A stretch of 64,000 nt of DNA from a virus (IMGVR_UViG_3300050501_000292), one strand, 5' to 3'; counted from the stretch's first letter, positions 1-64,000 are shown. Made by a program: numbers and translations. Notes: generated by a model not told the origin, from the sequence alone.

Positions 1-139
1 ACGTTCTGCCCCGCGCCGTGGCGCTACCCGACTTCCGACGCTGGAGCCGCGTGGTCCGCGCCGGGATCCGCTACTTCCCCGCCCAGACCGACAACATGAT
101 CGGCCCTCGCAACGACTGGGGCCACCAGGGAGTGACGTC

Positions 140-655
140 GTGACCTACCTCTACGTCCCCGACGACGACTCCGAGTACGGACCGATTTGGGAGGAGTCCG
201 AGGCGCGCGAGATGTTCACCGCCGACGAGCTGGCTGACCGTGGCGTTGTGCCCGCCGAGCTCATCATCGACCTCGGGGGCCACCGCGGCCACTACATCAC
301 GGCCGACTGGCTGAGCGCAGCGGCCGACCTGCTCGAGACGTGCCAGCTCGACTGTGCGACCTACCACTTGGACGACCCTGAGCGCTTTGCCCTGCGCGAC
401 CGCGTCGAGCGGCTCAAGAGCGAAGCGAACGAAGCGTGGGCCCGGTACCACGCGCACAACGACCTCGTTGGGGCGGACCCTGACCAGCAGGGCGAGTACG
501 GAAGCGATTGCTCCAGAAATGACGACGGCTCCCTTGCCTGCCCCTGTGAGTTCATCTCCGAGCTTGCCGACGACGTCGAAAGCGTGCTGGTCGACCTCGG
601 TTTCGTCACTGAGTGGGGCGATGGAGTCCGCACCTACCGAGTGGGTGCGTCGTGA
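140..655 (+). CDS. Acidic early hypothetical protein
   Basis: GTG start overlaps upstream stop; 39 D/E vs 12 K/R in 171 aa by hand count. Confidence 0.75.
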   Translation: MTYLYVPDDDSEYGPIWEESEAREMFTADELADRGVVPAELIIDLGGHRGHYITADWLSAAADLLETCQLDCATYHLDDPERFALRDRVERLKSEANEAWARYHAHNDLVGADPDQQGEYGSDCSRNDDGSLACPCEFISELADDVESVLVDLGFVTEWGDGVRTYRVGAS

Positions 656-996
656 GCCTCGCACGCGTCGAATTCTGGCGCATCACTGACACTGACCCCG
701 ACCTCTCATGGCTGGAGCAGACCGACGAGCAGATGGGCGAAGGGTTCGCGAACAGCGCGAAGCATCGGCTCGCCACCTACGGCGATGGGTGGTGGATGGT
801 CGGCATCCGCGCCGCGCTAGTCGCTGACGACGGCTGCACGGTCGCTGAGTCCCCCGGTCTGTGGGGGATCGAATCGGACTCTGACGACGCCTACTTCGAT
901 GACATCGCGGAGCAGGAGCTCGCCTACCTCGTCACGACGTTGGGCCTGCCCACGTCCGCGATCGACAACCTGCCGACCGAATGGAGGGAGACATGA
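652..996 (+). CDS. Early hypothetical protein (LWGIESDS motif)
   Basis: GTGA start/stop overlap with 140..655; part of a coupled chain. Confidence 0.7.
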   Translation: MSLARVEFWRITDTDPDLSWLEQTDEQMGEGFANSAKHRLATYGDGWWMVGIRAALVADDGCTVAESPGLWGIESDSDDAYFDDIAEQELAYLVTTLGLPTSAIDNLPTEWRET

Positions 997-1259
997 AGCG
1001 CTCAGAAGGCATCGCCTACCTGACGACCGACCCTGAGACCGGCGAAGACACTGGCCACCTGCGCACGCCGTGCTCCCGCTACGGATGGAACGGCGCGGAC
1101 TGCGCTCCCGTGGCGTGGCGCTACGCCTATCTGGTCGCCCGCGAGATCGGCGACCAGGTAACCACTGACCATCTCGACCACGCCATGGAACTAGTCGTCA
1201 ACAACCACGACGACGTGGCCCACATCATCCGCAACTACGGGCGGAGGCAGTACCGATGA
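993..1259 (+). CDS. Early hypothetical protein
   Basis: GGAGGG RBS, ATG at 993 overlapping upstream TGA. Confidence 0.65.
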   Translation: MKRSEGIAYLTTDPETGEDTGHLRTPCSRYGWNGADCAPVAWRYAYLVAREIGDQVTTDHLDHAMELVVNNHDDVAHIIRNYGRRQYR

Positions 1260-1699
1260 ACCCTACCGATACCGACGACATGACTGCCATGGTCGAGAGC
1301 TACTTACGGGCTGCGCTCTGGACCTGGCTTGACGAGGACGGCGGAGCACCTTTCCCTGGTGACGAGGGATACGTGGACGTGACCGAAGTGTTCGACCTTC
1401 GATCCATCGTGAGCGCCATTCAGGACTGCATGGCGTTCTGCGACTACGTGCAAGACCAAGCCGATGAGAACGAAGACGACACCGGCCGTCAGTGGTGGCA
1501 GGCACGCGACGCGCTCCGCGACATGGCCCCTGAGCGGGCCGGTCACGATTTCTGGCTGACCCGCGAAGGTCACGGCGCGGGTTTCTGGGATCGCGGCCTA
1601 GGCATCGCAGGAGATCGGCTCAGCGATGCCGCGACGACCTTCGGAGGCGGCGATCTGTGGGTATCGCCCGGTGAACCCTGGTCAGCGACGCTCGGCTGA
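1256..1699 (+). CDS. Conserved uncharacterised phage protein (AGHDFWLTREGHGAGFWDRG motif)
   Basis: The GHDFWLTRxxHGxGFWD signature is recalled from small phage proteins; ATGA overlap. Confidence 0.75.
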   Translation: MNPTDTDDMTAMVESYLRAALWTWLDEDGGAPFPGDEGYVDVTEVFDLRSIVSAIQDCMAFCDYVQDQADENEDDTGRQWWQARDALRDMAPERAGHDFWLTREGHGAGFWDRGLGIAGDRLSDAATTFGGGDLWVSPGEPWSATLG

Positions 1700-1722
1700 C
1701 TTGCCAAGTCGCTTGACGTTCT
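1698..1722. promoter_or_regulatory. Operator-like palindrome GACTTGCCAAGTC plus second box with TTGACG at 12-bp period
   Basis: Perfect dyad 1698-1710, in the gap before a strong RBS. Confidence 0.65.
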
Positions 1723-1784
1723 GACGGTCGCCCGCGGCCCGGCTGGTTCGGACCGCGGCTCTGTCGCCAGAAAGGAGAGCAACC

Positions 1785-2234
1785 ATGTATGAGCGACACT
1801 ACGGCTATCTCTACGACCGTGATCGCACGGTCAAGGACGATGCCGCCAACATCCGTCGACACATCCGAAGCCTGGTCAAGGGTGGGATGTTGCCCGCGGA
1901 TTGGACCTACTCCGTCCGCTACCGCACCTTCTCCGGTGGATGCTCGATTGACGTGCAGGCAACGTCACCGCGGCCCATCTACGCCGCGGATCCGCGAAGC
2001 CAGGAGTGGGAGCTACATGCTGAGACCGGAGAGCATGTCCACGCGTGGATTGACAAGTACACGCGTCAGGCTCGCGCCGTCCGCGACGCGCTGACCGACC
2101 TGCACAACGGTCACAACCACGACGGGTCGGAAATCCAGGTCGACTACTTCGACGTCAAGTTCTACGGACAGGTGTCGATCACGACAACCGCCGGAGTGCC
2201 GGAGTACGTCGCGCCAGCGGAGAGCGGACAGTGA
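1785..2234 (+). CDS. LPD29-like (large polyvalent protein-associated domain) early protein
   Basis: YSVR..FSGGCSIDV and HNHDGSEIQVDYFDVKFY match the recalled LPD29 pattern; RBS AGGAGAGCAACC-ATG. Confidence 0.6.
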   Translation: MYERHYGYLYDRDRTVKDDAANIRRHIRSLVKGGMLPADWTYSVRYRTFSGGCSIDVQATSPRPIYAADPRSQEWELHAETGEHVHAWIDKYTRQARAVRDALTDLHNGHNHDGSEIQVDYFDVKFYGQVSITTTAGVPEYVAPAESGQ

Positions 2235-2470
2235 ACGATGCACAGACGTACCGGGCCGCCCACTTCGGCGGCCCATACGTCGCTCTCTGCCCCGATGGAG
2301 TCGTCCGCCATCGCGGCACGTTCCCGAGCCTGACTGCGGCCCACGACCACGCGGAAGCGTGCTGTATGGGCCGGCATCGCATCGTGCGGCCGGTCGCGCT
2401 GGTGGGCGGCCTGGCCCCGTCCGAGCCGGCCACGACCGCTATCGCCCGCGTGGGTGGCACCGATGGCTGA
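2231..2470 (+). CDS. Hypothetical protein
   Basis: GTGA overlap with upstream gene. Confidence 0.55.
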   Translation: MNDAQTYRAAHFGGPYVALCPDGVVRHRGTFPSLTAAHDHAEACCMGRHRIVRPVALVGGLAPSEPATTAIARVGGTDG

Positions 2471-2696
2471 GCACCGGGTCACCCGCGAGGATTGGCTGAG
2501 CGCCACACCCGCGCTCTGGATCGCTGACCCACCCACGGCCGGCGACCGGGTGAAGCTCATCGGTGGCCGCTGGCTGGTGGTTGTCGAGGTGCAGCCCGGG
2601 CGGCCCGGCCGATGGACGGCACGACTCCGAGCCGACGGAGAGAACCAGACGTTTACCGCTTGGCTGTACGTCCCATGGGCGGGGGCAGCACCATGA
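2463..2696 (+). CDS. Hypothetical protein
   Basis: ATG overlapping upstream stop; coupled chain. Confidence 0.55.
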   Translation: MAEHRVTREDWLSATPALWIADPPTAGDRVKLIGGRWLVVVEVQPGRPGRWTARLRADGENQTFTAWLYVPWAGAAP

Positions 2697-2968
2697 GCTG
2701 CCCCCGGTGCCGCGGCAGCCACGGGCCCGGCCCGTGCCCCCTACGTGGGACCGCTATCGCCCGCGTGCCCTCGAAGACGAAGCGCACGACGCTCGGCTTC
2801 ACCATCCGCGACGTTACGTTGCTGCACGCGGCTGTCACTTACTGGGCCGACCAGCCAGAGAACTACGAGGACGCCGAATCCGAGACGATCGCGGCGATGG
2901 CGCTTCTGGAATGGAGGCTGAGGCAGGCCGCGAGTCGTCTCGGATACACGTTGGGCGATCAGCCGTGA
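2693..2968 (+). CDS. Hypothetical protein with CxxC..H..C N-terminus
   Basis: ATGA overlap; MSCPRCRGSHGPGPC. Confidence 0.55.
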   Translation: MSCPRCRGSHGPGPCPLRGTAIARVPSKTKRTTLGFTIRDVTLLHAAVTYWADQPENYEDAESETIAAMALLEWRLRQAASRLGYTLGDQP

Positions 2969-3234
2969 GCACGCACCCCAACGCCGTCGAAACCATGAAC
3001 CGCGTCGCCCGATCACTGGGCGGCGCGGCTCATGTCGCCTACCTCAGCCGGGAGCTCATCGCCCAGGAGCGTGACCTTGCCGAGCTGGCCGTCGAGGTGT
3101 CCCAGCTCCTCGACGTGCTGGCCGGCGTGTTCGTCACGAACCCCGAGGAGCGCATCCACGCCCACATCCACGCCATCGACCGCATGATCGCGGCCCTGGC
3201 CCCGATCGACCCCGGAGAGCGTCATGGCCCGTAG
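2965..3234 (+). CDS. Hypothetical helical protein
   Basis: GTGA overlap; 3' part of track ORF 2563..3234. Confidence 0.55.
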   Translation: MSTHPNAVETMNRVARSLGGAAHVAYLSRELIAQERDLAELAVEVSQLLDVLAGVFVTNPEERIHAHIHAIDRMIAALAPIDPGERHGP

Positions 3235-3556
3235 CGACAGGCAATCAACCTTCGGCCCGCTCCGAGAGCGTCTCGTCGCCCACACCGACGCCGAACGCGA
3301 CATGGCCCGGCGCCGGCTCAGGGTCGCCCAGGCGGCGTTCACAGCGGCGTCAGACCCCTACTGGCAGGCCATCCGGGAGCGCCAGGCCGCCGCCGCCCAC
3401 GCCAACGACGTCGGCGTCGAGCAGACCGAGATCGCCCGCGTGTTCGGGCTGCGCGACCACAGCGCCGTGTCGCGCATGATCGCCCGGTTCCGGGGTGAGG
3501 CGGTAACCGCGGCGGAGAACCGGCGCAAGCGACGTGCGGAGCGGGTCACTCGGTGA
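3224..3556 (+). CDS. HTH DNA-binding protein
   Basis: QTEIARVFGLRDHSAVSRMI is HTH-like; GGAG RBS. Confidence 0.6.
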   Translation: MARSDRQSTFGPLRERLVAHTDAERDMARRRLRVAQAAFTAASDPYWQAIRERQAAAAHANDVGVEQTEIARVFGLRDHSAVSRMIARFRGEAVTAAENRRKRRAERVTR

Positions 3557-3560
3557 AGCG

Positions 3561-3764
3561 TTACTCCAGTCGGCCGGTCTCTCTCAGCCATGCCTCCACC
3601 TGCGGCCACAGCCACAGCAGCATCCCTTCGCGGACGACGATCGGCTCGGGGAACTCGGGGTGTCGGCGCCTCCAGGAGTGCACGACGTTCGCGTGCGACA
3701 GCTCGAGCCGGTCGGCGATGTCCGCCGCCGATACGAGGTCGCGCGGATCGATTTGGCCTGCCAC
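3561..3764 (-). CDS. AlpA/excisionase-like small HTH protein
   Basis: LVSAADIADRL..V.SWRRRHPEFPEP...LW.W.QV.AW is the AlpA/Xis pattern; TAGTTT -10 box 7 nt before GTG (leaderless-like). Confidence 0.75.
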   Translation of the reverse strand: MAGQIDPRDLVSAADIADRLELSHANVVHSWRRRHPEFPEPIVVREGMLLWLWPQVEAWLRETGRLE

Positions 3765-3790
3765 GACCCAGAAACTACGGCGAGGCCCTT

Positions 3791-3806
3791 GATTGCGTAC
3801 GCAATC
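3791..3806. promoter_or_regulatory. Perfect 16-bp palindrome GATTGCGTACGCAATC in a divergent promoter gap
   Basis: Seen directly; overlaps candidate TTGATT-N17-CAAGGT promoter. Confidence 0.6.
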
Positions 3807-3907
3807 GGGGGCAAGGTAGGGCCCGCCCGGATAGCTGGGCGCTGCTGTCCGGGGGCCGTTGGCCTGCCAGTCTCCGTGCCCCCGGACCAGCCCCGCAGGA
3901 GGAGAGC

Positions 3908-4066
3908 ATGAGGTTAGTCGTCGGCATGGCGTGGGTCGTCCTAGCGGCCCTGGCCTTCCTCGGAGGAGTGCACGTGGTCACCCACGGCCCCACCGGCGAC
4001 AAGGTTGACGAGCTACCGATCGAGTGCGTCCAGGCGGGCGTCGTTATCTGCGAGGGGATGCCATGA
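3908..4066 (+). CDS. Small membrane/secreted protein
   Basis: AGGAGAGC-ATG; hydrophobic N-terminal helix. Confidence 0.6.
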   Translation: MRLVVGMAWVVLAALAFLGGVHVVTHGPTGDKVDELPIECVQAGVVICEGMP

Positions 4067-4329
4067 CCGAAGCACGCAAGACCTCGGGCCCCGAGCTCGC
4101 CCGCCGGATGGGCGCCTTGGCCGACGAGCTCAAGGACGTTCCCGCCGAGTTGTGGGACACCTGCCCGGAGCTGCGCGAGGAGTCCCGACGGCTCGAGGGC
4201 GCTCTGGTGAAGCTCCGGCTCGACATCCCCGATCCGGGCAAGGTCGCTGGGGGCCGCATACCGCCGTGGGGTCCGACCCGGTCGCAAACCGCATTCCCTC
4301 AGGGGGGAGTGATTGCGAATGAGCCGTGA
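4063..4329 (+). CDS. Hypothetical protein
   Basis: ATGA overlap with upstream gene. Confidence 0.5.
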   Translation: MTEARKTSGPELARRMGALADELKDVPAELWDTCPELREESRRLEGALVKLRLDIPDPGKVAGGRIPPWGPTRSQTAFPQGGVIANEP

Positions 4330-4442
4330 GCAGACCGGCACCATGGCAGCCCATGGTGGGGACACCGGCCTGCCACCGGGAGCGGGACGGGGAACCCCCG
4401 CCTACCTCGTCCCGCTCATCCACCGGCAAGGAGGCTGGCGGA

Positions 4443-4781
4443 ATGAGTGACACACCCAGGCACTTGATGTCGGGGACCCGTCGCATCACCAACGAGGACC
4501 GGAGACGGGCGCTGCTGCACGAGATCCGGAACTCGCGGTCGCCGTTGACGATCACGCCGGGGATGCGCAAGGCGTTCGAGCAGCGCAAGGCCGAGGCCCG
4601 GAAGCGTCACCGCATAGGGCGGGCCTGCGACTCGTTCTTCACCGTCGTCTTCGCCGGTGGTGCTGTCGCGTCGCTCGTCATGCTGAGCGCCACGCGGCAG
4701 TGGGGGCTCGTGCCCGCGGTGGTCGTGTCCATCTTGCTGACCTACAAGGCATGGACCGGCGGGAGAACTAGAGCCATATGA
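4443..4781 (+). CDS. Membrane protein with two C-terminal TM segments
   Basis: AAGGAGG RBS; FFTVVFAGGAVASLVML and WGLVPAVVVSILL. Confidence 0.6.
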   Translation: MSDTPRHLMSGTRRITNEDRRRALLHEIRNSRSPLTITPGMRKAFEQRKAEARKRHRIGRACDSFFTVVFAGGAVASLVMLSATRQWGLVPAVVVSILLTYKAWTGGRTRAI

Positions 4782-4824
4782 CCGCGGCGCAGCCGGCTCT
4801 CCGCCGTCGGCTCCGCTGTGAAAG

Positions 4825-4873
4825 GAGGCCCGGGGCCGATCGTCATTAACTCTGGCGACCGGCCCCGGGCCTC
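4825..4873. terminator. Long hairpin, probable bidirectional terminator
   Basis: 14-bp perfect stem GAGGCCCGGGGCCG/CGGCCCCGGGCCTC plus inner stem, between convergent genes. Confidence 0.75.
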
Positions 4874-4884
4874 GAATGACCTTG

Positions 4885-5196
4885 TTACCTGGCGAGTTCG
4901 TCGACCCGCTCCTCCAGGATCTCGCACTTCTCGTAGAGCATCTTCTCGTAGTCCCGCATCGCCTCCATGCGGTCGAGCATCCGGAAGATCGATTTCTGCA
5001 AATCGTTCACCCAGGCGATGATGCCGAGCTGGCGTATCCGCAGGTAGCGGCCGTGGCGGTCGAGGCGCCAGGAGATCAGCCCGGCAAATCGCCTCGGCAG
5101 GGAACGCTCCCCAGTGGGACGTTTACCTCCTCGGGCTAGGACTCCCCCAGCTGTGACGCCGGCCACGATGATGACGACAATGCTCCGCCGTCCCAT
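4885..5196 (-). CDS. Membrane-anchored coiled-coil protein downstream of the recombinase
   Basis: AGAAAGG RBS 8 nt before ATG 5196; N-terminal hydrophobic segment. Confidence 0.55.
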   Translation of the reverse strand: MGRRSIVVIIVAGVTAGGVLARGGKRPTGERSLPRRFAGLISWRLDRHGRYLRIRQLGIIAWVNDLQKSIFRMLDRMEAMRDYEKMLYEKCEILEERVDELAR

Positions 5197-5308
5197 TCGG
5201 TCCGCCTTTCTGGTCTGATCCAGCCCACCACCAGATGCCCTTGACGTCGTATCACGCTTACAGACGTGCACGTTGCCTGCAATTGCGATCGCGTTACGAT
5301 CACGACTG

Positions 5309-6223
5309 TCAGTGCGCAAGTTGCTGGTCGGATTCGTCCAGCGCTGACAGATCCCACGCTGCCGGTGGCCGCCGCACGCTCAACCTGGCGACCACCGCCG
5401 CCGCCCGGGTCGTGTCCGCCGCCGCGTAGCCCTCGGTCGTCTTGATGTTGGCGTGGCCCATCACCTCGGCGGTCAGCAGGATGTCCCGCTCCTCGCGGTA
5501 GAAGTGCGTCCCGAACCAGTGGCGCAGCTGGTGCGCCGTCGTGCCCGGCGGCAGGTGCAGGTTGATGTAGCGGCTGATCGTCTGGGGGTGCAGCGGTGCC
5601 GCCCCCCGGCCGTCCAGGAGCCACTGCCGAGTGAACACCGGGCCCGAGCGCGGCAGGCCATGGCGTCGCAGGGCCTCGAGTGTCTCGGGGTGCAGCGGCA
5701 CGTAGCGGACCTTGTCGCCCTTGCCCTCCACGCGGAGCGTCATGTCCGGGATCGAGATGTCCTCGCGGGTCAGCCGGGACATCTCGACGCAGCGCAGGCC
5801 CTCGTAGGCACCGAGTGCCAGCCATGCCCGCATCCGGTCGTCGGCCCGGTCCATGGCCTCGGCCACCACCGCGTCGTCGGCGGGGCGGGGGAGGCGCCGG
5901 GGCACCTTCGGGTCGACGAGGTCGGCCGCCGGGTTCGACTTGGCCTGGCCGGCGCCCTGGGCCCACCCATAGAACGCCCGGAGGTGGCTGCGGTACGTGT
6001 GCCGGGAGCCGGGGGCGAGCCGGCCTCGGCGGCCTCGCCGTCCGTCCAGCCACTCCTCCAGGTCCAACGTGTCGAGCTCGAGGACGTGGCGGGGCTCGGC
6101 GTCGCGGGCCAGGGCGCGGACCTGGGCGATCCGTTGGCCGATCGTCCAGTCGCCGTCGCCGCAGCGTCGCTCGTGGGCACGGAACGCCCGGATCAGCTCC
6201 TCGAGTGGGGGATAGCCGCTCAT
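5309..6223 (-). CDS. int: Tyrosine recombinase/integrase, XerC-like, no arm-binding domain (304 aa)
   Basis: Catalytic R (GLRCVE), K (EGKGDK), HxxR (HQLRH), H (MGHAN), Y (TEGYA); GAGGAGG RBS supports the 6223 start. Confidence 0.93.
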   Translation of the reverse strand: MSGYPPLEELIRAFRAHERRCGDGDWTIGQRIAQVRALARDAEPRHVLELDTLDLEEWLDGRRGRRGRLAPGSRHTYRSHLRAFYGWAQGAGQAKSNPAADLVDPKVPRRLPRPADDAVVAEAMDRADDRMRAWLALGAYEGLRCVEMSRLTREDISIPDMTLRVEGKGDKVRYVPLHPETLEALRRHGLPRSGPVFTRQWLLDGRGAAPLHPQTISRYINLHLPPGTTAHQLRHWFGTHFYREERDILLTAEVMGHANIKTTEGYAAADTTRAAAVVARLSVRRPPAAWDLSALDESDQQLAH

Positions 6224-6252
6224 CGGGAAACATCCTCCTCGGGTAACAGGAA

Positions 6253-6390
6253 TCTTGTCAAGAGACTTGCCTGAATCCCTGTCGCCCGGAGAAGGACGTT
6301 TCCGCCGCTTCACGTGCGCTGACCTGCGATGACGCTCGACGAGCGCCGTCCGTATTCCCAGTAGGAATACGACAGGGATCTTGCCAAGTC
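6253..6390. promoter_or_regulatory. Operator-box pairs (6253/6265, 6367/6379) and dyad CGTATTCC-N5-GGAATACG (6351-6371)
   Basis: Seen directly between repressor and recombinase. Confidence 0.6.
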
Positions 6391-6410
6391 GACTGTGGTG
6401 ATAGAGCCGT

Positions 6411-6815
6411 TTAGGGCTCCTTGCATTCCTCCAGCAGGTCGTTCAGGTCCTCACGGTCCAGCATGTCCAACGCCACCCGGGCCTGGCGCGCCAGCGACGG
6501 CGACAACCACCGCAACGGCACCCCGTACAGCTCCGCCAGAGCCAGAACCACCACCAGATCCGCCCGCTCCTCGGCCACCACACCCATCTCGTACTGGCGG
6601 ATCTGCTCGTGCGACGGGTTCCCCCGCCCCCGCTCCGTGTTGCCCAACTTCTCCTGTATCAGCCCGGCGACACGCGCCAGACTGAAGCCAGCCTCCTCGC
6701 GGGCCCTGCGCAACCGCCGACCGAACTCCGTCGAAGGTTGCGACTGCGACCTCGCGTACACGCCTCGAGGCATCCTCCGTGCTCCCATCACGTCAGCCGC
6801 CCACTGTCCTGGCAA
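6411..6815 (-). CDS. XRE/Cro-CI family immunity repressor (start uncertain)
   Basis: FGRRLRRAREEAGFSLARVA..SHEQIRQYE..LAELYGVPLRWL; divergent from the lytic operon. Confidence 0.85.
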   Translation of the reverse strand: MPGQWAADVMGARRMPRGVYARSQSQPSTEFGRRLRRAREEAGFSLARVAGLIQEKLGNTERGRGNPSHEQIRQYEMGVVAEERADLVVVLALAELYGVPLRWLSPSLARQARVALDMLDREDLNDLLEECKEP

Positions 6816-6921
6816 GAAGTCTGGCAGTAACCCTAGGGGTATGTCTAGTCACTCCTGACGGACCACCCCCAAAGACCTCTTGCCAGAAGTCTTGACAGGA
6901 AACCTGCCGTGGGGCCATGCT
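6806..6921. promoter_or_regulatory. Divergent switch region with box pairs (6806/6818 minus, 6878/6890 plus) and candidate TTGACA-N18-CATGCT promoter
   Basis: Seen directly; TTGACA at 6892-6897. Confidence 0.65.
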
Positions 6922-6988
6922 GGAAGTCCACAGCGGGGAGCTGCGCCCCCCGCAACCCCCGGCCTACTTCCCTCAAAGGACTTCCCCT

Positions 6989-7474
6989 GTGGCAAAGCTG
7001 ATCCGTCTGACCTCCGGCAACGTCGCCATCGTTGACGCCGAGGACTACGACTGGCTTAGCCGATGGGCATGGCACCGTCAGACGGGGCCCTACGCGGGAC
7101 GACACCGCCACAAGGCTGACGGACCAGGACCGTCCACGATCCTCATGCACCGCGTAATTCTCGGGCGTCACAAGGATCTAGTCGGACTCCAGGTCGACCA
7201 TCGCAACAACTACGGCCTCGACAACCGCAAGGCCAATCTGCGTGCTGCTACGCGAAGCCTCAACGGAGCGAATCGACGTCCTTCGAGGTGCGCTACTACA
7301 AGTCGCTACCGCGGTGTCAACGTCCGCCTCGGACGGCGACCTCGCGCCCACATCTACATCAACCATCAGCAGGTCTACCTCGGCAGCTTTCCGACCGAGG
7401 AAGAAGCCGCCCGTGCCTACGACGCGGCAGCCCTTGAAGCATTCGGCGAGTTCGCTCGCGTCAACTTTCCCTAA
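6989..7474 (+). CDS. HNH endonuclease with C-terminal AP2 domain
   Basis: MHRVIL..VDHRNNYGLDNRKANLR and YLGSFPTEEEAARAYDAAALEAFGEFARVNFP; AAAGGA RBS before GTG 6989. Confidence 0.92.
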   Translation: MAKLIRLTSGNVAIVDAEDYDWLSRWAWHRQTGPYAGRHRHKADGPGPSTILMHRVILGRHKDLVGLQVDHRNNYGLDNRKANLRAATRSLNGANRRPSRCATTSRYRGVNVRLGRRPRAHIYINHQQVYLGSFPTEEEAARAYDAAALEAFGEFARVNFP

Positions 7475-7488
7475 GAAAGGTCTCAGCC

Positions 7489-7746
7489 ATGGGCGGTGAG
7501 ATCGAAGCTCGGCCGCCGGCCGACGCGTACTACCTCGCGTTGGCCGCTGAGGCGATCGTCGAGCTGCACAGGTGCAAGCCGAGCAAGGAGGTTGCCTTGA
7601 TCTTCTGCGGAGACGACGAGGTGCCCGTCGCCTGGCCCACCACCCAGGCCCGCTGCATGATCCGCACCATGAACCACCTCGGAGCACGGTGGCTCGGCGT
7701 CTGCGAAGTCCCGGCCGCCGCCGAGGTCCTGGCGGCATGGACCTGA
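7489..7746 (+). CDS. Hypothetical protein
   Basis: AGAAAGG RBS; in operon. Confidence 0.55.
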   Translation: MGGEIEARPPADAYYLALAAEAIVELHRCKPSKEVALIFCGDDEVPVAWPTTQARCMIRTMNHLGARWLGVCEVPAAAEVLAAWT

Positions 7747-8063
7747 AGCCCCGAGTCCGCTACGCCCGAGCGCTCCACCTCGGCGATGTCAACGGCCGGC
7801 AGTACAGCCACACCGAGATCGCCAAGATGCTCAGCGTCAGCGCCCAGACCGTGCACCGCTGGATCGACGAGTCAGTCGCCGAGGAACGCCGGGCCATCTG
7901 CCCCCTCTGCGGCCGGCGCTGCATCGTCATGGAGCCCGTGCGCGCCGACCGGGGCGACACCTACCCGATGCACCTCGCCAAGGGGGAGCGCCGGCAGCGG
8001 TACTGCGAAGCCGGCGGGTGGCTGGTGGAAGACGACGAGTACGTGGAGGCCAAGACATCGTGA
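7737..8063 (+). CDS. HTH plus zinc-ribbon DNA-binding protein
   Basis: YSHTEIAKMLSVSAQTVHRWI; CPLC..H..C. Confidence 0.7.
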   Translation: MDLKPRVRYARALHLGDVNGRQYSHTEIAKMLSVSAQTVHRWIDESVAEERRAICPLCGRRCIVMEPVRADRGDTYPMHLAKGERRQRYCEAGGWLVEDDEYVEAKTS

Positions 8064-8356
8064 CCCCCGAGCAGATCCCCCAGGAACTCGTCGACCTCCT
8101 CGACGAACGTGCCGGCAAGAAGCACTCCCGCGACGGCGCCGTGCTCACGACCCTCGCCGAGATCCTGACCCGCTACGAGACGGCCGGGGTCCTGGTCTGC
8201 GAAGGCTGGTGGCACCCGAACGTCGTCAGCGGCCGGGTGCACGACCACCCGGACAACCCCGGCCGCAGCTGGTCGGCGGCATCCCACCGGCTGTGCGAGC
8301 CGGTCTACACGAAGCGCGACGAGCCGGCGGACCGGGAGATGCAACCCGATGCGTGA
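8060..8356 (+). CDS. Hypothetical protein
   Basis: GGAGG RBS, GTGA overlap. Confidence 0.55.
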   Translation: MTPEQIPQELVDLLDERAGKKHSRDGAVLTTLAEILTRYETAGVLVCEGWWHPNVVSGRVHDHPDNPGRSWSAASHRLCEPVYTKRDEPADREMQPDA

Positions 8357-8738
8357 CGTCACCGACGCCGCACGGCAACTGACCCCGGCCGAGCACTACG
8401 CCGAAGCCGAACGGCTACTGGCTGTCGCGGTCTTGGTGATGAGCACGCCGAACCAGCGCCTGCTCGATGACCATGCAGTGGAGACGACCCCCACCTTCCA
8501 GCGCATGGAGGCCCGCGACCGTTGCGTCCGTGAGGCCCAGGTTCACGCCACGTTGGCGACCGTCAACCCGGACGTCCTGTGGCCGAAGTACGTCGTGACG
8601 GCCCAGCCAGCAGACGTCACCGAGGACAGCACCGACGCGCTCCTCGAGCAGATCCGCACCAGCGTCCACGCCTGGGCGTGCGGCGCCGCCCGGCCCGAGG
8701 AAGTCCTCAACGACATCGACCGGATGTTCAACGCGTGA
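8349..8738 (+). CDS. Hypothetical protein
   Basis: Coupled to neighbours. Confidence 0.6.
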   Translation: MRDVTDAARQLTPAEHYAEAERLLAVAVLVMSTPNQRLLDDHAVETTPTFQRMEARDRCVREAQVHATLATVNPDVLWPKYVVTAQPADVTEDSTDALLEQIRTSVHAWACGAARPEEVLNDIDRMFNA

Positions 8739-9349
8739 GCCAGGTCGACCGCATCCTCGACCTGGACCTGTGCGCCGGCTGCCGGGCCTACCTGCTCGAG
8801 GACAGCGACGAAGACCCCCGCAACCCCGAGGTGAGGATCAACCCGCCGCCGACCGGGACCTACGACCCCGAGGGAACCGTGATGGAAGTGAGCGACCTCC
8901 AACCCGGACAGACCGGGCGTGTCGTCGCCGTCTACGACCTGAGCGGCCCGTCGATCGCCGAGCAGTTCGGCGACGCGGTCGAGGCCCTCGAAGGGGAACT
9001 TATCCGAGAGCTCAGCGGCTACCTGTGGCGCAACACGGCCGAGTCCGCGCCACCGCTGACCCAGGAGAGGATGCACGAGGTCTACCGGGCTGTCGCCGAG
9101 CGGGAGGCCACCTACGAGGAGCGCCTCCGTGCTCGGGCGCGAGGGATGGGCGCCGAGGCTGTCCTTCGGGCCCGGATCTACTACGCGTGGCGGAGCAACG
9201 AGCCGCTCTACGTCACCTACGCGGAACTCCACACGTTGCAGATGATGCCCCGGCCGTCGCCCGGGAGTCCGATGCCGTTCAACAGCATCGACGTCGTCGT
9301 CGATGCGGGCCAGGCCGCAGCGCAGCAGCGGGTGGCTCTCATCCAATGA
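8735..9349 (+). CDS. Hypothetical protein
   Basis: GTGA overlap; ends overlapping the helicase ATG. Confidence 0.6.
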   Translation: MSQVDRILDLDLCAGCRAYLLEDSDEDPRNPEVRINPPPTGTYDPEGTVMEVSDLQPGQTGRVVAVYDLSGPSIAEQFGDAVEALEGELIRELSGYLWRNTAESAPPLTQERMHEVYRAVAEREATYEERLRARARGMGAEAVLRARIYYAWRSNEPLYVTYAELHTLQMMPRPSPGSPMPFNSIDVVVDAGQAAAQQRVALIQ

Positions 9350-11406
9350 CCGCCATCGATCCCGGGCCCCTCTCGCCCTCCACGGTCCGCCTCACCCCGT
9401 CGCGGATCCGCCGGGCTCTGCGCCGCAAGGTCCGGCCCCACTTCGTCAACGATCCGCACCTTTGGATCGTCGAAGGCGACGTCGACGACGCCTACCCCAC
9501 CTATGTCGTCCGCTACGACCCCGGCACCGGCGACCACGCCTGCTCCTGCTACGACACCGGCGGCCGGCTGAACCGCGGCAACGTCGGCCGGCGCATCGGC
9601 TGCACCCACGTCGTCGCCGTCGTCATGAAGCTCAAGCGCCAAGCCGCGATCGAGCGCCGCAACGCCGAACGGAAGCGTGCCGTCCCGCCGACCCCTACCG
9701 TCCCGACACCCGACGACCCGCGCCTCCACTACCACCCCGACACCGGCCAGCTCGTCCAGCCGCCGTTCCCCGACTGGGTGCAGACGTTCCGCCCCCACCA
9801 GTGGCAGGCCACCGAGGCGATCATGGAGGCGTTCGACGACGGCGCCCGGGTCGTCATGCTCCAGGCGCCCGTCGGCACCGGCAAGACCCTCACCGGCGAA
9901 CTCGTGCGCCGGCTCATCGGCGGCAACGCCCTCTACGTGTGCTCCACCAAGACCCTCCAGGACCAGGCGGCCCGCGACTTCGACTACGCCCGGGTCCTCA
10001 AAGGCCGGGCCAACTACCCGACGTTGTCCGGCGGCCGGGGCGCGTGGGGCCAGGTCGTCGACGCCGCCGCCAACACCGTCACCTGCGCCGACTGCACCGT
10101 CTCCGGCTCCGACCCCGACTGCCGGTGGTGCCACGACACGGTGCGCTGCCCCTACCGGCTCGCCCGGGGCCGGGCCCAGACCGCCCCCCTCGCCGTCCTC
10201 AACACCGCCTACGCGCTCACCGACTGGAACAAGGGCGGTCAGCGCTTCGCCGGCCGGGACCTCTGCATCATCGACGAGGCCGACCTCCTCGAAGGCGAGC
10301 TGCTCTCCCAGGTCGAGGTCACGATCTCGAAGCGCCGCCGGGAGACCCTGCGCATCCCGCCGGCCGCCCCCAAGACCGTGTCCCGCAAGGACCCGCAGGG
10401 AACCTACGACGCCTGGCGCGAGTGGGCGGTCGCCGAGGCCATCCCCCGGGTCGCCGAGACCCTCTCGGTCCTGCCGACCGCGCAGTCGGCGACACCCCGC
10501 GAGCTCCGGCTCCGCAAGTCCTACCACGACCTGCTCGAACGGCTCCGCCTCCTCGCCCGGGAACTGCCTCAGGGCGGCTGGATACATGACGATTACAACA
10601 CTGGCGGGGTCACGTTCCGGCCCGTCCAGGTGCACGGCTGGGGGTCGACGATGCTGTGGCCGCACGCCCGGCGGTTCCTGCTGATGTCCGGCACGATCAT
10701 CTCCGCCGACGAGATGGCCGAGTCGCTCGGGGTGCCCGACGGCTACCGGCTCGTCGACATCCCGATGACGTTCCCCGCTGCGAACCGGCCCGTCAACGTC
10801 TGCGCGCTCGTCGAGATGTCCCACAAGACCGTCGACACCGACTGGCCGAAGATGCTCAAAGGCGTCGCCGGGGTCCTCGGGGTGCACCCCGAGGAGCGCA
10901 TCCTCGTCCACACCGTCTCCGGCAAGCTCGCCGAGTACCTGGTGCGCAACCTGCCGCCCTCCGCCCGCGCCGGCCGGGGCATCTACACCTACCGCTCCGG
11001 CGCCTCCGGGGAACGCGACCAGGCGCTCGCCGCCTACAAGGCCGACCCCCGCGGCGTCCTCATCGCGCAGTCGATGGAGCGCGGCGTCGACCTGCCCGAC
11101 GAGCTGTGCTCGGTGATCGTCGTCTGCAAGATCCCGTACCCGAACCTCGGCGACAACCGCACCAAGGCCCGGCTCTACGCCACGAAGGGCGGCGAAGCCT
11201 GGTACGCGGTCAACACCGTCCGCTCGCTGGTTCAGATGACCGGCAGGGGAGTGCGCCACGAAGGCGACCGCTGCACCGTCTACGTCCTCGACCACGCGTT
11301 CACGACCCGGCTGTGGCGCAAGAACAAGCGCCTCCTGCCCGAATGGTGGTGCGACGCCGTCAACTGGCACTACCCGACGTACCGGCTGACCCGCCAGAGG
11401 TCTTGA
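9346..11406 (+). CDS. dinG: DinG/XPD-family SF2 helicase with N-terminal SWIM zinc finger
   Basis: SWIM CSC..CTH; Q motif FRPHQ; Walker A APVGTGKT; Fe-S-type Cys cluster; IIDEAD; LMSGT; ERGVDLP; QMTGRGVRH. Confidence 0.88.
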   Translation: MTAIDPGPLSPSTVRLTPSRIRRALRRKVRPHFVNDPHLWIVEGDVDDAYPTYVVRYDPGTGDHACSCYDTGGRLNRGNVGRRIGCTHVVAVVMKLKRQAAIERRNAERKRAVPPTPTVPTPDDPRLHYHPDTGQLVQPPFPDWVQTFRPHQWQATEAIMEAFDDGARVVMLQAPVGTGKTLTGELVRRLIGGNALYVCSTKTLQDQAARDFDYARVLKGRANYPTLSGGRGAWGQVVDAAANTVTCADCTVSGSDPDCRWCHDTVRCPYRLARGRAQTAPLAVLNTAYALTDWNKGGQRFAGRDLCIIDEADLLEGELLSQVEVTISKRRRETLRIPPAAPKTVSRKDPQGTYDAWREWAVAEAIPRVAETLSVLPTAQSATPRELRLRKSYHDLLERLRLLARELPQGGWIHDDYNTGGVTFRPVQVHGWGSTMLWPHARRFLLMSGTIISADEMAESLGVPDGYRLVDIPMTFPAANRPVNVCALVEMSHKTVDTDWPKMLKGVAGVLGVHPEERILVHTVSGKLAEYLVRNLPPSARAGRGIYTYRSGASGERDQALAAYKADPRGVLIAQSMERGVDLPDELCSVIVVCKIPYPNLGDNRTKARLYATKGGEAWYAVNTVRSLVQMTGRGVRHEGDRCTVYVLDHAFTTRLWRKNKRLLPEWWCDAVNWHYPTYRLTRQRS

Positions 11407-11436
11407 CAGAGTTCTTGTCAAGAGACTAGACAGAGA
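11401..11436. promoter_or_regulatory. Triple 12-bp-period box array TCTTGACAGAGT/TCTTGTCAAGAG/ACTAGACAGAGA
   Basis: Seen directly; includes TTGACA upstream of 11470. Confidence 0.7.
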
Positions 11437-11469
11437 TACCGCAACAAATCCCCCTAGGAGGGACCCCTT

Positions 11470-12390
11470 ATGCCTTGGGATACCGACCGATCGTCCGGCT
11501 TCCTCACCCACTTCGCCGGCACGGTCAAGGAGTCGTACTTCGGCACGAACCCGAAGTACATGGACGGCGACGCGCTGCTGCTCTGCCTGGAGCTCGACGA
11601 GGTCGAAGTGCTCGAGGAGGGCTACGACGGTGATGTCCCGGACCCGCTGACGGTCGAGATCCCGTGCGGCGGCAAGGACTGGTTCACCGAGGACGGCACG
11701 GTCGCCGAGCACAAGAAGAACAAGGACCGGTTCCACACCTCGGGCTGGATGGGCAAGCTCGTCGACGCCGTCATCTCGTCGCAGACCGACTACGACGGCC
11801 CCGCGACCGCCAACTACGGCGGCAACACCGAGCGCACCGACGGCGAGCCGCTCGACGTCGACTTCGCCGACCTGTACCAGGTGCTCGAGAGCCGGGGCGA
11901 CCCCACCGAGGCCGCCATCTACGAGGGCCTGCGCTTCGAGTTCGCCGAGCTCCAGGCCGACTTCGGGCCCGACCGCGAAGCCCAGAAGAAGGGCGACAAG
12001 GACGCCCGGATCAGCTCCCGGCGCACCCTGCCCATCCGCTACTTCCCCGCCGAGGCCGCCAAGCCGGCGAGCAAGGCCCGGGGCGCGACGAAGAAGGCCG
12101 CCGCCAAGCCGGCTACGAAGTCCAAGGCCCAGGAGGCCAAGGAGCGCGCCGCAGCCAAGCGGGCCGAGGCCACCACCACCGTCAACGGCGAGGCCAACCC
12201 GTTCGTCGACATCGCCGAGGACCTCGACACCGCCGAGGCCCTCATGGCCGCCCTCAAGGCCAACGACGACTACGACGCGTTCGTCGAGGCGTGCCTCCAG
12301 ATCGAGGCCGTCGAGAAGAACGACGCTCTGCTCGACGCCGTCATCGACGAGAACGGCCCCTGGGCCAGCCGCGACGAGCTCGTCGGCTGA
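11470..12390 (+). CDS. Putative ssDNA-binding/recombination protein with Ala/Lys-rich linker and acidic tail
   Basis: TAGGAGG RBS; lies between helicase and exonuclease; function inferred from context. Confidence 0.5.
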   Translation: MPWDTDRSSGFLTHFAGTVKESYFGTNPKYMDGDALLLCLELDEVEVLEEGYDGDVPDPLTVEIPCGGKDWFTEDGTVAEHKKNKDRFHTSGWMGKLVDAVISSQTDYDGPATANYGGNTERTDGEPLDVDFADLYQVLESRGDPTEAAIYEGLRFEFAELQADFGPDREAQKKGDKDARISSRRTLPIRYFPAEAAKPASKARGATKKAAAKPATKSKAQEAKERAAAKRAEATTTVNGEANPFVDIAEDLDTAEALMAALKANDDYDAFVEACLQIEAVEKNDALLDAVIDENGPWASRDELVG

Positions 12391-12626
12391 TGAGCCGTAG
12401 CCGCATCAACGTGGAGGTGCTCGCCCCGTCCGGCGGGGTGCGCGCCTCCACGGCCGGCTCCCGACGACCGAACCTGTGCGACCACTGCCGGTCCGGCGAC
12501 CACCACCTGTGTACCGGGGTCGGCTGCTACGGCTGCCCCGGACCGCACCGCCGCCACGGCTGCGCGGTCCCGGTCGCGACGTCGGGCCGGCAGCCGATCG
12601 TCAGCGACTTCGAGGACGACCTATGA
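12390..12626 (+). CDS. Small Cys/His-rich protein
   Basis: TGATG overlap; CDHC..H..C..C..C. Confidence 0.55.
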   Translation: MSRSRINVEVLAPSGGVRASTAGSRRPNLCDHCRSGDHHLCTGVGCYGCPGPHRRHGCAVPVATSGRQPIVSDFEDDL

Positions 12627-12946
12627 CCACTTCCTACGTGGCTCGCCCCGCGACCAACAGCCCGCCCGAGCCGCAGGTGCGCGGCAACACCGCCTGGCTG
12701 GACGCCGTCGCCCAGATCCGCGCCGACCCCGGCCGCTGGTACCACTTCCCGCCCGAGGACAACGGCGGCGAGCTGTTCGCCGACCACCAAGCCTGGTACC
12801 TGCGGGAGACCTACGGCCTCGTGGTCGAGCTCCACGACCGGGTCACCCGCGACAAGCGCACGTACGGCGTCATCTGGGCGCACGTCTGCCCCGAGAGCGG
12901 CCCCTGCCCGATCTGCCAACCCGAGGAGCTGCTGGCCGATGGATGA
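12623..12946 (+). CDS. Hypothetical protein
   Basis: ATGA overlap; ends EELLADG. Confidence 0.6.
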   Translation: MTTSYVARPATNSPPEPQVRGNTAWLDAVAQIRADPGRWYHFPPEDNGGELFADHQAWYLRETYGLVVELHDRVTRDKRTYGVIWAHVCPESGPCPICQPEELLADG

Positions 12947-13238
12947 GACCCCTGGCCCCCGCTACACCCTGGACGAGGTCCGGGCCTTCAAGGCCGCCCT
13001 GGGCGGCGCCATCGACCGGATGGACGCCGAGCCATACGAAGGCGGCGAGTTCGAGCGGAAGATCCAGCTCCGCCAGACCGGCCTGTCGCTCCACGTCAGG
13101 TGGACGCCGAAGCTGCCGATCCTGCCGCCGGCCACCCCACCCCACGTCTGCACGCAGAACTTCGCTGACATCGGCCTGAACCCCGGGCTGATGCACCAGG
13201 TTCTCGATCAACTCGAGGAGTTGCTCGCCGATGGCTGA
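12939..13238 (+). CDS. Hypothetical protein
   Basis: GAGGAG RBS; also ends EELLADG. Confidence 0.6.
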   Translation: MDETPGPRYTLDEVRAFKAALGGAIDRMDAEPYEGGEFERKIQLRQTGLSLHVRWTPKLPILPPATPPHVCTQNFADIGLNPGLMHQVLDQLEELLADG

Positions 13239-14241
13239 CGAGCGCCCCTCCGCCTACTACGAGCCGACGGACGCTGGGGGCCGTCGGCTCGTGATCCGTG
13301 GCCACGCTCTCGGCACCTGTGCCTGGGAGCTCATCGCGACGCTCCAGGGCTTCGAGCCGCAGCCCTGGCCCGAGCGCATCCTGCGCGCCTTCAAGGAGGG
13401 TGAGGTTGCCGAGCCGCTCATCCTCCAGCGTCTCGTCGACATCGGCTGGGTCCTCGACGACAGCTGGACCCAGCGCACGCTGGAGCTGTCGTGCGGGACC
13501 GGCCGCATCGTGCGCCTCCACCCCGACGGCGCGGGCTGCCCCGCCACCCAACCCACCACGCCGCACGCCATCGAAGCCAAGGCGCTGCACAACTCGACCT
13601 GGCAGTCGTTCCGCCGGCATGGCGTCAGGGGCATCGGCCACGGCTACGACTGGCAGTTCTCCGCCGAGATGGCCGCCGCCCGGATGCCGCTGGCGGTCGT
13701 CGCCCTCAACAAGGGCGAGACCCCCGACGAGAACGGCAAGCGCCCCGAGTGCGCCGATGAGGGCCAGCTCCACTTCGAGTTCCTCAACGACCCGCCGCAC
13801 AGCCGGGCCGACATCCTCAAGCGGGTCCGCATGATCGCCGAGGCCGCCGACGGCGACAACGTCGTGCAGTCCGGCCGGCCCTGCGACAACCCGCAGCAGT
13901 GGCCATGCCGCTTCTACCACCTCCGCCCCGAGCCCGAGAAGGACCAGGGCTACGCCGTCGACCCCGCCGAGGCCGACGAGTACGAGCGCTACTGCCGGGC
14001 CTACGACACCGCGAAGCGGCTCGAGAACCGCGCCAAGACCATGAAGGAAGGCGCCCGGGACGCCCTGCTCAAGCTGGCCGGCAACCGCGACGAGATGTTC
14101 ACCGACCTGTTCGAGCTGACCGTCGTCGGCGGTGAGAACACGAAGACCGACTGGGCCGCGATGCGCGCCGCCGGAGTGGACGTCGAGCAGTACCAGACCA
14201 AGGAGCCGAAGTCCAAGAGCGTGAGGGTGACACGGCGATGA
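13231..14241 (+). CDS. PD-(D/E)XK Cas4/RecB-like exonuclease
   Basis: E..HPDG..IEAK..Q motif series; N- and C-terminal Cys. Confidence 0.75.
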   Translation: MADERPSAYYEPTDAGGRRLVIRGHALGTCAWELIATLQGFEPQPWPERILRAFKEGEVAEPLILQRLVDIGWVLDDSWTQRTLELSCGTGRIVRLHPDGAGCPATQPTTPHAIEAKALHNSTWQSFRRHGVRGIGHGYDWQFSAEMAAARMPLAVVALNKGETPDENGKRPECADEGQLHFEFLNDPPHSRADILKRVRMIAEAADGDNVVQSGRPCDNPQQWPCRFYHLRPEPEKDQGYAVDPAEADEYERYCRAYDTAKRLENRAKTMKEGARDALLKLAGNRDEMFTDLFELTVVGGENTKTDWAAMRAAGVDVEQYQTKEPKSKSVRVTRR

Positions 14242-14588
14242 GGCGCTTCTATCCACCAACCGAGTCCGACATCCCGATGCACGGGTGGCGGCCCTACTCG
14301 GACATCCACCGCGAGCGGATCCGCGCCCACGAGAAGTGGGACCGGCCGGAGCGACCCGAGGAAGGCGCGTCGATGGAGCGTCGGTCCTGGGACGACCCAG
14401 CGTGGATGTCCGTGCTGGTCGAGGAAGTCGGCGAGGTCGCTCGGGCACTCTGCGAGCAGCGCCACGGCCATACCAACCGGCCTCAGACGATGGTCCAGCT
14501 TCGCAAGGAGCTGGTGCAGGTCGCCGCCATGACGGTCGCGTGGATCGACGCGCTCGACCTCGACGAGACCGAGGCGATGGCCTGGTGA
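14238..14588 (+). CDS. mazG: MazG-like NTP pyrophosphohydrolase
   Basis: VLVEEVGEVARAL...KELVQVAA. Confidence 0.85.
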   Translation: MRRFYPPTESDIPMHGWRPYSDIHRERIRAHEKWDRPERPEEGASMERRSWDDPAWMSVLVEEVGEVARALCEQRHGHTNRPQTMVQLRKELVQVAAMTVAWIDALDLDETEAMAW

Positions 14589-14761
14589 GCGAGACCCGCA
14601 TCCCCGTCGAGCGCGTCGACGAGCACGGCCGCGTCACCGGCAAGGGCACCGCCCGCGCTCGGGGTGTCACCTTCGACGACTACCGCACCTCCACAGGCGC
14701 CGAGCTCAAGCTGCGGCCCGGCGAGTCCTTCGTCGTGTCGGTCGTGGTGGAGGACCTGTGA
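14585..14761 (+). CDS. Hypothetical protein
   Basis: GTGA overlaps at both ends. Confidence 0.5.
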   Translation: MSETRIPVERVDEHGRVTGKGTARARGVTFDDYRTSTGAELKLRPGESFVVSVVVEDL

Positions 14762-15225
14762 GCGAGGTCGCCTGCGCCCACGGTCGACTCACTGGCCGAT
14801 TCGCGATCGAAGGCGAATGTTGGCTATGGACCGGCAAGCGCAACCAGAAGGGGTACGGCCGACTTGTCGTTGATGGTCGGTACGTGCTTGCTCATCGGCT
14901 CTCTTGGGAGTTCGCAAATGGGCCGATTCCTGATGGTCTCTACGTGCTGCATCGTTGCGATACCCCGCCTTGCATCAATCCTTGTCATCTGTTCCTCGGA
15001 ACGTTGGCCGAGAACAACGCCGACATGAAGGCCAAAGGCCGTGAGCGAAAGGCCGTTGGTGAATCTCATCCCTGGGTGAAGTTGACCGAGACGCAAGTTC
15101 GGGAAATTCGTGCACGGCGCTTGTCAGGTGAGTTGACGACAACTCTCGCTGCCGAGTTCGGGGTCCATGACAGTCAAATCAGTCGGATCGCGAGGGGAGT
15201 GAGTCGTGCCCACGACGGAATGTGA
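14758..15225 (+). CDS. HNH homing endonuclease with C-terminal HTH
   Basis: CWLWTG..GYG..AHRLSWE..VLHRCDTPPCINPCHLFLGT..N..DM; visibly lower GC. Confidence 0.92.
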   Translation: MSEVACAHGRLTGRFAIEGECWLWTGKRNQKGYGRLVVDGRYVLAHRLSWEFANGPIPDGLYVLHRCDTPPCINPCHLFLGTLAENNADMKAKGRERKAVGESHPWVKLTETQVREIRARRLSGELTTTLAAEFGVHDSQISRIARGVSRAHDGM

Positions 15226-15463
15226 GCACGGCATGCCGACGCCGGCCAGCTGCTACGACTGCATGGAGGACGGCGTCTTCGTCCGAGCGCCCGAACGCCC
15301 CGCGCCGCACGTCGTCGCCCGGTTCGAGGCTCGTCACGACGGCCAGTGCCCGGCCTGCAACCTCGGCATCCACGTCGGCCAGGAGATCGTGAAGCTCGCC
15401 GACGGCACCTACGAGCACGGCCACCACCACGACAGCCACGCCTGGTCGACGGAGGGCCACTGA
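15206..15463 (+). CDS. Small zinc-binding protein
   Basis: CEHG..CYDC; ARHDGQCPAC..IHVG. Confidence 0.6.
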   Translation: MPTTECEHGMPTPASCYDCMEDGVFVRAPERPAPHVVARFEARHDGQCPACNLGIHVGQEIVKLADGTYEHGHHHDSHAWSTEGH

Positions 15464-15741
15464 TGCCCGAGATGCTCTACGACCCCGAGACCGGCGCCGA
15501 GCTGTGGCGCGGTGAGGCCGACTGCACCGGTCAGTGCATCTACGGCCGCGACATCCTGATGCCGGGTGACGCCCCGCTCAACGTGATGAGCGACGTCGCC
15601 TACCCCGACCCCAAGTGCGCGTTGCACGGTGGCATCGCCGACGTGTGGCCTGACTCGGAGATCGATCTGACGGCCAGCGAAACCCAACGCGTCGCCCTGG
15701 CCTCCGCCTACGAGCACGGCGCGCTGACGGAGGGCCACTGA
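15463..15741 (+). CDS. Hypothetical protein
   Basis: TGATG overlaps at both ends; flanked by 20-bp direct repeats. Confidence 0.6.
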   Translation: MPEMLYDPETGAELWRGEADCTGQCIYGRDILMPGDAPLNVMSDVAYPDPKCALHGGIADVWPDSEIDLTASETQRVALASAYEHGALTEGH

Positions 15742-16571
15742 TGCCGGCCCCTCCGTTCGTCACGCTCCCCAACGGCCGCCAGGCCCAGGCCCGCGAGACC
15801 ATCCTCGTCTACGGCGACAGTGACGTCGGCAAGACCTTCCAGTACCTCAAGCTCGCCGACTGGCACCAGCGCCGCGGCTCCGATGCCCGGTTCTTCGGGA
15901 TCTGCACGCCCGGCAACGACTGGACGAAGTTCTTCCTGCCGGGCGCCGAGTTCGAGCACCTCGCCAACGTCCATTTCGAGAACGCCACAGTCATCCAGGA
16001 CTACTTCGACGTCTACGACAAGGTCATCAAGCGGGCCCGGCCGAAGCCTCACGACTGGCTGAATGTCGACGTGCTCGGCGACAGCTGGGGGGCCGCGCAG
16101 GAGGAGTACGCCGAGCGCGAGTGGGGCACTGACCTCGGCTCGAAGTGGGCGACCGAAGGCGGCCGCTACCCGATCGGCGGCGCCGACTGGCCGTGGGGCT
16201 CGATCAACTCCCGCCACAAGGCATTCGCGCAGAACCGGGTGATCCGCTTCCCCGGGCACCTCTACTGCTGCGCGTGGGACCGGGCGCCGGGTGAGAAGGA
16301 CGACAAGGACAAGCTCGGCCAGGCGACGTTCGGGATGATCGGCCGCTGGCCGGTCGGCCAGAAGGACGAGTACCGCCGCTTCGACACCGTCATCCACCTG
16401 TCGTTCAACGGCCGGCACGAGCGCGTCGCCCGCACCGCGAAGGAGCGCGGCGGCCGTCGCCGGCTCGGCGAGGTCGTCCAGCGCGGCAAGGCGGAGCCCA
16501 TCCACGTCGGCGAGCCGATCAACGACCTGTTCAAGGACTACCTGCTCAAGATCGCGAGGTGGAAGCCATGA
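15741..16571 (+). CDS. AAA/RecA-like ATPase (Sak4/AAA_24-like)
   Basis: ILVYGDSDVGKT Walker A; RRFDTVIHL. Confidence 0.75.
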   Translation: MPAPPFVTLPNGRQAQARETILVYGDSDVGKTFQYLKLADWHQRRGSDARFFGICTPGNDWTKFFLPGAEFEHLANVHFENATVIQDYFDVYDKVIKRARPKPHDWLNVDVLGDSWGAAQEEYAEREWGTDLGSKWATEGGRYPIGGADWPWGSINSRHKAFAQNRVIRFPGHLYCCAWDRAPGEKDDKDKLGQATFGMIGRWPVGQKDEYRRFDTVIHLSFNGRHERVARTAKERGGRRRLGEVVQRGKAEPIHVGEPINDLFKDYLLKIARWKP

Positions 16572-17530
16572 CTCTCAGAGGTATCGACGTCAGCCATCAC
16601 CAGGGGGCCATCGACTGGGGCCGCGTCAAGGCCGCCGGCTACGCCTTCGCCGTCGCGAAGGCCACCGAGGGCCTGACCTTCAAGGACTCGCGGATCGCTG
16701 CCAACTGGGCGGGGATGGGCCAGGCCGGCCTGATCCGCGGCGCCTACCACTTCCTGCGGGCCGAGGCCGGCGGGGTCCAGCAGGCCCGCCGCTTCGTGTC
16801 GGTCGTCGGCGACCCCCGGGGCGCGCTGGCGATGGTCGACGTCGAAACCCACGCGGTCGCCGGGACGATCCCCAGCTACCTCCAGGTGCACGCGTTCGTG
16901 GAGGAGTTCAAGCGCCTCACCGGCGGCCATCCGATCCTCATCTACACCGGCAAGTACCACTGGGCCCGGCTCGGCAACGGCGACGGCGCCCACCTCGGCC
17001 CGCTCTGGCACGCCGAGTACGACACCGGCTCCGAGGTCGCCGACGGCCCCGAGCTCGACAGCTACGGCGGCTGGTCGAAGTGCCTGATCTGGCAGTGGAC
17101 CTCGAGCGGACGGGTCCCGGGGATCGCCGGGAACGTCGACCTCAACACCTTCTACGGCGGGGGGAGGGACCTCCTCGCCCTGACCGGTATCCCCGGTCAC
17201 GTTGTCATCCCACCGAAGCCAAAGGAGCAAGACATGAAGATCGTCGACTGCGCCGGCCGGCCCGCCCTGTTCTTGGGCCCGGAAGGCATCCAGCGGATCA
17301 ACTCCGCCCAACGCAAGGCTCTGAGCGAGCTGGTCAAGGTCGAGGCGGTCGTGTGCAACGACCTCGCCCTCTACGACGCGCTCGTGTCGCTCATCAAGCC
17401 TTCATCCCCGGGTGTCGACCCGGTGCGCCTCGCCGCCGAGATCAGCGCCCGGCTGCCCGCCGAGCAGACCATCGACCAGGCCGTCGTCGAAGCTGGCCTC
17501 CGGGCGGTGCTGGAGCACGGCGTCGGATGA
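16568..17530 (+). CDS. GH25 muramidase endolysin
   Basis: GIDVSHHQG.IDW..VK, KATEG, GAYHF, DVE, WQWTSSGRVPGIAGNVDLN. Confidence 0.93.
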   Translation: MTLRGIDVSHHQGAIDWGRVKAAGYAFAVAKATEGLTFKDSRIAANWAGMGQAGLIRGAYHFLRAEAGGVQQARRFVSVVGDPRGALAMVDVETHAVAGTIPSYLQVHAFVEEFKRLTGGHPILIYTGKYHWARLGNGDGAHLGPLWHAEYDTGSEVADGPELDSYGGWSKCLIWQWTSSGRVPGIAGNVDLNTFYGGGRDLLALTGIPGHVVIPPKPKEQDMKIVDCAGRPALFLGPEGIQRINSAQRKALSELVKVEAVVCNDLALYDALVSLIKPSSPGVDPVRLAAEISARLPAEQTIDQAVVEAGLRAVLEHGVG

Positions 17531-17736
17531 AGGAAGCGAATCTCGATACCACCGCGATGATCTCGTCGACGATCCTGGTCGCGGCGCTGATCTTCGCGGT
17601 GGGTATCACCATCCTGCTGCTCATCCACTCCGATGAGTGGCCGCTCGGGACCGACGACGACCTCGACGACTTCGACCAGTGGGTCACCGACGAGGAGCGC
17701 GAAGAGGCTCGGGCCAAGGTGCGGGAGGGTCGCTGA
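17527..17736 (+). CDS. Small single-pass membrane protein
   Basis: ILVAALIFAVGITILLLI then acidic tail; ATGA overlap with lysin. Confidence 0.6.
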   Translation: MKEANLDTTAMISSTILVAALIFAVGITILLLIHSDEWPLGTDDDLDDFDQWVTDEEREEARAKVREGR

Positions 17737-18158
17737 TGAGTGTCAGGGGCCAGACCTACGCCGTCGCCACGAACCTCGTCACCGAGCAGTGCATCACGTG
17801 CGGCGTCCTGTTCGCGATCCCCCAGGAGCTCTACGAGCGTCGGCGGGAAGACCACCGAAGCTTCTACTGCCCGAACGGCCACAGCCAGCACTACGCCGGC
17901 GAGACCGAGGCCGAGCAGCTCCGCCGTCAGCTCCAGGCCCAGAGGAACCAGGCGACGGCTCTGCGCAGCTCGCTCGACCAGGAGACCGCACGCGCCAACC
18001 ACGAGGCGTCGCGGGCCGCCGGCTACAAGGGCGCGCTCACGAAGGCGAAGCGTCGCGTCGGCCGCGGCGTCTGCCCGGTCGACGGGTGCAAGCGGCACTT
18101 CGAGAACCTCAAGCGCCACATGGCGACCGAGCACCCCGATTACCCGGGGGAGGACTGA
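17736..18158 (+). CDS. Zinc-finger/coiled-coil protein
   Basis: CITC..FYCPNGH; C-terminal CPVDGC..H...H. Confidence 0.7.
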   Translation: MSVRGQTYAVATNLVTEQCITCGVLFAIPQELYERRREDHRSFYCPNGHSQHYAGETEAEQLRRQLQAQRNQATALRSSLDQETARANHEASRAAGYKGALTKAKRRVGRGVCPVDGCKRHFENLKRHMATEHPDYPGED

Positions 18159-18848
18159 GTGCTCGTAGCACCCTCCGAACCCAAGCCCCTCCAGGCGCTC
18201 GGCCTCGTCACCTCGCAGGCCGAGCGCAAGGGCGCCGACTTCCTGTGGGCGGCGCTCCCCGTCGGCCTCGTCGGCGTGCAGCGCAAGCAGTTCCCTGGCG
18301 ACTTCATCGCGTCGGTCGGCGACGGCCGACTCGAGAAGGAGCTCGGCCAGATGCGAGCCCTGGACGTCGCAGTGCTACTACTGGAGGGCCGGGGCACCTG
18401 GACGACCGACGGCGAGCTGATCCATTCCTATGGCCAGCGCTGGACGCGCTCCGGCCACCGCAAGTTCCTCTGCTCGGTGCAGGCCCAGGGCGTCTGGGTG
18501 CTGACCACCGAGAACCTCGACGACACCGTCCGGGCTCTCCACGATCTCGTCGACTGGTCCCGCAAGCCCGCCCACAACGCGACCCGGTCCCGGCCGGCGG
18601 CGCGGCGTGACGGCTGGGGCCGCATCACCGACCGGACCTACGCCATCCACCTGCTGCAAGGGCTGCCCGACGTCGGGCCCGAGCTCGCCACCCGGCTCTA
18701 CGACCACTTCGGCCGCTGCCCGCTGCGCCTCACCGTCACCGAGCAGGAGCTCCGGGGTGTGCACGGCATCGGCAAGAAGTACGCCGCCCAGCTGGCGAGG
18801 ATCTTCGGCGGTGACTTGTCCAGTGAGCTGTCAGGAGAGCTGCGATGA
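18159..18848 (+). CDS. ERCC4/XPF-family nuclease with HhH motifs
   Basis: GAD..QRK...DFIAS..DGRL..LLLEG; LQGLPDVG and GVHGIGKK. Confidence 0.85.
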   Translation: MLVAPSEPKPLQALGLVTSQAERKGADFLWAALPVGLVGVQRKQFPGDFIASVGDGRLEKELGQMRALDVAVLLLEGRGTWTTDGELIHSYGQRWTRSGHRKFLCSVQAQGVWVLTTENLDDTVRALHDLVDWSRKPAHNATRSRPAARRDGWGRITDRTYAIHLLQGLPDVGPELATRLYDHFGRCPLRLTVTEQELRGVHGIGKKYAAQLARIFGGDLSSELSGELR

Positions 18849-19072
18849 AGGTCAAGGCCACCATCTACGCCGACGAGCCGGGCGACGTCGACCCCGTCTG
18901 GTGCGTCCGGCTCGACATCGGCGGCGAGACCTTCGAGCTGCCCGGCTCGTGGGAGACCGTCGGCGGGGCTGTCGACGGCGCCCTCAAGTGGGCCGGCGAC
19001 CGGGCCTACACGCTGCGCTGGCCGCTGGAGCTCGAGTTCGTGGCGCTCGAGGACCTGAGGAGGCCGGCGTGA
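18845..19072 (+). CDS. Hypothetical protein
   Basis: AGGAGAGC RBS; ATGA overlap. Confidence 0.55.
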   Translation: MKVKATIYADEPGDVDPVWCVRLDIGGETFELPGSWETVGGAVDGALKWAGDRAYTLRWPLELEFVALEDLRRPA

Positions 19073-19212
19073 TCTGGCGCAAGCGCGTCGCGGCCGTCAT
19101 CGGGGCGTTCCTGCTGGGCACCGCCTGCCAGTCCAAGCAGGACTGCACCGACCCCGACTACTGCCAGCCGAAGGACTGCGGCGAGTACCAGGCGGATTGC
19201 GAGGGGCAGTGA
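19069..19212 (+). CDS. Small Cys-rich putative lipoprotein
   Basis: Basic-hydrophobic leader ending LGTAC; four further Cys. Confidence 0.5.
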   Translation: MIWRKRVAAVIGAFLLGTACQSKQDCTDPDYCQPKDCGEYQADCEGQ

Positions 19213-19655
19213 AACCTGTTGACCAGGACACCTTCCATGTCCCCGGCTTCGCCAACGGCAACTGCATGGCGGCGTGCATTGCCTCGTTGTTCGAGGTCGA
19301 CCTCGACGAGGACGTCCCGAACTTCGTCGACTTCGAGGGTCCGCTCGCCTGGTGGGATGCCGCTCGGTCGTGGTGCCGGACGCGGGGCTACGACCTCATC
19401 CGCATTTCCAGCCTCGACCAGGTGACACGGTGGGCCGACCGACCGCCGGGCGACCACGCCATCGCTGGCGTTCCCAGCCCGCGGGGGCCATGGGGCCACT
19501 GCGTGATCGTCGATCGGGACGGAGTCGTCGTCCACGACCCCTACCCCGGTGGGCCTACGGGCCACAAGGCGGAGCAGATCGACGAGGTCTACCTGGTGGT
19601 CGAGCCGTACGAACCGTTCCCCACTCAGCCCGCCGATCGTGAGGAAGCGTCCTGA
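19209..19655 (+). CDS. Papain-fold (C39-like) peptidase
   Basis: GNCMAACIAS..GHCVI..VHDP gives a Cys-His-Asp triad pattern. Confidence 0.65.
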   Translation: MKPVDQDTFHVPGFANGNCMAACIASLFEVDLDEDVPNFVDFEGPLAWWDAARSWCRTRGYDLIRISSLDQVTRWADRPPGDHAIAGVPSPRGPWGHCVIVDRDGVVVHDPYPGGPTGHKAEQIDEVYLVVEPYEPFPTQPADREEAS

Positions 19656-20422
19656 TGGACGCCGCGACGGCCATCGCACGCATCGGTACCCGCCGCCGCA
19701 TCGCGGCCTGCACCGCCTGCGACCTGTCGTCGCGCCCGAACATCAGCCCGGTGCCGTTCTCGGGGCCGACGCCGGCCCGCTACGTCGTGCTGGGCGAGGC
19801 GCCCGGGCGGTCCGAGAACCGCAAGGCCGAGCCGTTCGTCGGGGCCTCGGGGCGCTTCCTGCGCCGCCTGATGCGGGGCGTCGGGCTCGACGACGCCGAA
19901 GCTTTCTGGTGCAACACAGCGTGCTGCTGGCCGCCGGGCGCCCCGACCCAGGCCCAGCAGAACGCCTGCCGGCCCCACCTGATCGCCCAGTTGAAGCTGG
20001 CTCGGGCCCCGTTCCTCCTGGCGGCCGGTGGCGTCGCCCTGAACGCGGTCTGCCCGGACGCCAACCTGCGCCGGCTGCACGGCAGCGCGCTCAAGGTCCG
20101 GGTCCGGGTGCCGGCCGAGCCGTCGTCGATCGAGCTGACGGTCGTGCCCGTCTACCACCCGGCGTTCGTCGCCGCGCATGACCCGTCCTCGAAGCCGGTG
20201 CTCCAGGAGGGCCTCGGCCGCTTCAAGGCGCTCCTCGACGGCATCCCGGCCGACCTACTCGTCGGCAACTGGTGCAACTTCTGCGAGCACCGGGCGGTGC
20301 GTTGGGACCAGCGCCAGATGCCGTATTGCCTCAAGCACTCCAAGGAAATCGGCGCGCATGTGCGGCTGGAGAAGCGCCGCGCCAAGGCCGAATACAAGGC
20401 GAGCCAAGGGAGGCTGCTGTGA
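19655..20422 (+). CDS. udg: Family-4 uracil-DNA glycosylase-like protein (Fe-S)
   Basis: CTACDL..VLGEAPG..E..PFVG.SG..N..CC.PP..C.PHL..YHPAF. Confidence 0.88.
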   Translation: MDAATAIARIGTRRRIAACTACDLSSRPNISPVPFSGPTPARYVVLGEAPGRSENRKAEPFVGASGRFLRRLMRGVGLDDAEAFWCNTACCWPPGAPTQAQQNACRPHLIAQLKLARAPFLLAAGGVALNAVCPDANLRRLHGSALKVRVRVPAEPSSIELTVVPVYHPAFVAAHDPSSKPVLQEGLGRFKALLDGIPADLLVGNWCNFCEHRAVRWDQRQMPYCLKHSKEIGAHVRLEKRRAKAEYKASQGRLL

Positions 20423-20748
20423 TTGTCGTCGCGATAGTCGTCGTGTGGGTGGCGCTCACGCTGCACCACTGGGACAACCCGCCCCACGTCCACATCCCCC
20501 GCCGGCCGCGGACGTGGCTGGCTCACGTCACCGTGCGGCCGTCCTGGCTCGACGAGGCCGACGACACGGTCTGCCAGGCCGCGACGGGCTGCCCGGAATG
20601 CGGAAAGCCGACCTCGCCCTACAACACGGTGCCGGCGTTCCTCGTCGACGAGTTCTGCTGGGGCCACAGCAAGCCCTTCATCCTTGGCCACGACTGGCCA
20701 AGCCCCGACCCGCTCGTGACGGTCCAGCTCCAGGCGGTGTCGGCGTGA
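20419..20748 (+). CDS. Membrane-anchored hypothetical protein
   Basis: N-terminal TM; CPEC. Confidence 0.5.
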   Translation: MIVVAIVVVWVALTLHHWDNPPHVHIPRRPRTWLAHVTVRPSWLDEADDTVCQAATGCPECGKPTSPYNTVPAFLVDEFCWGHSKPFILGHDWPSPDPLVTVQLQAVSA

Positions 20749-21119
20749 ACGTCTACCTGGCCTGCCCCCGCACCATCGCCCGGGTCGAGCTCCAGCCGAT
20801 CGAAGCCCGGCTGCGCCTCGTGCTGGCCGAGGTCAACCACATCTACCGGCCCTGCGAGATCGACGCCGCGATCCGCCGTCCGTCGATGGCGTTCCGGCTC
20901 AACCTCGAACGGCTCACCGCGTCGACCACGGTCGTCGCCGTCTCGGGCTGGACCGAGGACCTGGCGGCCCGCCGCGAGATCCAGGTCGCGCTGTGGTCCG
21001 GCTCGACGATCTACGAGCAGGCCGGCACCGGGATGCACCAGGTGATCCTGCGGAAGATGAACGAGCAACGGGTCGCCGCGATATTGGACAAAGGACTACA
21101 GGAGCAATTGGCCAAATGA
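20745..21119 (+). CDS. DUF4406/nucleoside 2-deoxyribosyltransferase-like protein
   Basis: M.VYLACP..P.E..VVAVSGW...AARRE...A resembles the DUF4406 pattern. Confidence 0.55.
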   Translation: MNVYLACPRTIARVELQPIEARLRLVLAEVNHIYRPCEIDAAIRRPSMAFRLNLERLTASTTVVAVSGWTEDLAARREIQVALWSGSTIYEQAGTGMHQVILRKMNEQRVAAILDKGLQEQLAK

Positions 21120-21394
21120 ACCGCCACGACCGCCGCACCCGCGGCCAACGCGGCCCCGCCCGGCCCCTCATGCCGGCCGGCGACCATCCGGCCCTGCCCC
21201 CAAAGGAAGCCGGGGTGCACCGCTGGGTCCGCTCGACCGCGCACTACCTGACCTCGCAGCAGGCCGCAGCGGCAGCCGGCGGGGCCCACGTCAACCTCGA
21301 GCCCGACACGCTGATCCGCTACGGCGTCGGCTGCATCGACTGCGCCGGACCGTACGACCAGGCGAAGGACCTGCCCTGTGAGGCGCAGTCATGA
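21116..21394 (+). CDS. Hypothetical protein
   Basis: ATGA overlap; CIDC..C. Confidence 0.55.
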   Translation: MNRHDRRTRGQRGPARPLMPAGDHPALPPKEAGVHRWVRSTAHYLTSQQAAAAAGGAHVNLEPDTLIRYGVGCIDCAGPYDQAKDLPCEAQS

Positions 21395-21615
21395 GGGGCC
21401 TGCTCGCCCGCTGGCGTCGTCGTCGGCCGGCGATCGTCTACCAGTCGAGCTGGTTCAACGTGGAGTACTACCCCAAGGCCCACGCCAACCAGCATCTCGT
21501 CGTCAACTTCAACCACCACACACCGCTCAAGATGACGGTCGGGGACGCCGAGGAGCTGTCGTTCGGGCTGGCGGCCGGCCGAGCTAAGGCCATCGCGAGG
21601 GGAGCGAAGCGATGA
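21391..21615 (+). CDS. Hypothetical protein
   Basis: ATGA overlaps at both ends. Confidence 0.55.
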   Translation: MRGLLARWRRRRPAIVYQSSWFNVEYYPKAHANQHLVVNFNHHTPLKMTVGDAEELSFGLAAGRAKAIARGAKR

Positions 21616-22403
21616 TTCGGCGCGTCGGCGACTCCCGCCGCCTCGGCGAGCTGCTCCCCTGGGATGACTCGGGCGTCATGGCCCCCTTGCCGGAGGGCGT
21701 CCCCTGCGTCGTCGGCTCACCCCCCTACAACGTCGCGATCCCCAACTACCCGTCCGGCTACCCCGACCATGTGCCCTGGGGTGCCTACTACGCGTACGCC
21801 CGGCAGTGGGCCAAGGCCATCGCGGCGGTCCTCTGCCCCGGCGGCCGGGCGTGGGTCAACGTGCAGCCGACCGTGCCCCGCACCGTCGGCGAGGTCGGCG
21901 GCGACCGGATCAACCTGGCGCTCGTCTGGGCCAAGGCGCTCGAGGAGGCCGGCCTGGTCTACCGGGACACGGTCACCTGGGTGCAGGACAGCTTCGACGG
22001 GGCCTGCGCGTGGGGCTCCTACGCGCAGCCGTCGAACCCGAACATGCGGGGCGGCCACGAGCTGATCCTCGTCTACTACAAGGAGCGCTGGGACCGGCCG
22101 ATCCCGAAGGAGTGGAAGGGCGCCGTCGCAGCGAAAGCCCGCCAGGCCGACGAGGCCCGGCTGGGCGGCCCGTGGACCGACCTTGTGCGCAACGTGTGGA
22201 AGATCAACCCGGCGAATGGGCCGGGATCGCGAGCCAAGGACCGGCCGGCGGCCTTCCCGATCGACGTTCCGGCCCGCTGCATCCGGCTGTCGACCTGGCC
22301 GGGGGAGTGGGTGGTCGACCCGTGGGCCGGCCACTGCACGACCGGACAAGCAGCTGACGAGCTCGGGCGGCCGAGCGTGATGGTGGATCTGGGGTTCGCA
22401 TGA
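21612..22403 (+). CDS. Orphan N4-C/N6-A DNA methyltransferase (beta class)
   Basis: SPPY motif IV, HPA-like AAFP, DPWAGHCTT motif I, VDL. Confidence 0.88.
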   Translation: MIRRVGDSRRLGELLPWDDSGVMAPLPEGVPCVVGSPPYNVAIPNYPSGYPDHVPWGAYYAYARQWAKAIAAVLCPGGRAWVNVQPTVPRTVGEVGGDRINLALVWAKALEEAGLVYRDTVTWVQDSFDGACAWGSYAQPSNPNMRGGHELILVYYKERWDRPIPKEWKGAVAAKARQADEARLGGPWTDLVRNVWKINPANGPGSRAKDRPAAFPIDVPARCIRLSTWPGEWVVDPWAGHCTTGQAADELGRPSVMVDLGFA

Positions 22404-22960
22404 CTGTGATCGCTGCACTCATCGCCAAGGACCGGGTCTGGATGGCTGGTGACACCGGCTCCTTCGACGGCAACGGCACGCTCTGGCCCAACCCACACAA
22501 AGTCTTCGAGACGCGGGTGGCCGGCGAGCCTGTCGTCATCGGGACGTCGGGGGTGTCCTCGCTCGGAGCGACGATCCGCTACGACCTCTCTATCGACGCC
22601 GTGCCCGGCCCGGATGACGCCGACCTGTGGGCCCACACCGTCGCCCAGGCCATCACCGAGATGGCGTACGAGCGGAAGATCACCCGCAAGGACTCCTCGA
22701 GCATCGACGGCACGGTGCTGTTCGCGTGGCGGGACCGGCTGTGGCTGATCTCCGACTACCTCGCGCTGCCGGTCGAGAGCTTCGCCGCGATCGGCTCCGG
22801 GAACGAGCTGGCGCTGGGGGCGATGGAGGTTACCTGGCACGAGGGCATGAGCGAGGACTCAGCGAAGTGGGTGGTGACCCGGGCTGCCCAGGCGGCCTGC
22901 CGGTGGGAGGAGTCCTGCCGGGAGCCGGTCGTGGTCTGCTGTACTGAACCGGCACCATGA
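22400..22960 (+). CDS. HslV/proteasome-beta-like Ntn hydrolase
   Basis: N-terminal (M)T nucleophile, AGD, KVF, AIGSG...ALGAM. Confidence 0.8.
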   Translation: MTVIAALIAKDRVWMAGDTGSFDGNGTLWPNPHKVFETRVAGEPVVIGTSGVSSLGATIRYDLSIDAVPGPDDADLWAHTVAQAITEMAYERKITRKDSSSIDGTVLFAWRDRLWLISDYLALPVESFAAIGSGNELALGAMEVTWHEGMSEDSAKWVVTRAAQAACRWEESCREPVVVCCTEPAP

Positions 22961-23172
22961 AGATCTTCGTCAACGGCACCGGCACCTGGTTCGACGGCAA
23001 GTTCATCAGCGTGGACATCACGCCCGACGACCACCTTGTCAATCTCACCGAGGAGGTGGCCCGGAAGGGCGCCTCATGGCCTGACCCCGGCGAGGATGTC
23101 TGGGTGACTCCGACCGGTGGCGTGCGCTGGATCGACGACACCCCGATCGAGGTGTGGGGGCCTGCACTCTGA
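22957..23172 (+). CDS. Hypothetical protein
   Basis: ATGA overlap; last gene before terminator. Confidence 0.55.
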   Translation: MKIFVNGTGTWFDGKFISVDITPDDHLVNLTEEVARKGASWPDPGEDVWVTPTGGVRWIDDTPIEVWGPAL

Positions 23173-23175
23173 CGC

Positions 23176-23215
23176 GACGGAGCCCCCGGCCGGGCACCGC
23201 GCCGGGGGCTCCGTC
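23176..23215. terminator. Bidirectional terminator hairpin
   Basis: 15-bp perfect stem GACGGAGCCCCCGGC/GCCGGGGGCTCCGTC at the convergence of the two arms. Confidence 0.8.
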
Positions 23216-23222
23216 GGCCGGC

Positions 23223-23879
23223 TCAGCTCTGCTTGGCAGGCTCCCCCTGGCCGGCATCCCCAGCCCCCTGGCTTGCCTTCGCCGCGGCGCGCTTCTCCTT
23301 GGCCTTCTCCCGGGCCCTGGCCTTGGCGTCCTCGGCCTTCTTGGCCCGCTCCGCCTCGGCGGCCTTCTGTCGGGCCTCCGCCACCAGCTGCTTCTCGACC
23401 TCGCCCGCCGACGGGATCGAGCCGGCGTCGTGCTCGGGCACGGGCCGGGGCTCCGACGTCGTGAAGTTGCCGTCGTTGGCGTGCGGCACCTCGGCGCGGT
23501 TCCGCTCGGCGAGTTCCTCGTCGGTGGGCGCGTGGGCGTCCTCGGGGCAGCCGGCGCGGATCCAGTTGGCCAGCTCCCGCTCGGCACCCGGCGTCCAGTA
23601 CACGTGGATCTCGCCGTAGAGGTCGTTGTGCTCCTCGACGAGTCGACGGAGACCCAGGCGCACCGCCTTGTTGTTGGCGGTGACGGCGACGGTGTGCACG
23701 GTCGTGGCCGGGTTCGCGGGCGGATTCTCGGCGATGTCAGGCACCGGGCCCGACGCGCCCCAGCCGCCGAGCTCCTGGACCTCGCCGTCGTCGTGGACGC
23801 GCCACGACCAGTCCTCGCCCTGGGCGTTGGTGGCGACGACGACGAAGCCGACGCTGTGATCGAGTTGGTGCAGGGTCAT
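23223..23879 (-). CDS. Hypothetical protein with charged helical C-terminus
   Basis: AAGGAG RBS, ATGA overlap. Confidence 0.65.
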   Translation of the reverse strand: MTLHQLDHSVGFVVVATNAQGEDWSWRVHDDGEVQELGGWGASGPVPDIAENPPANPATTVHTVAVTANNKAVRLGLRRLVEEHNDLYGEIHVYWTPGAERELANWIRAGCPEDAHAPTDEELAERNRAEVPHANDGNFTTSEPRPVPEHDAGSIPSAGEVEKQLVAEARQKAAEAERAKKAEDAKARAREKAKEKRAAAKASQGAGDAGQGEPAKQS

Positions 23880-24106
23880 GATGGCTCCTTGAGGTCGAGT
23901 GCCGCCCGGACGAAGCAGTCCTTCGCCTCGGGCAGCTTCCGCAGGCCGGTGGTGAGCTCGGGACCGTCATGGAGCGCCATGACCATCTCCTCGGCGAGAT
24001 CGGCGCACGGAGCGCTGACGGCCTGGAGGTGGGGCGGCAGATGGTCGTACTCGAAGTCGCTGACGATCTGCTGGGTCGAGGGGTGCCGGCTGCTGACGTC
24101 GATCAC
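23876..24106 (-). CDS. acb2: Acb2/Tad1-family cyclic-nucleotide sponge (anti-CBASS/anti-Thoeris-like)
   Basis: F.YDHLPPHLQAVSAP..LA..L.DGPE.T.GLRKL.EAKDCFVRA matches the recalled Acb2/Tad1 signature. Confidence 0.85.
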   Translation of the reverse strand: MIDVSSRHPSTQQIVSDFEYDHLPPHLQAVSAPCADLAEEMVMALHDGPELTTGLRKLPEAKDCFVRAALDLKEPS

Positions 24107-24312
24107 GGCCGGCTCTCCACTGACTCGGTCGGCGTGACCTTCGGCCGCACGTAGAACAGGCCGAGCAGCATCGCAACCGAGCCGGCCACGCCTGCGACGA
24201 CCTCGGGCGACAGCGTCACCCAGCCGGCGATGACGGCGACGGCGAGCACCGACTGGAGGACGCCGGCCACGACGGCTGGTTCTTGCTTGAGCAGGTTCTT
24301 CAACGAGTACAT
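24103..24312 (-). CDS. Holin-like protein (2 TM)
   Basis: AAGGAG RBS; KQEPAVVAGVLQSVLAVAVIAGW..VAMLLGLFYVRPKVTP. Confidence 0.7.
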   Translation of the reverse strand: MYSLKNLLKQEPAVVAGVLQSVLAVAVIAGWVTLSPEVVAGVAGSVAMLLGLFYVRPKVTPTESVESRP

Positions 24313-24329
24313 GGGGGTCTCCTTGGGGG

Positions 24330-24506
24330 TCAGGACGCTATGAGGGCGTCCCAGAAGAACGGCACGGTGAACGCGGCGAGGCCGGCCGCGACGAGCGACA
24401 CGCGACCCCAGGTGGCGCCGAACGCGGCGAGCAGGAACAGGAGCAGAGCCAGCCCGAAGAAGATCATCCGCCAGGTCGGGCTCATGGCTTCGGCGGCAAG
24501 GATCAT
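24330..24506 (-). CDS. Small membrane protein (58 aa, absent from track)
   Basis: AGGAGG RBS; MILAAEAMSPTWRMIFFGLALLLFLLAAF..., two hydrophobic segments. Confidence 0.6.
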   Translation of the reverse strand: MILAAEAMSPTWRMIFFGLALLLFLLAAFGATWGRVSLVAAGLAAFTVPFFWDALIAS

Positions 24507-24515
24507 CACGGCCTC

Positions 24516-24797
24516 CTAGCACTCACGGTCGGGGAACTCGCGCTCGAGATCCTCCAGCAGGCCCGTCCGGTAACGCTCCACCCGAACCGGATCGGGCGGC
24601 TCCTGGGCGGCCCCGACGAGGTTCTCGGTGAGGGTGTCGGCGAGCGCGTGGCGGAGGTCGTCGCGGCTCTCGTTGCCCTGGACGCACAGCCGGTCCAGCG
24701 CCTCGTCGAACCGGTGATCGGTGAGCCACAGGCCCCCGGCGAACATGGCGACCACGACCGCGAGGCCCGCGATCCGGGCGGCCCACAGGAGCCTCAT
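24516..24797 (-). CDS. Membrane-anchored protein
   Basis: N-terminal TM; ATGA overlap. Confidence 0.6.
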   Translation of the reverse strand: MRLLWAARIAGLAVVVAMFAGGLWLTDHRFDEALDRLCVQGNESRDDLRHALADTLTENLVGAAQEPPDPVRVERYRTGLLEDLEREFPDREC

Positions 24798-24889
24798 CGG
24801 AGCTGCCCCACCATGTGGGCGAGGTAGACCACGAGGACCAGCCACATGGTCGTCAGCGGCCAGGGCCAACGCTGTGCCACTCGGATCAC
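24794..24889 (-). CDS. Very small hydrophobic peptide (31 aa)
   Basis: AGGAGG RBS; overlaps neighbours at both ends. Confidence 0.4.
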   Translation of the reverse strand: MIRVAQRWPWPLTTMWLVLVVYLAHMVGQLR

Positions 24890-25110
24890 GGCTCGACCTC
24901 CTGCGATTTGGACTGCTCCGAGTCGCGCAGGCGCTTGTCCCCACGGATGAAGGCCGGCGACACGAGCAGTCCGCTGTAGAGCACGAGTAGCTCGGGCCGG
25001 ACGGGGCCCGAGTAGAACACCGCCTCGTAGACCAGCAGCCCCAGCGCGACCACCGCGATCGTCACGTCCCGGATAAGTGGCCAGGTCTCGCTGAGCCGAT
25101 CGAGGTTCAC
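24886..25110 (-). CDS. Small 2-TM membrane protein
   Basis: GAGAGG RBS; two hydrophobic segments. Confidence 0.65.
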   Translation of the reverse strand: MNLDRLSETWPLIRDVTIAVVALGLLVYEAVFYSGPVRPELLVLYSGLLVSPAFIRGDKRLRDSEQSKSQEVEP

Positions 25111-25169
25111 CTCTCACCTGCATCCCCATCGCATCGTCCAACAACCTACCTGCCCAGCGTCTTGCCAAG

Positions 25170-26258
25170 TCATGACGTCGCCTCGTAGACCCCTGTGACC
25201 CAGAACTCGTCGCCGTCGTCCCAGTTGAACGGGTTGCTGCCATCGAAGCCGACGGTGGTGCCGGCGTTCACGGCCCGGGACACCCGGTCGGGCTGCGAGC
25301 TGGTGATGATGCCGGCGCCCGCGTAGCGCGCCGGCCCAGTGTCCTTCTGGAGCCAGCAGCCGAACGTCTTCTGGGCGTTGGGGTTCTGGAAGTTGGCCGT
25401 GAAGGGCAGCCCGATCCCGATGAGCGCGGTGACGTCGCCGCCGGTGCCGAGCTTGAAGCCGGCGTGGAGGGTGACGGTGCGGCCGAGCTTCTTGTACTCG
25501 CAGTAGGCCAGGCCGCCGGTCCCGAGCGTGACCCCGAACAGCGTGGGCACGAAGCTGCTGACCCACAGCGTCTCGGGGGCGTCGATGAGGACGTCCCAGC
25601 CGGAGTCGGTGGCGTTGCGGATCTTGACCGAGCGGGTGGCGTTCGTGTCGACCCAGAGCCGACCGTTGCCGACCGCGCCCGGGTCGCCGGTCTGCACGTA
25701 CAGGAACCGGGCGTCGGCGGCCAGCTTGGCAAGAGCGACGGACGCGTCGACGAGCTTGGAGCCGTTGACCCCGGCGATCTTCCCGTCGGTCACCGCGAGG
25801 TTCTGGATGTTGGCCGTGGCCACCGCGTCGTCGGCGAGCTCGCTGTTCCCGACCGAGTCGACGCCGAGCATCGCGGCGTCGTGGAGGATCGCGGCGTGGT
25901 CGCTCGAGCGGAGGTACTGGGTGTGGTCGTGGCGGGTCGTGTCGAAGATGTGGGCGGAGAGCTCGGCCATGAACCGGCCGGCGATCGTGTGGCGGATCTG
26001 GGTGTTGGCGCCCCACGTCTGGCCGACGCCGCCGTAGCCCCGGGTGCAGTTCTGGAGCGTCTTGCCGGAGCGGGTCGTGACCAGGATCTTCTCGATCGAG
26101 TCTCCGGCCTCCTTGTCGCCGAGCGTCGCGATGAACGGGCCGATGGTGCCGTCGGGCCAGCCGGATTCGTCCTTGATGGTGATGGAGGTGTCATTCGGCC
26201 CGATGCCGGTCTGCAAGCCGGTGATGACTGCCAGGTCGGAGAACTCGAGGCGCGGCAT
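25170..26258 (-). CDS. Tail fibre/receptor-binding protein
   Basis: 10-aa shaft-like repeats (VATANIQNLA VTDGKIAGV); YKKLGRTV.L..FKLGT fibre-head motif. Confidence 0.7.
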   Translation of the reverse strand: MPRLEFSDLAVITGLQTGIGPNDTSITIKDESGWPDGTIGPFIATLGDKEAGDSIEKILVTTRSGKTLQNCTRGYGGVGQTWGANTQIRHTIAGRFMAELSAHIFDTTRHDHTQYLRSSDHAAILHDAAMLGVDSVGNSELADDAVATANIQNLAVTDGKIAGVNGSKLVDASVALAKLAADARFLYVQTGDPGAVGNGRLWVDTNATRSVKIRNATDSGWDVLIDAPETLWVSSFVPTLFGVTLGTGGLAYCEYKKLGRTVTLHAGFKLGTGGDVTALIGIGLPFTANFQNPNAQKTFGCWLQKDTGPARYAGAGIITSSQPDRVSRAVNAGTTVGFDGSNPFNWDDGDEFWVTGVYEATS

Positions 26259-26259
26259 G

Positions 26260-28248
26260 TCAGGTCTCCTTCGTCAGCAGACGCACGAGCACGGTGGACT
26301 GGAACCAGATGTCGCCGCTGTCGGACCAGGAGGTCGCCCCGCCTTCGTCGATGGCCACCGACGAGACCCGTACCTGGTAGGTGGCGTCGCCTTCCTGGTA
26401 GACGACCAGCTGGTTCGACGAGGCGAGCGCGTCGAGCAGCCGCACCTCCTCCAGCGGGTCCTGGGGCTCGTCGACCTCGCGCAGCGTGCGGACCTTGGTC
26501 TTGAGGACGATCGGCAGGATGATCTCGGTGACGCGCTTGGGCCGGGGCAGCGAGTTCAGGACCCACGAGCGGATGCAGGGCCCGGTAGTGGGGTCCGCGA
26601 CGTCGCGGAACGCGGTGATGGTCAGGGACGCCGACCGGCCGACGCCGGCCGCCTGGTCGAGCACGGAGACGACCGAGCCGTTGGCGTCGTTGGAGCCGAG
26701 ACTGCGCTCGAAGTCGTCGGCGAAGCGGATTGTCGCTCCGACCGCGCCGGCGAGCGCGTCGTGGTGGATCTCGACCCCGGTGAAGATCTTGTCGGCGAGC
26801 ACCGAGTAGCGGATGTCGCCGACCTCGAGGTCGCCCCGGATGGCCTGGTACTGGGACTCGCCCCAGATGCCGCTGGCCGACACGGCGAAGTAGGTGCGGC
26901 CGTTGTGGCGGGCGATGCCAGTGACGGCGCCCTGCGTGGTGGCCATCATGTCCGACGCGTACGCGGGCACGAAGGTGTCGGGCGAGGTGACGACGCTCAG
27001 GTCGGCACGGCCCATGCCGGTGCTGATCGTGTCGTAGTTCGTCCAGCCGAACCAGCAGAAGCGGCCGAAGACGTCCAGGGACTTCACGCCGCCCGGGACC
27101 TCGATCAGCTCGCCGATCGACAGCTTGCGTTCGGTGACCGTGGCGACCCGCAGGCCGAGGCTTGTGCCCAGGATCACAAGACCCTGGTACTGGGCCATCA
27201 CGTTGATGGTCTCGCCTCGGGGGAGGTCCCCGGCGAACACCGGGGCGGTCAGCGCGGTGTCGGTCGCCGACGGGGTGATGGCGTAGAACTCGGAGACGTC
27301 GTTCGCCGTGCCGGCCGCGAAGATGGCCTCGGGGTGGCCGACGATCGCCTTCCACGCCCAGCCGGTGCGGGGGTCGTCGCGGATCGTCGTGGTGGTGCCG
27401 GTCGACGAGATCTCGTAGAGCAGCTTGCCGTCGGCGCCGATGAGCCGGCCGTTGGCGAACTGGACGATGTCGGGGGTGGCAGCTCCCAGCGTGCTGTCCG
27501 TCGACCCGCCGACGTCGACGACCTTGAGCACGTTGACCCCGCCGAACGCGAGGAAGATGCGGTTGCCGTCGGTGGTGACGTCGATGATCGTGTTGTCGCA
27601 GTCGACCGAGCTGAACGTCGGGCTTTCCAGCGTCGGATCGGTCGTGTTGCGGAGGAACTGGCCGTCGACGATGTAGAGCCGGCCGCCGACCTCGAAGGTG
27701 TCGAGGTTCGTGGCGCTGCTTACCAGCTTGCGGGATGTGTCGGGGTGCAGGCACAGCTGGCCGCGGACCCAGGGGTCGAAGCCCTTGGAGCGCAGGAACC
27801 GCTTCCTGCTGGAGGTCTCGACGTCGAAGAGTTCCTGGCCGGCGCCTTCGGTCCAATCGGTCTGTTCGCGGTGCCAGAATCCCATCCGGGACAGGGACTT
27901 CTCGCCGGCTTCGGAGGCGTCGTCGGTCTGGGGGGTGTTCGAGTCGAGGATGGTGCGCTGGTAGCGCAGGACGTCGATCAGGTAGGTGCGGCCGTTGAGG
28001 GCGACGTTCCAGCCCACGAGCGACTTCTCGCTGGCGGCGCCGCCAACCGCGCCGAAGAAGTCGGCGTCGAGGTCGTCGTCGATGGAGCCGCCGCCGGTGA
28101 GGAACCCGGGGGCCTCCGCGCCGAGAGCCGAGTAGTACGAGCGGAGCATCCACGCGCGGTCCTGGGCGTCCTCGGCGCCGACATCGGGGAAGATGACGGC
28201 CTGGTCGAGGAGCGCTACATGACGCCGGTCGCGCGTGTTGATCGCCAC
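26260..28248 (-). CDS. Tail structural protein (nozzle/beta-propeller-like)
   Basis: 662 aa, beta-rich, in the tail cluster; FDPW.RGQL.L motif. Confidence 0.6.
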   Translation of the reverse strand: MAINTRDRRHVALLDQAVIFPDVGAEDAQDRAWMLRSYYSALGAEAPGFLTGGGSIDDDLDADFFGAVGGAASEKSLVGWNVALNGRTYLIDVLRYQRTILDSNTPQTDDASEAGEKSLSRMGFWHREQTDWTEGAGQELFDVETSSRKRFLRSKGFDPWVRGQLCLHPDTSRKLVSSATNLDTFEVGGRLYIVDGQFLRNTTDPTLESPTFSSVDCDNTIIDVTTDGNRIFLAFGGVNVLKVVDVGGSTDSTLGAATPDIVQFANGRLIGADGKLLYEISSTGTTTTIRDDPRTGWAWKAIVGHPEAIFAAGTANDVSEFYAITPSATDTALTAPVFAGDLPRGETINVMAQYQGLVILGTSLGLRVATVTERKLSIGELIEVPGGVKSLDVFGRFCWFGWTNYDTISTGMGRADLSVVTSPDTFVPAYASDMMATTQGAVTGIARHNGRTYFAVSASGIWGESQYQAIRGDLEVGDIRYSVLADKIFTGVEIHHDALAGAVGATIRFADDFERSLGSNDANGSVVSVLDQAAGVGRSASLTITAFRDVADPTTGPCIRSWVLNSLPRPKRVTEIILPIVLKTKVRTLREVDEPQDPLEEVRLLDALASSNQLVVYQEGDATYQVRVSSVAIDEGGATSWSDSGDIWFQSTVLVRLLTKET

Positions 28249-28249
28249 G

Positions 28250-29050
28250 TCAGGAGAACTCGCCTCTCGTGAACGTGGTGCCGTCGTCGCTCTTGGTGCT
28301 GGTGGCGATGGTGGCGCTGTCGGCGTCGTTGCGCAGCACCTCGGTGGTGGCCGTCTGGGTGCGCTTGTTGCGCGCCATCACGAACAGGAACTCGATCGCC
28401 GCCTTGAGCGTGCCGTTGACGGCCGGGACGCCGGACGGCTCGGACATCGTCTGCGCCCAGAGGTTCGCGGTGATCTCGAGCACGGCGCTGAGCGCCAGGG
28501 CGTCGTTGTCGATGGCGTCGGTGGCGATCTTGGCGGCGGTCAGGAAGTTGTCGGCGAACTTCGGCGCCGTGAAGACGCCGTCCTGGAACTTCGCGGTCTG
28601 GAACGCGTCGGCGGCGATGGCGGCGGCGGTGATGACCCCGGCCGCGAAGGCCCCCACCGTCACCTGGCCGGACGCGTCCACGGCCAGCGACCGGCCGGAC
28701 ACCGCGGGGAACGCGAGGTCGCGCAGGCCCCGAGGCTCGGGGTTCAGGATGATCGAGGTGTCGGTGATCGACGGGTCGGTGACCCGGGCCTGGATAGCGA
28801 CCGTGTCGGCGTTCATCTCGGTGGACGTCAGGTCGAGGAAGTAGAGGCCGCCGCCGATCTCGCTGACGCTGTTGGTCGAGTTGGCCTGGGAGCCGCCGTC
28901 CTTCGAGACCCGGACCTTGCCGCTGCCGCCGCCGAGGCTGGTCTCGAACGTGACGCCGGAGACCATCTCGCCGTCGGTGTTGCGCACCGCGAACGTCGTC
29001 CGGTAGGCGGCGTTCTTGATCGGGATGTACTTGGCGTCGGATGCAACCAT
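28250..29050 (-). CDS. Virion fibre-like protein with 10-aa repeats
   Basis: ITAAAIAADA/FQTAKFQDGV/FTAPKFADNF/LTAAKIATDA. Confidence 0.6.
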   Translation of the reverse strand: MVASDAKYIPIKNAAYRTTFAVRNTDGEMVSGVTFETSLGGGSGKVRVSKDGGSQANSTNSVSEIGGGLYFLDLTSTEMNADTVAIQARVTDPSITDTSIILNPEPRGLRDLAFPAVSGRSLAVDASGQVTVGAFAAGVITAAAIAADAFQTAKFQDGVFTAPKFADNFLTAAKIATDAIDNDALALSAVLEITANLWAQTMSEPSGVPAVNGTLKAAIEFLFVMARNKRTQTATTEVLRNDADSATIATSTKSDDGTTFTRGEFS

Positions 29051-29051
29051 G

Positions 29052-29933
29052 TCACGCCACCTTCATCGGGTAGAGGGTTCGCAGTCGCCGCTTCTCCTCC
29101 TCGAGCCGCAGGTCGCGGATCGCCTTGTACGCGGAGGCGGCGCGCATCTGGTCACCGGGCTCGACCTCGTCGGCGGCCCGGGGTTCGGGCTGGGAGCCGT
29201 CGTCGAGCCGGGACGACTCCTCCGAGGACAGGGCCCGCCACGCGATCCCGTAGAACGCGGCGTCGTGGAGGCGCTCGGTGATCCCGACGGTCGCCAGGTC
29301 GGTGGTGAGGCTGTCGACGGCGCTCACGTCGAAGGACTGGGCGTAGGTGAGGATCAGCGTGCTGGCGAAGGACTGGCGCGGCAGGATCAGCGCGTTGCCG
29401 GACGCGAACTCGCTGGTCGGTAGGCCCTGCTCGACCCGGAACGACCGGGCCGGGACCGTCTTCCACGCCCGCGTCGAGACCTTCTGGCGGAGCTCGAGCG
29501 GCCACAAGAACCGGGTCAGGGGGAGGTCCACAGCCCGGCTCGTCGCGCCCAGCGACACCGTGACGTCCTTGACCCCGTAGATGCCGTCGCCCCACGAGCG
29601 GATCTCGTCGGTGAGGTGGTCGAGCAGGTCGGCGGTGAACCAGCGCCAGTTGATCTCGACGCGGGTGCCGGCCGCGTGGGTCGTCGGCTGCGGGGTGTCG
29701 TCGACGCCGCGGAGGACGTTGAGCTGGTTCTGCTCCTCGTCGACCGAGGTGACGACGAGGATCTCGGCGCCGAGGCACAGGTAGTCGTCGACCTGCACCT
29801 TGCTGGGCGGGGCGGTGAGCCGCAGGAACGTCTGGCCGGACGGCACCGCCTCGGACAGCAGACGGAACGGCTCGCGCTTCGAGCCCCGCAGCCGTCGGCG
29901 GGCCTTGGCGACGAGGGCGTTGATCGTCGCCAT
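29052..29933 (-). CDS. Head-tail adaptor-like virion protein
   Basis: Position after capsid genes; TGATG-coupled start MATINAL. Confidence 0.55.
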   Translation of the reverse strand: MATINALVAKARRRLRGSKREPFRLLSEAVPSGQTFLRLTAPPSKVQVDDYLCLGAEILVVTSVDEEQNQLNVLRGVDDTPQPTTHAAGTRVEINWRWFTADLLDHLTDEIRSWGDGIYGVKDVTVSLGATSRAVDLPLTRFLWPLELRQKVSTRAWKTVPARSFRVEQGLPTSEFASGNALILPRQSFASTLILTYAQSFDVSAVDSLTTDLATVGITERLHDAAFYGIAWRALSSEESSRLDDGSQPEPRAADEVEPGDQMRAASAYKAIRDLRLEEEKRRLRTLYPMKVA

Positions 29934-30223
29934 CAGCCGACGAAGATCGACCCCGCGAGCGCGCCTGACACGCGGTCGATGAACACGCCGTTGGGTGCCT
30001 GGACGCCGTCGGGGCCGAACCACGCGGTGTTCGTCGGGTTGAGGGACGCGGCACCGATCTTGATGACGCCGAGGATCGTGCCGGTCGCCGAGCCGTCGCG
30101 GATGAGGGCCTCGGCCGCCGCCGCGGCGGTCTCCTCGATCGTCCAGCCGTACAGGATGCGGGGGGTGCCGGTGAGCATCTGGTCGCTGGCCGGGATCGGG
30201 ATGGCTACTGCTTTGGCTGCCAT
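29933..30223 (-). CDS. Small virion protein
   Basis: GAGGG RBS; MAAKAVAIP start; coupled to the next gene. Confidence 0.55.
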   Translation of the reverse strand: MAAKAVAIPIPASDQMLTGTPRILYGWTIEETAAAAAEALIRDGSATGTILGVIKIGAASLNPTNTAWFGPDGVQAPNGVFIDRVSGALAGSIFVG

Positions 30224-30225
30224 GG

Positions 30226-30801
30226 TCAATCTGCCCTCGTGACGGAGACGCCGATGACGTCGACGTTGTCGGTGGATGAGTCCGAGGCGCCGTTGCGCTG
30301 GATGACGAGGTTCAGCAGGCCGGGGACCGGTCCGGCGCCGAGGTCGACGAACTCGACGGGCACACGGGTCGCGATCTCGACCGGGTAGGTCCAGGTCGAC
30401 CCGAGAGCGCCGGAAGGCACGGCCAACGTGACCGGCGACCCGTAGGCGACCGGCGCGCTGCCCGGGTTCTCGCCGAGGTTCGCCTGGAACAGCTCGAGCT
30501 GCCAGGCCATGTTGCCGGCCGGCGCGGCCGCGTAGTCGACGCACGCGAGGCGGACGGTGAAGTTCTTCCAGCCGTCCATCGGCACTTCGCAGAGCTTGAG
30601 GTACTGGTCGGCCGCCCCCGAGAAGCGCCATGACGGATAGCCGGCCTTGCCTCCGATGAGCGGCTGCCAGGTCGCGGTCCCGACCCCGCCAGCGAGGCTC
30701 TGTCCGACGTACCAGATCCGGTCGTGGGCCGTGAGGACCGGACCGGGCATGAACGTGCGGAACTCGGCATCCGTCGGGCCACTGATGTTCCTGTTGACCA
30801 T
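30226..30801 (-). CDS. Virion-associated beta-rich protein
   Basis: GGAGG RBS; follows MCP hairpin. Confidence 0.6.
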   Translation of the reverse strand: MVNRNISGPTDAEFRTFMPGPVLTAHDRIWYVGQSLAGGVGTATWQPLIGGKAGYPSWRFSGAADQYLKLCEVPMDGWKNFTVRLACVDYAAAPAGNMAWQLELFQANLGENPGSAPVAYGSPVTLAVPSGALGSTWTYPVEIATRVPVEFVDLGAGPVPGLLNLVIQRNGASDSSTDNVDVIGVSVTRAD

Positions 30802-30822
30802 GGGGTACCTCCAGTTTCAGGA

Positions 30823-30854
30823 GGGTCCGGCGGCCCCCACGAGCCGCCGGACCC
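30823..30854 (-). terminator. Hairpin after the major capsid gene
   Basis: 12-bp stem GGGTCCGGCGGC/GCCGCCGGACCC. Confidence 0.65.
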
Positions 30855-30862
30855 CAGGTCGA

Positions 30863-31984
30863 TCAGGTCAGAGCGGTGAACTTGTAGGCCCAGCGCTCGG
30901 CCTCGAACTGGAGGCTGCACTCGCCGACGATCATCCCCTTCACGGAGTCGCCGGTGTCCGCCAGCATCTTGAACTGGAACGGACGCAGGGTCTTGATGGT
31001 GGCCTGCTCCCGGGAGAACCCGATCAGGTCGGTCGGCTTGAGCCACCGGTACAGGACGAAGTCGGTGCGGCCGAAGTCGGTGTCGAAGAAGTCGACGGTC
31101 TGGCCGCGGCCGTTGTCCATCCGGCCGAGCCGGATGTCGGTGGACCGCAGACCCGAGATGGCCCGCTTCTGCTTCGAGCCGACGAGGGCCCGGTCGGGTG
31201 CGCCGCCGAGCTTCCACGCGTTCTCGATCTGGTCGAGGAGTCGGGTCTCGGTGATGCCCGAGGCGGTCGAGTCGACGTTCGTGGTGATGTAGAACGTCAT
31301 GCCGCCCATCTGGCGCCACTCGTTGCCGGTGTCCTCGAAGCGGGTGCCGTAGATGAGGCTCTGGTCGACCTTGATGGCCTCTTCCTTGGCGCGGAGGGCC
31401 ATCTGGTAGTCGAACTCGGTGGCGGTGATCCCGTACTTGCGGATCGCCTGCTCGGTGCCGGACACCGACACGCCGGTCGGTCCGAAGATCGACGTGAAGT
31501 TGAACCGGTTCGTGCGGTCCTGGGACCGGGTCTGGCCGGGGTCCGAACCCTCGGGCAGCGCCTCGCCGAGGTCGGTGATGAGCGTGCCGACGGTCGTGTG
31601 CGCGACGGCGGACGTGCCGAACACGCCGCGGGTGACCGTCAGGTGGTCGGTCGCGCCGTACGCGGTGACCCGCATCTTCTCGTTCTCGATCTGGATGACG
31701 TCACCGACCGCGAACCGCAGCTGCTCGCCGGCAGCGACGGTGATGTCGGTGGTGGCGCCATCAGCGATCGAGGCCCCGGTCGTCGACTGGGGCGTGAGCA
31801 GCGTGTCGTCCTGCCACTCGATCTTCTTCTCGAAGCAGGTGCCCCGGCTGAGGGCGGTGCGGCCGTCGGAGCCGTACCCGTTCTGGAGGGGAACCTCCGA
31901 CGGGGACAGCATCCGGATGACCGGGTCGATGTCGACGATGACGCCGACGTTCAGGTCGTAGGTGGCGATGAGGCCCAGGGGCAT
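30863..31984 (-). CDS. Major capsid protein (DUF5309/SU10-like)
   Basis: GAGGAG RBS; N-terminal TYDL.VGV.VD...LSP.EVP, EW.DD.L, N.T.IF..VSGT, GQ..D...TDFG, D..KG..VGE.SL. Confidence 0.82.
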   Translation of the reverse strand: MPLGLIATYDLNVGVIVDIDPVIRMLSPSEVPLQNGYGSDGRTALSRGTCFEKKIEWQDDTLLTPQSTTGASIADGATTDITVAAGEQLRFAVGDVIQIENEKMRVTAYGATDHLTVTRGVFGTSAVAHTTVGTLITDLGEALPEGSDPGQTRSQDRTNRFNFTSIFGPTGVSVSGTEQAIRKYGITATEFDYQMALRAKEEAIKVDQSLIYGTRFEDTGNEWRQMGGMTFYITTNVDSTASGITETRLLDQIENAWKLGGAPDRALVGSKQKRAISGLRSTDIRLGRMDNGRGQTVDFFDTDFGRTDFVLYRWLKPTDLIGFSREQATIKTLRPFQFKMLADTGDSVKGMIVGECSLQFEAERWAYKFTALT

Positions 31985-31995
31985 TGGTCAGCTCC

Positions 31996-32319
31996 TCAAG
32001 TGCTGACGAGGGACCCGGCCCGATCACGCGGCTGGTCGGGGGTGCATCCCGCCCGGCCGGCCTCGTGGCGGTCACGGATCTCGCGTTCGATGGCTCGGTG
32101 GTTGCCGGCCAGCTCTGCGAGGCCGATGACGGAACCGTCAGGGCGGTGGTATGGCGACCCGTTTGCGTTGCGAACGATCCCCCGGTTGAAGCTGTTGGGC
32201 TCGCGCTTGGGGGCGTTCTCAGGATGCAGCCGGGACGGCATCGCGAACGGACTGACCTGGATCGTCTTGACCTTGCACCCGAAGCAGTCGGGTGGGTGGC
32301 CAGAGGACGGCCCGTGCAT
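31996..32319 (-). CDS. Small protein between scaffold and capsid (H..DCFGCK)
   Basis: TGATG overlap with scaffold. Confidence 0.6.
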   Translation of the reverse strand: MHGPSSGHPPDCFGCKVKTIQVSPFAMPSRLHPENAPKREPNSFNRGIVRNANGSPYHRPDGSVIGLAELAGNHRAIEREIRDRHEAGRAGCTPDQPRDRAGSLVST

Positions 32320-32942
32320 CAGGTCCGCGCTCCACCGCTCTTGTCGAGAATGACCCGCTGGTCGCCAGCGATGGCGGACTGCACTACGCGAGCAAGCGCG
32401 GAGCCGACGGCCACCTTCTCAGGTGCGCCGTCTTCCATGGCCGCCTTGTGGACCCGGGCGGCTTCCGCGTAGGGATCGCCCGGCGTCGGCTGGTCGGGGG
32501 GTGCGTTCTCGGCGAGGGCCTGACGTTCCCGGCTGAGGTTGGCTTCGCCTTCCTCGAGCTGGGTGTCGGGCGTCTCGGTCTCCGTCGGCTGAGCGTCTGC
32601 CGGAGGAGGAGTGGCCTCGGGGGTGCTGACCTCGAGCGCGCCGACCGTCTCGGCCTTGGCGCGGATCTTGGCGGGGTCGAGATCGCCGTTGTAGCCGTCG
32701 GCGAAGAACTTGCCCCGCTCGGTGGTCAGGTCGATGCCTGCCTCCAGGAACGCCAGACGCCGCTCGGCCGCCGTGGCCCGGTCCTCGGCCTCCCGACCCT
32801 TGGCGGCGGACTGCTCGAGGGCACGGATGTCGCTGCGCTTCATCCGCACGAGCCGGTCGTCGCGCTGGTCGTTGGGCTGGCTCGGGTCAGGGCTGTCCTG
32901 GCCTGGCGTGTAGACGTCCTCGTATCCGGTGATGTCGCTCAT
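32319..32942 (-). CDS. Capsid scaffolding protein
   Basis: CAGGAGG RBS; acidic/Pro-rich coiled coil upstream of MCP. Confidence 0.7.
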   Translation of the reverse strand: MSDITGYEDVYTPGQDSPDPSQPNDQRDDRLVRMKRSDIRALEQSAAKGREAEDRATAAERRLAFLEAGIDLTTERGKFFADGYNGDLDPAKIRAKAETVGALEVSTPEATPPPADAQPTETETPDTQLEEGEANLSRERQALAENAPPDQPTPGDPYAEAARVHKAAMEDGAPEKVAVGSALARVVQSAIAGDQRVILDKSGGART

Positions 32943-33128
32943 GTCGGCCTCCTGCTGGAACCGGTTCGCGCGCCGTCGCAGGGAGGACGGCACGGTGGCG
33001 GGGTGAGTCGAGGTGGGTCCCCGCTCCCCAGGCAGGGCCTCCAGCACCGTTGGAGCTCGCTCGCCGGTCACGGTGGGACGACCGGTCGAGGGGTGTGGCC
33101 CTAAGGGGCTCGCACACCTGAGCGGGAT

Positions 33129-33175
33129 TCTAGACAGGAAAGTTGGCGAATGACTTGACACGTTCCATGTGGAAC
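33129..33175. promoter_or_regulatory. Triple 12-bp-period box array plus dyad GTTCCA-TG-TGGAAC; candidate head-gene promoter (minus-strand TAGAAT)
   Basis: Seen directly in the 450-bp gap. Confidence 0.6.
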
Positions 33176-33214
33176 ATGCATGATGCTGAGCAACCCCCCC
33201 TCGAAACCCGCTTG

Positions 33215-33250
33215 GAAGCCCCGGCTCTTGATCTCCTCGGCCGGGGCTTC
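33215..33250 (-). terminator. Terminator-like hairpin
   Basis: 11-bp stem GAAGCCCCGGC/GCCGGGGCTTC. Confidence 0.7.
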
Positions 33251-33398
33251 TGCATTCCCGCACCGACGCGCAGTCACAGGCAGAGGCGTGATGTCGGCAT
33301 CGTGGACGCAGCGACGGAGAGCAAGATGGGCGCTGTGACTGGCGACGGACGCTGCGATCTCAGGGTCGAAGTCGCCACAGCCCGCTCTCCGGGACCTG

Positions 33399-34340
33399 CT
33401 AACGGGCCGTTCCCAGCCCCTTCGCGCCGACCCGCTCGCTGCCGGCTGCTCCGCCGCCACCCTGGAACGCGGCCTCGCGCTGCTCACGCCGACGGTTCAT
33501 GTCGGTGGCCGCCTGGCCTCCCCCGGCCAGTCCGAACACGGCGACGACGCCCTGCTCCTCGGCCTGGAGGTCCTGGGTCTCGCTGACGGTCTCATCGAAC
33601 AGCGGCCGGGCCTGGACCAGCGACATCCACCGGTCGGGCGCGCTGTCCATGTCGAAGCCGGACTCGGCGACCTCGAGCGCCTTGTTGCGGCCGAGTGTGA
33701 AGCCGAAGTTGAAGCCGGTGCCGGCGACGCCCGCGGCCTGCACCTGGAGGCGGAGCGTGGGCAGCGCGATGTCGGGGTTCATGAACATGGCCGCCAGTGC
33801 GGCGTCGCCACTCGGGCCGAAGAAGTTCGTGAACGCGTCGCGGACGGCCCGGGGGGCGGTCGCGACGCGACCGAACCCGTCGTTGACGCGGGCGGTCAGC
33901 TCGTTCATCGACACGCCCTTGGCGATGAGGTCGACGAAGTCGGAGGGGTGGTCGTAGAACCCGGGCGGCATCCCGGCCTGGCGCATCAGCGAGATGGCGT
34001 CCTTCTCGTAGGCGAGCACCTCCTGCGGCGAGACCGCGGGCGCGCCCGGGAACAGCTTGCGACGCTGGAAGATGGCGGCGAATCGGTCGCGGAACTCGGG
34101 CCGGTCGTACATCCGCTGCACGAGCTCGGTGCCGCCCGCCCCTTCGACGACGGTGTTGTAGGCCCAGCGCGCCAGCGACGACGGCAGGCTGACGGTCTGG
34201 AACAGGCCGATGAGGTAGGTGAGGACGTCGGGCCGCGGGTTGAAGGGGGTGCTGCCCTTGACCGGCTTGGTCTTGATGTTGGGTGGCGGCGGCACCATGC
34301 CGGGCAGATCGCGCTCCAGGTAGGAGAAGAAGTCGGTCAT
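33399..34340 (-). CDS. Putative internal virion/ejection protein
   Basis: ATGA overlap; helical; in the core-protein cluster. Confidence 0.55.
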   Translation of the reverse strand: MTDFFSYLERDLPGMVPPPPNIKTKPVKGSTPFNPRPDVLTYLIGLFQTVSLPSSLARWAYNTVVEGAGGTELVQRMYDRPEFRDRFAAIFQRRKLFPGAPAVSPQEVLAYEKDAISLMRQAGMPPGFYDHPSDFVDLIAKGVSMNELTARVNDGFGRVATAPRAVRDAFTNFFGPSGDAALAAMFMNPDIALPTLRLQVQAAGVAGTGFNFGFTLGRNKALEVAESGFDMDSAPDRWMSLVQARPLFDETVSETQDLQAEEQGVVAVFGLAGGGQAATDMNRRREQREAAFQGGGGAAGSERVGAKGLGTAR

Positions 34341-35194
34341 CCTGTCGCTCCGAACATCTCGAGGATCGGGCCGGCGGTCTGCGTGAGGCGCTCCCAGGCG
34401 TCGTCGCTGCTGCGCCACTCGGGCTGCATCCGCGCCAGGCGCTCAGACTCAGGGATCGTCATGGGCCGCAGCCCTTCCTTGGGCGACTTGAAGGAGATGA
34501 CCGGCGACCAGCGACGGTCCATCAGGTCGATCTGGTCGGGCGACGTGCCCAAGATCTCGGCGATCGCGTTGCGGTACGGCGTAAAGAACTGGGCGGGGGT
34601 GAGGCCGGCGTCGATGTCCTCGGTGAGGTGGGGAAACCGGGCCTTGGCTAGCCCCGCGAACTGGGCCTGCACCGCGCTGATGTCAGCCGCCCCGGCAGCG
34701 ATGCGCCGGGCCCACTGCCACGCCTGCTGGTCGTTGACCGGGATGAGGTAGGAGGCGGCGACGGCGCGGACGTCGGCCATCGTCTTGCCAAGAAGCCCCT
34801 GGCCGGCGGCGGCGGGCGTGTAGCGGGACTCGGCGACGATCGCGAGGCGGATCTCGTCGTCGTTCCAGCCGAAGCGGTTGGCGCTGGTGGCGAGCTGGCC
34901 GAGCCGCTTCTGGCTGATCGGGATGCCGAGCTGGCCGGACTTGAGGGCGATGGAGAGCGCGGTCTCGTCGACCCGCTGCTCGGCGGTGGCCTGGTCCTGG
35001 GCGACGAGGGCGTCCCAGCGCCGTGACGAGTCCGAGGTCTGCCGCCACCAGTCGGTCTTCGAGATGGCGCCCCGGAGACGGGCTTCGTCCCACCCTTCCT
35101 CGGCGGCACGCAGGATGATGGGTCCGATCTCCGGCTGGTCGATTAGCCAGCCGAGGTACCCGTAGAGGGTCTTGGCGTCGTCGCGGGTGCTCAC
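34337..35194 (-). CDS. Virion protein, paralog of the C-terminal domain of 35418..36767
   Basis: Colinear similarity, e.g. LYGYLGW..GPIILRAA.EGWD.ARL, LAKARFPHL, WSPV..FK. Confidence 0.75.
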   Translation of the reverse strand: MSTRDDAKTLYGYLGWLIDQPEIGPIILRAAEEGWDEARLRGAISKTDWWRQTSDSSRRWDALVAQDQATAEQRVDETALSIALKSGQLGIPISQKRLGQLATSANRFGWNDDEIRLAIVAESRYTPAAAGQGLLGKTMADVRAVAASYLIPVNDQQAWQWARRIAAGAADISAVQAQFAGLAKARFPHLTEDIDAGLTPAQFFTPYRNAIAEILGTSPDQIDLMDRRWSPVISFKSPKEGLRPMTIPESERLARMQPEWRSSDDAWERLTQTAGPILEMFGATG

Positions 35195-35421
35195 GATGCC
35201 TCCATCCGGGCTCGACGGATGCGTCGCCGCTCACGAGCCGAAGTGCCAGCCCGGATTCCCGTGTCGTCAGCCTGGGGGGCTGCGAGTGCCTCCTCCAGGC
35301 ATGGCGAGGCGACGGGGCAGCGAGCGCACACCGCCTTGGCCTCCGTGGCGTTCTCACCGACCCCCGGGTAGAACAGCTCGGGGTCGACCCCCAGACAGGC
35401 CGCCTGGAGTTGCCATCTCAT
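35191..35421 (-). CDS. whiB: WhiB-family transcription factor
   Basis: AAC...DPELFYP..AKAVCARCPV...C..GIRAG.S.RERR. Confidence 0.92.
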   Translation of the reverse strand: MRWQLQAACLGVDPELFYPGVGENATEAKAVCARCPVASPCLEEALAAPQADDTGIRAGTSARERRRIRRARMEAS

Positions 35422-36767
35422 GCGAGCGCTCCGAACATCTTGGCGACCGCGTCGCCGGTCTCGGTGATGGACGCCCAGGCGTTGTTCGTGTTCCGCCAGG
35501 CCGGCTGCATCCGGGCGAACCGCTCGGCCTCGGTGACGGTCATGGCCCGGGTCGGCGACTTGGCGTCGGGCTTGAAGGCCAGCACCGGGGACCAGCCCTT
35601 ACCGAGGAAGTTGACCTGGTCGACGGGGACCTCGAGCAGCGACGAGATGGCCTGGCGTTGCGGCTGGAAGTAATCGCTGAGCTTGATGCCCTGGTCGACG
35701 ATGCGGCCGAGGTGCGGGAACCGGGCCTTCGCGAGTCGGGAGAACTGCGCCTCGACGGCGTCCATCGTGCCGGCGCCCGCGACCATGCGGTGCGCCCAGT
35801 CCCATGCCTGGCGGTCGGTGATCGGGATGAGCCAGCTCGTCGCCGACTTCTTGACGTCGGAGATCATCGTGCCGACGGCGCCGGTGTAGACGGCCTTGGG
35901 GTTGTAGCGCATCTCGGCGGCAATCGCGAGCTGGATCTCGGCGGGGTTCCACCCGAAGCGCAGCGCCTTGACGGCGAGCTGGGCGAGCCGGGGCTGGACG
36001 ATGACGACGCCGAACTTGCCGGCCTGCATCGCGATCGACAGGGCGGTTTCGTCGACGCGGCGTTCCGCGGTCGCCGGGTCCATGCCACGCAGCGCGTCCC
36101 ATTGCCGGGCCGACTCGGAGGTGGCCTGCCACCAGTGGGTCCCGGCCAGCGCGCCCTGCAACCGGGCCTGATCCCAGCCTTCGCGGGCGGCCCGGAGGAT
36201 GATGGGGCCGACCTCGGGGTGGTCCACGAACCAGCCGAGGTAGCCGTAGAGCGATTTGGCGCGGTCCGCGTCGGTGCCCTGGCTGATGTAGCCAAGGTCC
36301 TGGCCGGCACCCCCGTAGCCGCCACCGCCCCCGCCGCCACCGCCGCCACCGGACGCGTAGGCGCCGAGGGGGATCAGCAGCGCGCCGATGCCACCGCCAC
36401 GCCGGGTGACCGTGTTCGCCGCGTTCGTCGCCTCACCGAGGTGCGCCCGGTAGCGGCCCGACGTGTAGACGGTCCACGGCCGCCAGTTGGAGCCGCCCGA
36501 CGAGATGGCGAACATGGCCCGGGCGTTGATGACCGGGTCGTACAGCTGCGAGTTCGAGCTGATCCCGAACTGCCGGCGGCGCGCCGGGCCCATGCTGCCG
36601 AGCATGTTGATCTGCCACAGGCCGTAGCTATCGTCGGGCGGGTTCGGGTTGTGGGCCCGGGGGTTACCGCCGGATTCGCCGAGCCCGATGGCGACGGCCA
36701 TGATGAGCGCCTGGCCGCGCAGCCCCGCCTGGTAGGCGGCGGCAGCGAGAACGTCGGCGCCGGCCAT
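35418..36767 (-). CDS. Virion lytic transglycosylase (SLT-like) plus helical domain
   Basis: AI.LGESGGNP.A.N..SYGLWQIN..DP..NA.A..W..W; Gly-rich linker. Confidence 0.85.
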   Translation of the reverse strand: MAGADVLAAAAYQAGLRGQALIMAVAIGLGESGGNPRAHNPNPPDDSYGLWQINMLGSMGPARRRQFGISSNSQLYDPVINARAMFAISSGGSNWRPWTVYTSGRYRAHLGEATNAANTVTRRGGGIGALLIPLGAYASGGGGGGGGGGGYGGAGQDLGYISQGTDADRAKSLYGYLGWFVDHPEVGPIILRAAREGWDQARLQGALAGTHWWQATSESARQWDALRGMDPATAERRVDETALSIAMQAGKFGVVIVQPRLAQLAVKALRFGWNPAEIQLAIAAEMRYNPKAVYTGAVGTMISDVKKSATSWLIPITDRQAWDWAHRMVAGAGTMDAVEAQFSRLAKARFPHLGRIVDQGIKLSDYFQPQRQAISSLLEVPVDQVNFLGKGWSPVLAFKPDAKSPTRAMTVTEAERFARMQPAWRNTNNAWASITETGDAVAKMFGALA

Positions 36768-36768
36768 G

Positions 36769-37788
36769 TCACACCGTCAACCGGGGCACGTCGACGGGAG
36801 CGCCGAGCATCTGGAGCAGGTTGGCGTACTGGATCGCGACGTCGTGGGCGCCGGCCTCGCCGGGGTTCTCCTGGCGGAGCAGCGCCTCGGCGGTCGCGGC
36901 CTCGTCGGGGGCGGCGTACTCGACGACGCTGTCGCCCGCGGTGGGGAAGTCGTTGCCGAGACCGAGCTCTGAGGGCACGTCGACGGCGCCGGAGTAGTCG
37001 CCCCCGAGCGTCGCTGTCGCCTGGCCCCGCTGGATCGCGGTCTGGCCCCGGCGCTGGATGTCGTGAATGACCGAAATGATCATCTGCTGCTCGGCGGGGT
37101 TGGCACGCCGGCCGAGGGCCGCGGTGGCCGCCCTGTCTGCGGTGGCCCGCAGCGCGTTGGGGTCCGACAGCATGATCTGGATGAGGTCACCCTGGCCGGT
37201 CTCCGAGTCGAGGTAGTCCTCGAGCGCGGCGTCGTCGCCGGAGCGGAACACGTCGTTGAAGGTCTCGGGGTCGAGGCCGGCGGATTCGGCGGCCCGGTCG
37301 AGCACCTGGGTGTAGGTGATGTCCTCGCCGGCAGCGTTGAACCGGGCGGTGCGCTGGATGAGCTGCGCCCACGCCGCGAAGGAGTCCTCGTCGGCTTCGC
37401 CCCAGCGGACATCGGTGACGTCCATGTCACCGTAGAAGCCACCCGCGTAGAGGAGCGCCTGGATGCGCCGCATGTGCGATGACGACATCCGGTAGAAGCG
37501 CTGGAGCAGCTGGCCGACCGTCGAGTACTGCATCCCGCCGGGCTGCGGGGCACCGATCTGGCCGCCGAGACCGGGCGGCGACGCTCCAGGGCGACCACCG
37601 ACACCGGGGGGCGGAGGCGGCGGCCGGTACTGGGTGGCGACGCGCTGGTCGACGCCGATCTCGCCCATGAAGACGTCGAAGCCCGAGCCGCCGCCACCAC
37701 CGCCTTCGATGAGGACGTTCGGGTCGATACCGAGTTCGTTGAGCTGCTCGACGAGCTCGGGCGGGATCTGGGGCGGGTTCGGTGGCAT
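36769..37788 (-). CDS. Putative internal virion protein
   Basis: AGGAG RBS; in the core cluster. Confidence 0.55.
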   Translation of the reverse strand: MPPNPPQIPPELVEQLNELGIDPNVLIEGGGGGGSGFDVFMGEIGVDQRVATQYRPPPPPPGVGGRPGASPPGLGGQIGAPQPGGMQYSTVGQLLQRFYRMSSSHMRRIQALLYAGGFYGDMDVTDVRWGEADEDSFAAWAQLIQRTARFNAAGEDITYTQVLDRAAESAGLDPETFNDVFRSGDDAALEDYLDSETGQGDLIQIMLSDPNALRATADRAATAALGRRANPAEQQMIISVIHDIQRRGQTAIQRGQATATLGGDYSGAVDVPSELGLGNDFPTAGDSVVEYAAPDEAATAEALLRQENPGEAGAHDVAIQYANLLQMLGAPVDVPRLTV

Positions 37789-38234
37789 TAGTACGACTCC
37801 TGGAGCGCGGTCGACTTATGTGCAAGCCAAGCAATCGCCCGACGAAGAAGTTCGGGGTCATCTCGGAACTTGCCAAGTGCCGTATTGCAGTTTGTGCAGA
37901 GAAGCCCTCGGATGCGTCCCGTTAGATGGTCATGGTCGACGGCAAGGCGCGTGTGGTTCCCCACTGGAAGCCCTTGGCAGATTCCGCAAACCCCATTCTG
38001 ACGTTCGAGTATGACCTCATACTCGCCGGGTTCAAGTCCGTACTTCCCCGAGCGTTGCCACTGCTTGGTCAATGTGTTCTGACACGTCTTGCAAGAGGAT
38101 TGGTGACCACCACCCTGTCGTCTCGCCCTATGGAAATCCGTAAGCAACTTCACGCGTTTACACGTGCGGCATCGCTTCTTCCCCAGAGAGCGCAACTTTC
38201 GTTGAACCCTGCGATCAAGCGGCAACAGGGTCAT
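37788..38234 (-). CDS. Endonuclease VII-family HNH nuclease
   Basis: CRTC..CKTC; QNGVCGIC..LAVDHDH.TG.IRGLLC..CN.ALG; lower GC. Confidence 0.9.
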   Translation of the reverse strand: MTLLPLDRRVQRKLRSLGKKRCRTCKRVKLLTDFHRARRQGGGHQSSCKTCQNTLTKQWQRSGKYGLEPGEYEVILERQNGVCGICQGLPVGNHTRLAVDHDHLTGRIRGLLCTNCNTALGKFRDDPELLRRAIAWLAHKSTALQESY

Positions 38235-41200
38235 GCTCCAACTTTCTATAGTAAAGATCGGCGAACTCGGGGTTGCGCTCGACGAGGGCCCCGACCGCGG
38301 ACTGCCACATCAGCGCGATGTCCTGGTTCGCGGTCGAGTCGAGGCTGTGCGACTCCCGGACGGTCAACACGGCCGAGATCGCGTCGCGGATCCGGAGGTA
38401 CTCGGCGAGGCCGGCGATGTCGGGGCGGCCCGACAGGCTGTCCTCGGTGGTGAGGGCGCGGGCGCCTTCGATGCGGGTCTGCCACTTCGAGGCATCGGTG
38501 ACGGCGTACTCCTGATACCAGGCCGGATACTTCGCGGCGAGCGAGGTGACGATCGCGTCCTTGATGAGGCGCAGGTCTTCGGCCGCCTTGACCTGCATGT
38601 TCGGCAGGCCCCGGGCGACCCGCACGGTCTCCAGCAGGTCGGAGAGTCGCGAGTACTGGGCCCAGCCGAGCCGGATCTGGGGGCCGTCGAGGATCTCGTC
38701 GGGTTCGAGCCGGCGCCGTTCGCCCCGGGCCATCTGGCGGTCGTAGACGGCCCGGGAGAACTGGGCCGCGGTGCCGCCGCCGTCGTAGCCGGCGATGACC
38801 CCGCCCCACTCGGGGTAGGCGGTGATGAGGTCCCCGTAGCGTTCGCTGGCCTCGAGGCCCTCCACGGTGGGCGGCACCCCGTTGACCGACTCGGTGAACG
38901 CCTGGGTGAGAGCGAAGTACTCCTCGCCGAAGGTGTTGAGGAACACGTCGTCGGCGGTGTTGGCGCGATCACCTGCGGCCGGCTCGGCAGGGAGGCCCTG
39001 GACCCCGGGGACGTCGAACTCGCCGCCGATCCGCCGGGCCAGTTCGTAGTCGCCGTCGCGCAGCGCCCGGTAGATGTCGATGTAGGGCTTGTAGGGCGAC
39101 TCGTAGAGCGGGGCGACCGGCGAGACGTAGCCGGTGAACATCCGCAGCGCCATGAACGCGTCGGTCTCCTTGTCGACCGACTCGAGGAACTCGGCTCGGG
39201 CCGCCGGGTCCGAGAAGTCAACCATCGGCAGATCGCCGGTCTGCATCTGGGTGAGCTTCGTCACCAGGATGCGGGCCTGGGCGTTGGCGCGTGCCCCACC
39301 CTCGTCGTTGCCGCTGGCGGCCAGGGCTCGCTTCACCGACGGCGGGGTGAAGGCGTCGACGGGGCCGGAGACCGGGCCGAACGGGATGATGAAGCGGACC
39401 GAGTCCTCGAGCGACGGGTTGGCCTTCACGGCCTCGGAGACACCGAGCTGCACAATCGGGCCGAAGCCGGGGGTGCCCTGCGCGACGAGGTTGAAGCCCT
39501 TCTTGTCCAGGAAGATGTAGCCCTGGCTGTCGAGCGCCGAGTGGAACACGCCCTGGTTGACGAGGGCCTTCGCGAAGCCGGGGATGCGGATGCGCAGGAA
39601 GTTGTTGCCCCGGTCGTCGGTGTAGGTCCAGCCGAGCCGGTCGGGCGCCTGCCAGACCTCCTTGGCTCGAGCGATGAACAGCGGGTTCTCGATCGCCAGG
39701 CCGGTCCAGCGGGTGAGGACCTCCTGCCACGCGTTGTAGAAGGGCATGAGCAGGCGGGTCATGGAAGCGAACTCGGACTGCTCGGCGAGGTCGTAGAGCA
39801 GGTAGCGGGTCTCGCGCAGCGCGAAGGCACGGGCCTGGTTCTCGAGGTTGTTGATGAGCTTGCCGGACACCTGGCCGGGGGCGAGCGTGGAGAACAGCCG
39901 GCGGACCTCGGCGTTGTAGAACCGGGCGAACGTCGGGTTGCGGGACAGGCTGTCGGTGGCCATCGTGCCGAGGATCTCAAAGGCGTTGTCGACGAAGCCG
40001 TTGATGAGCTGGTTGATAGGGGAGCGGGCCTGGAGCTGCTCGGTCTCGGCGCCGTGGACGGGGGAGCGCCGCGCCTCGGGGATCTGGTCGAGGAGCTTCT
40101 GCACCTGGGCGTCGTCGGCCTTCTCGGACAGATCGAGGAACGCCTGCTTGACCCCGTCGATGCCGCCGGTGTACGCCTCGACCTGGTTGGCGTACGCCTC
40201 CACCCATGCCCGGTGGTCGGAGCGCCACGGCACCATCGCCGCGTAGCGCCTGCCTTCCATCGTGTTGTCGAGCCAGTCGAGCACCTCGTCGGTGGACTTG
40301 CCGGCGAGGAACTGGCGGCCCATCCTGTCCTGGCCGATCTGGTAGCGGAGGTTGCGGGCCCACTCGGACCGGTAGACAGCATTGGCCTGGTCGGACTCGC
40401 CCCACACGTAGGTGCGGTAGCGGCTGGGGTCCCGCTTGAGCGCGCCGAGGAACCGGTTCTCGTGCCGCCCGAACAGCTCGTCGACGGCGCCACGTGCCGA
40501 GACGTGGGCCCGATAGAACTCGGCCGAGGAGCCGGCGTCGCCGAAGGGGCCCGAGAGGCTGTGGCCGCCGAAGCGCACGTTCGTCCAGCCGGCCTCCTCG
40601 ACGTCGGCCATGGCCCGCACCAGCTTGTTGCCGAGCGCGCCGCCGGCCATCGCTCCGAACGGCCCGGCGACGAGGCCCCCGGCCGCGGCTGCCCCTACGG
40701 TGGAGAGCCGCTGGCCGAGCCGCTCGTTGGAGTCGACGCGCAGCACCCGGCGGATGATCGGGTTCTCCTTGAGCGCCGCCATGTAGTTGTGGAGGGCGTC
40801 GCGGTGGCCGAGCATGACGGACAGGGCGCCGAACTTGGCCATCATGCGCAGCTGCTCGTCGCCGACGACCCGCAGGGTCCACGCCGGACGGAGCAGGACC
40901 GCCGGCCGCCAGACCTCCATGACCCCGCGCAGGGCGTCGAGCCCGTACTCCTTGGCGGTCCAGGCCGGGGAGGCGCCCCGAGTGATCGCCGAGCGCCAGT
41001 CGTCGCCGTACTTGAGCCGGGCGTAGCGGGCGGCGTGCTTGCGCAGCAGGTGGAAGTTCGGGACCGCCACGGTGTTCTGGAGCTGCGTGACGCTGAGCGG
41101 GAGCTCGATGTCGAGCATCTCGTCGCCGTCGTGGAATCGGACCCGGGCCCGGCCTTCGGCGTCGTACTTGGCGCCCCGGATGAGGGACTGGGCCTGGTTG

Positions 41201-43164
41201 CGGCCGAGGTGGGCGTGGGCAAGGATCTCGGCGATCTCGTCGTCGTCGAGGCCGTGGTCGGCGAGGATGCGGCGCTCGGACCGATCAACCCACCGCTCGA
41301 AGGCAGCGCCGCGCTGGACGGGGTCGAGGGCCATGAACTGCCCCCGGGCCTGCGCCATCGCGATGTCGTCGTAGCCGGCTTCGCGCATCATCCGGGTGAG
41401 GTGCGCGTCGGCGGCCGAGTCCTCGGCGTTGACGATGTGGTGAGGCCGCATGTCGCTGACGAGCCGGACGGCCTTGCCCACGCGTGACGTCTGGTAGAAG
41501 GACGACGACTTGATGACGTTGCGGATCTGCTCACCGCGGGCGAAGGTCGGTCCGGCCGGCAGCGAGCCGTACGCCTGGGCCAGCCGCTCGTTGCGGACCT
41601 GCTCGGTGACGACGCCATCGATCTCCTCGCCGATGCGGGACAGCCGCTCGCTGTAGTTCCGCCAGTCGGCATAGAGGGGGTCGACGCGGTCGGGGTCGAC
41701 GAGGCGCATCATCTGGGAGGTGAACCGGCCGCCGAGCGGCGTGAGGGCCATGACCGCGGGCTCGGCCCGGATGGTTGCCTGGTCGAGCATCAGGTCCGTC
41801 ATCCGCTGGCCGAGCGCGTAGTTGGAGCGGCCGAGGGCTTCGAGGCCCCGCATGTCGCCGAGCGCTACCCGCATCACGGCTTCCCGCTCGGCGGGGCCCT
41901 GCGCCTCGGCGAGGTAGCGGCCCAGGATGTCGCCGCGGTGGTGGGTGGGGAACAGGCGGTCGCGGATCAGGCCGGCCCGGGTGTCGACGTCGGTGGGGAG
42001 CGTTTCGATGAAGTCGTCGACGCGCCGCCAGCCGGGCGTGCTGAGCACCTGGCCGACGACGCCTTTGCGGGGCGGCGCCGCGAAGTACGAGTCGATGTCG
42101 GCCCGGAGCGCTTCGGCGAGCCGGCCCCGGAACGCTGACGGCGCGGCCACTTCCCCGGCGGCGATGCGGGCCTCGCTGGCACGCCGGCTCTCGACGACGT
42201 TCTGGAGGACGCCGATCTCGGTGGGGTCGCTGGAGCGCCGGGCCCGATCGGCGAGGGCTTCGGTGCGGAGCTGCCGGCGGGTGGTCTCGAGCCGCTCCAG
42301 TCGGGAGATGTCGGCCCCGGTGAAGTCCCGCTCGGACCCGACGATCGCCTGGATGCCGCTGGGGAGCCGCTCGTAGGTGCGGTCGATCGCGTTGTTGATG
42401 GCGGTGATCCGTTCGGCGAGGCGAAGTCGGCCGCCGGAGCCGCTCTCGACGAGCTGGCCGAGGCGCTCGGCGCGCTCACCGATCTGAGGGGCGGTCCGTT
42501 CGGCGATGCTGCCGAGGAGGCCGCCACGTGCCGCGCCGAGGCTCGCGGCCCGGTACGCACCGCCGGCCTTGAGCGCCACGACGTCAGGGGACAGGAACAG
42601 TCGGCCGAGCGCGTCGAGGGTCCCGGACGCGGACTGGTAGAGGTCCGTGCCCATGAAGCGCTCGACCTCCTCCTCGTCGAGGATGTCCTTCGCCATGAAC
42701 GCCAGGGTGATCGCCTGGCCAGGGGAGCGATGCTCGGCGATGTGGTCGGCGACCCGCCAGGTGTCGGGGTCGAACAGGGTCTCGAGCGAACCTCGACCCT
42801 CCTGGTAGCTGGGCGACGACGCGAGCGACGTCGCCGTCGCGAACGTCGAGATGGGCTCGGCGACGCCTTCCCGGTAGGCGGTCTCGAGGCCCGTCTGGAT
42901 GCCGTGAACGGGGCCGCGGAGGTGCTCCCGGCCGGGGATGCCGCCGATGACGGCGCCGAGGCCCTCCTGGGGGCCGAGCAGGTTGCCGAATAGCTGGCCG
43001 GTCCGGGACATCGTCGTCGCGTTGATTGTGCCGAGGATGCCGTCGACGTCGTCGTCGACGAACGGCGCCCGGGTCAGGTCCCAGACGAGACCGAGCGGGG
43101 CCTGGACGGCACCTCCAACACCTGTCACCACGTCGTGCAGGCGGTCGAGCGGACCCCAGCCCAC
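38215..43164 (-). CDS. Large internal virion/DNA-ejection protein (1649 aa)
   Basis: Size, helical composition and position after the portal in a podovirus-like layout. Confidence 0.65.
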   Translation of the reverse strand: MGWGPLDRLHDVVTGVGGAVQAPLGLVWDLTRAPFVDDDVDGILGTINATTMSRTGQLFGNLLGPQEGLGAVIGGIPGREHLRGPVHGIQTGLETAYREGVAEPISTFATATSLASSPSYQEGRGSLETLFDPDTWRVADHIAEHRSPGQAITLAFMAKDILDEEEVERFMGTDLYQSASGTLDALGRLFLSPDVVALKAGGAYRAASLGAARGGLLGSIAERTAPQIGERAERLGQLVESGSGGRLRLAERITAINNAIDRTYERLPSGIQAIVGSERDFTGADISRLERLETTRRQLRTEALADRARRSSDPTEIGVLQNVVESRRASEARIAAGEVAAPSAFRGRLAEALRADIDSYFAAPPRKGVVGQVLSTPGWRRVDDFIETLPTDVDTRAGLIRDRLFPTHHRGDILGRYLAEAQGPAEREAVMRVALGDMRGLEALGRSNYALGQRMTDLMLDQATIRAEPAVMALTPLGGRFTSQMMRLVDPDRVDPLYADWRNYSERLSRIGEEIDGVVTEQVRNERLAQAYGSLPAGPTFARGEQIRNVIKSSSFYQTSRVGKAVRLVSDMRPHHIVNAEDSAADAHLTRMMREAGYDDIAMAQARGQFMALDPVQRGAAFERWVDRSERRILADHGLDDDEIAEILAHAHLGRNQAQSLIRGAKYDAEGRARVRFHDGDEMLDIELPLSVTQLQNTVAVPNFHLLRKHAARYARLKYGDDWRSAITRGASPAWTAKEYGLDALRGVMEVWRPAVLLRPAWTLRVVGDEQLRMMAKFGALSVMLGHRDALHNYMAALKENPIIRRVLRVDSNERLGQRLSTVGAAAAGGLVAGPFGAMAGGALGNKLVRAMADVEEAGWTNVRFGGHSLSGPFGDAGSSAEFYRAHVSARGAVDELFGRHENRFLGALKRDPSRYRTYVWGESDQANAVYRSEWARNLRYQIGQDRMGRQFLAGKSTDEVLDWLDNTMEGRRYAAMVPWRSDHRAWVEAYANQVEAYTGGIDGVKQAFLDLSEKADDAQVQKLLDQIPEARRSPVHGAETEQLQARSPINQLINGFVDNAFEILGTMATDSLSRNPTFARFYNAEVRRLFSTLAPGQVSGKLINNLENQARAFALRETRYLLYDLAEQSEFASMTRLLMPFYNAWQEVLTRWTGLAIENPLFIARAKEVWQAPDRLGWTYTDDRGNNFLRIRIPGFAKALVNQGVFHSALDSQGYIFLDKKGFNLVAQGTPGFGPIVQLGVSEAVKANPSLEDSVRFIIPFGPVSGPVDAFTPPSVKRALAASGNDEGGARANAQARILVTKLTQMQTGDLPMVDFSDPAARAEFLESVDKETDAFMALRMFTGYVSPVAPLYESPYKPYIDIYRALRDGDYELARRIGGEFDVPGVQGLPAEPAAGDRANTADDVFLNTFGEEYFALTQAFTESVNGVPPTVEGLEASERYGDLITAYPEWGGVIAGYDGGGTAAQFSRAVYDRQMARGERRRLEPDEILDGPQIRLGWAQYSRLSDLLETVRVARGLPNMQVKAAEDLRLIKDAIVTSLAAKYPAWYQEYAVTDASKWQTRIEGARALTTEDSLSGRPDIAGLAEYLRIRDAISAVLTVRESHSLDSTANQDIALMWQSAVGALVERNPEFADLYYRKLEHDPVAA

Positions 43165-43704
43165 CTACGTCTCCGTGGTGGCGTAGTAGTCGGCGGGGAG
43201 CTGGGAGCGAAGCCGTCGGTAGTACTGGCGGACCTGGGGCGACGACCCGGGCGACGACGCGAGGAGGCCGAGCGCGGGCAGCCACCGCGCCCACAGAGCG
43301 ATGGACGGGTCCTGGCCGGTGGTGGCCAGCGGCGGCAGCGAGCCCGAGCCGGGCCCGGTTCCGACGTCGAGGCCGGCGGTGACCGGTTCGGCAGGCCGGG
43401 CCGAGTCGGCGGTGAGGAGGCCCTGGCCGGGGGACTGCGCGGCCTGGGCGGCGGCGACGAACGCGGCCATCGGGTCCTGGGCCTGCGCCTCCATGGGCGC
43501 CGGGGCACCACCGCCGCTGGACATCATCGCCTCGGGGGAACGGTCGGGCAGCGCCACGGCGCCTTGGAGAGCGGCGTTGCGGGCCCGCTCGCCGTAGGCG
43601 GCGCCCGTGAAGTTCCGCTGTGGCTGGGTGGGCCCACCGGGTGCAGCGACAGGCGGCAGGTCGGTGCGGTTCTGCCGTGGGCCCGGCTTGCGGTTACGCG
43701 GCAC
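43165..43704 (-). CDS. Pro/Ala-rich protein after the portal
   Basis: Overlaps portal stop; abuts the next gene. Confidence 0.6.
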   Translation of the reverse strand: MPRNRKPGPRQNRTDLPPVAAPGGPTQPQRNFTGAAYGERARNAALQGAVALPDRSPEAMMSSGGGAPAPMEAQAQDPMAAFVAAAQAAQSPGQGLLTADSARPAEPVTAGLDVGTGPGSGSLPPLATTGQDPSIALWARWLPALGLLASSPGSSPQVRQYYRRLRSQLPADYYATTET

Positions 43705-45613
43705 TGGTCGCCCCCGGCTGGGCCATCGCCCCCGGCTGGGACATCAGCGCCGCGGCGACCTGGTCGAACTGCTCGACGGGGGTCCCGGGGGGCGCGCCCG
43801 CCTGGGGCATGGCCATCTCACCTCCGGCGCCAGGGGCGTTCAGGCCGGGCATCGCCTCGGGCGGCGCGACCATGCCCTGCTCGGGCGCGGGGGCCTCGGT
43901 GGCCTGGCGCTCCTGGGCCTCCTCCTGCGCCTCGGCGATCGCGACCTCGATCGTCAGGCCGGAGCGGACCTTCTCCCGGACGATGGCCAGGTCGGTCCAG
44001 GCGAGCTGCCCGGAGCGCACGAGCTCCACAGCGACCATCACGATCGCGTCGTCGAGGGACTCCTCGATCATGTACCGCTCCTCGCCGACCTCGTCGTCGA
44101 CGAGCGGATGCTTCTTCATGCCGGTGCGGCGCGACAGCATCCGGGCCTGGTTGAGGCTCGCGATGGCGATGGTGGCGTTCTGGGCGTCCATCCCCGGCAT
44201 CGGGTAGGAGACCACCGACTCCTTGGTCTCGGCCCAGATCTTCTCGGGGACGAAGCTGACGTGGCGGTTCGCGCCCGCCCAGCCGGAGAAGACGGTGTAC
44301 TTCCGGCGTGGCCAGTAGCCCTCGAAGATCGCGGCTGTGGCCTCGTTCATGACGCCGAGCGCGTAGCCCATCGTGTGGTGCGCCTCGGTGAGCCGGGGGT
44401 CGACGGAGTAGCCGGCCAGCTGGCTGATCGTCTGGCCCGAGCGGACCGAGCCCTGGAACTCGCCCTGGAAGACCGACGGGTTGCCGGTCGACAGCCGGGC
44501 CGAGCGCTCGAGGTCCGACAGGAGGGTCTGCGCGGCCGGCGACGGCTGCTGGGTGAGCGTCGTCACGGCCTTCGTGTTCGAGAGCAGGTTCGCCTCGCCC
44601 GACCGGCCGTCCTTGAACGTGCCGCCCTCGACCTCGGGGGTCTGGCCGTTCTCGCCGACGACGACGATGTGCGGGAACACGCCCTTCTCGGCCGAGATGA
44701 AGTTCAGGGCCGCGAGCTTGTTCATCAGGTCGGTGGTCGGCACGATGCGCGAGATGGCCGAGACCAGCCGGTCCAAGGTGACCTGCTGGGGACAGACCGC
44801 CGGGACCATGCCAGCCCGGTTCGGGTAGGCCCGCACGAGCAGCGTCTCATCCATCGGGGCGTCGCCGATCGTCGAGTACATGCCCGAGGAGTCCCAGCGC
44901 CGGCCACCGGACTGCGAGCTGCGCCGGCCGATGACGCCGACCATGCACCACTGGCCGTCGGTCCAGTCGAGGACATCCCACAGGTCGTTGTCGGCCGAGG
45001 TGTAGTCGTCGATGAACGCCGCGGCCTCCGGGTAGGTCTTCCTGATCCACTGCGGCGACCGGCCGTAGATGAAGCCGATGTCGGCCGGAGCCCGGATCTC
45101 GTCGTTGCCCATCGGCTCGGGGTAGGCGAGCATCGGGTCCCGGGTCGCGATCCGGGGCCGGTTCACCTCCCGGCCGTACTGGTCGCGGTGGACGGGTTCG
45201 GCGAACATGCAGAACGTCGCGTAGCCGAACAGCTGGCGGTACGACCGGCCCATCACCAGCGGCAGCTTCGAGTAGTGGTAGGTGGCCCCCCACGCGTGAC
45301 GGCGGGAGTCGGCCCGGTTGCGGTGCAGGTCGACTTTCGGGTCGACCGCCGGCGCGGTGATGACCGGCGTCGTGTCGTTCGCCTTCGTCGCGAAGCCGTC
45401 GATCGAGTCGGCGATGATCGACGCCGCGATCGCCGGGAAGTCGGGCTCGCCGTCGACGTCCTCGAGCGGGAAGACGATCGCGTTGTTGTACCGCTCGGCG
45501 GCCTCCATCATCTGCCGCTTGCCGGGTGTGTCCATGAGCCGGCGGTGCTGGACCACGGAGACGGCGTCGTGCCAGCGGTCCTCGAACCCGGCGAAGCGCT
45601 CGACGGCAGGCAT
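43694..45613 (-). CDS. Portal protein
   Basis: 639 aa from TGATG-coupled ATG 45613; downstream of terminase; low-complexity tail. Confidence 0.72.
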   Translation of the reverse strand: MPAVERFAGFEDRWHDAVSVVQHRRLMDTPGKRQMMEAAERYNNAIVFPLEDVDGEPDFPAIAASIIADSIDGFATKANDTTPVITAPAVDPKVDLHRNRADSRRHAWGATYHYSKLPLVMGRSYRQLFGYATFCMFAEPVHRDQYGREVNRPRIATRDPMLAYPEPMGNDEIRAPADIGFIYGRSPQWIRKTYPEAAAFIDDYTSADNDLWDVLDWTDGQWCMVGVIGRRSSQSGGRRWDSSGMYSTIGDAPMDETLLVRAYPNRAGMVPAVCPQQVTLDRLVSAISRIVPTTDLMNKLAALNFISAEKGVFPHIVVVGENGQTPEVEGGTFKDGRSGEANLLSNTKAVTTLTQQPSPAAQTLLSDLERSARLSTGNPSVFQGEFQGSVRSGQTISQLAGYSVDPRLTEAHHTMGYALGVMNEATAAIFEGYWPRRKYTVFSGWAGANRHVSFVPEKIWAETKESVVSYPMPGMDAQNATIAIASLNQARMLSRRTGMKKHPLVDDEVGEERYMIEESLDDAIVMVAVELVRSGQLAWTDLAIVREKVRSGLTIEVAIAEAQEEAQERQATEAPAPEQGMVAPPEAMPGLNAPGAGGEMAMPQAGAPPGTPVEQFDQVAAALMSQPGAMAQPGATSAA

Positions 45614-45810
45614 CAGGGGACCCCCCAGTGCGTGAGCCACACGTGGTCGACCCACAGGTAGGCGGGCAGCGCGGTGAAGACCAGGGCCCGGACGGGCACC
45701 GGGGTGGCCCTCACCATGCGGGTGATGGTCGGAAGCCGGCTGGTGCGGACCGCCACCCACTCGTAGACGGCGGCCAGCACGCCGATGGACGCGAGGACGA
45801 GGCCGAGCAT
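45613..45810 (-). CDS. Small membrane protein
   Basis: TGATG overlaps; two hydrophobic segments. Confidence 0.6.
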   Translation of the reverse strand: MLGLVLASIGVLAAVYEWVAVRTSRLPTITRMVRATPVPVRALVFTALPAYLWVDHVWLTHWGVP

Positions 45811-46106
45811 CAGTCGGCCGGCTCGTAGGTCGTGACGAAGTCGACCGCCGTGCAGGGGTAGACGCCCCGGCCGTCGGGCTCAGCGATGATCCAGCCGCCA
45901 TGTTCGACGTGGCAGAACGTCTCCGACTTCACCACGTAGATCCACAGCTCGCCGACTGCGTCGATCTTGTAGAGCGCGGTCGACTTGGCGTGCGAAGGCG
46001 GCGCGTGCTGCTCGAGGAACTCCTCGACCTCGGGCGGGACCCCGTCGGCGACAGCCGGCCACTGGATCGCCTCGACCACGACCGGCTTCTTCCGGTAGCG
46101 CCCCAT
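45810..46106 (-). CDS. Widespread phage protein (YRKKPVVVEAIQW..GWII..YPC..F..TYE)
   Basis: Recognisable conserved signature; function unknown. Confidence 0.75.
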   Translation of the reverse strand: MGRYRKKPVVVEAIQWPAVADGVPPEVEEFLEQHAPPSHAKSTALYKIDAVGELWIYVVKSETFCHVEHGGWIIAEPDGRGVYPCTAVDFVTTYEPAD

Positions 46107-46327
46107 CAGTCGGCCGGCGGATCACCCGCGCTCGCGCCCGACGGGCCGCGCCACGTACCGCCGCTGGAGTGGGTGGGCCGCATCGACGGGGTGGGCTTCA
46201 CGTCGCCCGGCTGCTCCACCTGGCCACCGGACGCGGCCTGGGACGCGTTGACGAGACCGGCCGGGGCGTGCTCGCGGGCGGGCCGGACCTTGTTCGGCTG
46301 GTGCTGCGAGTTCGGGTCAATCGCCAT
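46106..46327 (-). CDS. Low-complexity hypothetical protein
   Basis: TGATG overlaps at both ends. Confidence 0.5.
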   Translation of the reverse strand: MAIDPNSQHQPNKVRPAREHAPAGLVNASQAASGGQVEQPGDVKPTPSMRPTHSSGGTWRGPSGASAGDPPAD

Positions 46328-46452
46328 CAGTAGCTACCTCTCGGCCGCGCGGTCCGGGTGGTCGCCCGCGTCGAGCGCCGGGCGGTGGTGGTGGTGCGGC
46401 GTGGCCGAGCCGTCTTGCGACGGGTCGGCGAGTTGCGACGGTTCACCTTCAC
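46327..46452 (-). CDS. Arg/Thr-rich basic peptide (41 aa, absent from track)
   Basis: GGGAGG RBS, GTG start, TGATG coupling; MKVNRRNSPTRRKTARPRRTTTTARRSTRATTRTARPRGSY. Confidence 0.55.
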   Translation of the reverse strand: MKVNRRNSPTRRKTARPRRTTTTARRSTRATTRTARPRGSY

Positions 46453-46468
46453 GGCGACCTCCCAGGTC

Positions 46469-46480
46469 TCTTGACAAGAG
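46469..46480. promoter_or_regulatory. Perfect operator box CTCTTGACAAGAG just after the terminase stop
   Basis: Seen directly (dyad spans 46468-46480). Confidence 0.65.
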
Positions 46481-46485
46481 TGCGG

Positions 46486-48438
46486 TCAGCGTACAGCCAG
46501 CGGGCTGCGTCGTCCGTTGCGGGCCCAGGCCCCGGTCATGTCGCCGGGCTTCCAGGGGGTGCCGCCGACCTTCCAGCGGGTCGTCTGGCCGACCCGCTTG
46601 CGGCGCTCCATCCACTTCAACCAGCCGAACCACAGGGCCATGACGAGATCCTGGCGGAGGAGCTTGGGGTCGACGTTCGGCCGCCACGCCAGCAGCTCGG
46701 CACGCAACGGCTCCATCAGTCGGCGGGACTCGTCGTCGCCGTCGGGAAAGGTGATCTCCCGCAGGATGAAGCTCGAGGCCATGGCGCCGACCCCGAAGAT
46801 GAAGTCCCACTTGTTCTGGCCGGTCTCGTGCTCGACGATCTTGAACCCGAGCAGCTTGGCCATGTCGCGGAGGCGCTGGTCCCGGGCGAGGCCGCGCTGC
46901 TGGCTGTTGCGCTCCACGACGAGCTCGCTGAACCGCAGGTAGGCAAGCATCCGGATGTGCTCGAGGATGTCCTCGTTGCGGGCCAGGCCGTAGCTGACTT
47001 TCGCGGCGAGGACGTTGAAGCGGGCCTGGGTGGTCTGGGCGCAGATGAGCGCGTTGCCGCCGCCAAGGGCCGGGTCGAGGCTGGCCAGCGTGAGGGAGAC
47101 GGCGACGTCGAGGCGCTTCCCGTACACCCGGCTGGGGTCGCGGACCTCGTTGAGCATCTCCTCGGTGAAGGTGTTCGCGCCGGCGGACAGCGGGGCCATC
47201 ATGTAGCCGGTCGCCCAGATGACCTCGCCGACGACCATCCGCTTGATGTTGAGCGCGTCGTCGGGCCACATCTCGGGGCAGTACGAGTTGCCGTCCTCGT
47301 CGAGGGCGGGGATCTGGACGACGCGCAGGACCTCGTCAGGCAGGACTTCGACGAGCCGCTCGTAGACGTCGCCGATGCCGACCCGGGTGCCGATGATGAA
47401 GGTCTTGCCCTTCTTGCCAGGTCGGGTGAAGAACGTGAGCCGGAGGTTGTTGACGATCTGCTCGGTGAGGTTGAGGGAGCCGATCGACTGGACGTCGTCG
47501 ATGATGAGCTTGTCGCATCGGGCGCCGTAGACCTTCGACCGCCACGAGCACGCCTGGAAGCTCCAGTCCCGTCGACCGACCGCGCTGTGCACCTTGATGT
47601 AGTTCTGGTTCCAGGGCTTGTCGCGGTCGAGGGTGTCGTCGCGGAAGGGGCCGAACCGGTTCACCCACTCGGGGATGTGGGTGGGGTGCTGGGCGTCGGG
47701 GTCGACGTAGTCCGGGTCGGTCATCCGGTCCTTGATGGCCCCGAGCACCTTCATGGCGGGGGAGTGGCCGGCCGCGGCCTCCGACACGTAGAGGATGCGC
47801 TCGTTGGGGTCCTGAGCGAGGCAGTCGCAGATCACGTCGGTGAGCAGCTGCGTCTTGCCGGCCTCTGGGGCCAGCAGGATTATCGTGATCCCGCCCTCGG
47901 GGGTGTCGTCCATGGCGTCGACGATCAGCTGGTGGTGGACGTAGGTCTCGTAGCCGAAGTAGTACCGGCGCCGCGACACGAAGTCGGCGTTGACGTCCTC
48001 GGTCTCCGGCAGGCCGTGGCGGATGCGGTCGACCTTGTTGCGGAAGTCCGGGTAGCGGGTGCGCCACTGCGTGTAGGTCGCCGGCTTGATGCCGACGGTC
48101 TCGCAGGCTTGGCGGATCGTGCGGGACTGGGACAGCACCCGCAGGAACTCGGCGCGACGGCGTTCTGAGTCAGCGATCTTGCGCCGCGCCAGCGCGGTGA
48201 GGCCCTCGCGCTGGGCCGAGTAGTAGTCGCCGCGCTTGGGCCGGCCGATCGGGGCGATGTAGTCCCACGACCATTCGGGGGTGTCAGGCTCGCGCTTCAG
48301 CCGGGCCCTCAGGGCGATGACGTCGTCGTAGCCGTCGATGCCCCAGCCTTCGATCTGGTCGAGGGGCTGGCCGGATCGGTCGGTGGCCCAGGGCACGTCG
48401 CCGAGGGTACAGGCGTTCGACTCCCGAAAGGAGAGCAA
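46486..48438 (-). CDS. terL: Terminase large subunit with N-terminal HTH (start may be GTG 48396)
   Basis: Walker A LAPEAGKT, Walker B LIIDD, nuclease SLDPALGG..QDLVMA; HTH IRQACETVGI...YTQWR. Confidence 0.88.
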   Translation of the reverse strand: MLSFRESNACTLGDVPWATDRSGQPLDQIEGWGIDGYDDVIALRARLKREPDTPEWSWDYIAPIGRPKRGDYYSAQREGLTALARRKIADSERRRAEFLRVLSQSRTIRQACETVGIKPATYTQWRTRYPDFRNKVDRIRHGLPETEDVNADFVSRRRYYFGYETYVHHQLIVDAMDDTPEGGITIILLAPEAGKTQLLTDVICDCLAQDPNERILYVSEAAAGHSPAMKVLGAIKDRMTDPDYVDPDAQHPTHIPEWVNRFGPFRDDTLDRDKPWNQNYIKVHSAVGRRDWSFQACSWRSKVYGARCDKLIIDDVQSIGSLNLTEQIVNNLRLTFFTRPGKKGKTFIIGTRVGIGDVYERLVEVLPDEVLRVVQIPALDEDGNSYCPEMWPDDALNIKRMVVGEVIWATGYMMAPLSAGANTFTEEMLNEVRDPSRVYGKRLDVAVSLTLASLDPALGGGNALICAQTTQARFNVLAAKVSYGLARNEDILEHIRMLAYLRFSELVVERNSQQRGLARDQRLRDMAKLLGFKIVEHETGQNKWDFIFGVGAMASSFILREITFPDGDDESRRLMEPLRAELLAWRPNVDPKLLRQDLVMALWFGWLKWMERRKRVGQTTRWKVGGTPWKPGDMTGAWARNGRRSPLAVR

Positions 48439-48493
48439 CCCGTAGGAAGCCGAACGCCGTACACCGGGTTTCGCAGGGGCCCAGCCTAGGGCG

Positions 48494-48604
48494 CTACCGG
48501 CCCTGCTTGACGTCGTCGATCATACGCCGGTCGTGGTCGCGCACCCAGGCAACCCAGGCGACGACGGCCAGGACGATGAGGGCGACCCAGACGAGCTCAG
48601 GCAT
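48494..48604 (-). CDS. Small single-TM protein (36 aa)
   Basis: MPELVWVALIVLAVVAWVAWVRDHDRR... Confidence 0.4.
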   Translation of the reverse strand: MPELVWVALIVLAVVAWVAWVRDHDRRMIDDVKQGR

Positions 48605-48635
48605 GGGGGGATGATCTCATGTCGGCGGGGTCTTG

Positions 48636-49186
48636 TCAGGCCACCCGGCGGCCGTTGACTGCGACGAGCTGGAGGTGGCGCTGTGGTGCCTCGGCCTGCT
48701 GGCGCTTCGGGGGCCGGACCGGCTGGCCGCCGTTCGGGGGCGGCGTGGTCCGCGACCAGACGACCTGGAGGAACCTGCGGCCGACGCCGAGGCGCTTGCG
48801 GGCGCAGTGGACCCCGAGGCCGAGGCCGCGTACGAGGTCTTCTTCGAGGGGCCGGTTGCAGAACATGCACCGCTCGAACGGGCCGTGTGCCGCGAAGAAG
48901 CGCAGCGCGGAGGCGATGGGGAACCGGTCGGCGGTCGACAGGTTGCGCAGCGCGTCCCGCGAGATGTCGGCGTCGTAGTGGAGCCGCAGCTTGTGGTAGC
49001 GCTCGCCGTCGGAGCGGTCGCGCCACGAACCCGGGGTGATGAGCTGCGCGTAGCGGCCGGTGTGACCCCGGTTCCACTGGACGTAGAAGACCTGGAGGCT
49101 GAGCTCGTCGTCGTCGTCCATCCGGCGGTAGAAGCCCACGGCGTCGCAGTCGAGCAGTGGGGTCGCGGTCTCCCACATGGTTCTCA
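48636..49186 (-). CDS. Protein with DUF6011-like zinc finger
   Basis: CMFCNRPL......GLG..C; AAGGA RBS before ATG 49186. Confidence 0.65.
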
Positions 49187-49188
49187 TT

Positions 49189-49980
49189 CTAGGTTCCTTC
49201 CGCGAGGCGGCGGGCACGATTCAGGATCAGCTGGCCGGAGCGGGTCGACCAGGCGGGCATGTCGTGGTCGAGGAGCCGCTCCGCGGGGACCTCGTTGAGC
49301 AGCCCGCGGAGCTCTTTGATGTCGTCGTCGTCGAGGTCGGCGATCTCCTCGTAGGCGTCGATGAAGCGCGCGACGGCGATCTCCTCCTGGACCCCGTTGA
49401 GCTGACGGTCCGGGAAGCCGGCAAGGTAGCGGGCGACGACGAGGCGGTCGGGCCGTCCGATCTGCGCCGTGATCCAGTCGGTGTCGTGCTGGTCGATGCG
49501 CCAGCGCCATGCCTTGCAGGCTGTGACCCGTTCGACCGCGCCCCGGACTGTTTCCTGCTCCCAGAGTTCGAGCGCCTCGAGGAGCGGGAGAAGTTGGAGC
49601 TCGCGTCCCCGGGGCCGGAGGTTGGACTCCGCGAGGAACAGGTAGGGGAGGTCGGTGCGTCGCACGTAGACGTGGTTGACGCCATGGAGCCGGGCGAGCC
49701 GTGTCGCCGCGTCCCGGGCCTTGTCGTCGATCGGCCCGAGCCACAGGTTGTCGCGGGCGGCTTGGTCGTAGACCCGTCGCGTGGTCTGCCGGATGCGCCA
49801 GTGTCGGCAGCCGGGGCAGGCCCAGGTGTTGCGGTAGGTGGCGATCATGCGGAACGCCCCGCGCGTGACGCCTTCGATGAAGCGCCGGCAGCCCTGGCGG
49901 TGGGCTGTGAGGGTGTCGTCCTCCCATGGAAATTCCGGCTTTCGCGGAATAGGAAGTTCCGGCTTCTTCGTGTGCGTCAC
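49189..49980 (-). CDS. Rep-like/replication initiator candidate
   Basis: TWACPGC resembles the WxCPxC motif of RCR Reps; adjacent repeats and RHH gene; HUH motifs not clearly present. Confidence 0.4.
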   Translation of the reverse strand: MTHTKKPELPIPRKPEFPWEDDTLTAHRQGCRRFIEGVTRGAFRMIATYRNTWACPGCRHWRIRQTTRRVYDQAARDNLWLGPIDDKARDAATRLARLHGVNHVYVRRTDLPYLFLAESNLRPRGRELQLLPLLEALELWEQETVRGAVERVTACKAWRWRIDQHDTDWITAQIGRPDRLVVARYLAGFPDRQLNGVQEEIAVARFIDAYEEIADLDDDDIKELRGLLNEVPAERLLDHDMPAWSTRSGQLILNRARRLAEGT

Positions 49981-50092
49981 GGGACGGCCCGAGCGGCCGA
50001 ACTTCCGGCTTCTGCGGAATAGAGATCAACTCCTATTCCGCGAAAGCCGGAAGTTTCGGGGTTCCCCCCTATTCCGTGGAAGCCGGAAGTTC
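49929..50092. repeat. Four 25-bp repeats, consensus (G/A)AA(C/A)TTCCGGCTT(T/C)NNCGGAATAG(G); two direct (49929, 49999), two inverted (50032, 50068), plus a partial copy at 49953
   Basis: Seen directly; each unit has an internal TTCCG-N7-CGGAA dyad. Confidence 0.9.
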
Positions 50093-50260
50093 TCATGCCG
50101 CGGCACGGCGCTGGAGGTACTCGAGCAGGGCGATGCGCAGAATCGCGGACCTGGTCAGGCCGGCGCGGTTGACGCTGACGTCGAGCTTGGCGAGCTCGGC
50201 GCGGTTCAGGTAGGTGGCGACCTCGCGGTCGCGGTGGGTCGTCGTCTTCGGACGGGGCAT
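50093..50260 (-). CDS. Ribbon-helix-helix (CopG/Arc-like) regulator (55 aa, absent from track)
   Basis: MPRPKTTTHRDREVATYLNRAELAKLDVSVNRAGLTRSAILRIALLEYL fits beta-strand plus two helices with G.TRS.ILR.AL.EYL. Confidence 0.8.
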   Translation of the reverse strand: MPRPKTTTHRDREVATYLNRAELAKLDVSVNRAGLTRSAILRIALLEYLQRRAAA

Positions 50261-50293
50261 AGACAACTATTATGCCAAGTAAGTTGCCATGTT
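50258..50293. promoter_or_regulatory. Triple 12-bp-period box array over the RHH start and -10 region
   Basis: CATAGACAACTA/TTATGCCAAGTA/AGTTGCCATGTT. Confidence 0.6.
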
Positions 50294-50700
50294 GTAGCGC
50301 GCATCCGTGAGGCGACCCCATGGGTGGGGGAGGGGGCCCGGGGTCGGCACAGTGGGGGGTCGGACGACACCGAGCGGCCCCGAAATCCGCCGTGATGCGC
50401 GCTAACTCGGGCTAGCAAGCGCTCGCGATGCGCGAAATTAGGGCTCTGACCTGCACATTCTGTATTCGCGCCGCAATACGGAACGGTGTGTGGGCCAGAT
50501 TAATGCACGCGCATCACTTATCGCGGTGAGAGTGCCAGCTAGTCACCATGCGCCTATTCCCTTCCCCCTCCGGATAGGGCTCGAGGCGAGCTCAGCCTGG
50601 CCCGGATTTCTCAGGTTAACGCCGTTACCTACCTTGACTTCCCAGGTCACGCCATGTGAGAGTACGTCACAGATGTCTTGTCAAGAAGCATGAGGAGAGC
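50294..50700. other. Non-coding divergence region; candidate packaging/terminus region and early promoter
   Basis: No convincing ORF; G-runs at 50322-50359; TTGACT at 50634; operator box at 50676. Confidence 0.45.
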
Positions 50701-50704
50701 AACC

Positions 50705-51238
50705 ATGAGCGACCACGACTACCGCGAGCATCTCGACACGCTGCACGATCCTGTCTTCGACCAGCCCGTCACCCACAACCGCGAGCACCACCGCGCCGAG
50801 GGGGCACAGCGCGACGCCCGCCACGAACGCGACCACGGCTGCCACGTCACGGCCGACGAGGCTCGCCGGCGCGCCCAGGTCCGCCGCGAGGCAGGCCGGC
50901 CCGATGACGCGACCTACTGGGATGAGTACGCCGCGGAAGTCGATTCGTGGGCCGAACCGCGGACGTTCGTCTACCTGGTCGAGGGAGAGCCTCACACGGG
51001 CACGCTGGACGACTACCGCCGGGCCTACGAAGTGGCGCGGCACTCCGGCATGTCGATCTCCACTCGGCTGTGGGGGCTGGTCGTCAAGAGCGACGGGCTA
51101 ACCGGTGTGCCGTTCCCCGCGCTGGAGTGCCACGACGTCGAGATCGACGCGAGCGAGAGCGAGAGCGACGGCTACCGCCGTCTGACGTTCCGCTGCCTCG
51201 ACCAGGTCGCTCACGGTCGGATCGATCTCCGCGCGTGA
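50705..51238 (+). CDS. First early protein, His-rich N-terminus
   Basis: GAGGAGAGCAACC-ATG. Confidence 0.7.
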   Translation: MSDHDYREHLDTLHDPVFDQPVTHNREHHRAEGAQRDARHERDHGCHVTADEARRRAQVRREAGRPDDATYWDEYAAEVDSWAEPRTFVYLVEGEPHTGTLDDYRRAYEVARHSGMSISTRLWGLVVKSDGLTGVPFPALECHDVEIDASESESDGYRRLTFRCLDQVAHGRIDLRA

Positions 51239-51303
51239 CCCCTGAGCGCTCCCGCGATGCGACCGCGGGCCGCGCGACTGGAGTTACGAAGAAGGAGAGC
51301 AAC

Positions 51304-51579
51304 ATGACCAGAGCGAGGTTCTACGTGCGTGTGGACCGCTCCGACGGTTCCCGCACGTACAAGGGAGCGTGGACCCGCCCCCACTGCGAGCGCGAGGCGC
51401 AAGCGCTGCGCGAGGAAGCTTCCGCCTACGCGGTGGACGTTCTGCCCCGCGCCGTGGCGCTACCCGACTTCCGACGCTGGAGCCGCGTGGTCCGCGCCGG
51501 GATCCGCTACTTCCCCGCCCAGACCGACAACATGATCGGCCCTCGCAACGACTGGGGCCACCAGGGAGTGACGTCGTGA
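51304..51579 (+). CDS. Early hypothetical protein
   Basis: AAGGAGAGCAAC-ATG; GTGA overlap with the next gene. Confidence 0.65.
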   Translation: MTRARFYVRVDRSDGSRTYKGAWTRPHCEREAQALREEASAYAVDVLPRAVALPDFRRWSRVVRAGIRYFPAQTDNMIGPRNDWGHQGVTS

Positions 51580-53220
51580 CCTACCTCTACGTCCCCGACG
51601 ACGACTCCGAGTACGGACCGATTTGGGAGGAGTCCGAGGCGCGCGAGATGTTCACCGCCGACGAGCTGGCTGACCGTGGCGTTGTGCCCGCCGAGCTCAT
51701 CATCGACCTCGGGGGCCACCGCGGCCACTACATCACGGCCGACTGGCTGAGCGCAGCGGCCGACCTGCTCGAGACGTGCCAGCTCGACTGTGCGACCTAC
51801 CACTTGGACGACCCTGAGCGCTTTGCCCTGCGCGACCGCGTCGAGCGGCTCAAGAGCGAAGCGAACGAAGCGTGGGCCCGGTACCACGCGCACAACGACC
51901 TCGTTGGGGCGGACCCTGACCAGCAGGGCGAGTACGGAAGCGATTGCTCCAGAAATGACGACGGCTCCCTTGCCTGCCCCTGTGAGTTCATCTCCGAGCT
52001 TGCCGACGACGTCGAAAGCGTGCTGGTCGACCTCGGTTTCGTCACTGAGTGGGGCGATGGAGTCCGCACCTACCGAGTGGGTGCGTCGTGAGCCTCGCAC
52101 GCGTCGAATTCTGGCGCATCACTGACACTGACCCCGACCTCTCATGGCTGGAGCAGACCGACGAGCAGATGGGCGAAGGGTTCGCGAACAGCGCGAAGCA
52201 TCGGCTCGCCACCTACGGCGATGGGTGGTGGATGGTCGGCATCCGCGCCGCGCTAGTCGCTGACGACGGCTGCACGGTCGCTGAGTCCCCCGGTCTGTGG
52301 GGGATCGAATCGGACTCTGACGACGCCTACTTCGATGACATCGCGGAGCAGGAGCTCGCCTACCTCGTCACGACGTTGGGCCTGCCCACGTCCGCGATCG
52401 ACAACCTGCCGACCGAATGGAGGGAGACATGAAGCGCTCAGAAGGCATCGCCTACCTGACGACCGACCCTGAGACCGGCGAAGACACTGGCCACCTGCGC
52501 ACGCCGTGCTCCCGCTACGGATGGAACGGCGCGGACTGCGCTCCCGTGGCGTGGCGCTACGCCTATCTGGTCGCCCGCGAGATCGGCGACCAGGTAACCA
52601 CTGACCATCTCGACCACGCCATGGAACTAGTCGTCAACAACCACGACGACGTGGCCCACATCATCCGCAACTACGGGCGGAGGCAGTACCGATGAACCCT
52701 ACCGATACCGACGACATGACTGCCATGGTCGAGAGCTACTTACGGGCTGCGCTCTGGACCTGGCTTGACGAGGACGGCGGAGCACCTTTCCCTGGTGACG
52801 AGGGATACGTGGACGTGACCGAAGTGTTCGACCTTCGATCCATCGTGAGCGCCATTCAGGACTGCATGGCGTTCTGCGACTACGTGCAAGACCAAGCCGA
52901 TGAGAACGAAGACGACACCGGCCGTCAGTGGTGGCAGGCACGCGACGCGCTCCGCGACATGGCCCCTGAGCGGGCCGGTCACGATTTCTGGCTGACCCGC
53001 GAAGGTCACGGCGCGGGTTTCTGGGATCGCGGCCTAGGCATCGCAGGAGATCGGCTCAGCGATGCCGCGACGACCTTCGGAGGCGGCGATCTGTGGGTAT
53101 CGCCCGGTGAACCCTGGTCAGCGACGCTCGGCTGACTTGCCAAGTCGCTTGACGTTCTGACGGTCGCCCGCGGCCCGGCTGGTTCGGACCGCGGCTCTGT
53201 CGCCAGAAAGGAGAGCAACC

Positions 53221-53670
53221 ATGTATGAGCGACACTACGGCTATCTCTACGACCGTGATCGCACGGTCAAGGACGATGCCGCCAACATCCGTCGACACAT
53301 CCGAAGCCTGGTCAAGGGTGGGATGTTGCCCGCGGATTGGACCTACTCCGTCCGCTACCGCACCTTCTCCGGTGGATGCTCGATTGACGTGCAGGCAACG
53401 TCACCGCGGCCCATCTACGCCGCGGATCCGCGAAGCCAGGAGTGGGAGCTACATGCTGAGACCGGAGAGCATGTCCACGCGTGGATTGACAAGTACACGC
53501 GTCAGGCTCGCGCCGTCCGCGACGCGCTGACCGACCTGCACAACGGTCACAACCACGACGGGTCGGAAATCCAGGTCGACTACTTCGACGTCAAGTTCTA
53601 CGGACAGGTGTCGATCACGACAACCGCCGGAGTGCCGGAGTACGTCGCGCCAGCGGAGAGCGGACAGTGA
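53221..53670 (+). CDS. LPD29-like protein (repeat copy)
   Basis: Same as 1785..2234. Confidence 0.6.
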   Translation: MYERHYGYLYDRDRTVKDDAANIRRHIRSLVKGGMLPADWTYSVRYRTFSGGCSIDVQATSPRPIYAADPRSQEWELHAETGEHVHAWIDKYTRQARAVRDALTDLHNGHNHDGSEIQVDYFDVKFYGQVSITTTAGVPEYVAPAESGQ

Positions 53671-54996
53671 ACGATGCACAGACGTACCGGGCCGCCCACT
53701 TCGGCGGCCCATACGTCGCTCTCTGCCCCGATGGAGTCGTCCGCCATCGCGGCACGTTCCCGAGCCTGACTGCGGCCCACGACCACGCGGAAGCGTGCTG
53801 TATGGGCCGGCATCGCATCGTGCGGCCGGTCGCGCTGGTGGGCGGCCTGGCCCCGTCCGAGCCGGCCACGACCGCTATCGCCCGCGTGGGTGGCACCGAT
53901 GGCTGAGCACCGGGTCACCCGCGAGGATTGGCTGAGCGCCACACCCGCGCTCTGGATCGCTGACCCACCCACGGCCGGCGACCGGGTGAAGCTCATCGGT
54001 GGCCGCTGGCTGGTGGTTGTCGAGGTGCAGCCCGGGCGGCCCGGCCGATGGACGGCACGACTCCGAGCCGACGGAGAGAACCAGACGTTTACCGCTTGGC
54101 TGTACGTCCCATGGGCGGGGGCAGCACCATGAGCTGCCCCCGGTGCCGCGGCAGCCACGGGCCCGGCCCGTGCCCCCTACGTGGGACCGCTATCGCCCGC
54201 GTGCCCTCGAAGACGAAGCGCACGACGCTCGGCTTCACCATCCGCGACGTTACGTTGCTGCACGCGGCTGTCACTTACTGGGCCGACCAGCCAGAGAACT
54301 ACGAGGACGCCGAATCCGAGACGATCGCGGCGATGGCGCTTCTGGAATGGAGGCTGAGGCAGGCCGCGAGTCGTCTCGGATACACGTTGGGCGATCAGCC
54401 GTGAGCACGCACCCCAACGCCGTCGAAACCATGAACCGCGTCGCCCGATCACTGGGCGGCGCGGCTCATGTCGCCTACCTCAGCCGGGAGCTCATCGCCC
54501 AGGAGCGTGACCTTGCCGAGCTGGCCGTCGAGGTGTCCCAGCTCCTCGACGTGCTGGCCGGCGTGTTCGTCACGAACCCCGAGGAGCGCATCCACGCCCA
54601 CATCCACGCCATCGACCGCATGATCGCGGCCCTGGCCCCGATCGACCCCGGAGAGCGTCATGGCCCGTAGCGACAGGCAATCAACCTTCGGCCCGCTCCG
54701 AGAGCGTCTCGTCGCCCACACCGACGCCGAACGCGACATGGCCCGGCGCCGGCTCAGGGTCGCCCAGGCGGCGTTCACAGCGGCGTCAGACCCCTACTGG
54801 CAGGCCATCCGGGAGCGCCAGGCCGCCGCCGCCCACGCCAACGACGTCGGCGTCGAGCAGACCGAGATCGCCCGCGTGTTCGGGCTGCGCGACCACAGCG
54901 CCGTGTCGCGCATGATCGCCCGGTTCCGGGGTGAGGCGGTAACCGCGGCGGAGAACCGGCGCAAGCGACGTGCGGAGCGGGTCACTCGGTGAAGCG

Positions 54997-55200
54997 TTAC
55001 TCCAGTCGGCCGGTCTCTCTCAGCCATGCCTCCACCTGCGGCCACAGCCACAGCAGCATCCCTTCGCGGACGACGATCGGCTCGGGGAACTCGGGGTGTC
55101 GGCGCCTCCAGGAGTGCACGACGTTCGCGTGCGACAGCTCGAGCCGGTCGGCGATGTCCGCCGCCGATACGAGGTCGCGCGGATCGATTTGGCCTGCCAC
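54997..55200 (-). CDS. AlpA/excisionase-like protein (repeat copy)
   Basis: Same as 3561..3764. Confidence 0.75.
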   Translation of the reverse strand: MAGQIDPRDLVSAADIADRLELSHANVVHSWRRRHPEFPEPIVVREGMLLWLWPQVEAWLRETGRLE

Positions 55201-56744
55201 GACCCAGAAACTACGGCGAGGCCCTTGATTGCGTACGCAATCGGGGGCAAGGTAGGGCCCGCCCGGATAGCTGGGCGCTGCTGTCCGGGGGCCGTTGGCC
55301 TGCCAGTCTCCGTGCCCCCGGACCAGCCCCGCAGGAGGAGAGCATGAGGTTAGTCGTCGGCATGGCGTGGGTCGTCCTAGCGGCCCTGGCCTTCCTCGGA
55401 GGAGTGCACGTGGTCACCCACGGCCCCACCGGCGACAAGGTTGACGAGCTACCGATCGAGTGCGTCCAGGCGGGCGTCGTTATCTGCGAGGGGATGCCAT
55501 GACCGAAGCACGCAAGACCTCGGGCCCCGAGCTCGCCCGCCGGATGGGCGCCTTGGCCGACGAGCTCAAGGACGTTCCCGCCGAGTTGTGGGACACCTGC
55601 CCGGAGCTGCGCGAGGAGTCCCGACGGCTCGAGGGCGCTCTGGTGAAGCTCCGGCTCGACATCCCCGATCCGGGCAAGGTCGCTGGGGGCCGCATACCGC
55701 CGTGGGGTCCGACCCGGTCGCAAACCGCATTCCCTCAGGGGGGAGTGATTGCGAATGAGCCGTGAGCAGACCGGCACCATGGCAGCCCATGGTGGGGACA
55801 CCGGCCTGCCACCGGGAGCGGGACGGGGAACCCCCGCCTACCTCGTCCCGCTCATCCACCGGCAAGGAGGCTGGCGGAATGAGTGACACACCCAGGCACT
55901 TGATGTCGGGGACCCGTCGCATCACCAACGAGGACCGGAGACGGGCGCTGCTGCACGAGATCCGGAACTCGCGGTCGCCGTTGACGATCACGCCGGGGAT
56001 GCGCAAGGCGTTCGAGCAGCGCAAGGCCGAGGCCCGGAAGCGTCACCGCATAGGGCGGGCCTGCGACTCGTTCTTCACCGTCGTCTTCGCCGGTGGTGCT
56101 GTCGCGTCGCTCGTCATGCTGAGCGCCACGCGGCAGTGGGGGCTCGTGCCCGCGGTGGTCGTGTCCATCTTGCTGACCTACAAGGCATGGACCGGCGGGA
56201 GAACTAGAGCCATATGACCGCGGCGCAGCCGGCTCTCCGCCGTCGGCTCCGCTGTGAAAGGAGGCCCGGGGCCGATCGTCATTAACTCTGGCGACCGGCC
56301 CCGGGCCTCGAATGACCTTGTTACCTGGCGAGTTCGTCGACCCGCTCCTCCAGGATCTCGCACTTCTCGTAGAGCATCTTCTCGTAGTCCCGCATCGCCT
56401 CCATGCGGTCGAGCATCCGGAAGATCGATTTCTGCAAATCGTTCACCCAGGCGATGATGCCGAGCTGGCGTATCCGCAGGTAGCGGCCGTGGCGGTCGAG
56501 GCGCCAGGAGATCAGCCCGGCAAATCGCCTCGGCAGGGAACGCTCCCCAGTGGGACGTTTACCTCCTCGGGCTAGGACTCCCCCAGCTGTGACGCCGGCC
56601 ACGATGATGACGACAATGCTCCGCCGTCCCATTCGGTCCGCCTTTCTGGTCTGATCCAGCCCACCACCAGATGCCCTTGACGTCGTATCACGCTTACAGA
56701 CGTGCACGTTGCCTGCAATTGCGATCGCGTTACGATCACGACTG

Positions 56745-57659
56745 TCAGTGCGCAAGTTGCTGGTCGGATTCGTCCAGCGCTGACAGATCCCACGCTGCCG
56801 GTGGCCGCCGCACGCTCAACCTGGCGACCACCGCCGCCGCCCGGGTCGTGTCCGCCGCCGCGTAGCCCTCGGTCGTCTTGATGTTGGCGTGGCCCATCAC
56901 CTCGGCGGTCAGCAGGATGTCCCGCTCCTCGCGGTAGAAGTGCGTCCCGAACCAGTGGCGCAGCTGGTGCGCCGTCGTGCCCGGCGGCAGGTGCAGGTTG
57001 ATGTAGCGGCTGATCGTCTGGGGGTGCAGCGGTGCCGCCCCCCGGCCGTCCAGGAGCCACTGCCGAGTGAACACCGGGCCCGAGCGCGGCAGGCCATGGC
57101 GTCGCAGGGCCTCGAGTGTCTCGGGGTGCAGCGGCACGTAGCGGACCTTGTCGCCCTTGCCCTCCACGCGGAGCGTCATGTCCGGGATCGAGATGTCCTC
57201 GCGGGTCAGCCGGGACATCTCGACGCAGCGCAGGCCCTCGTAGGCACCGAGTGCCAGCCATGCCCGCATCCGGTCGTCGGCCCGGTCCATGGCCTCGGCC
57301 ACCACCGCGTCGTCGGCGGGGCGGGGGAGGCGCCGGGGCACCTTCGGGTCGACGAGGTCGGCCGCCGGGTTCGACTTGGCCTGGCCGGCGCCCTGGGCCC
57401 ACCCATAGAACGCCCGGAGGTGGCTGCGGTACGTGTGCCGGGAGCCGGGGGCGAGCCGGCCTCGGCGGCCTCGCCGTCCGTCCAGCCACTCCTCCAGGTC
57501 CAACGTGTCGAGCTCGAGGACGTGGCGGGGCTCGGCGTCGCGGGCCAGGGCGCGGACCTGGGCGATCCGTTGGCCGATCGTCCAGTCGCCGTCGCCGCAG
57601 CGTCGCTCGTGGGCACGGAACGCCCGGATCAGCTCCTCGAGTGGGGGATAGCCGCTCAT
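56745..57659 (-). CDS. int: Tyrosine recombinase (repeat copy)
   Basis: Same as 5309..6223. Confidence 0.93.
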   Translation of the reverse strand: MSGYPPLEELIRAFRAHERRCGDGDWTIGQRIAQVRALARDAEPRHVLELDTLDLEEWLDGRRGRRGRLAPGSRHTYRSHLRAFYGWAQGAGQAKSNPAADLVDPKVPRRLPRPADDAVVAEAMDRADDRMRAWLALGAYEGLRCVEMSRLTREDISIPDMTLRVEGKGDKVRYVPLHPETLEALRRHGLPRSGPVFTRQWLLDGRGAAPLHPQTISRYINLHLPPGTTAHQLRHWFGTHFYREERDILLTAEVMGHANIKTTEGYAAADTTRAAAVVARLSVRRPPAAWDLSALDESDQQLAH

Positions 57660-57846
57660 CGGGAAACATCCTCCTCGGGTAACAGGAATCTTGTCAAGAG
57701 ACTTGCCTGAATCCCTGTCGCCCGGAGAAGGACGTTTCCGCCGCTTCACGTGCGCTGACCTGCGATGACGCTCGACGAGCGCCGTCCGTATTCCCAGTAG
57801 GAATACGACAGGGATCTTGCCAAGTCGACTGTGGTGATAGAGCCGT

Positions 57847-58251
57847 TTAGGGCTCCTTGCATTCCTCCAGCAGGTCGTTCAGGTCCTCACGGTCCAGCAT
57901 GTCCAACGCCACCCGGGCCTGGCGCGCCAGCGACGGCGACAACCACCGCAACGGCACCCCGTACAGCTCCGCCAGAGCCAGAACCACCACCAGATCCGCC
58001 CGCTCCTCGGCCACCACACCCATCTCGTACTGGCGGATCTGCTCGTGCGACGGGTTCCCCCGCCCCCGCTCCGTGTTGCCCAACTTCTCCTGTATCAGCC
58101 CGGCGACACGCGCCAGACTGAAGCCAGCCTCCTCGCGGGCCCTGCGCAACCGCCGACCGAACTCCGTCGAAGGTTGCGACTGCGACCTCGCGTACACGCC
58201 TCGAGGCATCCTCCGTGCTCCCATCACGTCAGCCGCCCACTGTCCTGGCAA
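57847..58251 (-). CDS. XRE repressor (repeat copy)
   Basis: Same as 6411..6815. Confidence 0.85.
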   Translation of the reverse strand: MPGQWAADVMGARRMPRGVYARSQSQPSTEFGRRLRRAREEAGFSLARVAGLIQEKLGNTERGRGNPSHEQIRQYEMGVVAEERADLVVVLALAELYGVPLRWLSPSLARQARVALDMLDREDLNDLLEECKEP

Positions 58252-58424
58252 GAAGTCTGGCAGTAACCCTAGGGGTATGTCTAGTCACTCCTGACGGACC
58301 ACCCCCAAAGACCTCTTGCCAGAAGTCTTGACAGGAAACCTGCCGTGGGGCCATGCTGGAAGTCCACAGCGGGGAGCTGCGCCCCCCGCAACCCCCGGCC
58401 TACTTCCCTCAAAGGACTTCCCCT

Positions 58425-58910
58425 GTGGCAAAGCTGATCCGTCTGACCTCCGGCAACGTCGCCATCGTTGACGCCGAGGACTACGACTGGCTTAGCCGAT
58501 GGGCATGGCACCGTCAGACGGGGCCCTACGCGGGACGACACCGCCACAAGGCTGACGGACCAGGACCGTCCACGATCCTCATGCACCGCGTAATTCTCGG
58601 GCGTCACAAGGATCTAGTCGGACTCCAGGTCGACCATCGCAACAACTACGGCCTCGACAACCGCAAGGCCAATCTGCGTGCTGCTACGCGAAGCCTCAAC
58701 GGAGCGAATCGACGTCCTTCGAGGTGCGCTACTACAAGTCGCTACCGCGGTGTCAACGTCCGCCTCGGACGGCGACCTCGCGCCCACATCTACATCAACC
58801 ATCAGCAGGTCTACCTCGGCAGCTTTCCGACCGAGGAAGAAGCCGCCCGTGCCTACGACGCGGCAGCCCTTGAAGCATTCGGCGAGTTCGCTCGCGTCAA
58901 CTTTCCCTAA
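58425..58910 (+). CDS. HNH-AP2 endonuclease (repeat copy)
   Basis: Same as 6989..7474. Confidence 0.92.
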   Translation: MAKLIRLTSGNVAIVDAEDYDWLSRWAWHRQTGPYAGRHRHKADGPGPSTILMHRVILGRHKDLVGLQVDHRNNYGLDNRKANLRAATRSLNGANRRPSRCATTSRYRGVNVRLGRRPRAHIYINHQQVYLGSFPTEEEAARAYDAAALEAFGEFARVNFP

Positions 58911-60781
58911 GAAAGGTCTCAGCCATGGGCGGTGAGATCGAAGCTCGGCCGCCGGCCGACGCGTACTACCTCGCGTTGGCCGCTGAGGCGATCGTCGAGC
59001 TGCACAGGTGCAAGCCGAGCAAGGAGGTTGCCTTGATCTTCTGCGGAGACGACGAGGTGCCCGTCGCCTGGCCCACCACCCAGGCCCGCTGCATGATCCG
59101 CACCATGAACCACCTCGGAGCACGGTGGCTCGGCGTCTGCGAAGTCCCGGCCGCCGCCGAGGTCCTGGCGGCATGGACCTGAAGCCCCGAGTCCGCTACG
59201 CCCGAGCGCTCCACCTCGGCGATGTCAACGGCCGGCAGTACAGCCACACCGAGATCGCCAAGATGCTCAGCGTCAGCGCCCAGACCGTGCACCGCTGGAT
59301 CGACGAGTCAGTCGCCGAGGAACGCCGGGCCATCTGCCCCCTCTGCGGCCGGCGCTGCATCGTCATGGAGCCCGTGCGCGCCGACCGGGGCGACACCTAC
59401 CCGATGCACCTCGCCAAGGGGGAGCGCCGGCAGCGGTACTGCGAAGCCGGCGGGTGGCTGGTGGAAGACGACGAGTACGTGGAGGCCAAGACATCGTGAC
59501 CCCCGAGCAGATCCCCCAGGAACTCGTCGACCTCCTCGACGAACGTGCCGGCAAGAAGCACTCCCGCGACGGCGCCGTGCTCACGACCCTCGCCGAGATC
59601 CTGACCCGCTACGAGACGGCCGGGGTCCTGGTCTGCGAAGGCTGGTGGCACCCGAACGTCGTCAGCGGCCGGGTGCACGACCACCCGGACAACCCCGGCC
59701 GCAGCTGGTCGGCGGCATCCCACCGGCTGTGCGAGCCGGTCTACACGAAGCGCGACGAGCCGGCGGACCGGGAGATGCAACCCGATGCGTGACGTCACCG
59801 ACGCCGCACGGCAACTGACCCCGGCCGAGCACTACGCCGAAGCCGAACGGCTACTGGCTGTCGCGGTCTTGGTGATGAGCACGCCGAACCAGCGCCTGCT
59901 CGATGACCATGCAGTGGAGACGACCCCCACCTTCCAGCGCATGGAGGCCCGCGACCGTTGCGTCCGTGAGGCCCAGGTTCACGCCACGTTGGCGACCGTC
60001 AACCCGGACGTCCTGTGGCCGAAGTACGTCGTGACGGCCCAGCCAGCAGACGTCACCGAGGACAGCACCGACGCGCTCCTCGAGCAGATCCGCACCAGCG
60101 TCCACGCCTGGGCGTGCGGCGCCGCCCGGCCCGAGGAAGTCCTCAACGACATCGACCGGATGTTCAACGCGTGAGCCAGGTCGACCGCATCCTCGACCTG
60201 GACCTGTGCGCCGGCTGCCGGGCCTACCTGCTCGAGGACAGCGACGAAGACCCCCGCAACCCCGAGGTGAGGATCAACCCGCCGCCGACCGGGACCTACG
60301 ACCCCGAGGGAACCGTGATGGAAGTGAGCGACCTCCAACCCGGACAGACCGGGCGTGTCGTCGCCGTCTACGACCTGAGCGGCCCGTCGATCGCCGAGCA
60401 GTTCGGCGACGCGGTCGAGGCCCTCGAAGGGGAACTTATCCGAGAGCTCAGCGGCTACCTGTGGCGCAACACGGCCGAGTCCGCGCCACCGCTGACCCAG
60501 GAGAGGATGCACGAGGTCTACCGGGCTGTCGCCGAGCGGGAGGCCACCTACGAGGAGCGCCTCCGTGCTCGGGCGCGAGGGATGGGCGCCGAGGCTGTCC
60601 TTCGGGCCCGGATCTACTACGCGTGGCGGAGCAACGAGCCGCTCTACGTCACCTACGCGGAACTCCACACGTTGCAGATGATGCCCCGGCCGTCGCCCGG
60701 GAGTCCGATGCCGTTCAACAGCATCGACGTCGTCGTCGATGCGGGCCAGGCCGCAGCGCAGCAGCGGGTGGCTCTCATCCA

Positions 60782-62842
60782 ATGACCGCCATCGATCCCG
60801 GGCCCCTCTCGCCCTCCACGGTCCGCCTCACCCCGTCGCGGATCCGCCGGGCTCTGCGCCGCAAGGTCCGGCCCCACTTCGTCAACGATCCGCACCTTTG
60901 GATCGTCGAAGGCGACGTCGACGACGCCTACCCCACCTATGTCGTCCGCTACGACCCCGGCACCGGCGACCACGCCTGCTCCTGCTACGACACCGGCGGC
61001 CGGCTGAACCGCGGCAACGTCGGCCGGCGCATCGGCTGCACCCACGTCGTCGCCGTCGTCATGAAGCTCAAGCGCCAAGCCGCGATCGAGCGCCGCAACG
61101 CCGAACGGAAGCGTGCCGTCCCGCCGACCCCTACCGTCCCGACACCCGACGACCCGCGCCTCCACTACCACCCCGACACCGGCCAGCTCGTCCAGCCGCC
61201 GTTCCCCGACTGGGTGCAGACGTTCCGCCCCCACCAGTGGCAGGCCACCGAGGCGATCATGGAGGCGTTCGACGACGGCGCCCGGGTCGTCATGCTCCAG
61301 GCGCCCGTCGGCACCGGCAAGACCCTCACCGGCGAACTCGTGCGCCGGCTCATCGGCGGCAACGCCCTCTACGTGTGCTCCACCAAGACCCTCCAGGACC
61401 AGGCGGCCCGCGACTTCGACTACGCCCGGGTCCTCAAAGGCCGGGCCAACTACCCGACGTTGTCCGGCGGCCGGGGCGCGTGGGGCCAGGTCGTCGACGC
61501 CGCCGCCAACACCGTCACCTGCGCCGACTGCACCGTCTCCGGCTCCGACCCCGACTGCCGGTGGTGCCACGACACGGTGCGCTGCCCCTACCGGCTCGCC
61601 CGGGGCCGGGCCCAGACCGCCCCCCTCGCCGTCCTCAACACCGCCTACGCGCTCACCGACTGGAACAAGGGCGGTCAGCGCTTCGCCGGCCGGGACCTCT
61701 GCATCATCGACGAGGCCGACCTCCTCGAAGGCGAGCTGCTCTCCCAGGTCGAGGTCACGATCTCGAAGCGCCGCCGGGAGACCCTGCGCATCCCGCCGGC
61801 CGCCCCCAAGACCGTGTCCCGCAAGGACCCGCAGGGAACCTACGACGCCTGGCGCGAGTGGGCGGTCGCCGAGGCCATCCCCCGGGTCGCCGAGACCCTC
61901 TCGGTCCTGCCGACCGCGCAGTCGGCGACACCCCGCGAGCTCCGGCTCCGCAAGTCCTACCACGACCTGCTCGAACGGCTCCGCCTCCTCGCCCGGGAAC
62001 TGCCTCAGGGCGGCTGGATACATGACGATTACAACACTGGCGGGGTCACGTTCCGGCCCGTCCAGGTGCACGGCTGGGGGTCGACGATGCTGTGGCCGCA
62101 CGCCCGGCGGTTCCTGCTGATGTCCGGCACGATCATCTCCGCCGACGAGATGGCCGAGTCGCTCGGGGTGCCCGACGGCTACCGGCTCGTCGACATCCCG
62201 ATGACGTTCCCCGCTGCGAACCGGCCCGTCAACGTCTGCGCGCTCGTCGAGATGTCCCACAAGACCGTCGACACCGACTGGCCGAAGATGCTCAAAGGCG
62301 TCGCCGGGGTCCTCGGGGTGCACCCCGAGGAGCGCATCCTCGTCCACACCGTCTCCGGCAAGCTCGCCGAGTACCTGGTGCGCAACCTGCCGCCCTCCGC
62401 CCGCGCCGGCCGGGGCATCTACACCTACCGCTCCGGCGCCTCCGGGGAACGCGACCAGGCGCTCGCCGCCTACAAGGCCGACCCCCGCGGCGTCCTCATC
62501 GCGCAGTCGATGGAGCGCGGCGTCGACCTGCCCGACGAGCTGTGCTCGGTGATCGTCGTCTGCAAGATCCCGTACCCGAACCTCGGCGACAACCGCACCA
62601 AGGCCCGGCTCTACGCCACGAAGGGCGGCGAAGCCTGGTACGCGGTCAACACCGTCCGCTCGCTGGTTCAGATGACCGGCAGGGGAGTGCGCCACGAAGG
62701 CGACCGCTGCACCGTCTACGTCCTCGACCACGCGTTCACGACCCGGCTGTGGCGCAAGAACAAGCGCCTCCTGCCCGAATGGTGGTGCGACGCCGTCAAC
62801 TGGCACTACCCGACGTACCGGCTGACCCGCCAGAGGTCTTGA
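60782..62842 (+). CDS. dinG: SWIM-DinG helicase (repeat copy)
   Basis: Same as 9346..11406. Confidence 0.88.
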   Translation: MTAIDPGPLSPSTVRLTPSRIRRALRRKVRPHFVNDPHLWIVEGDVDDAYPTYVVRYDPGTGDHACSCYDTGGRLNRGNVGRRIGCTHVVAVVMKLKRQAAIERRNAERKRAVPPTPTVPTPDDPRLHYHPDTGQLVQPPFPDWVQTFRPHQWQATEAIMEAFDDGARVVMLQAPVGTGKTLTGELVRRLIGGNALYVCSTKTLQDQAARDFDYARVLKGRANYPTLSGGRGAWGQVVDAAANTVTCADCTVSGSDPDCRWCHDTVRCPYRLARGRAQTAPLAVLNTAYALTDWNKGGQRFAGRDLCIIDEADLLEGELLSQVEVTISKRRRETLRIPPAAPKTVSRKDPQGTYDAWREWAVAEAIPRVAETLSVLPTAQSATPRELRLRKSYHDLLERLRLLARELPQGGWIHDDYNTGGVTFRPVQVHGWGSTMLWPHARRFLLMSGTIISADEMAESLGVPDGYRLVDIPMTFPAANRPVNVCALVEMSHKTVDTDWPKMLKGVAGVLGVHPEERILVHTVSGKLAEYLVRNLPPSARAGRGIYTYRSGASGERDQALAAYKADPRGVLIAQSMERGVDLPDELCSVIVVCKIPYPNLGDNRTKARLYATKGGEAWYAVNTVRSLVQMTGRGVRHEGDRCTVYVLDHAFTTRLWRKNKRLLPEWWCDAVNWHYPTYRLTRQRS

Positions 62843-62905
62843 CAGAGTTCTTGTCAAGAGACTAGACAGAGATACCGCAACAAATCCCCCTAGGAGGGAC
62901 CCCTT

Positions 62906-63826
62906 ATGCCTTGGGATACCGACCGATCGTCCGGCTTCCTCACCCACTTCGCCGGCACGGTCAAGGAGTCGTACTTCGGCACGAACCCGAAGTACATGGA
63001 CGGCGACGCGCTGCTGCTCTGCCTGGAGCTCGACGAGGTCGAAGTGCTCGAGGAGGGCTACGACGGTGATGTCCCGGACCCGCTGACGGTCGAGATCCCG
63101 TGCGGCGGCAAGGACTGGTTCACCGAGGACGGCACGGTCGCCGAGCACAAGAAGAACAAGGACCGGTTCCACACCTCGGGCTGGATGGGCAAGCTCGTCG
63201 ACGCCGTCATCTCGTCGCAGACCGACTACGACGGCCCCGCGACCGCCAACTACGGCGGCAACACCGAGCGCACCGACGGCGAGCCGCTCGACGTCGACTT
63301 CGCCGACCTGTACCAGGTGCTCGAGAGCCGGGGCGACCCCACCGAGGCCGCCATCTACGAGGGCCTGCGCTTCGAGTTCGCCGAGCTCCAGGCCGACTTC
63401 GGGCCCGACCGCGAAGCCCAGAAGAAGGGCGACAAGGACGCCCGGATCAGCTCCCGGCGCACCCTGCCCATCCGCTACTTCCCCGCCGAGGCCGCCAAGC
63501 CGGCGAGCAAGGCCCGGGGCGCGACGAAGAAGGCCGCCGCCAAGCCGGCTACGAAGTCCAAGGCCCAGGAGGCCAAGGAGCGCGCCGCAGCCAAGCGGGC
63601 CGAGGCCACCACCACCGTCAACGGCGAGGCCAACCCGTTCGTCGACATCGCCGAGGACCTCGACACCGCCGAGGCCCTCATGGCCGCCCTCAAGGCCAAC
63701 GACGACTACGACGCGTTCGTCGAGGCGTGCCTCCAGATCGAGGCCGTCGAGAAGAACGACGCTCTGCTCGACGCCGTCATCGACGAGAACGGCCCCTGGG
63801 CCAGCCGCGACGAGCTCGTCGGCTGA
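62906..63826 (+). CDS. Putative SSB/recombination protein (repeat copy)
   Basis: Same as 11470..12390. Confidence 0.5.
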   Translation: MPWDTDRSSGFLTHFAGTVKESYFGTNPKYMDGDALLLCLELDEVEVLEEGYDGDVPDPLTVEIPCGGKDWFTEDGTVAEHKKNKDRFHTSGWMGKLVDAVISSQTDYDGPATANYGGNTERTDGEPLDVDFADLYQVLESRGDPTEAAIYEGLRFEFAELQADFGPDREAQKKGDKDARISSRRTLPIRYFPAEAAKPASKARGATKKAAAKPATKSKAQEAKERAAAKRAEATTTVNGEANPFVDIAEDLDTAEALMAALKANDDYDAFVEACLQIEAVEKNDALLDAVIDENGPWASRDELVG

Positions 63827-64000
63827 TGAGCCGTAGCCGCATCAACGTGGAGGTGCTCGCCCCGTCCGGCGGGGTGCGCGCCTCCACGGCCGGCTCCCGA
63901 CGACCGAACCTGTGCGACCACTGCCGGTCCGGCGACCACCACCTGTGTACCGGGGTCGGCTGCTACGGCTGCCCCGGACCGCACCGCCGCCACGGCTGCG

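Follow-up and report, generated by a model that had tools for sequence, protein, structure and literature searches.

Short palindromic boxes of the form WCTTGNCAAGW are scattered along the genome of this temperate phage, which belongs to a high-GC lineage known only from metagenomes, and they raise the question of which phage protein would recognize them and to what end. The window (the whole 64-kb stretch of DNA analyzed) was a 51,436-bp genome unit wrapped on itself. It contained 13 matches to the box against 0.06 expected, a number that none of 100 shuffled sequences attained; because the unit wraps, four of the 13 were second copies, and nine matches were counted per unit. The core of the box, CTTGNCAAG, was found at 10 places per unit (approximately 0.2 expected). 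Seven of the nine perfect boxes lay within non-coding DNA, which makes up 5.2% of the genome (p = 3e-8), as did 12 of the 19 sites with a PWM score of at least 9 (p = 1e-11). The enrichment of the boxes, in the genome and in its intergenic DNA, that a sequence-only reading had put forward was borne out by these counts. The boxes which that reading had called strong (1699, 6253, 6379, 11413, 25160, 46469, and 50676) were all exact matches; its entry at 6806 was displaced, the box beginning at 6807. The single boxes placed inside genes, at 34783 and 37868, were also exact and intragenic, the latter in an unannotated ORF. Additional near-consensus intragenic sites were found at 2048, 25724, 32339, and 47412. 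In total, the network comprised 12 intergenic arrays and solitary intragenic sites (Table 1).

The boxes were not isolated units. At 12 bp on either side of the strong boxes, 7 of 18 positions belonged to the top 1% of PWM scores, compared with none or one at each remaining offset between 7 and 42. Pairs of units both scoring at least 0 occurred 10 times at a distance of 12 bp (0.81 expected) and 0–4 times at any other spacing in the range 6–30. Furthermore, the base at +11 was G in all 12 intergenic arrays, and that at −11 was C in 10 of them. The 12-bp spacing proposed earlier is therefore real, although several of the partners listed at the time (1711, 6367, 25148, and 50664) were weak individually (score of 0.3 or less) and carry weight only as a group. 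The arrays were only 2–4 units long. Each site was an 11-bp palindrome, the units flanking a strong unit were symmetric around it, and no orientation bias was found. In the weak units, the best-conserved part was the 5-bp symmetric core TGnCA.

Table 1. Genes, promoter, arrays, and solitary boxes discussed in the text (window coordinates).
Feature	Coordinates	Strand	Context and remarks
Tyrosine integrase (int)	5309..6223	−	Under putative box control
XRE-family HTH protein	6411..6773	−	120 aa; adjoins int, divergent from early/replication operon; favored candidate binder
HTH protein	7737-8063		108 aa; HTH_23/HTH_17-type matches, below Pfam cut-offs; in operon divergent from XRE
WhiB gene	35191-35421
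RHH (CopG/Arc-type) protein	50093..50260	−	55 aa; leaderless, first late-arm gene; alternative candidate binder
Predicted early promoter	50634..50663	+	TTGACT(50634)-18-tgtGAGAGT (GAGAGT at 50658); consensus match only
Array	1699..1721		Between genes 1256-1699 and 1785-2234, plus-strand arm; perfect box ACTTGCCAAGT, weak second unit with TTGACG 12 bp downstream
Array	6253..6287		Just upstream of integrase start (6223, minus); perfect box and two weaker phased units
Array	6367..6401		22 bp downstream of XRE stop codon; adjoins hairpin 6347-6368
Array	6807..6853		Covers predicted XRE promoter; box 6807, unit 6819, CTAGAC variant unit 6843
Array	6878..6912		Triple, phased; inverted relative to 6807-6829
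Array	11401..11435		Three units; between helicase gene (9346-11406) and gene 11470-12390
Array	18814..18836		Two units; end of ERCC4-like gene, overlaps RBS of gene 18845-19072
Array	25148..25170		Two units; abuts stop of gene 25170-26258
Array	33129..33163		Three units; downstream of stem-loop terminator-like element
Array	46457..46479		Directly after terminase stop; 16 nt before start of small Arg-rich ORF (46327-46452)
Array	50258..50292		Three weak units; cover RHH start codon as well as spacer and extended −10 (TGGCATAAT) of its leaderless promoter (RHH/late arm)
Array	50664..50686		Perfect box and weak unit; just downstream of predicted early promoter, ~+6 to +17 from start site
Solitary near-perfect box GCTTGGCAAGA	25724..25734		Inside gene 25170-26258; uses CTT codon
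Solitary perfect box	34783..34793		Inside gene 34337-35194; coded CTT CTT GGC AAG
Solitary perfect box	37868..37878		Inside unannotated endonuclease-VII-like ORF 37788-38234 (minus)

The arrays overlapped differing parts of predicted promoters (−35, spacer, −10, or start site) or occupied operon junctions, and for this reason they were read as putative operators rather than promoter elements. They were densest around the XRE gene, with two inverted multi-unit arrays in the divergent region between XRE and the early genes and a further one past the XRE stop codon, the latter being a candidate block to read-through into int; no other candidate operator was found in this divergent region. The predicted rightward early/replication promoter has its TTGACA −35 inside box 6890, and the array in front of int overlaps a candidate TTGACA −35. 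The array following the helicase gene, TTGACAG-agttc-TTGTCAA, has the architecture of the operator found in relatives (see below) and is syntenic with positions 2915–2935 of one of them, L028. Two others lie upstream of a block of small genes (24886–25110; array 25148..25170) and of scaffold-like and major-head genes (array 33129..33163). The start of the RHH gene was indeed covered by a triple array, as had been described before, and the array next to the predicted early promoter was kept in variants in which the first early gene had been replaced. Inside genes, the boxes used CTT, which accounts for 2.6% of Leu codons, and the use of such a rare codon suggests that these boxes are under selection at the DNA level.

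Two small proteins were candidates to bind the boxes. The Pfam assignment of the XRE protein was marginal, since HTH_3 scored 23.2 bits against a cut-off of 23 and HTH_31 stayed under its own (24.2 against 27). Its AF2 model, of moderate confidence (pLDDT 68.5), was an XRE-type helical bundle with HEQIRQYE (residues 55–62) as the third helix and an unusually long H2-H3 loop; the top fold matches, which were weak, were the N-terminal domains of lambda cI, C.Csp231I, and TP901-1 CI. The RHH protein scored 25.3 bits with RHH_1 (cut-off 20.5). No tblastn match to either protein was found in 50,697 phage records. Whichever of them binds, the RHH gene itself would be part of the regulon.

In metagenome relatives, the layout of the sites was kept and their sequence was changed. 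Alignments with the window revealed box-for-box homology with base changes in concert. L011 carried a dispersed motif, GCACA-N5-TGTCC (6 against 0.9 expected), and L028 carried CTGTGNCA (8 against 2.35 expected) arranged in 12-bp pairs, as well as three copies of TGTGTCAAGA syntenic with window boxes 11413, 6878/6890, and 6253. The array in front of int was positionally homologous to TCTTGACACAT of L028 in the alignment; L019/L028 had TGTGACATAAT, with its own unit type, at the place matching array 50258..50292; and sites syntenic with the array after the terminase gene, different in sequence, were present in L011, L019, L022, L024, and L026. All of the RHH-bearing relatives had a dispersed motif, and no recurrent motif was found in the 13-kb loci of the apparently RHH-less L025 and L027.

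Three relatives, L028, L022, and L032, had the same third XRE helix, RETIRRYE, together with the same operator, GACAC-N5-GTGTC; a distance of 12 bp separates the two cores of this operator. Allowing one mismatch at most, this operator occurred six times each in L032 and L022 (approximately 1.2–1.3 expected), always in intergenic DNA, and L022 had operator pairs spaced 23 bp. L028 had three occurrences against 1.7 expected, its sites being only loosely like the L022/L032 operator, and its enriched word TGTGNCA was not enriched in L022, although the XRE helices match. In the window, both the helix (HEQIRQYE) and the operator (WCTTGNCAAGW) differ from this pair. In the window, the XRE gene lay beside int, with an operator-bearing region between it and the divergent early operon; this arrangement was conserved in the three relatives. 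As far as these four genomes go, a small sample, the XRE recognition helix co-varied with the operator sequence. The 12-bp period would most likely reflect how far apart an XRE-family (cI-like) dimer has its half-sites, because the cores of GACAC-N5-GTGTC, which goes with the shared XRE helix, have that same spacing.

The sequence-only reading had left the choice between the RHH and XRE proteins, with a preference for the former. If RHH were the binder, the beta-ribbon of one RHH dimer would occupy each TGnCA core, with neighbors 12 bp apart cooperating as in Arc, CopG, MetJ, and ArtA, and the protein would autoregulate and silence the other promoters. Its Pfam score above the cut-off, the three units over its own leaderless promoter, and the precedent of ArtA, which acts on many promoters of one mobile element (PMC2777438), speak for it; the short symmetric core, the arrays of 2–4 units, and the apparently functional solitary palindromes would also suit a small two-fold symmetric dimer per unit. 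The RHH beta-strand was different in every relative, and so were the details of the motif, and the apparently RHH-less loci free of a recurrent motif point the same way. Nevertheless, the three relatives sharing GACAC-N5-GTGTC have identical XRE helices and unrelated RHH DNA-contact strands, their first late-arm genes encoding a 53-aa RHH (SLHVTVT), a 58-aa RHH (RLVVCIR), and, in another protein architecture, a 133-aa protein with an RHH-like N-terminus. Moreover, an inverted repeat of 15-21 bp whose half-sites are asymmetric, as in that operator, is typical of an HTH dimer. Binding by RHH would leave the XRE protein without an operator in its own divergent region, and the circuit would be awkward if the first gene of the late operon encoded a repressor blocking internal late junctions. 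The shared helix with the shared operator favors XRE, and RHH is kept as a minority alternative that we consider unlikely. The analogy with MetJ and its met-boxes, together with RHH polymerization, was not supported, in view of the short arrays, the 12-bp half-site spacing of the relatives' operator, and the complete difference of the RHH contact strands.

In lambdoid phages, cI and Cro use common operators. That the XRE protein would likewise share the boxes with an early protein of the Cro kind, such as the 108-aa HTH protein, or that the latter would bind them alone, seems improbable to us: its gene has HTH-type matches and belongs to the operon divergent from XRE, but these matches are below the Pfam cut-offs and nothing specific ties the protein to the boxes. 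It is far harder to believe that the boxes are promoter elements, whether as a TTGACA-like −35 used by the RNA polymerase of the host or as the target of a phage activator or sigma-associated factor, for instance the phage WhiB. TTGACA or TTGTCA does occur within some units (6890, 11401, and 46469), boxes 6890 and 6253 each coincide with a plausible −35, and a WhiB gene is present. However, no −10-like hexamer was found at a fixed distance once the sites were oriented by transcription; at some sites the box falls on the −35, at others on the spacer, the −10, or transcribed DNA. The boxes are palindromic and precede genes on both strands, and a sigma-70 scan gave no canonical promoter. In addition, the site sequence shifts between close relatives, which the specificity of the host polymerase would not. 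Simple TTGACA −35 boxes, which the earlier reading had named as the finding that would contradict it, were rejected, as TTGACA was not enriched (11 against 7.8 expected) and had no fixed −10 partner.

We therefore regard it as probable that the prophage's own immunity repressor uses the boxes as operators; this repressor would most likely be the XRE protein, the putative binder. The basic site would consist of two TGnCA-centered half-sites 12 bp apart, which a dimer of the repressor would occupy. The strong half-site would have turned self-complementary in this phage (WCTTGnCAAGW), so that a weaker one on either flank could serve as its partner, giving arrays of 2–4 units. Approximately 12 arrays would be involved, some over or just downstream of the early-left, early-right/replication, int, repressor gene, and RHH/late operon promoters, and others at gene junctions within the replication, structural, and lysis operons. 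From their positions we infer that repression at promoters would occur by occlusion, blocking initiation, and that sites at junctions and inside genes may act as orientation-independent roadblocks; by both means, one protein could hold the whole prophage silent. The earlier proposal of a single phage regulator silencing early, middle, and late promoters fits the layout, with sites at early, replication, integrase, late, and lysis junctions.

Most of what has been characterized of stoperator networks so far concerns the mycobacteriophages of cluster A and the R4-like phages of Streptomyces, with asymmetric sites and monomeric repressors. Our results suggest that an ordinary dimeric XRE/cI-type repressor may have reached whole-prophage silencing independently, through symmetric, extendable sites. 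Only tentatively, and with some doubt, do we extend this to a wider proposal for these uncultivated Actinomycetota phages: stoperator-style genome-wide silencing would be run by a small XRE repressor of the cI-like type, the self-complementary half-site allowing a single perfect 11-bp box to nucleate an extendable dimer and to act as an orientation-independent roadblock even in genes, at a rare-codon cost, and from one sister phage to another the specificity of a dozen sites would have changed together. The sister genomes, with conserved positions, shifted sequences, and a matching change in one helix, offer a testable specificity code (HEQIRQYE against RETIRRYE) and orthogonal repressor/operator pairs for high-GC hosts. 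If the proposal is true, they are a natural series for how immunity specificities evolve.

Among known systems, the yefM-yoeB operator pairs a strong palindrome with a weak one, both short and with a hexameric core, 12 bp apart from center to center and bound cooperatively (PMC4803016). The window shares the pairing of strong and weak units and the center spacing, but in a dispersed network, whereas yefM-yoeB is a single autoregulated toxin-antitoxin promoter served by another protein fold. Short symmetric tandem units are also characteristic of the RHH regulators MetJ, Arc/Mnt, CopG, and ArtA, and the mixture of strong and weak units suggests cooperativity as in these. The consensus sites of ArtA from pSK41 are bound by one dimer and its degenerate double site by a dimer of dimers, and as with ArtA, many promoters of one mobile element would be under one small regulator (PMC2777438). 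Nevertheless, met-boxes are tandem 8-bp palindromes, in contrast to the 12-bp period and 11-bp unit of the window, no co-variation ties the RHH to the operator in this lineage, and a corepressor logic is not evident.

The likeness to lambda-type cI/XRE switches is one of circuit, with the repressor gene adjoining int and divergent from the early operon, several operators overlapping both promoters, two half-sites about one helical turn apart, and, in the relative L022, operators in pairs. Unlike in those switches, operators are also found at approximately eight further junctions, including structural and lysis operons, and the half-site is self-complementary, which makes the arrays readable in overlapping registers. 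In actinophages such as L5 and other cluster A phages (gp71) and the Streptomyces phages R4, phiJoe, and phiScoe, one immunity repressor has many genome-wide sites, in promoters and short intergenic gaps of both arms, and site and repressor co-evolve into new immune specificities (PMC9283540, PMC6550527, PMC10276819). The link to L5 previously drawn through TGTCAAG is coincidental, given symmetric sites devoid of orientation bias and two regulators unlike deposited phage proteins. Stoperators are asymmetric 13-mers oriented with transcription and their L5 gp71-related repressor is a monomer with two DNA-binding domains that, once bound, halts RNA polymerase during elongation, whereas the sites described here are symmetric, 12-bp phased, and unoriented, and the candidate is a single-HTH XRE protein of 120 aa. 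What they have in common with cluster A stoperators is their dispersal throughout the genome, in promoters and intergenic gaps.

The 64-kb window consists of one phage genome unit of 51,436 bp, wrapped round so that positions 1-12,564 recur exactly at +51,436, with a GC content of about 69%. Genes were mapped from GC3 and codon usage, and two arms were seen to diverge from a 445-bp control region (50260-50705); a later, refined gene list left 5.2% of the genome non-coding. Since an integrase and an XRE-family HTH island were present, this phage is temperate. No near relative was found by megablast and tblastn among 50,697 deposited phage genomes, where the closest large terminases were those of Streptomyces phages (24-26% identity). 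Binned relatives were found in Acidimicrobiales/Acidimicrobiia MAGs and one relative carried a DUF5753/DUF397 pair, from which the host was placed, probably, in the Actinomycetota.

Coordinates of genes and arms in the window phage, and of selected elements in its relatives (L011, L019, L022, L026, L032)
Feature	Position	Strand	Contents or setting
Plus-strand arm	50705 via the wrap to 23172	+	Small early genes, helicase, ERCC4-like nuclease, GH25 lysozyme, HNH endonucleases
Helicase gene	9346-11406		Plus-strand arm
Minus-strand arm	50260 down to 23223	-	RHH gene, terminase, portal-like gene, 1649-aa protein, WhiB, major head protein, small terminal genes
Tyrosine integrase gene (int)	5309-6223	-	Minus-strand island within the plus arm
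XRE-family HTH gene	6411-6773	-	Same island; 120 aa
GH25 lysozyme gene	16568-17530		Early/replication arm, away from the small genes ending the late arm
WhiB-family gene	35191-35421		Late arm, flanked by two paralogous genes
WhiB gene of L032	7750-8148		Directly upstream of terminase instead
HNH+AP2 nuclease gene	6989-7474		Homing type, inserted at an operon junction
HNH_3 nuclease gene	14758-15225		Homing type, inserted at an operon junction; absent from the first gene call
Endonuclease-VII-like gene	37788-38234		Homing type, inserted at an operon junction; absent from the first gene call
Small, very basic ORF	46327-46452		Arg/Thr-rich; directly after the terminase gene, behind a putative operator
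L011 counterpart of the basic ORF	6540-6662		Lys/Ala-rich repeat
Junction element, L019	11909, 20240		GTGTCC-N6/7-AGACA
Junction element, L022	12050, 20457		GTGTCC-N6/7-AGACA
Junction element, L011	6517		GTGTCC-N6/7-AGACA
Junction element, L026	4259		GTGTCC-N6/7-AGACA

The palindromic box WCTTGNCAAGW had 13 matches in the window and nine per unit against 0.06 expected, and none of 100 shuffles contained as many. Similarly, CTTGNCAAG was present at 10 places per unit (about 0.2 expected). A symmetrised PWM was made from the nine boxes, and 7 of the 18 positions at ±12 bp from strong boxes ranked within the top 1% of the genome, against 0-1 at all other offsets from 7 to 42. In a seed-independent test, ten pairs of units scoring at least 0 were found at distance 12 (0.81 expected), with 0-4 at other distances from 6 to 30. 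Hence, the motif and its 12-bp tandem period, both described in the sequence-only reading, were borne out, and the observation of the boxes is real and statistically strong. That reading had also allowed for simple TTGACA -35 boxes, and plain TTGACA was not enriched in the window.

When 12 intergenic arrays were aligned, the units on both flanks showed a weaker TGnCA core, with G at +11 in 12/12, T at +10 in 8/12, C at +13 in 9/12, C at -11 in 10/12 and A at -10 in 8/12. The genome contains just three copies of the hexamer CTAGAC, all of them variant units within arrays. Twelve of the 19 sites with a PWM score of at least 9 (p=1e-11) and seven of the nine perfect boxes (p=3e-8) lay in the 5.2% of non-coding DNA, so the expected intergenic enrichment was recovered. 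The solitary intragenic boxes lack flanking units; one such box lies at 37868 in one of the two nuclease genes missed by the first gene call. Because all of these solitary boxes use the rare Leu codon CTT (2.6% of Leu codons), they look as if maintained at the DNA level. The boxes were also considered as RNA hairpins, a reading that was dropped since a stem of 5 bp cannot close over a loop of 1 nt.

Near-identical variants of the window phage were present in several metagenomes, and six of them (L001, L005-L009) were too similar for the conservation statistics and were left out. L009 had 49 differences from the window, none of them in a box. In L001 and L008 the first early gene (50705-51238) was replaced or diverged, with the mosaic break (window 50712) a few bases past its start codon, and the control region and box 50676 were kept. 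An A-to-G change at 50673 in these two variants brought the weak unit 50664 nearer to the consensus.

First terminase scans of genome and metagenome collections gave nothing useful, and viral contigs scanned with an XRE alignment yielded nothing but unrelated low-GC cI-like repressors. A word-indexed terminase search yielded 84 relatives, from among which syntenic loci at 51-77% terminase identity were compared. CTTGNCAAG was absent from all of these loci, and the relatives had their own recurrent intergenic motifs at places matching the window boxes. In L011, of which MAG G002 contained no further contig, GCACA-N5-TGTCC occurred six times against 0.9 expected; its copies stand in the control region, on either side of the RHH gene and directly past the terminase stop. 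The phages L024 and L026 are grouped with L011 under this operator. The closest relative, L028/L019, had eight copies of CTGTGNCA against 2.35 expected, which form 12-bp pairs both in the XRE/early region and at the promoter of the RHH gene. Its unit TGTGTCAAGA was present in three copies, in synteny with the boxes 11413, 6878/6890 and 6253 of the window. Furthermore, pairwise alignments near the XRE gene revealed box-for-box homology with concerted changes (CAAG in the window versus CACA in L028). Kept positions with a concerted change of sequence is the pattern seen in operator/regulator pairs as immune specificities diverge. At 41% terminase identity, G001/L002 had only one box, and the RHH genes were located elsewhere.

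The half-site GTGTCC, tried as a shared element, showed no enrichment in whole-locus statistics and was given up in favour of the whole dyad GACAC-N5-GTGTC. Additionally, the junction element GTGTCC-N6/7-AGACA, followed by an RBS and ATG, was common to relatives after the terminase gene and after the gene for a protein of about 1650 aa; in L022 it consisted of two operator-like dyads 23 bp apart. A 12-nt element of L022 (ACCAACCGGAGG, coding strand) includes the RBS before several early genes (3850, 6067, 7395, 9951) and recalls the start-associated sequences in cluster K mycobacteriophages.

Box 50676 lies at about +6 to +17, just 3' of a good early promoter candidate (TTGACT-18-GAGAGT). The leaderless RHH/late-arm gene has an array over its extended -10 (TGGCATAAT) and its start codon. 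In the divergent XRE/early-right region, two multi-unit arrays in inverted arrangement lie over both predicted promoters; arrays also directly follow the XRE stop codon and cover a -35 candidate of int. Junctions within the replication, structural and lysis operons carry arrays at 1699, 11401, 18814, 25148, 33129 and 46457. Because no -10-like hexamer stood at a fixed offset from the transcription-oriented sites and a sigma-70 consensus scan gave no match in the region of the arrays, the boxes behave like operators over varying promoter parts. That they are themselves a promoter or activator element is most improbable, given this result and the lack of TTGACA enrichment.

As for the protein bound there, the XRE and the RHH proteins are both near-orphans in sequence space. 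Neither had a tblastn match in deposited phages; the sole match of the XRE protein was a 98% variant. The one homologue (P0005, 52%) that an exhaustive HMMER search with the RHH protein brought up stands in a restriction-modification setting, has a different beta-strand and no boxes, and is uninformative. In the relatives L028, L022 and L032, the XRE homologues adjoin int as in the window, and all three have in common the third helix RETIRRYE and the operator GACAC-N5-GTGTC (ideal form TTGGACAC-N5-GTGTCCAA). At one mismatch or fewer, this operator was found six times each in L032 and L022 (about 1.2-1.3 expected) and three times in L028, always in intergenic DNA. Their first late-arm genes encode a 53-aa RHH protein (strand SLHVTVT), a 58-aa RHH protein (RLVVCIR) and a 133-aa protein that is RHH-like at its N-terminus only. 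The window has the XRE helix HEQIRQYE, the RHH strand EVATYLN and an operator unlike GACAC-N5-GTGTC. Because the three relatives share helix and operator while their late-arm proteins differ, and the window differs in both helix and operator, the XRE protein co-varies with the operator among these four genomes, and the RHH protein does not. The latter is therefore an unlikely binder, even if several observations speak for it: conservation in the weak units is strongest over a symmetric core of 5 bp, the solitary palindromes look as if under selection, units cover the RHH promoter, L028 and L022 differ in their enriched words despite matching XRE helices, and L025 and L027, where no RHH gene was found, gave no recurrent motif in their short loci. 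Less likely still is a second HTH protein as shared or sole binder. The XRE protein is a likelier candidate than the RHH protein and, on these comparisons, probably binds the boxes, an assignment made with some reserve.

An AF2 model of the XRE protein (pLDDT 68.5) is an XRE-type bundle in which HEQIRQYE forms helix 3. A fold search with it gave no match at E<=0.001, the best, weak ones (E > 0.3) being the N-terminal domains of lambda cI, C.Csp231I and TP901-1 CI. The cores of GACAC-N5-GTGTC (GGACA, TGTCC) are exactly 12 bp apart, and the window array 11401-11423, TTGACAG-agttc-TTGTCAA, has the same architecture. From this spacing, this array and the model, the 12-bp period is read as the distance between the two half-sites for a putative XRE dimer; the strong half-site of the window would now be self-complementary and could pair with a weaker one to its left or to its right. 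The genome-wide silencing network of the sequence-only reading is supported by anatomy and comparative data, with binding and repression predicted; in place of its polymerising protein, operators for dimers, with registers that overlap, are the better picture.

A local family, TTCCG-N7-CGGAA, was present in 24-bp repeats, in four to five copies and both orientations (49929-50092), in the stretch from the stop of the RHH gene to the gene that follows (49189-49980). Relatives had clusters of different sequence at the same place (L011, ATGTCCGCTTTTC; L022, GCGACATT; L025, AATGTCCGGTTTCT), and L025 retained its cluster although no RHH gene was found there. Being local, co-varying in relatives and persisting in L025, these repeats were set apart from the box network; probably they act as sites of the conserved proteins of 263 aa or 183 aa, or else serve packaging or replication. 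A perfect hairpin (6347-6368, CGTATTCC...GGAATACG) directly follows box 6379 and is downstream of the stop of the XRE gene. L028 conserves the first arm of this hairpin (GTCGTATTCC) and the subsequent 16-nt block (CGTCATCGCAGGTCAG); the hairpin may serve as terminator of the XRE gene or belong to attP.

Among known systems, the repressors and stoperators of L5/cluster A and R4-like phages (PMC9283540, PMC6550527, PMC10276819) come closest in concept, resembling the window in their many dispersed sites at promoters and intergenic gaps. Nevertheless, stoperators are defined by a site that is asymmetric and depends on orientation, and by a repressor that is a monomer with two domains, features that the window fails. 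A lambda-type cI switch would work alike, but here the putative operators are copied to about eight further junctions. The analogy with MetJ, proposed initially, does not hold, as the period is 8 bp there versus 12 bp in the window and a MetJ-type RHH binder also fails on co-variation in this lineage. Useful mechanistic parallels for strong-plus-weak sites and 12-bp spacing are offered by ArtA of pSK41 (PMC2777438) and the yefM-yoeB operator (PMC4803016). The dispersed-operator network would be a variant of the already known repressor-stoperator concept.
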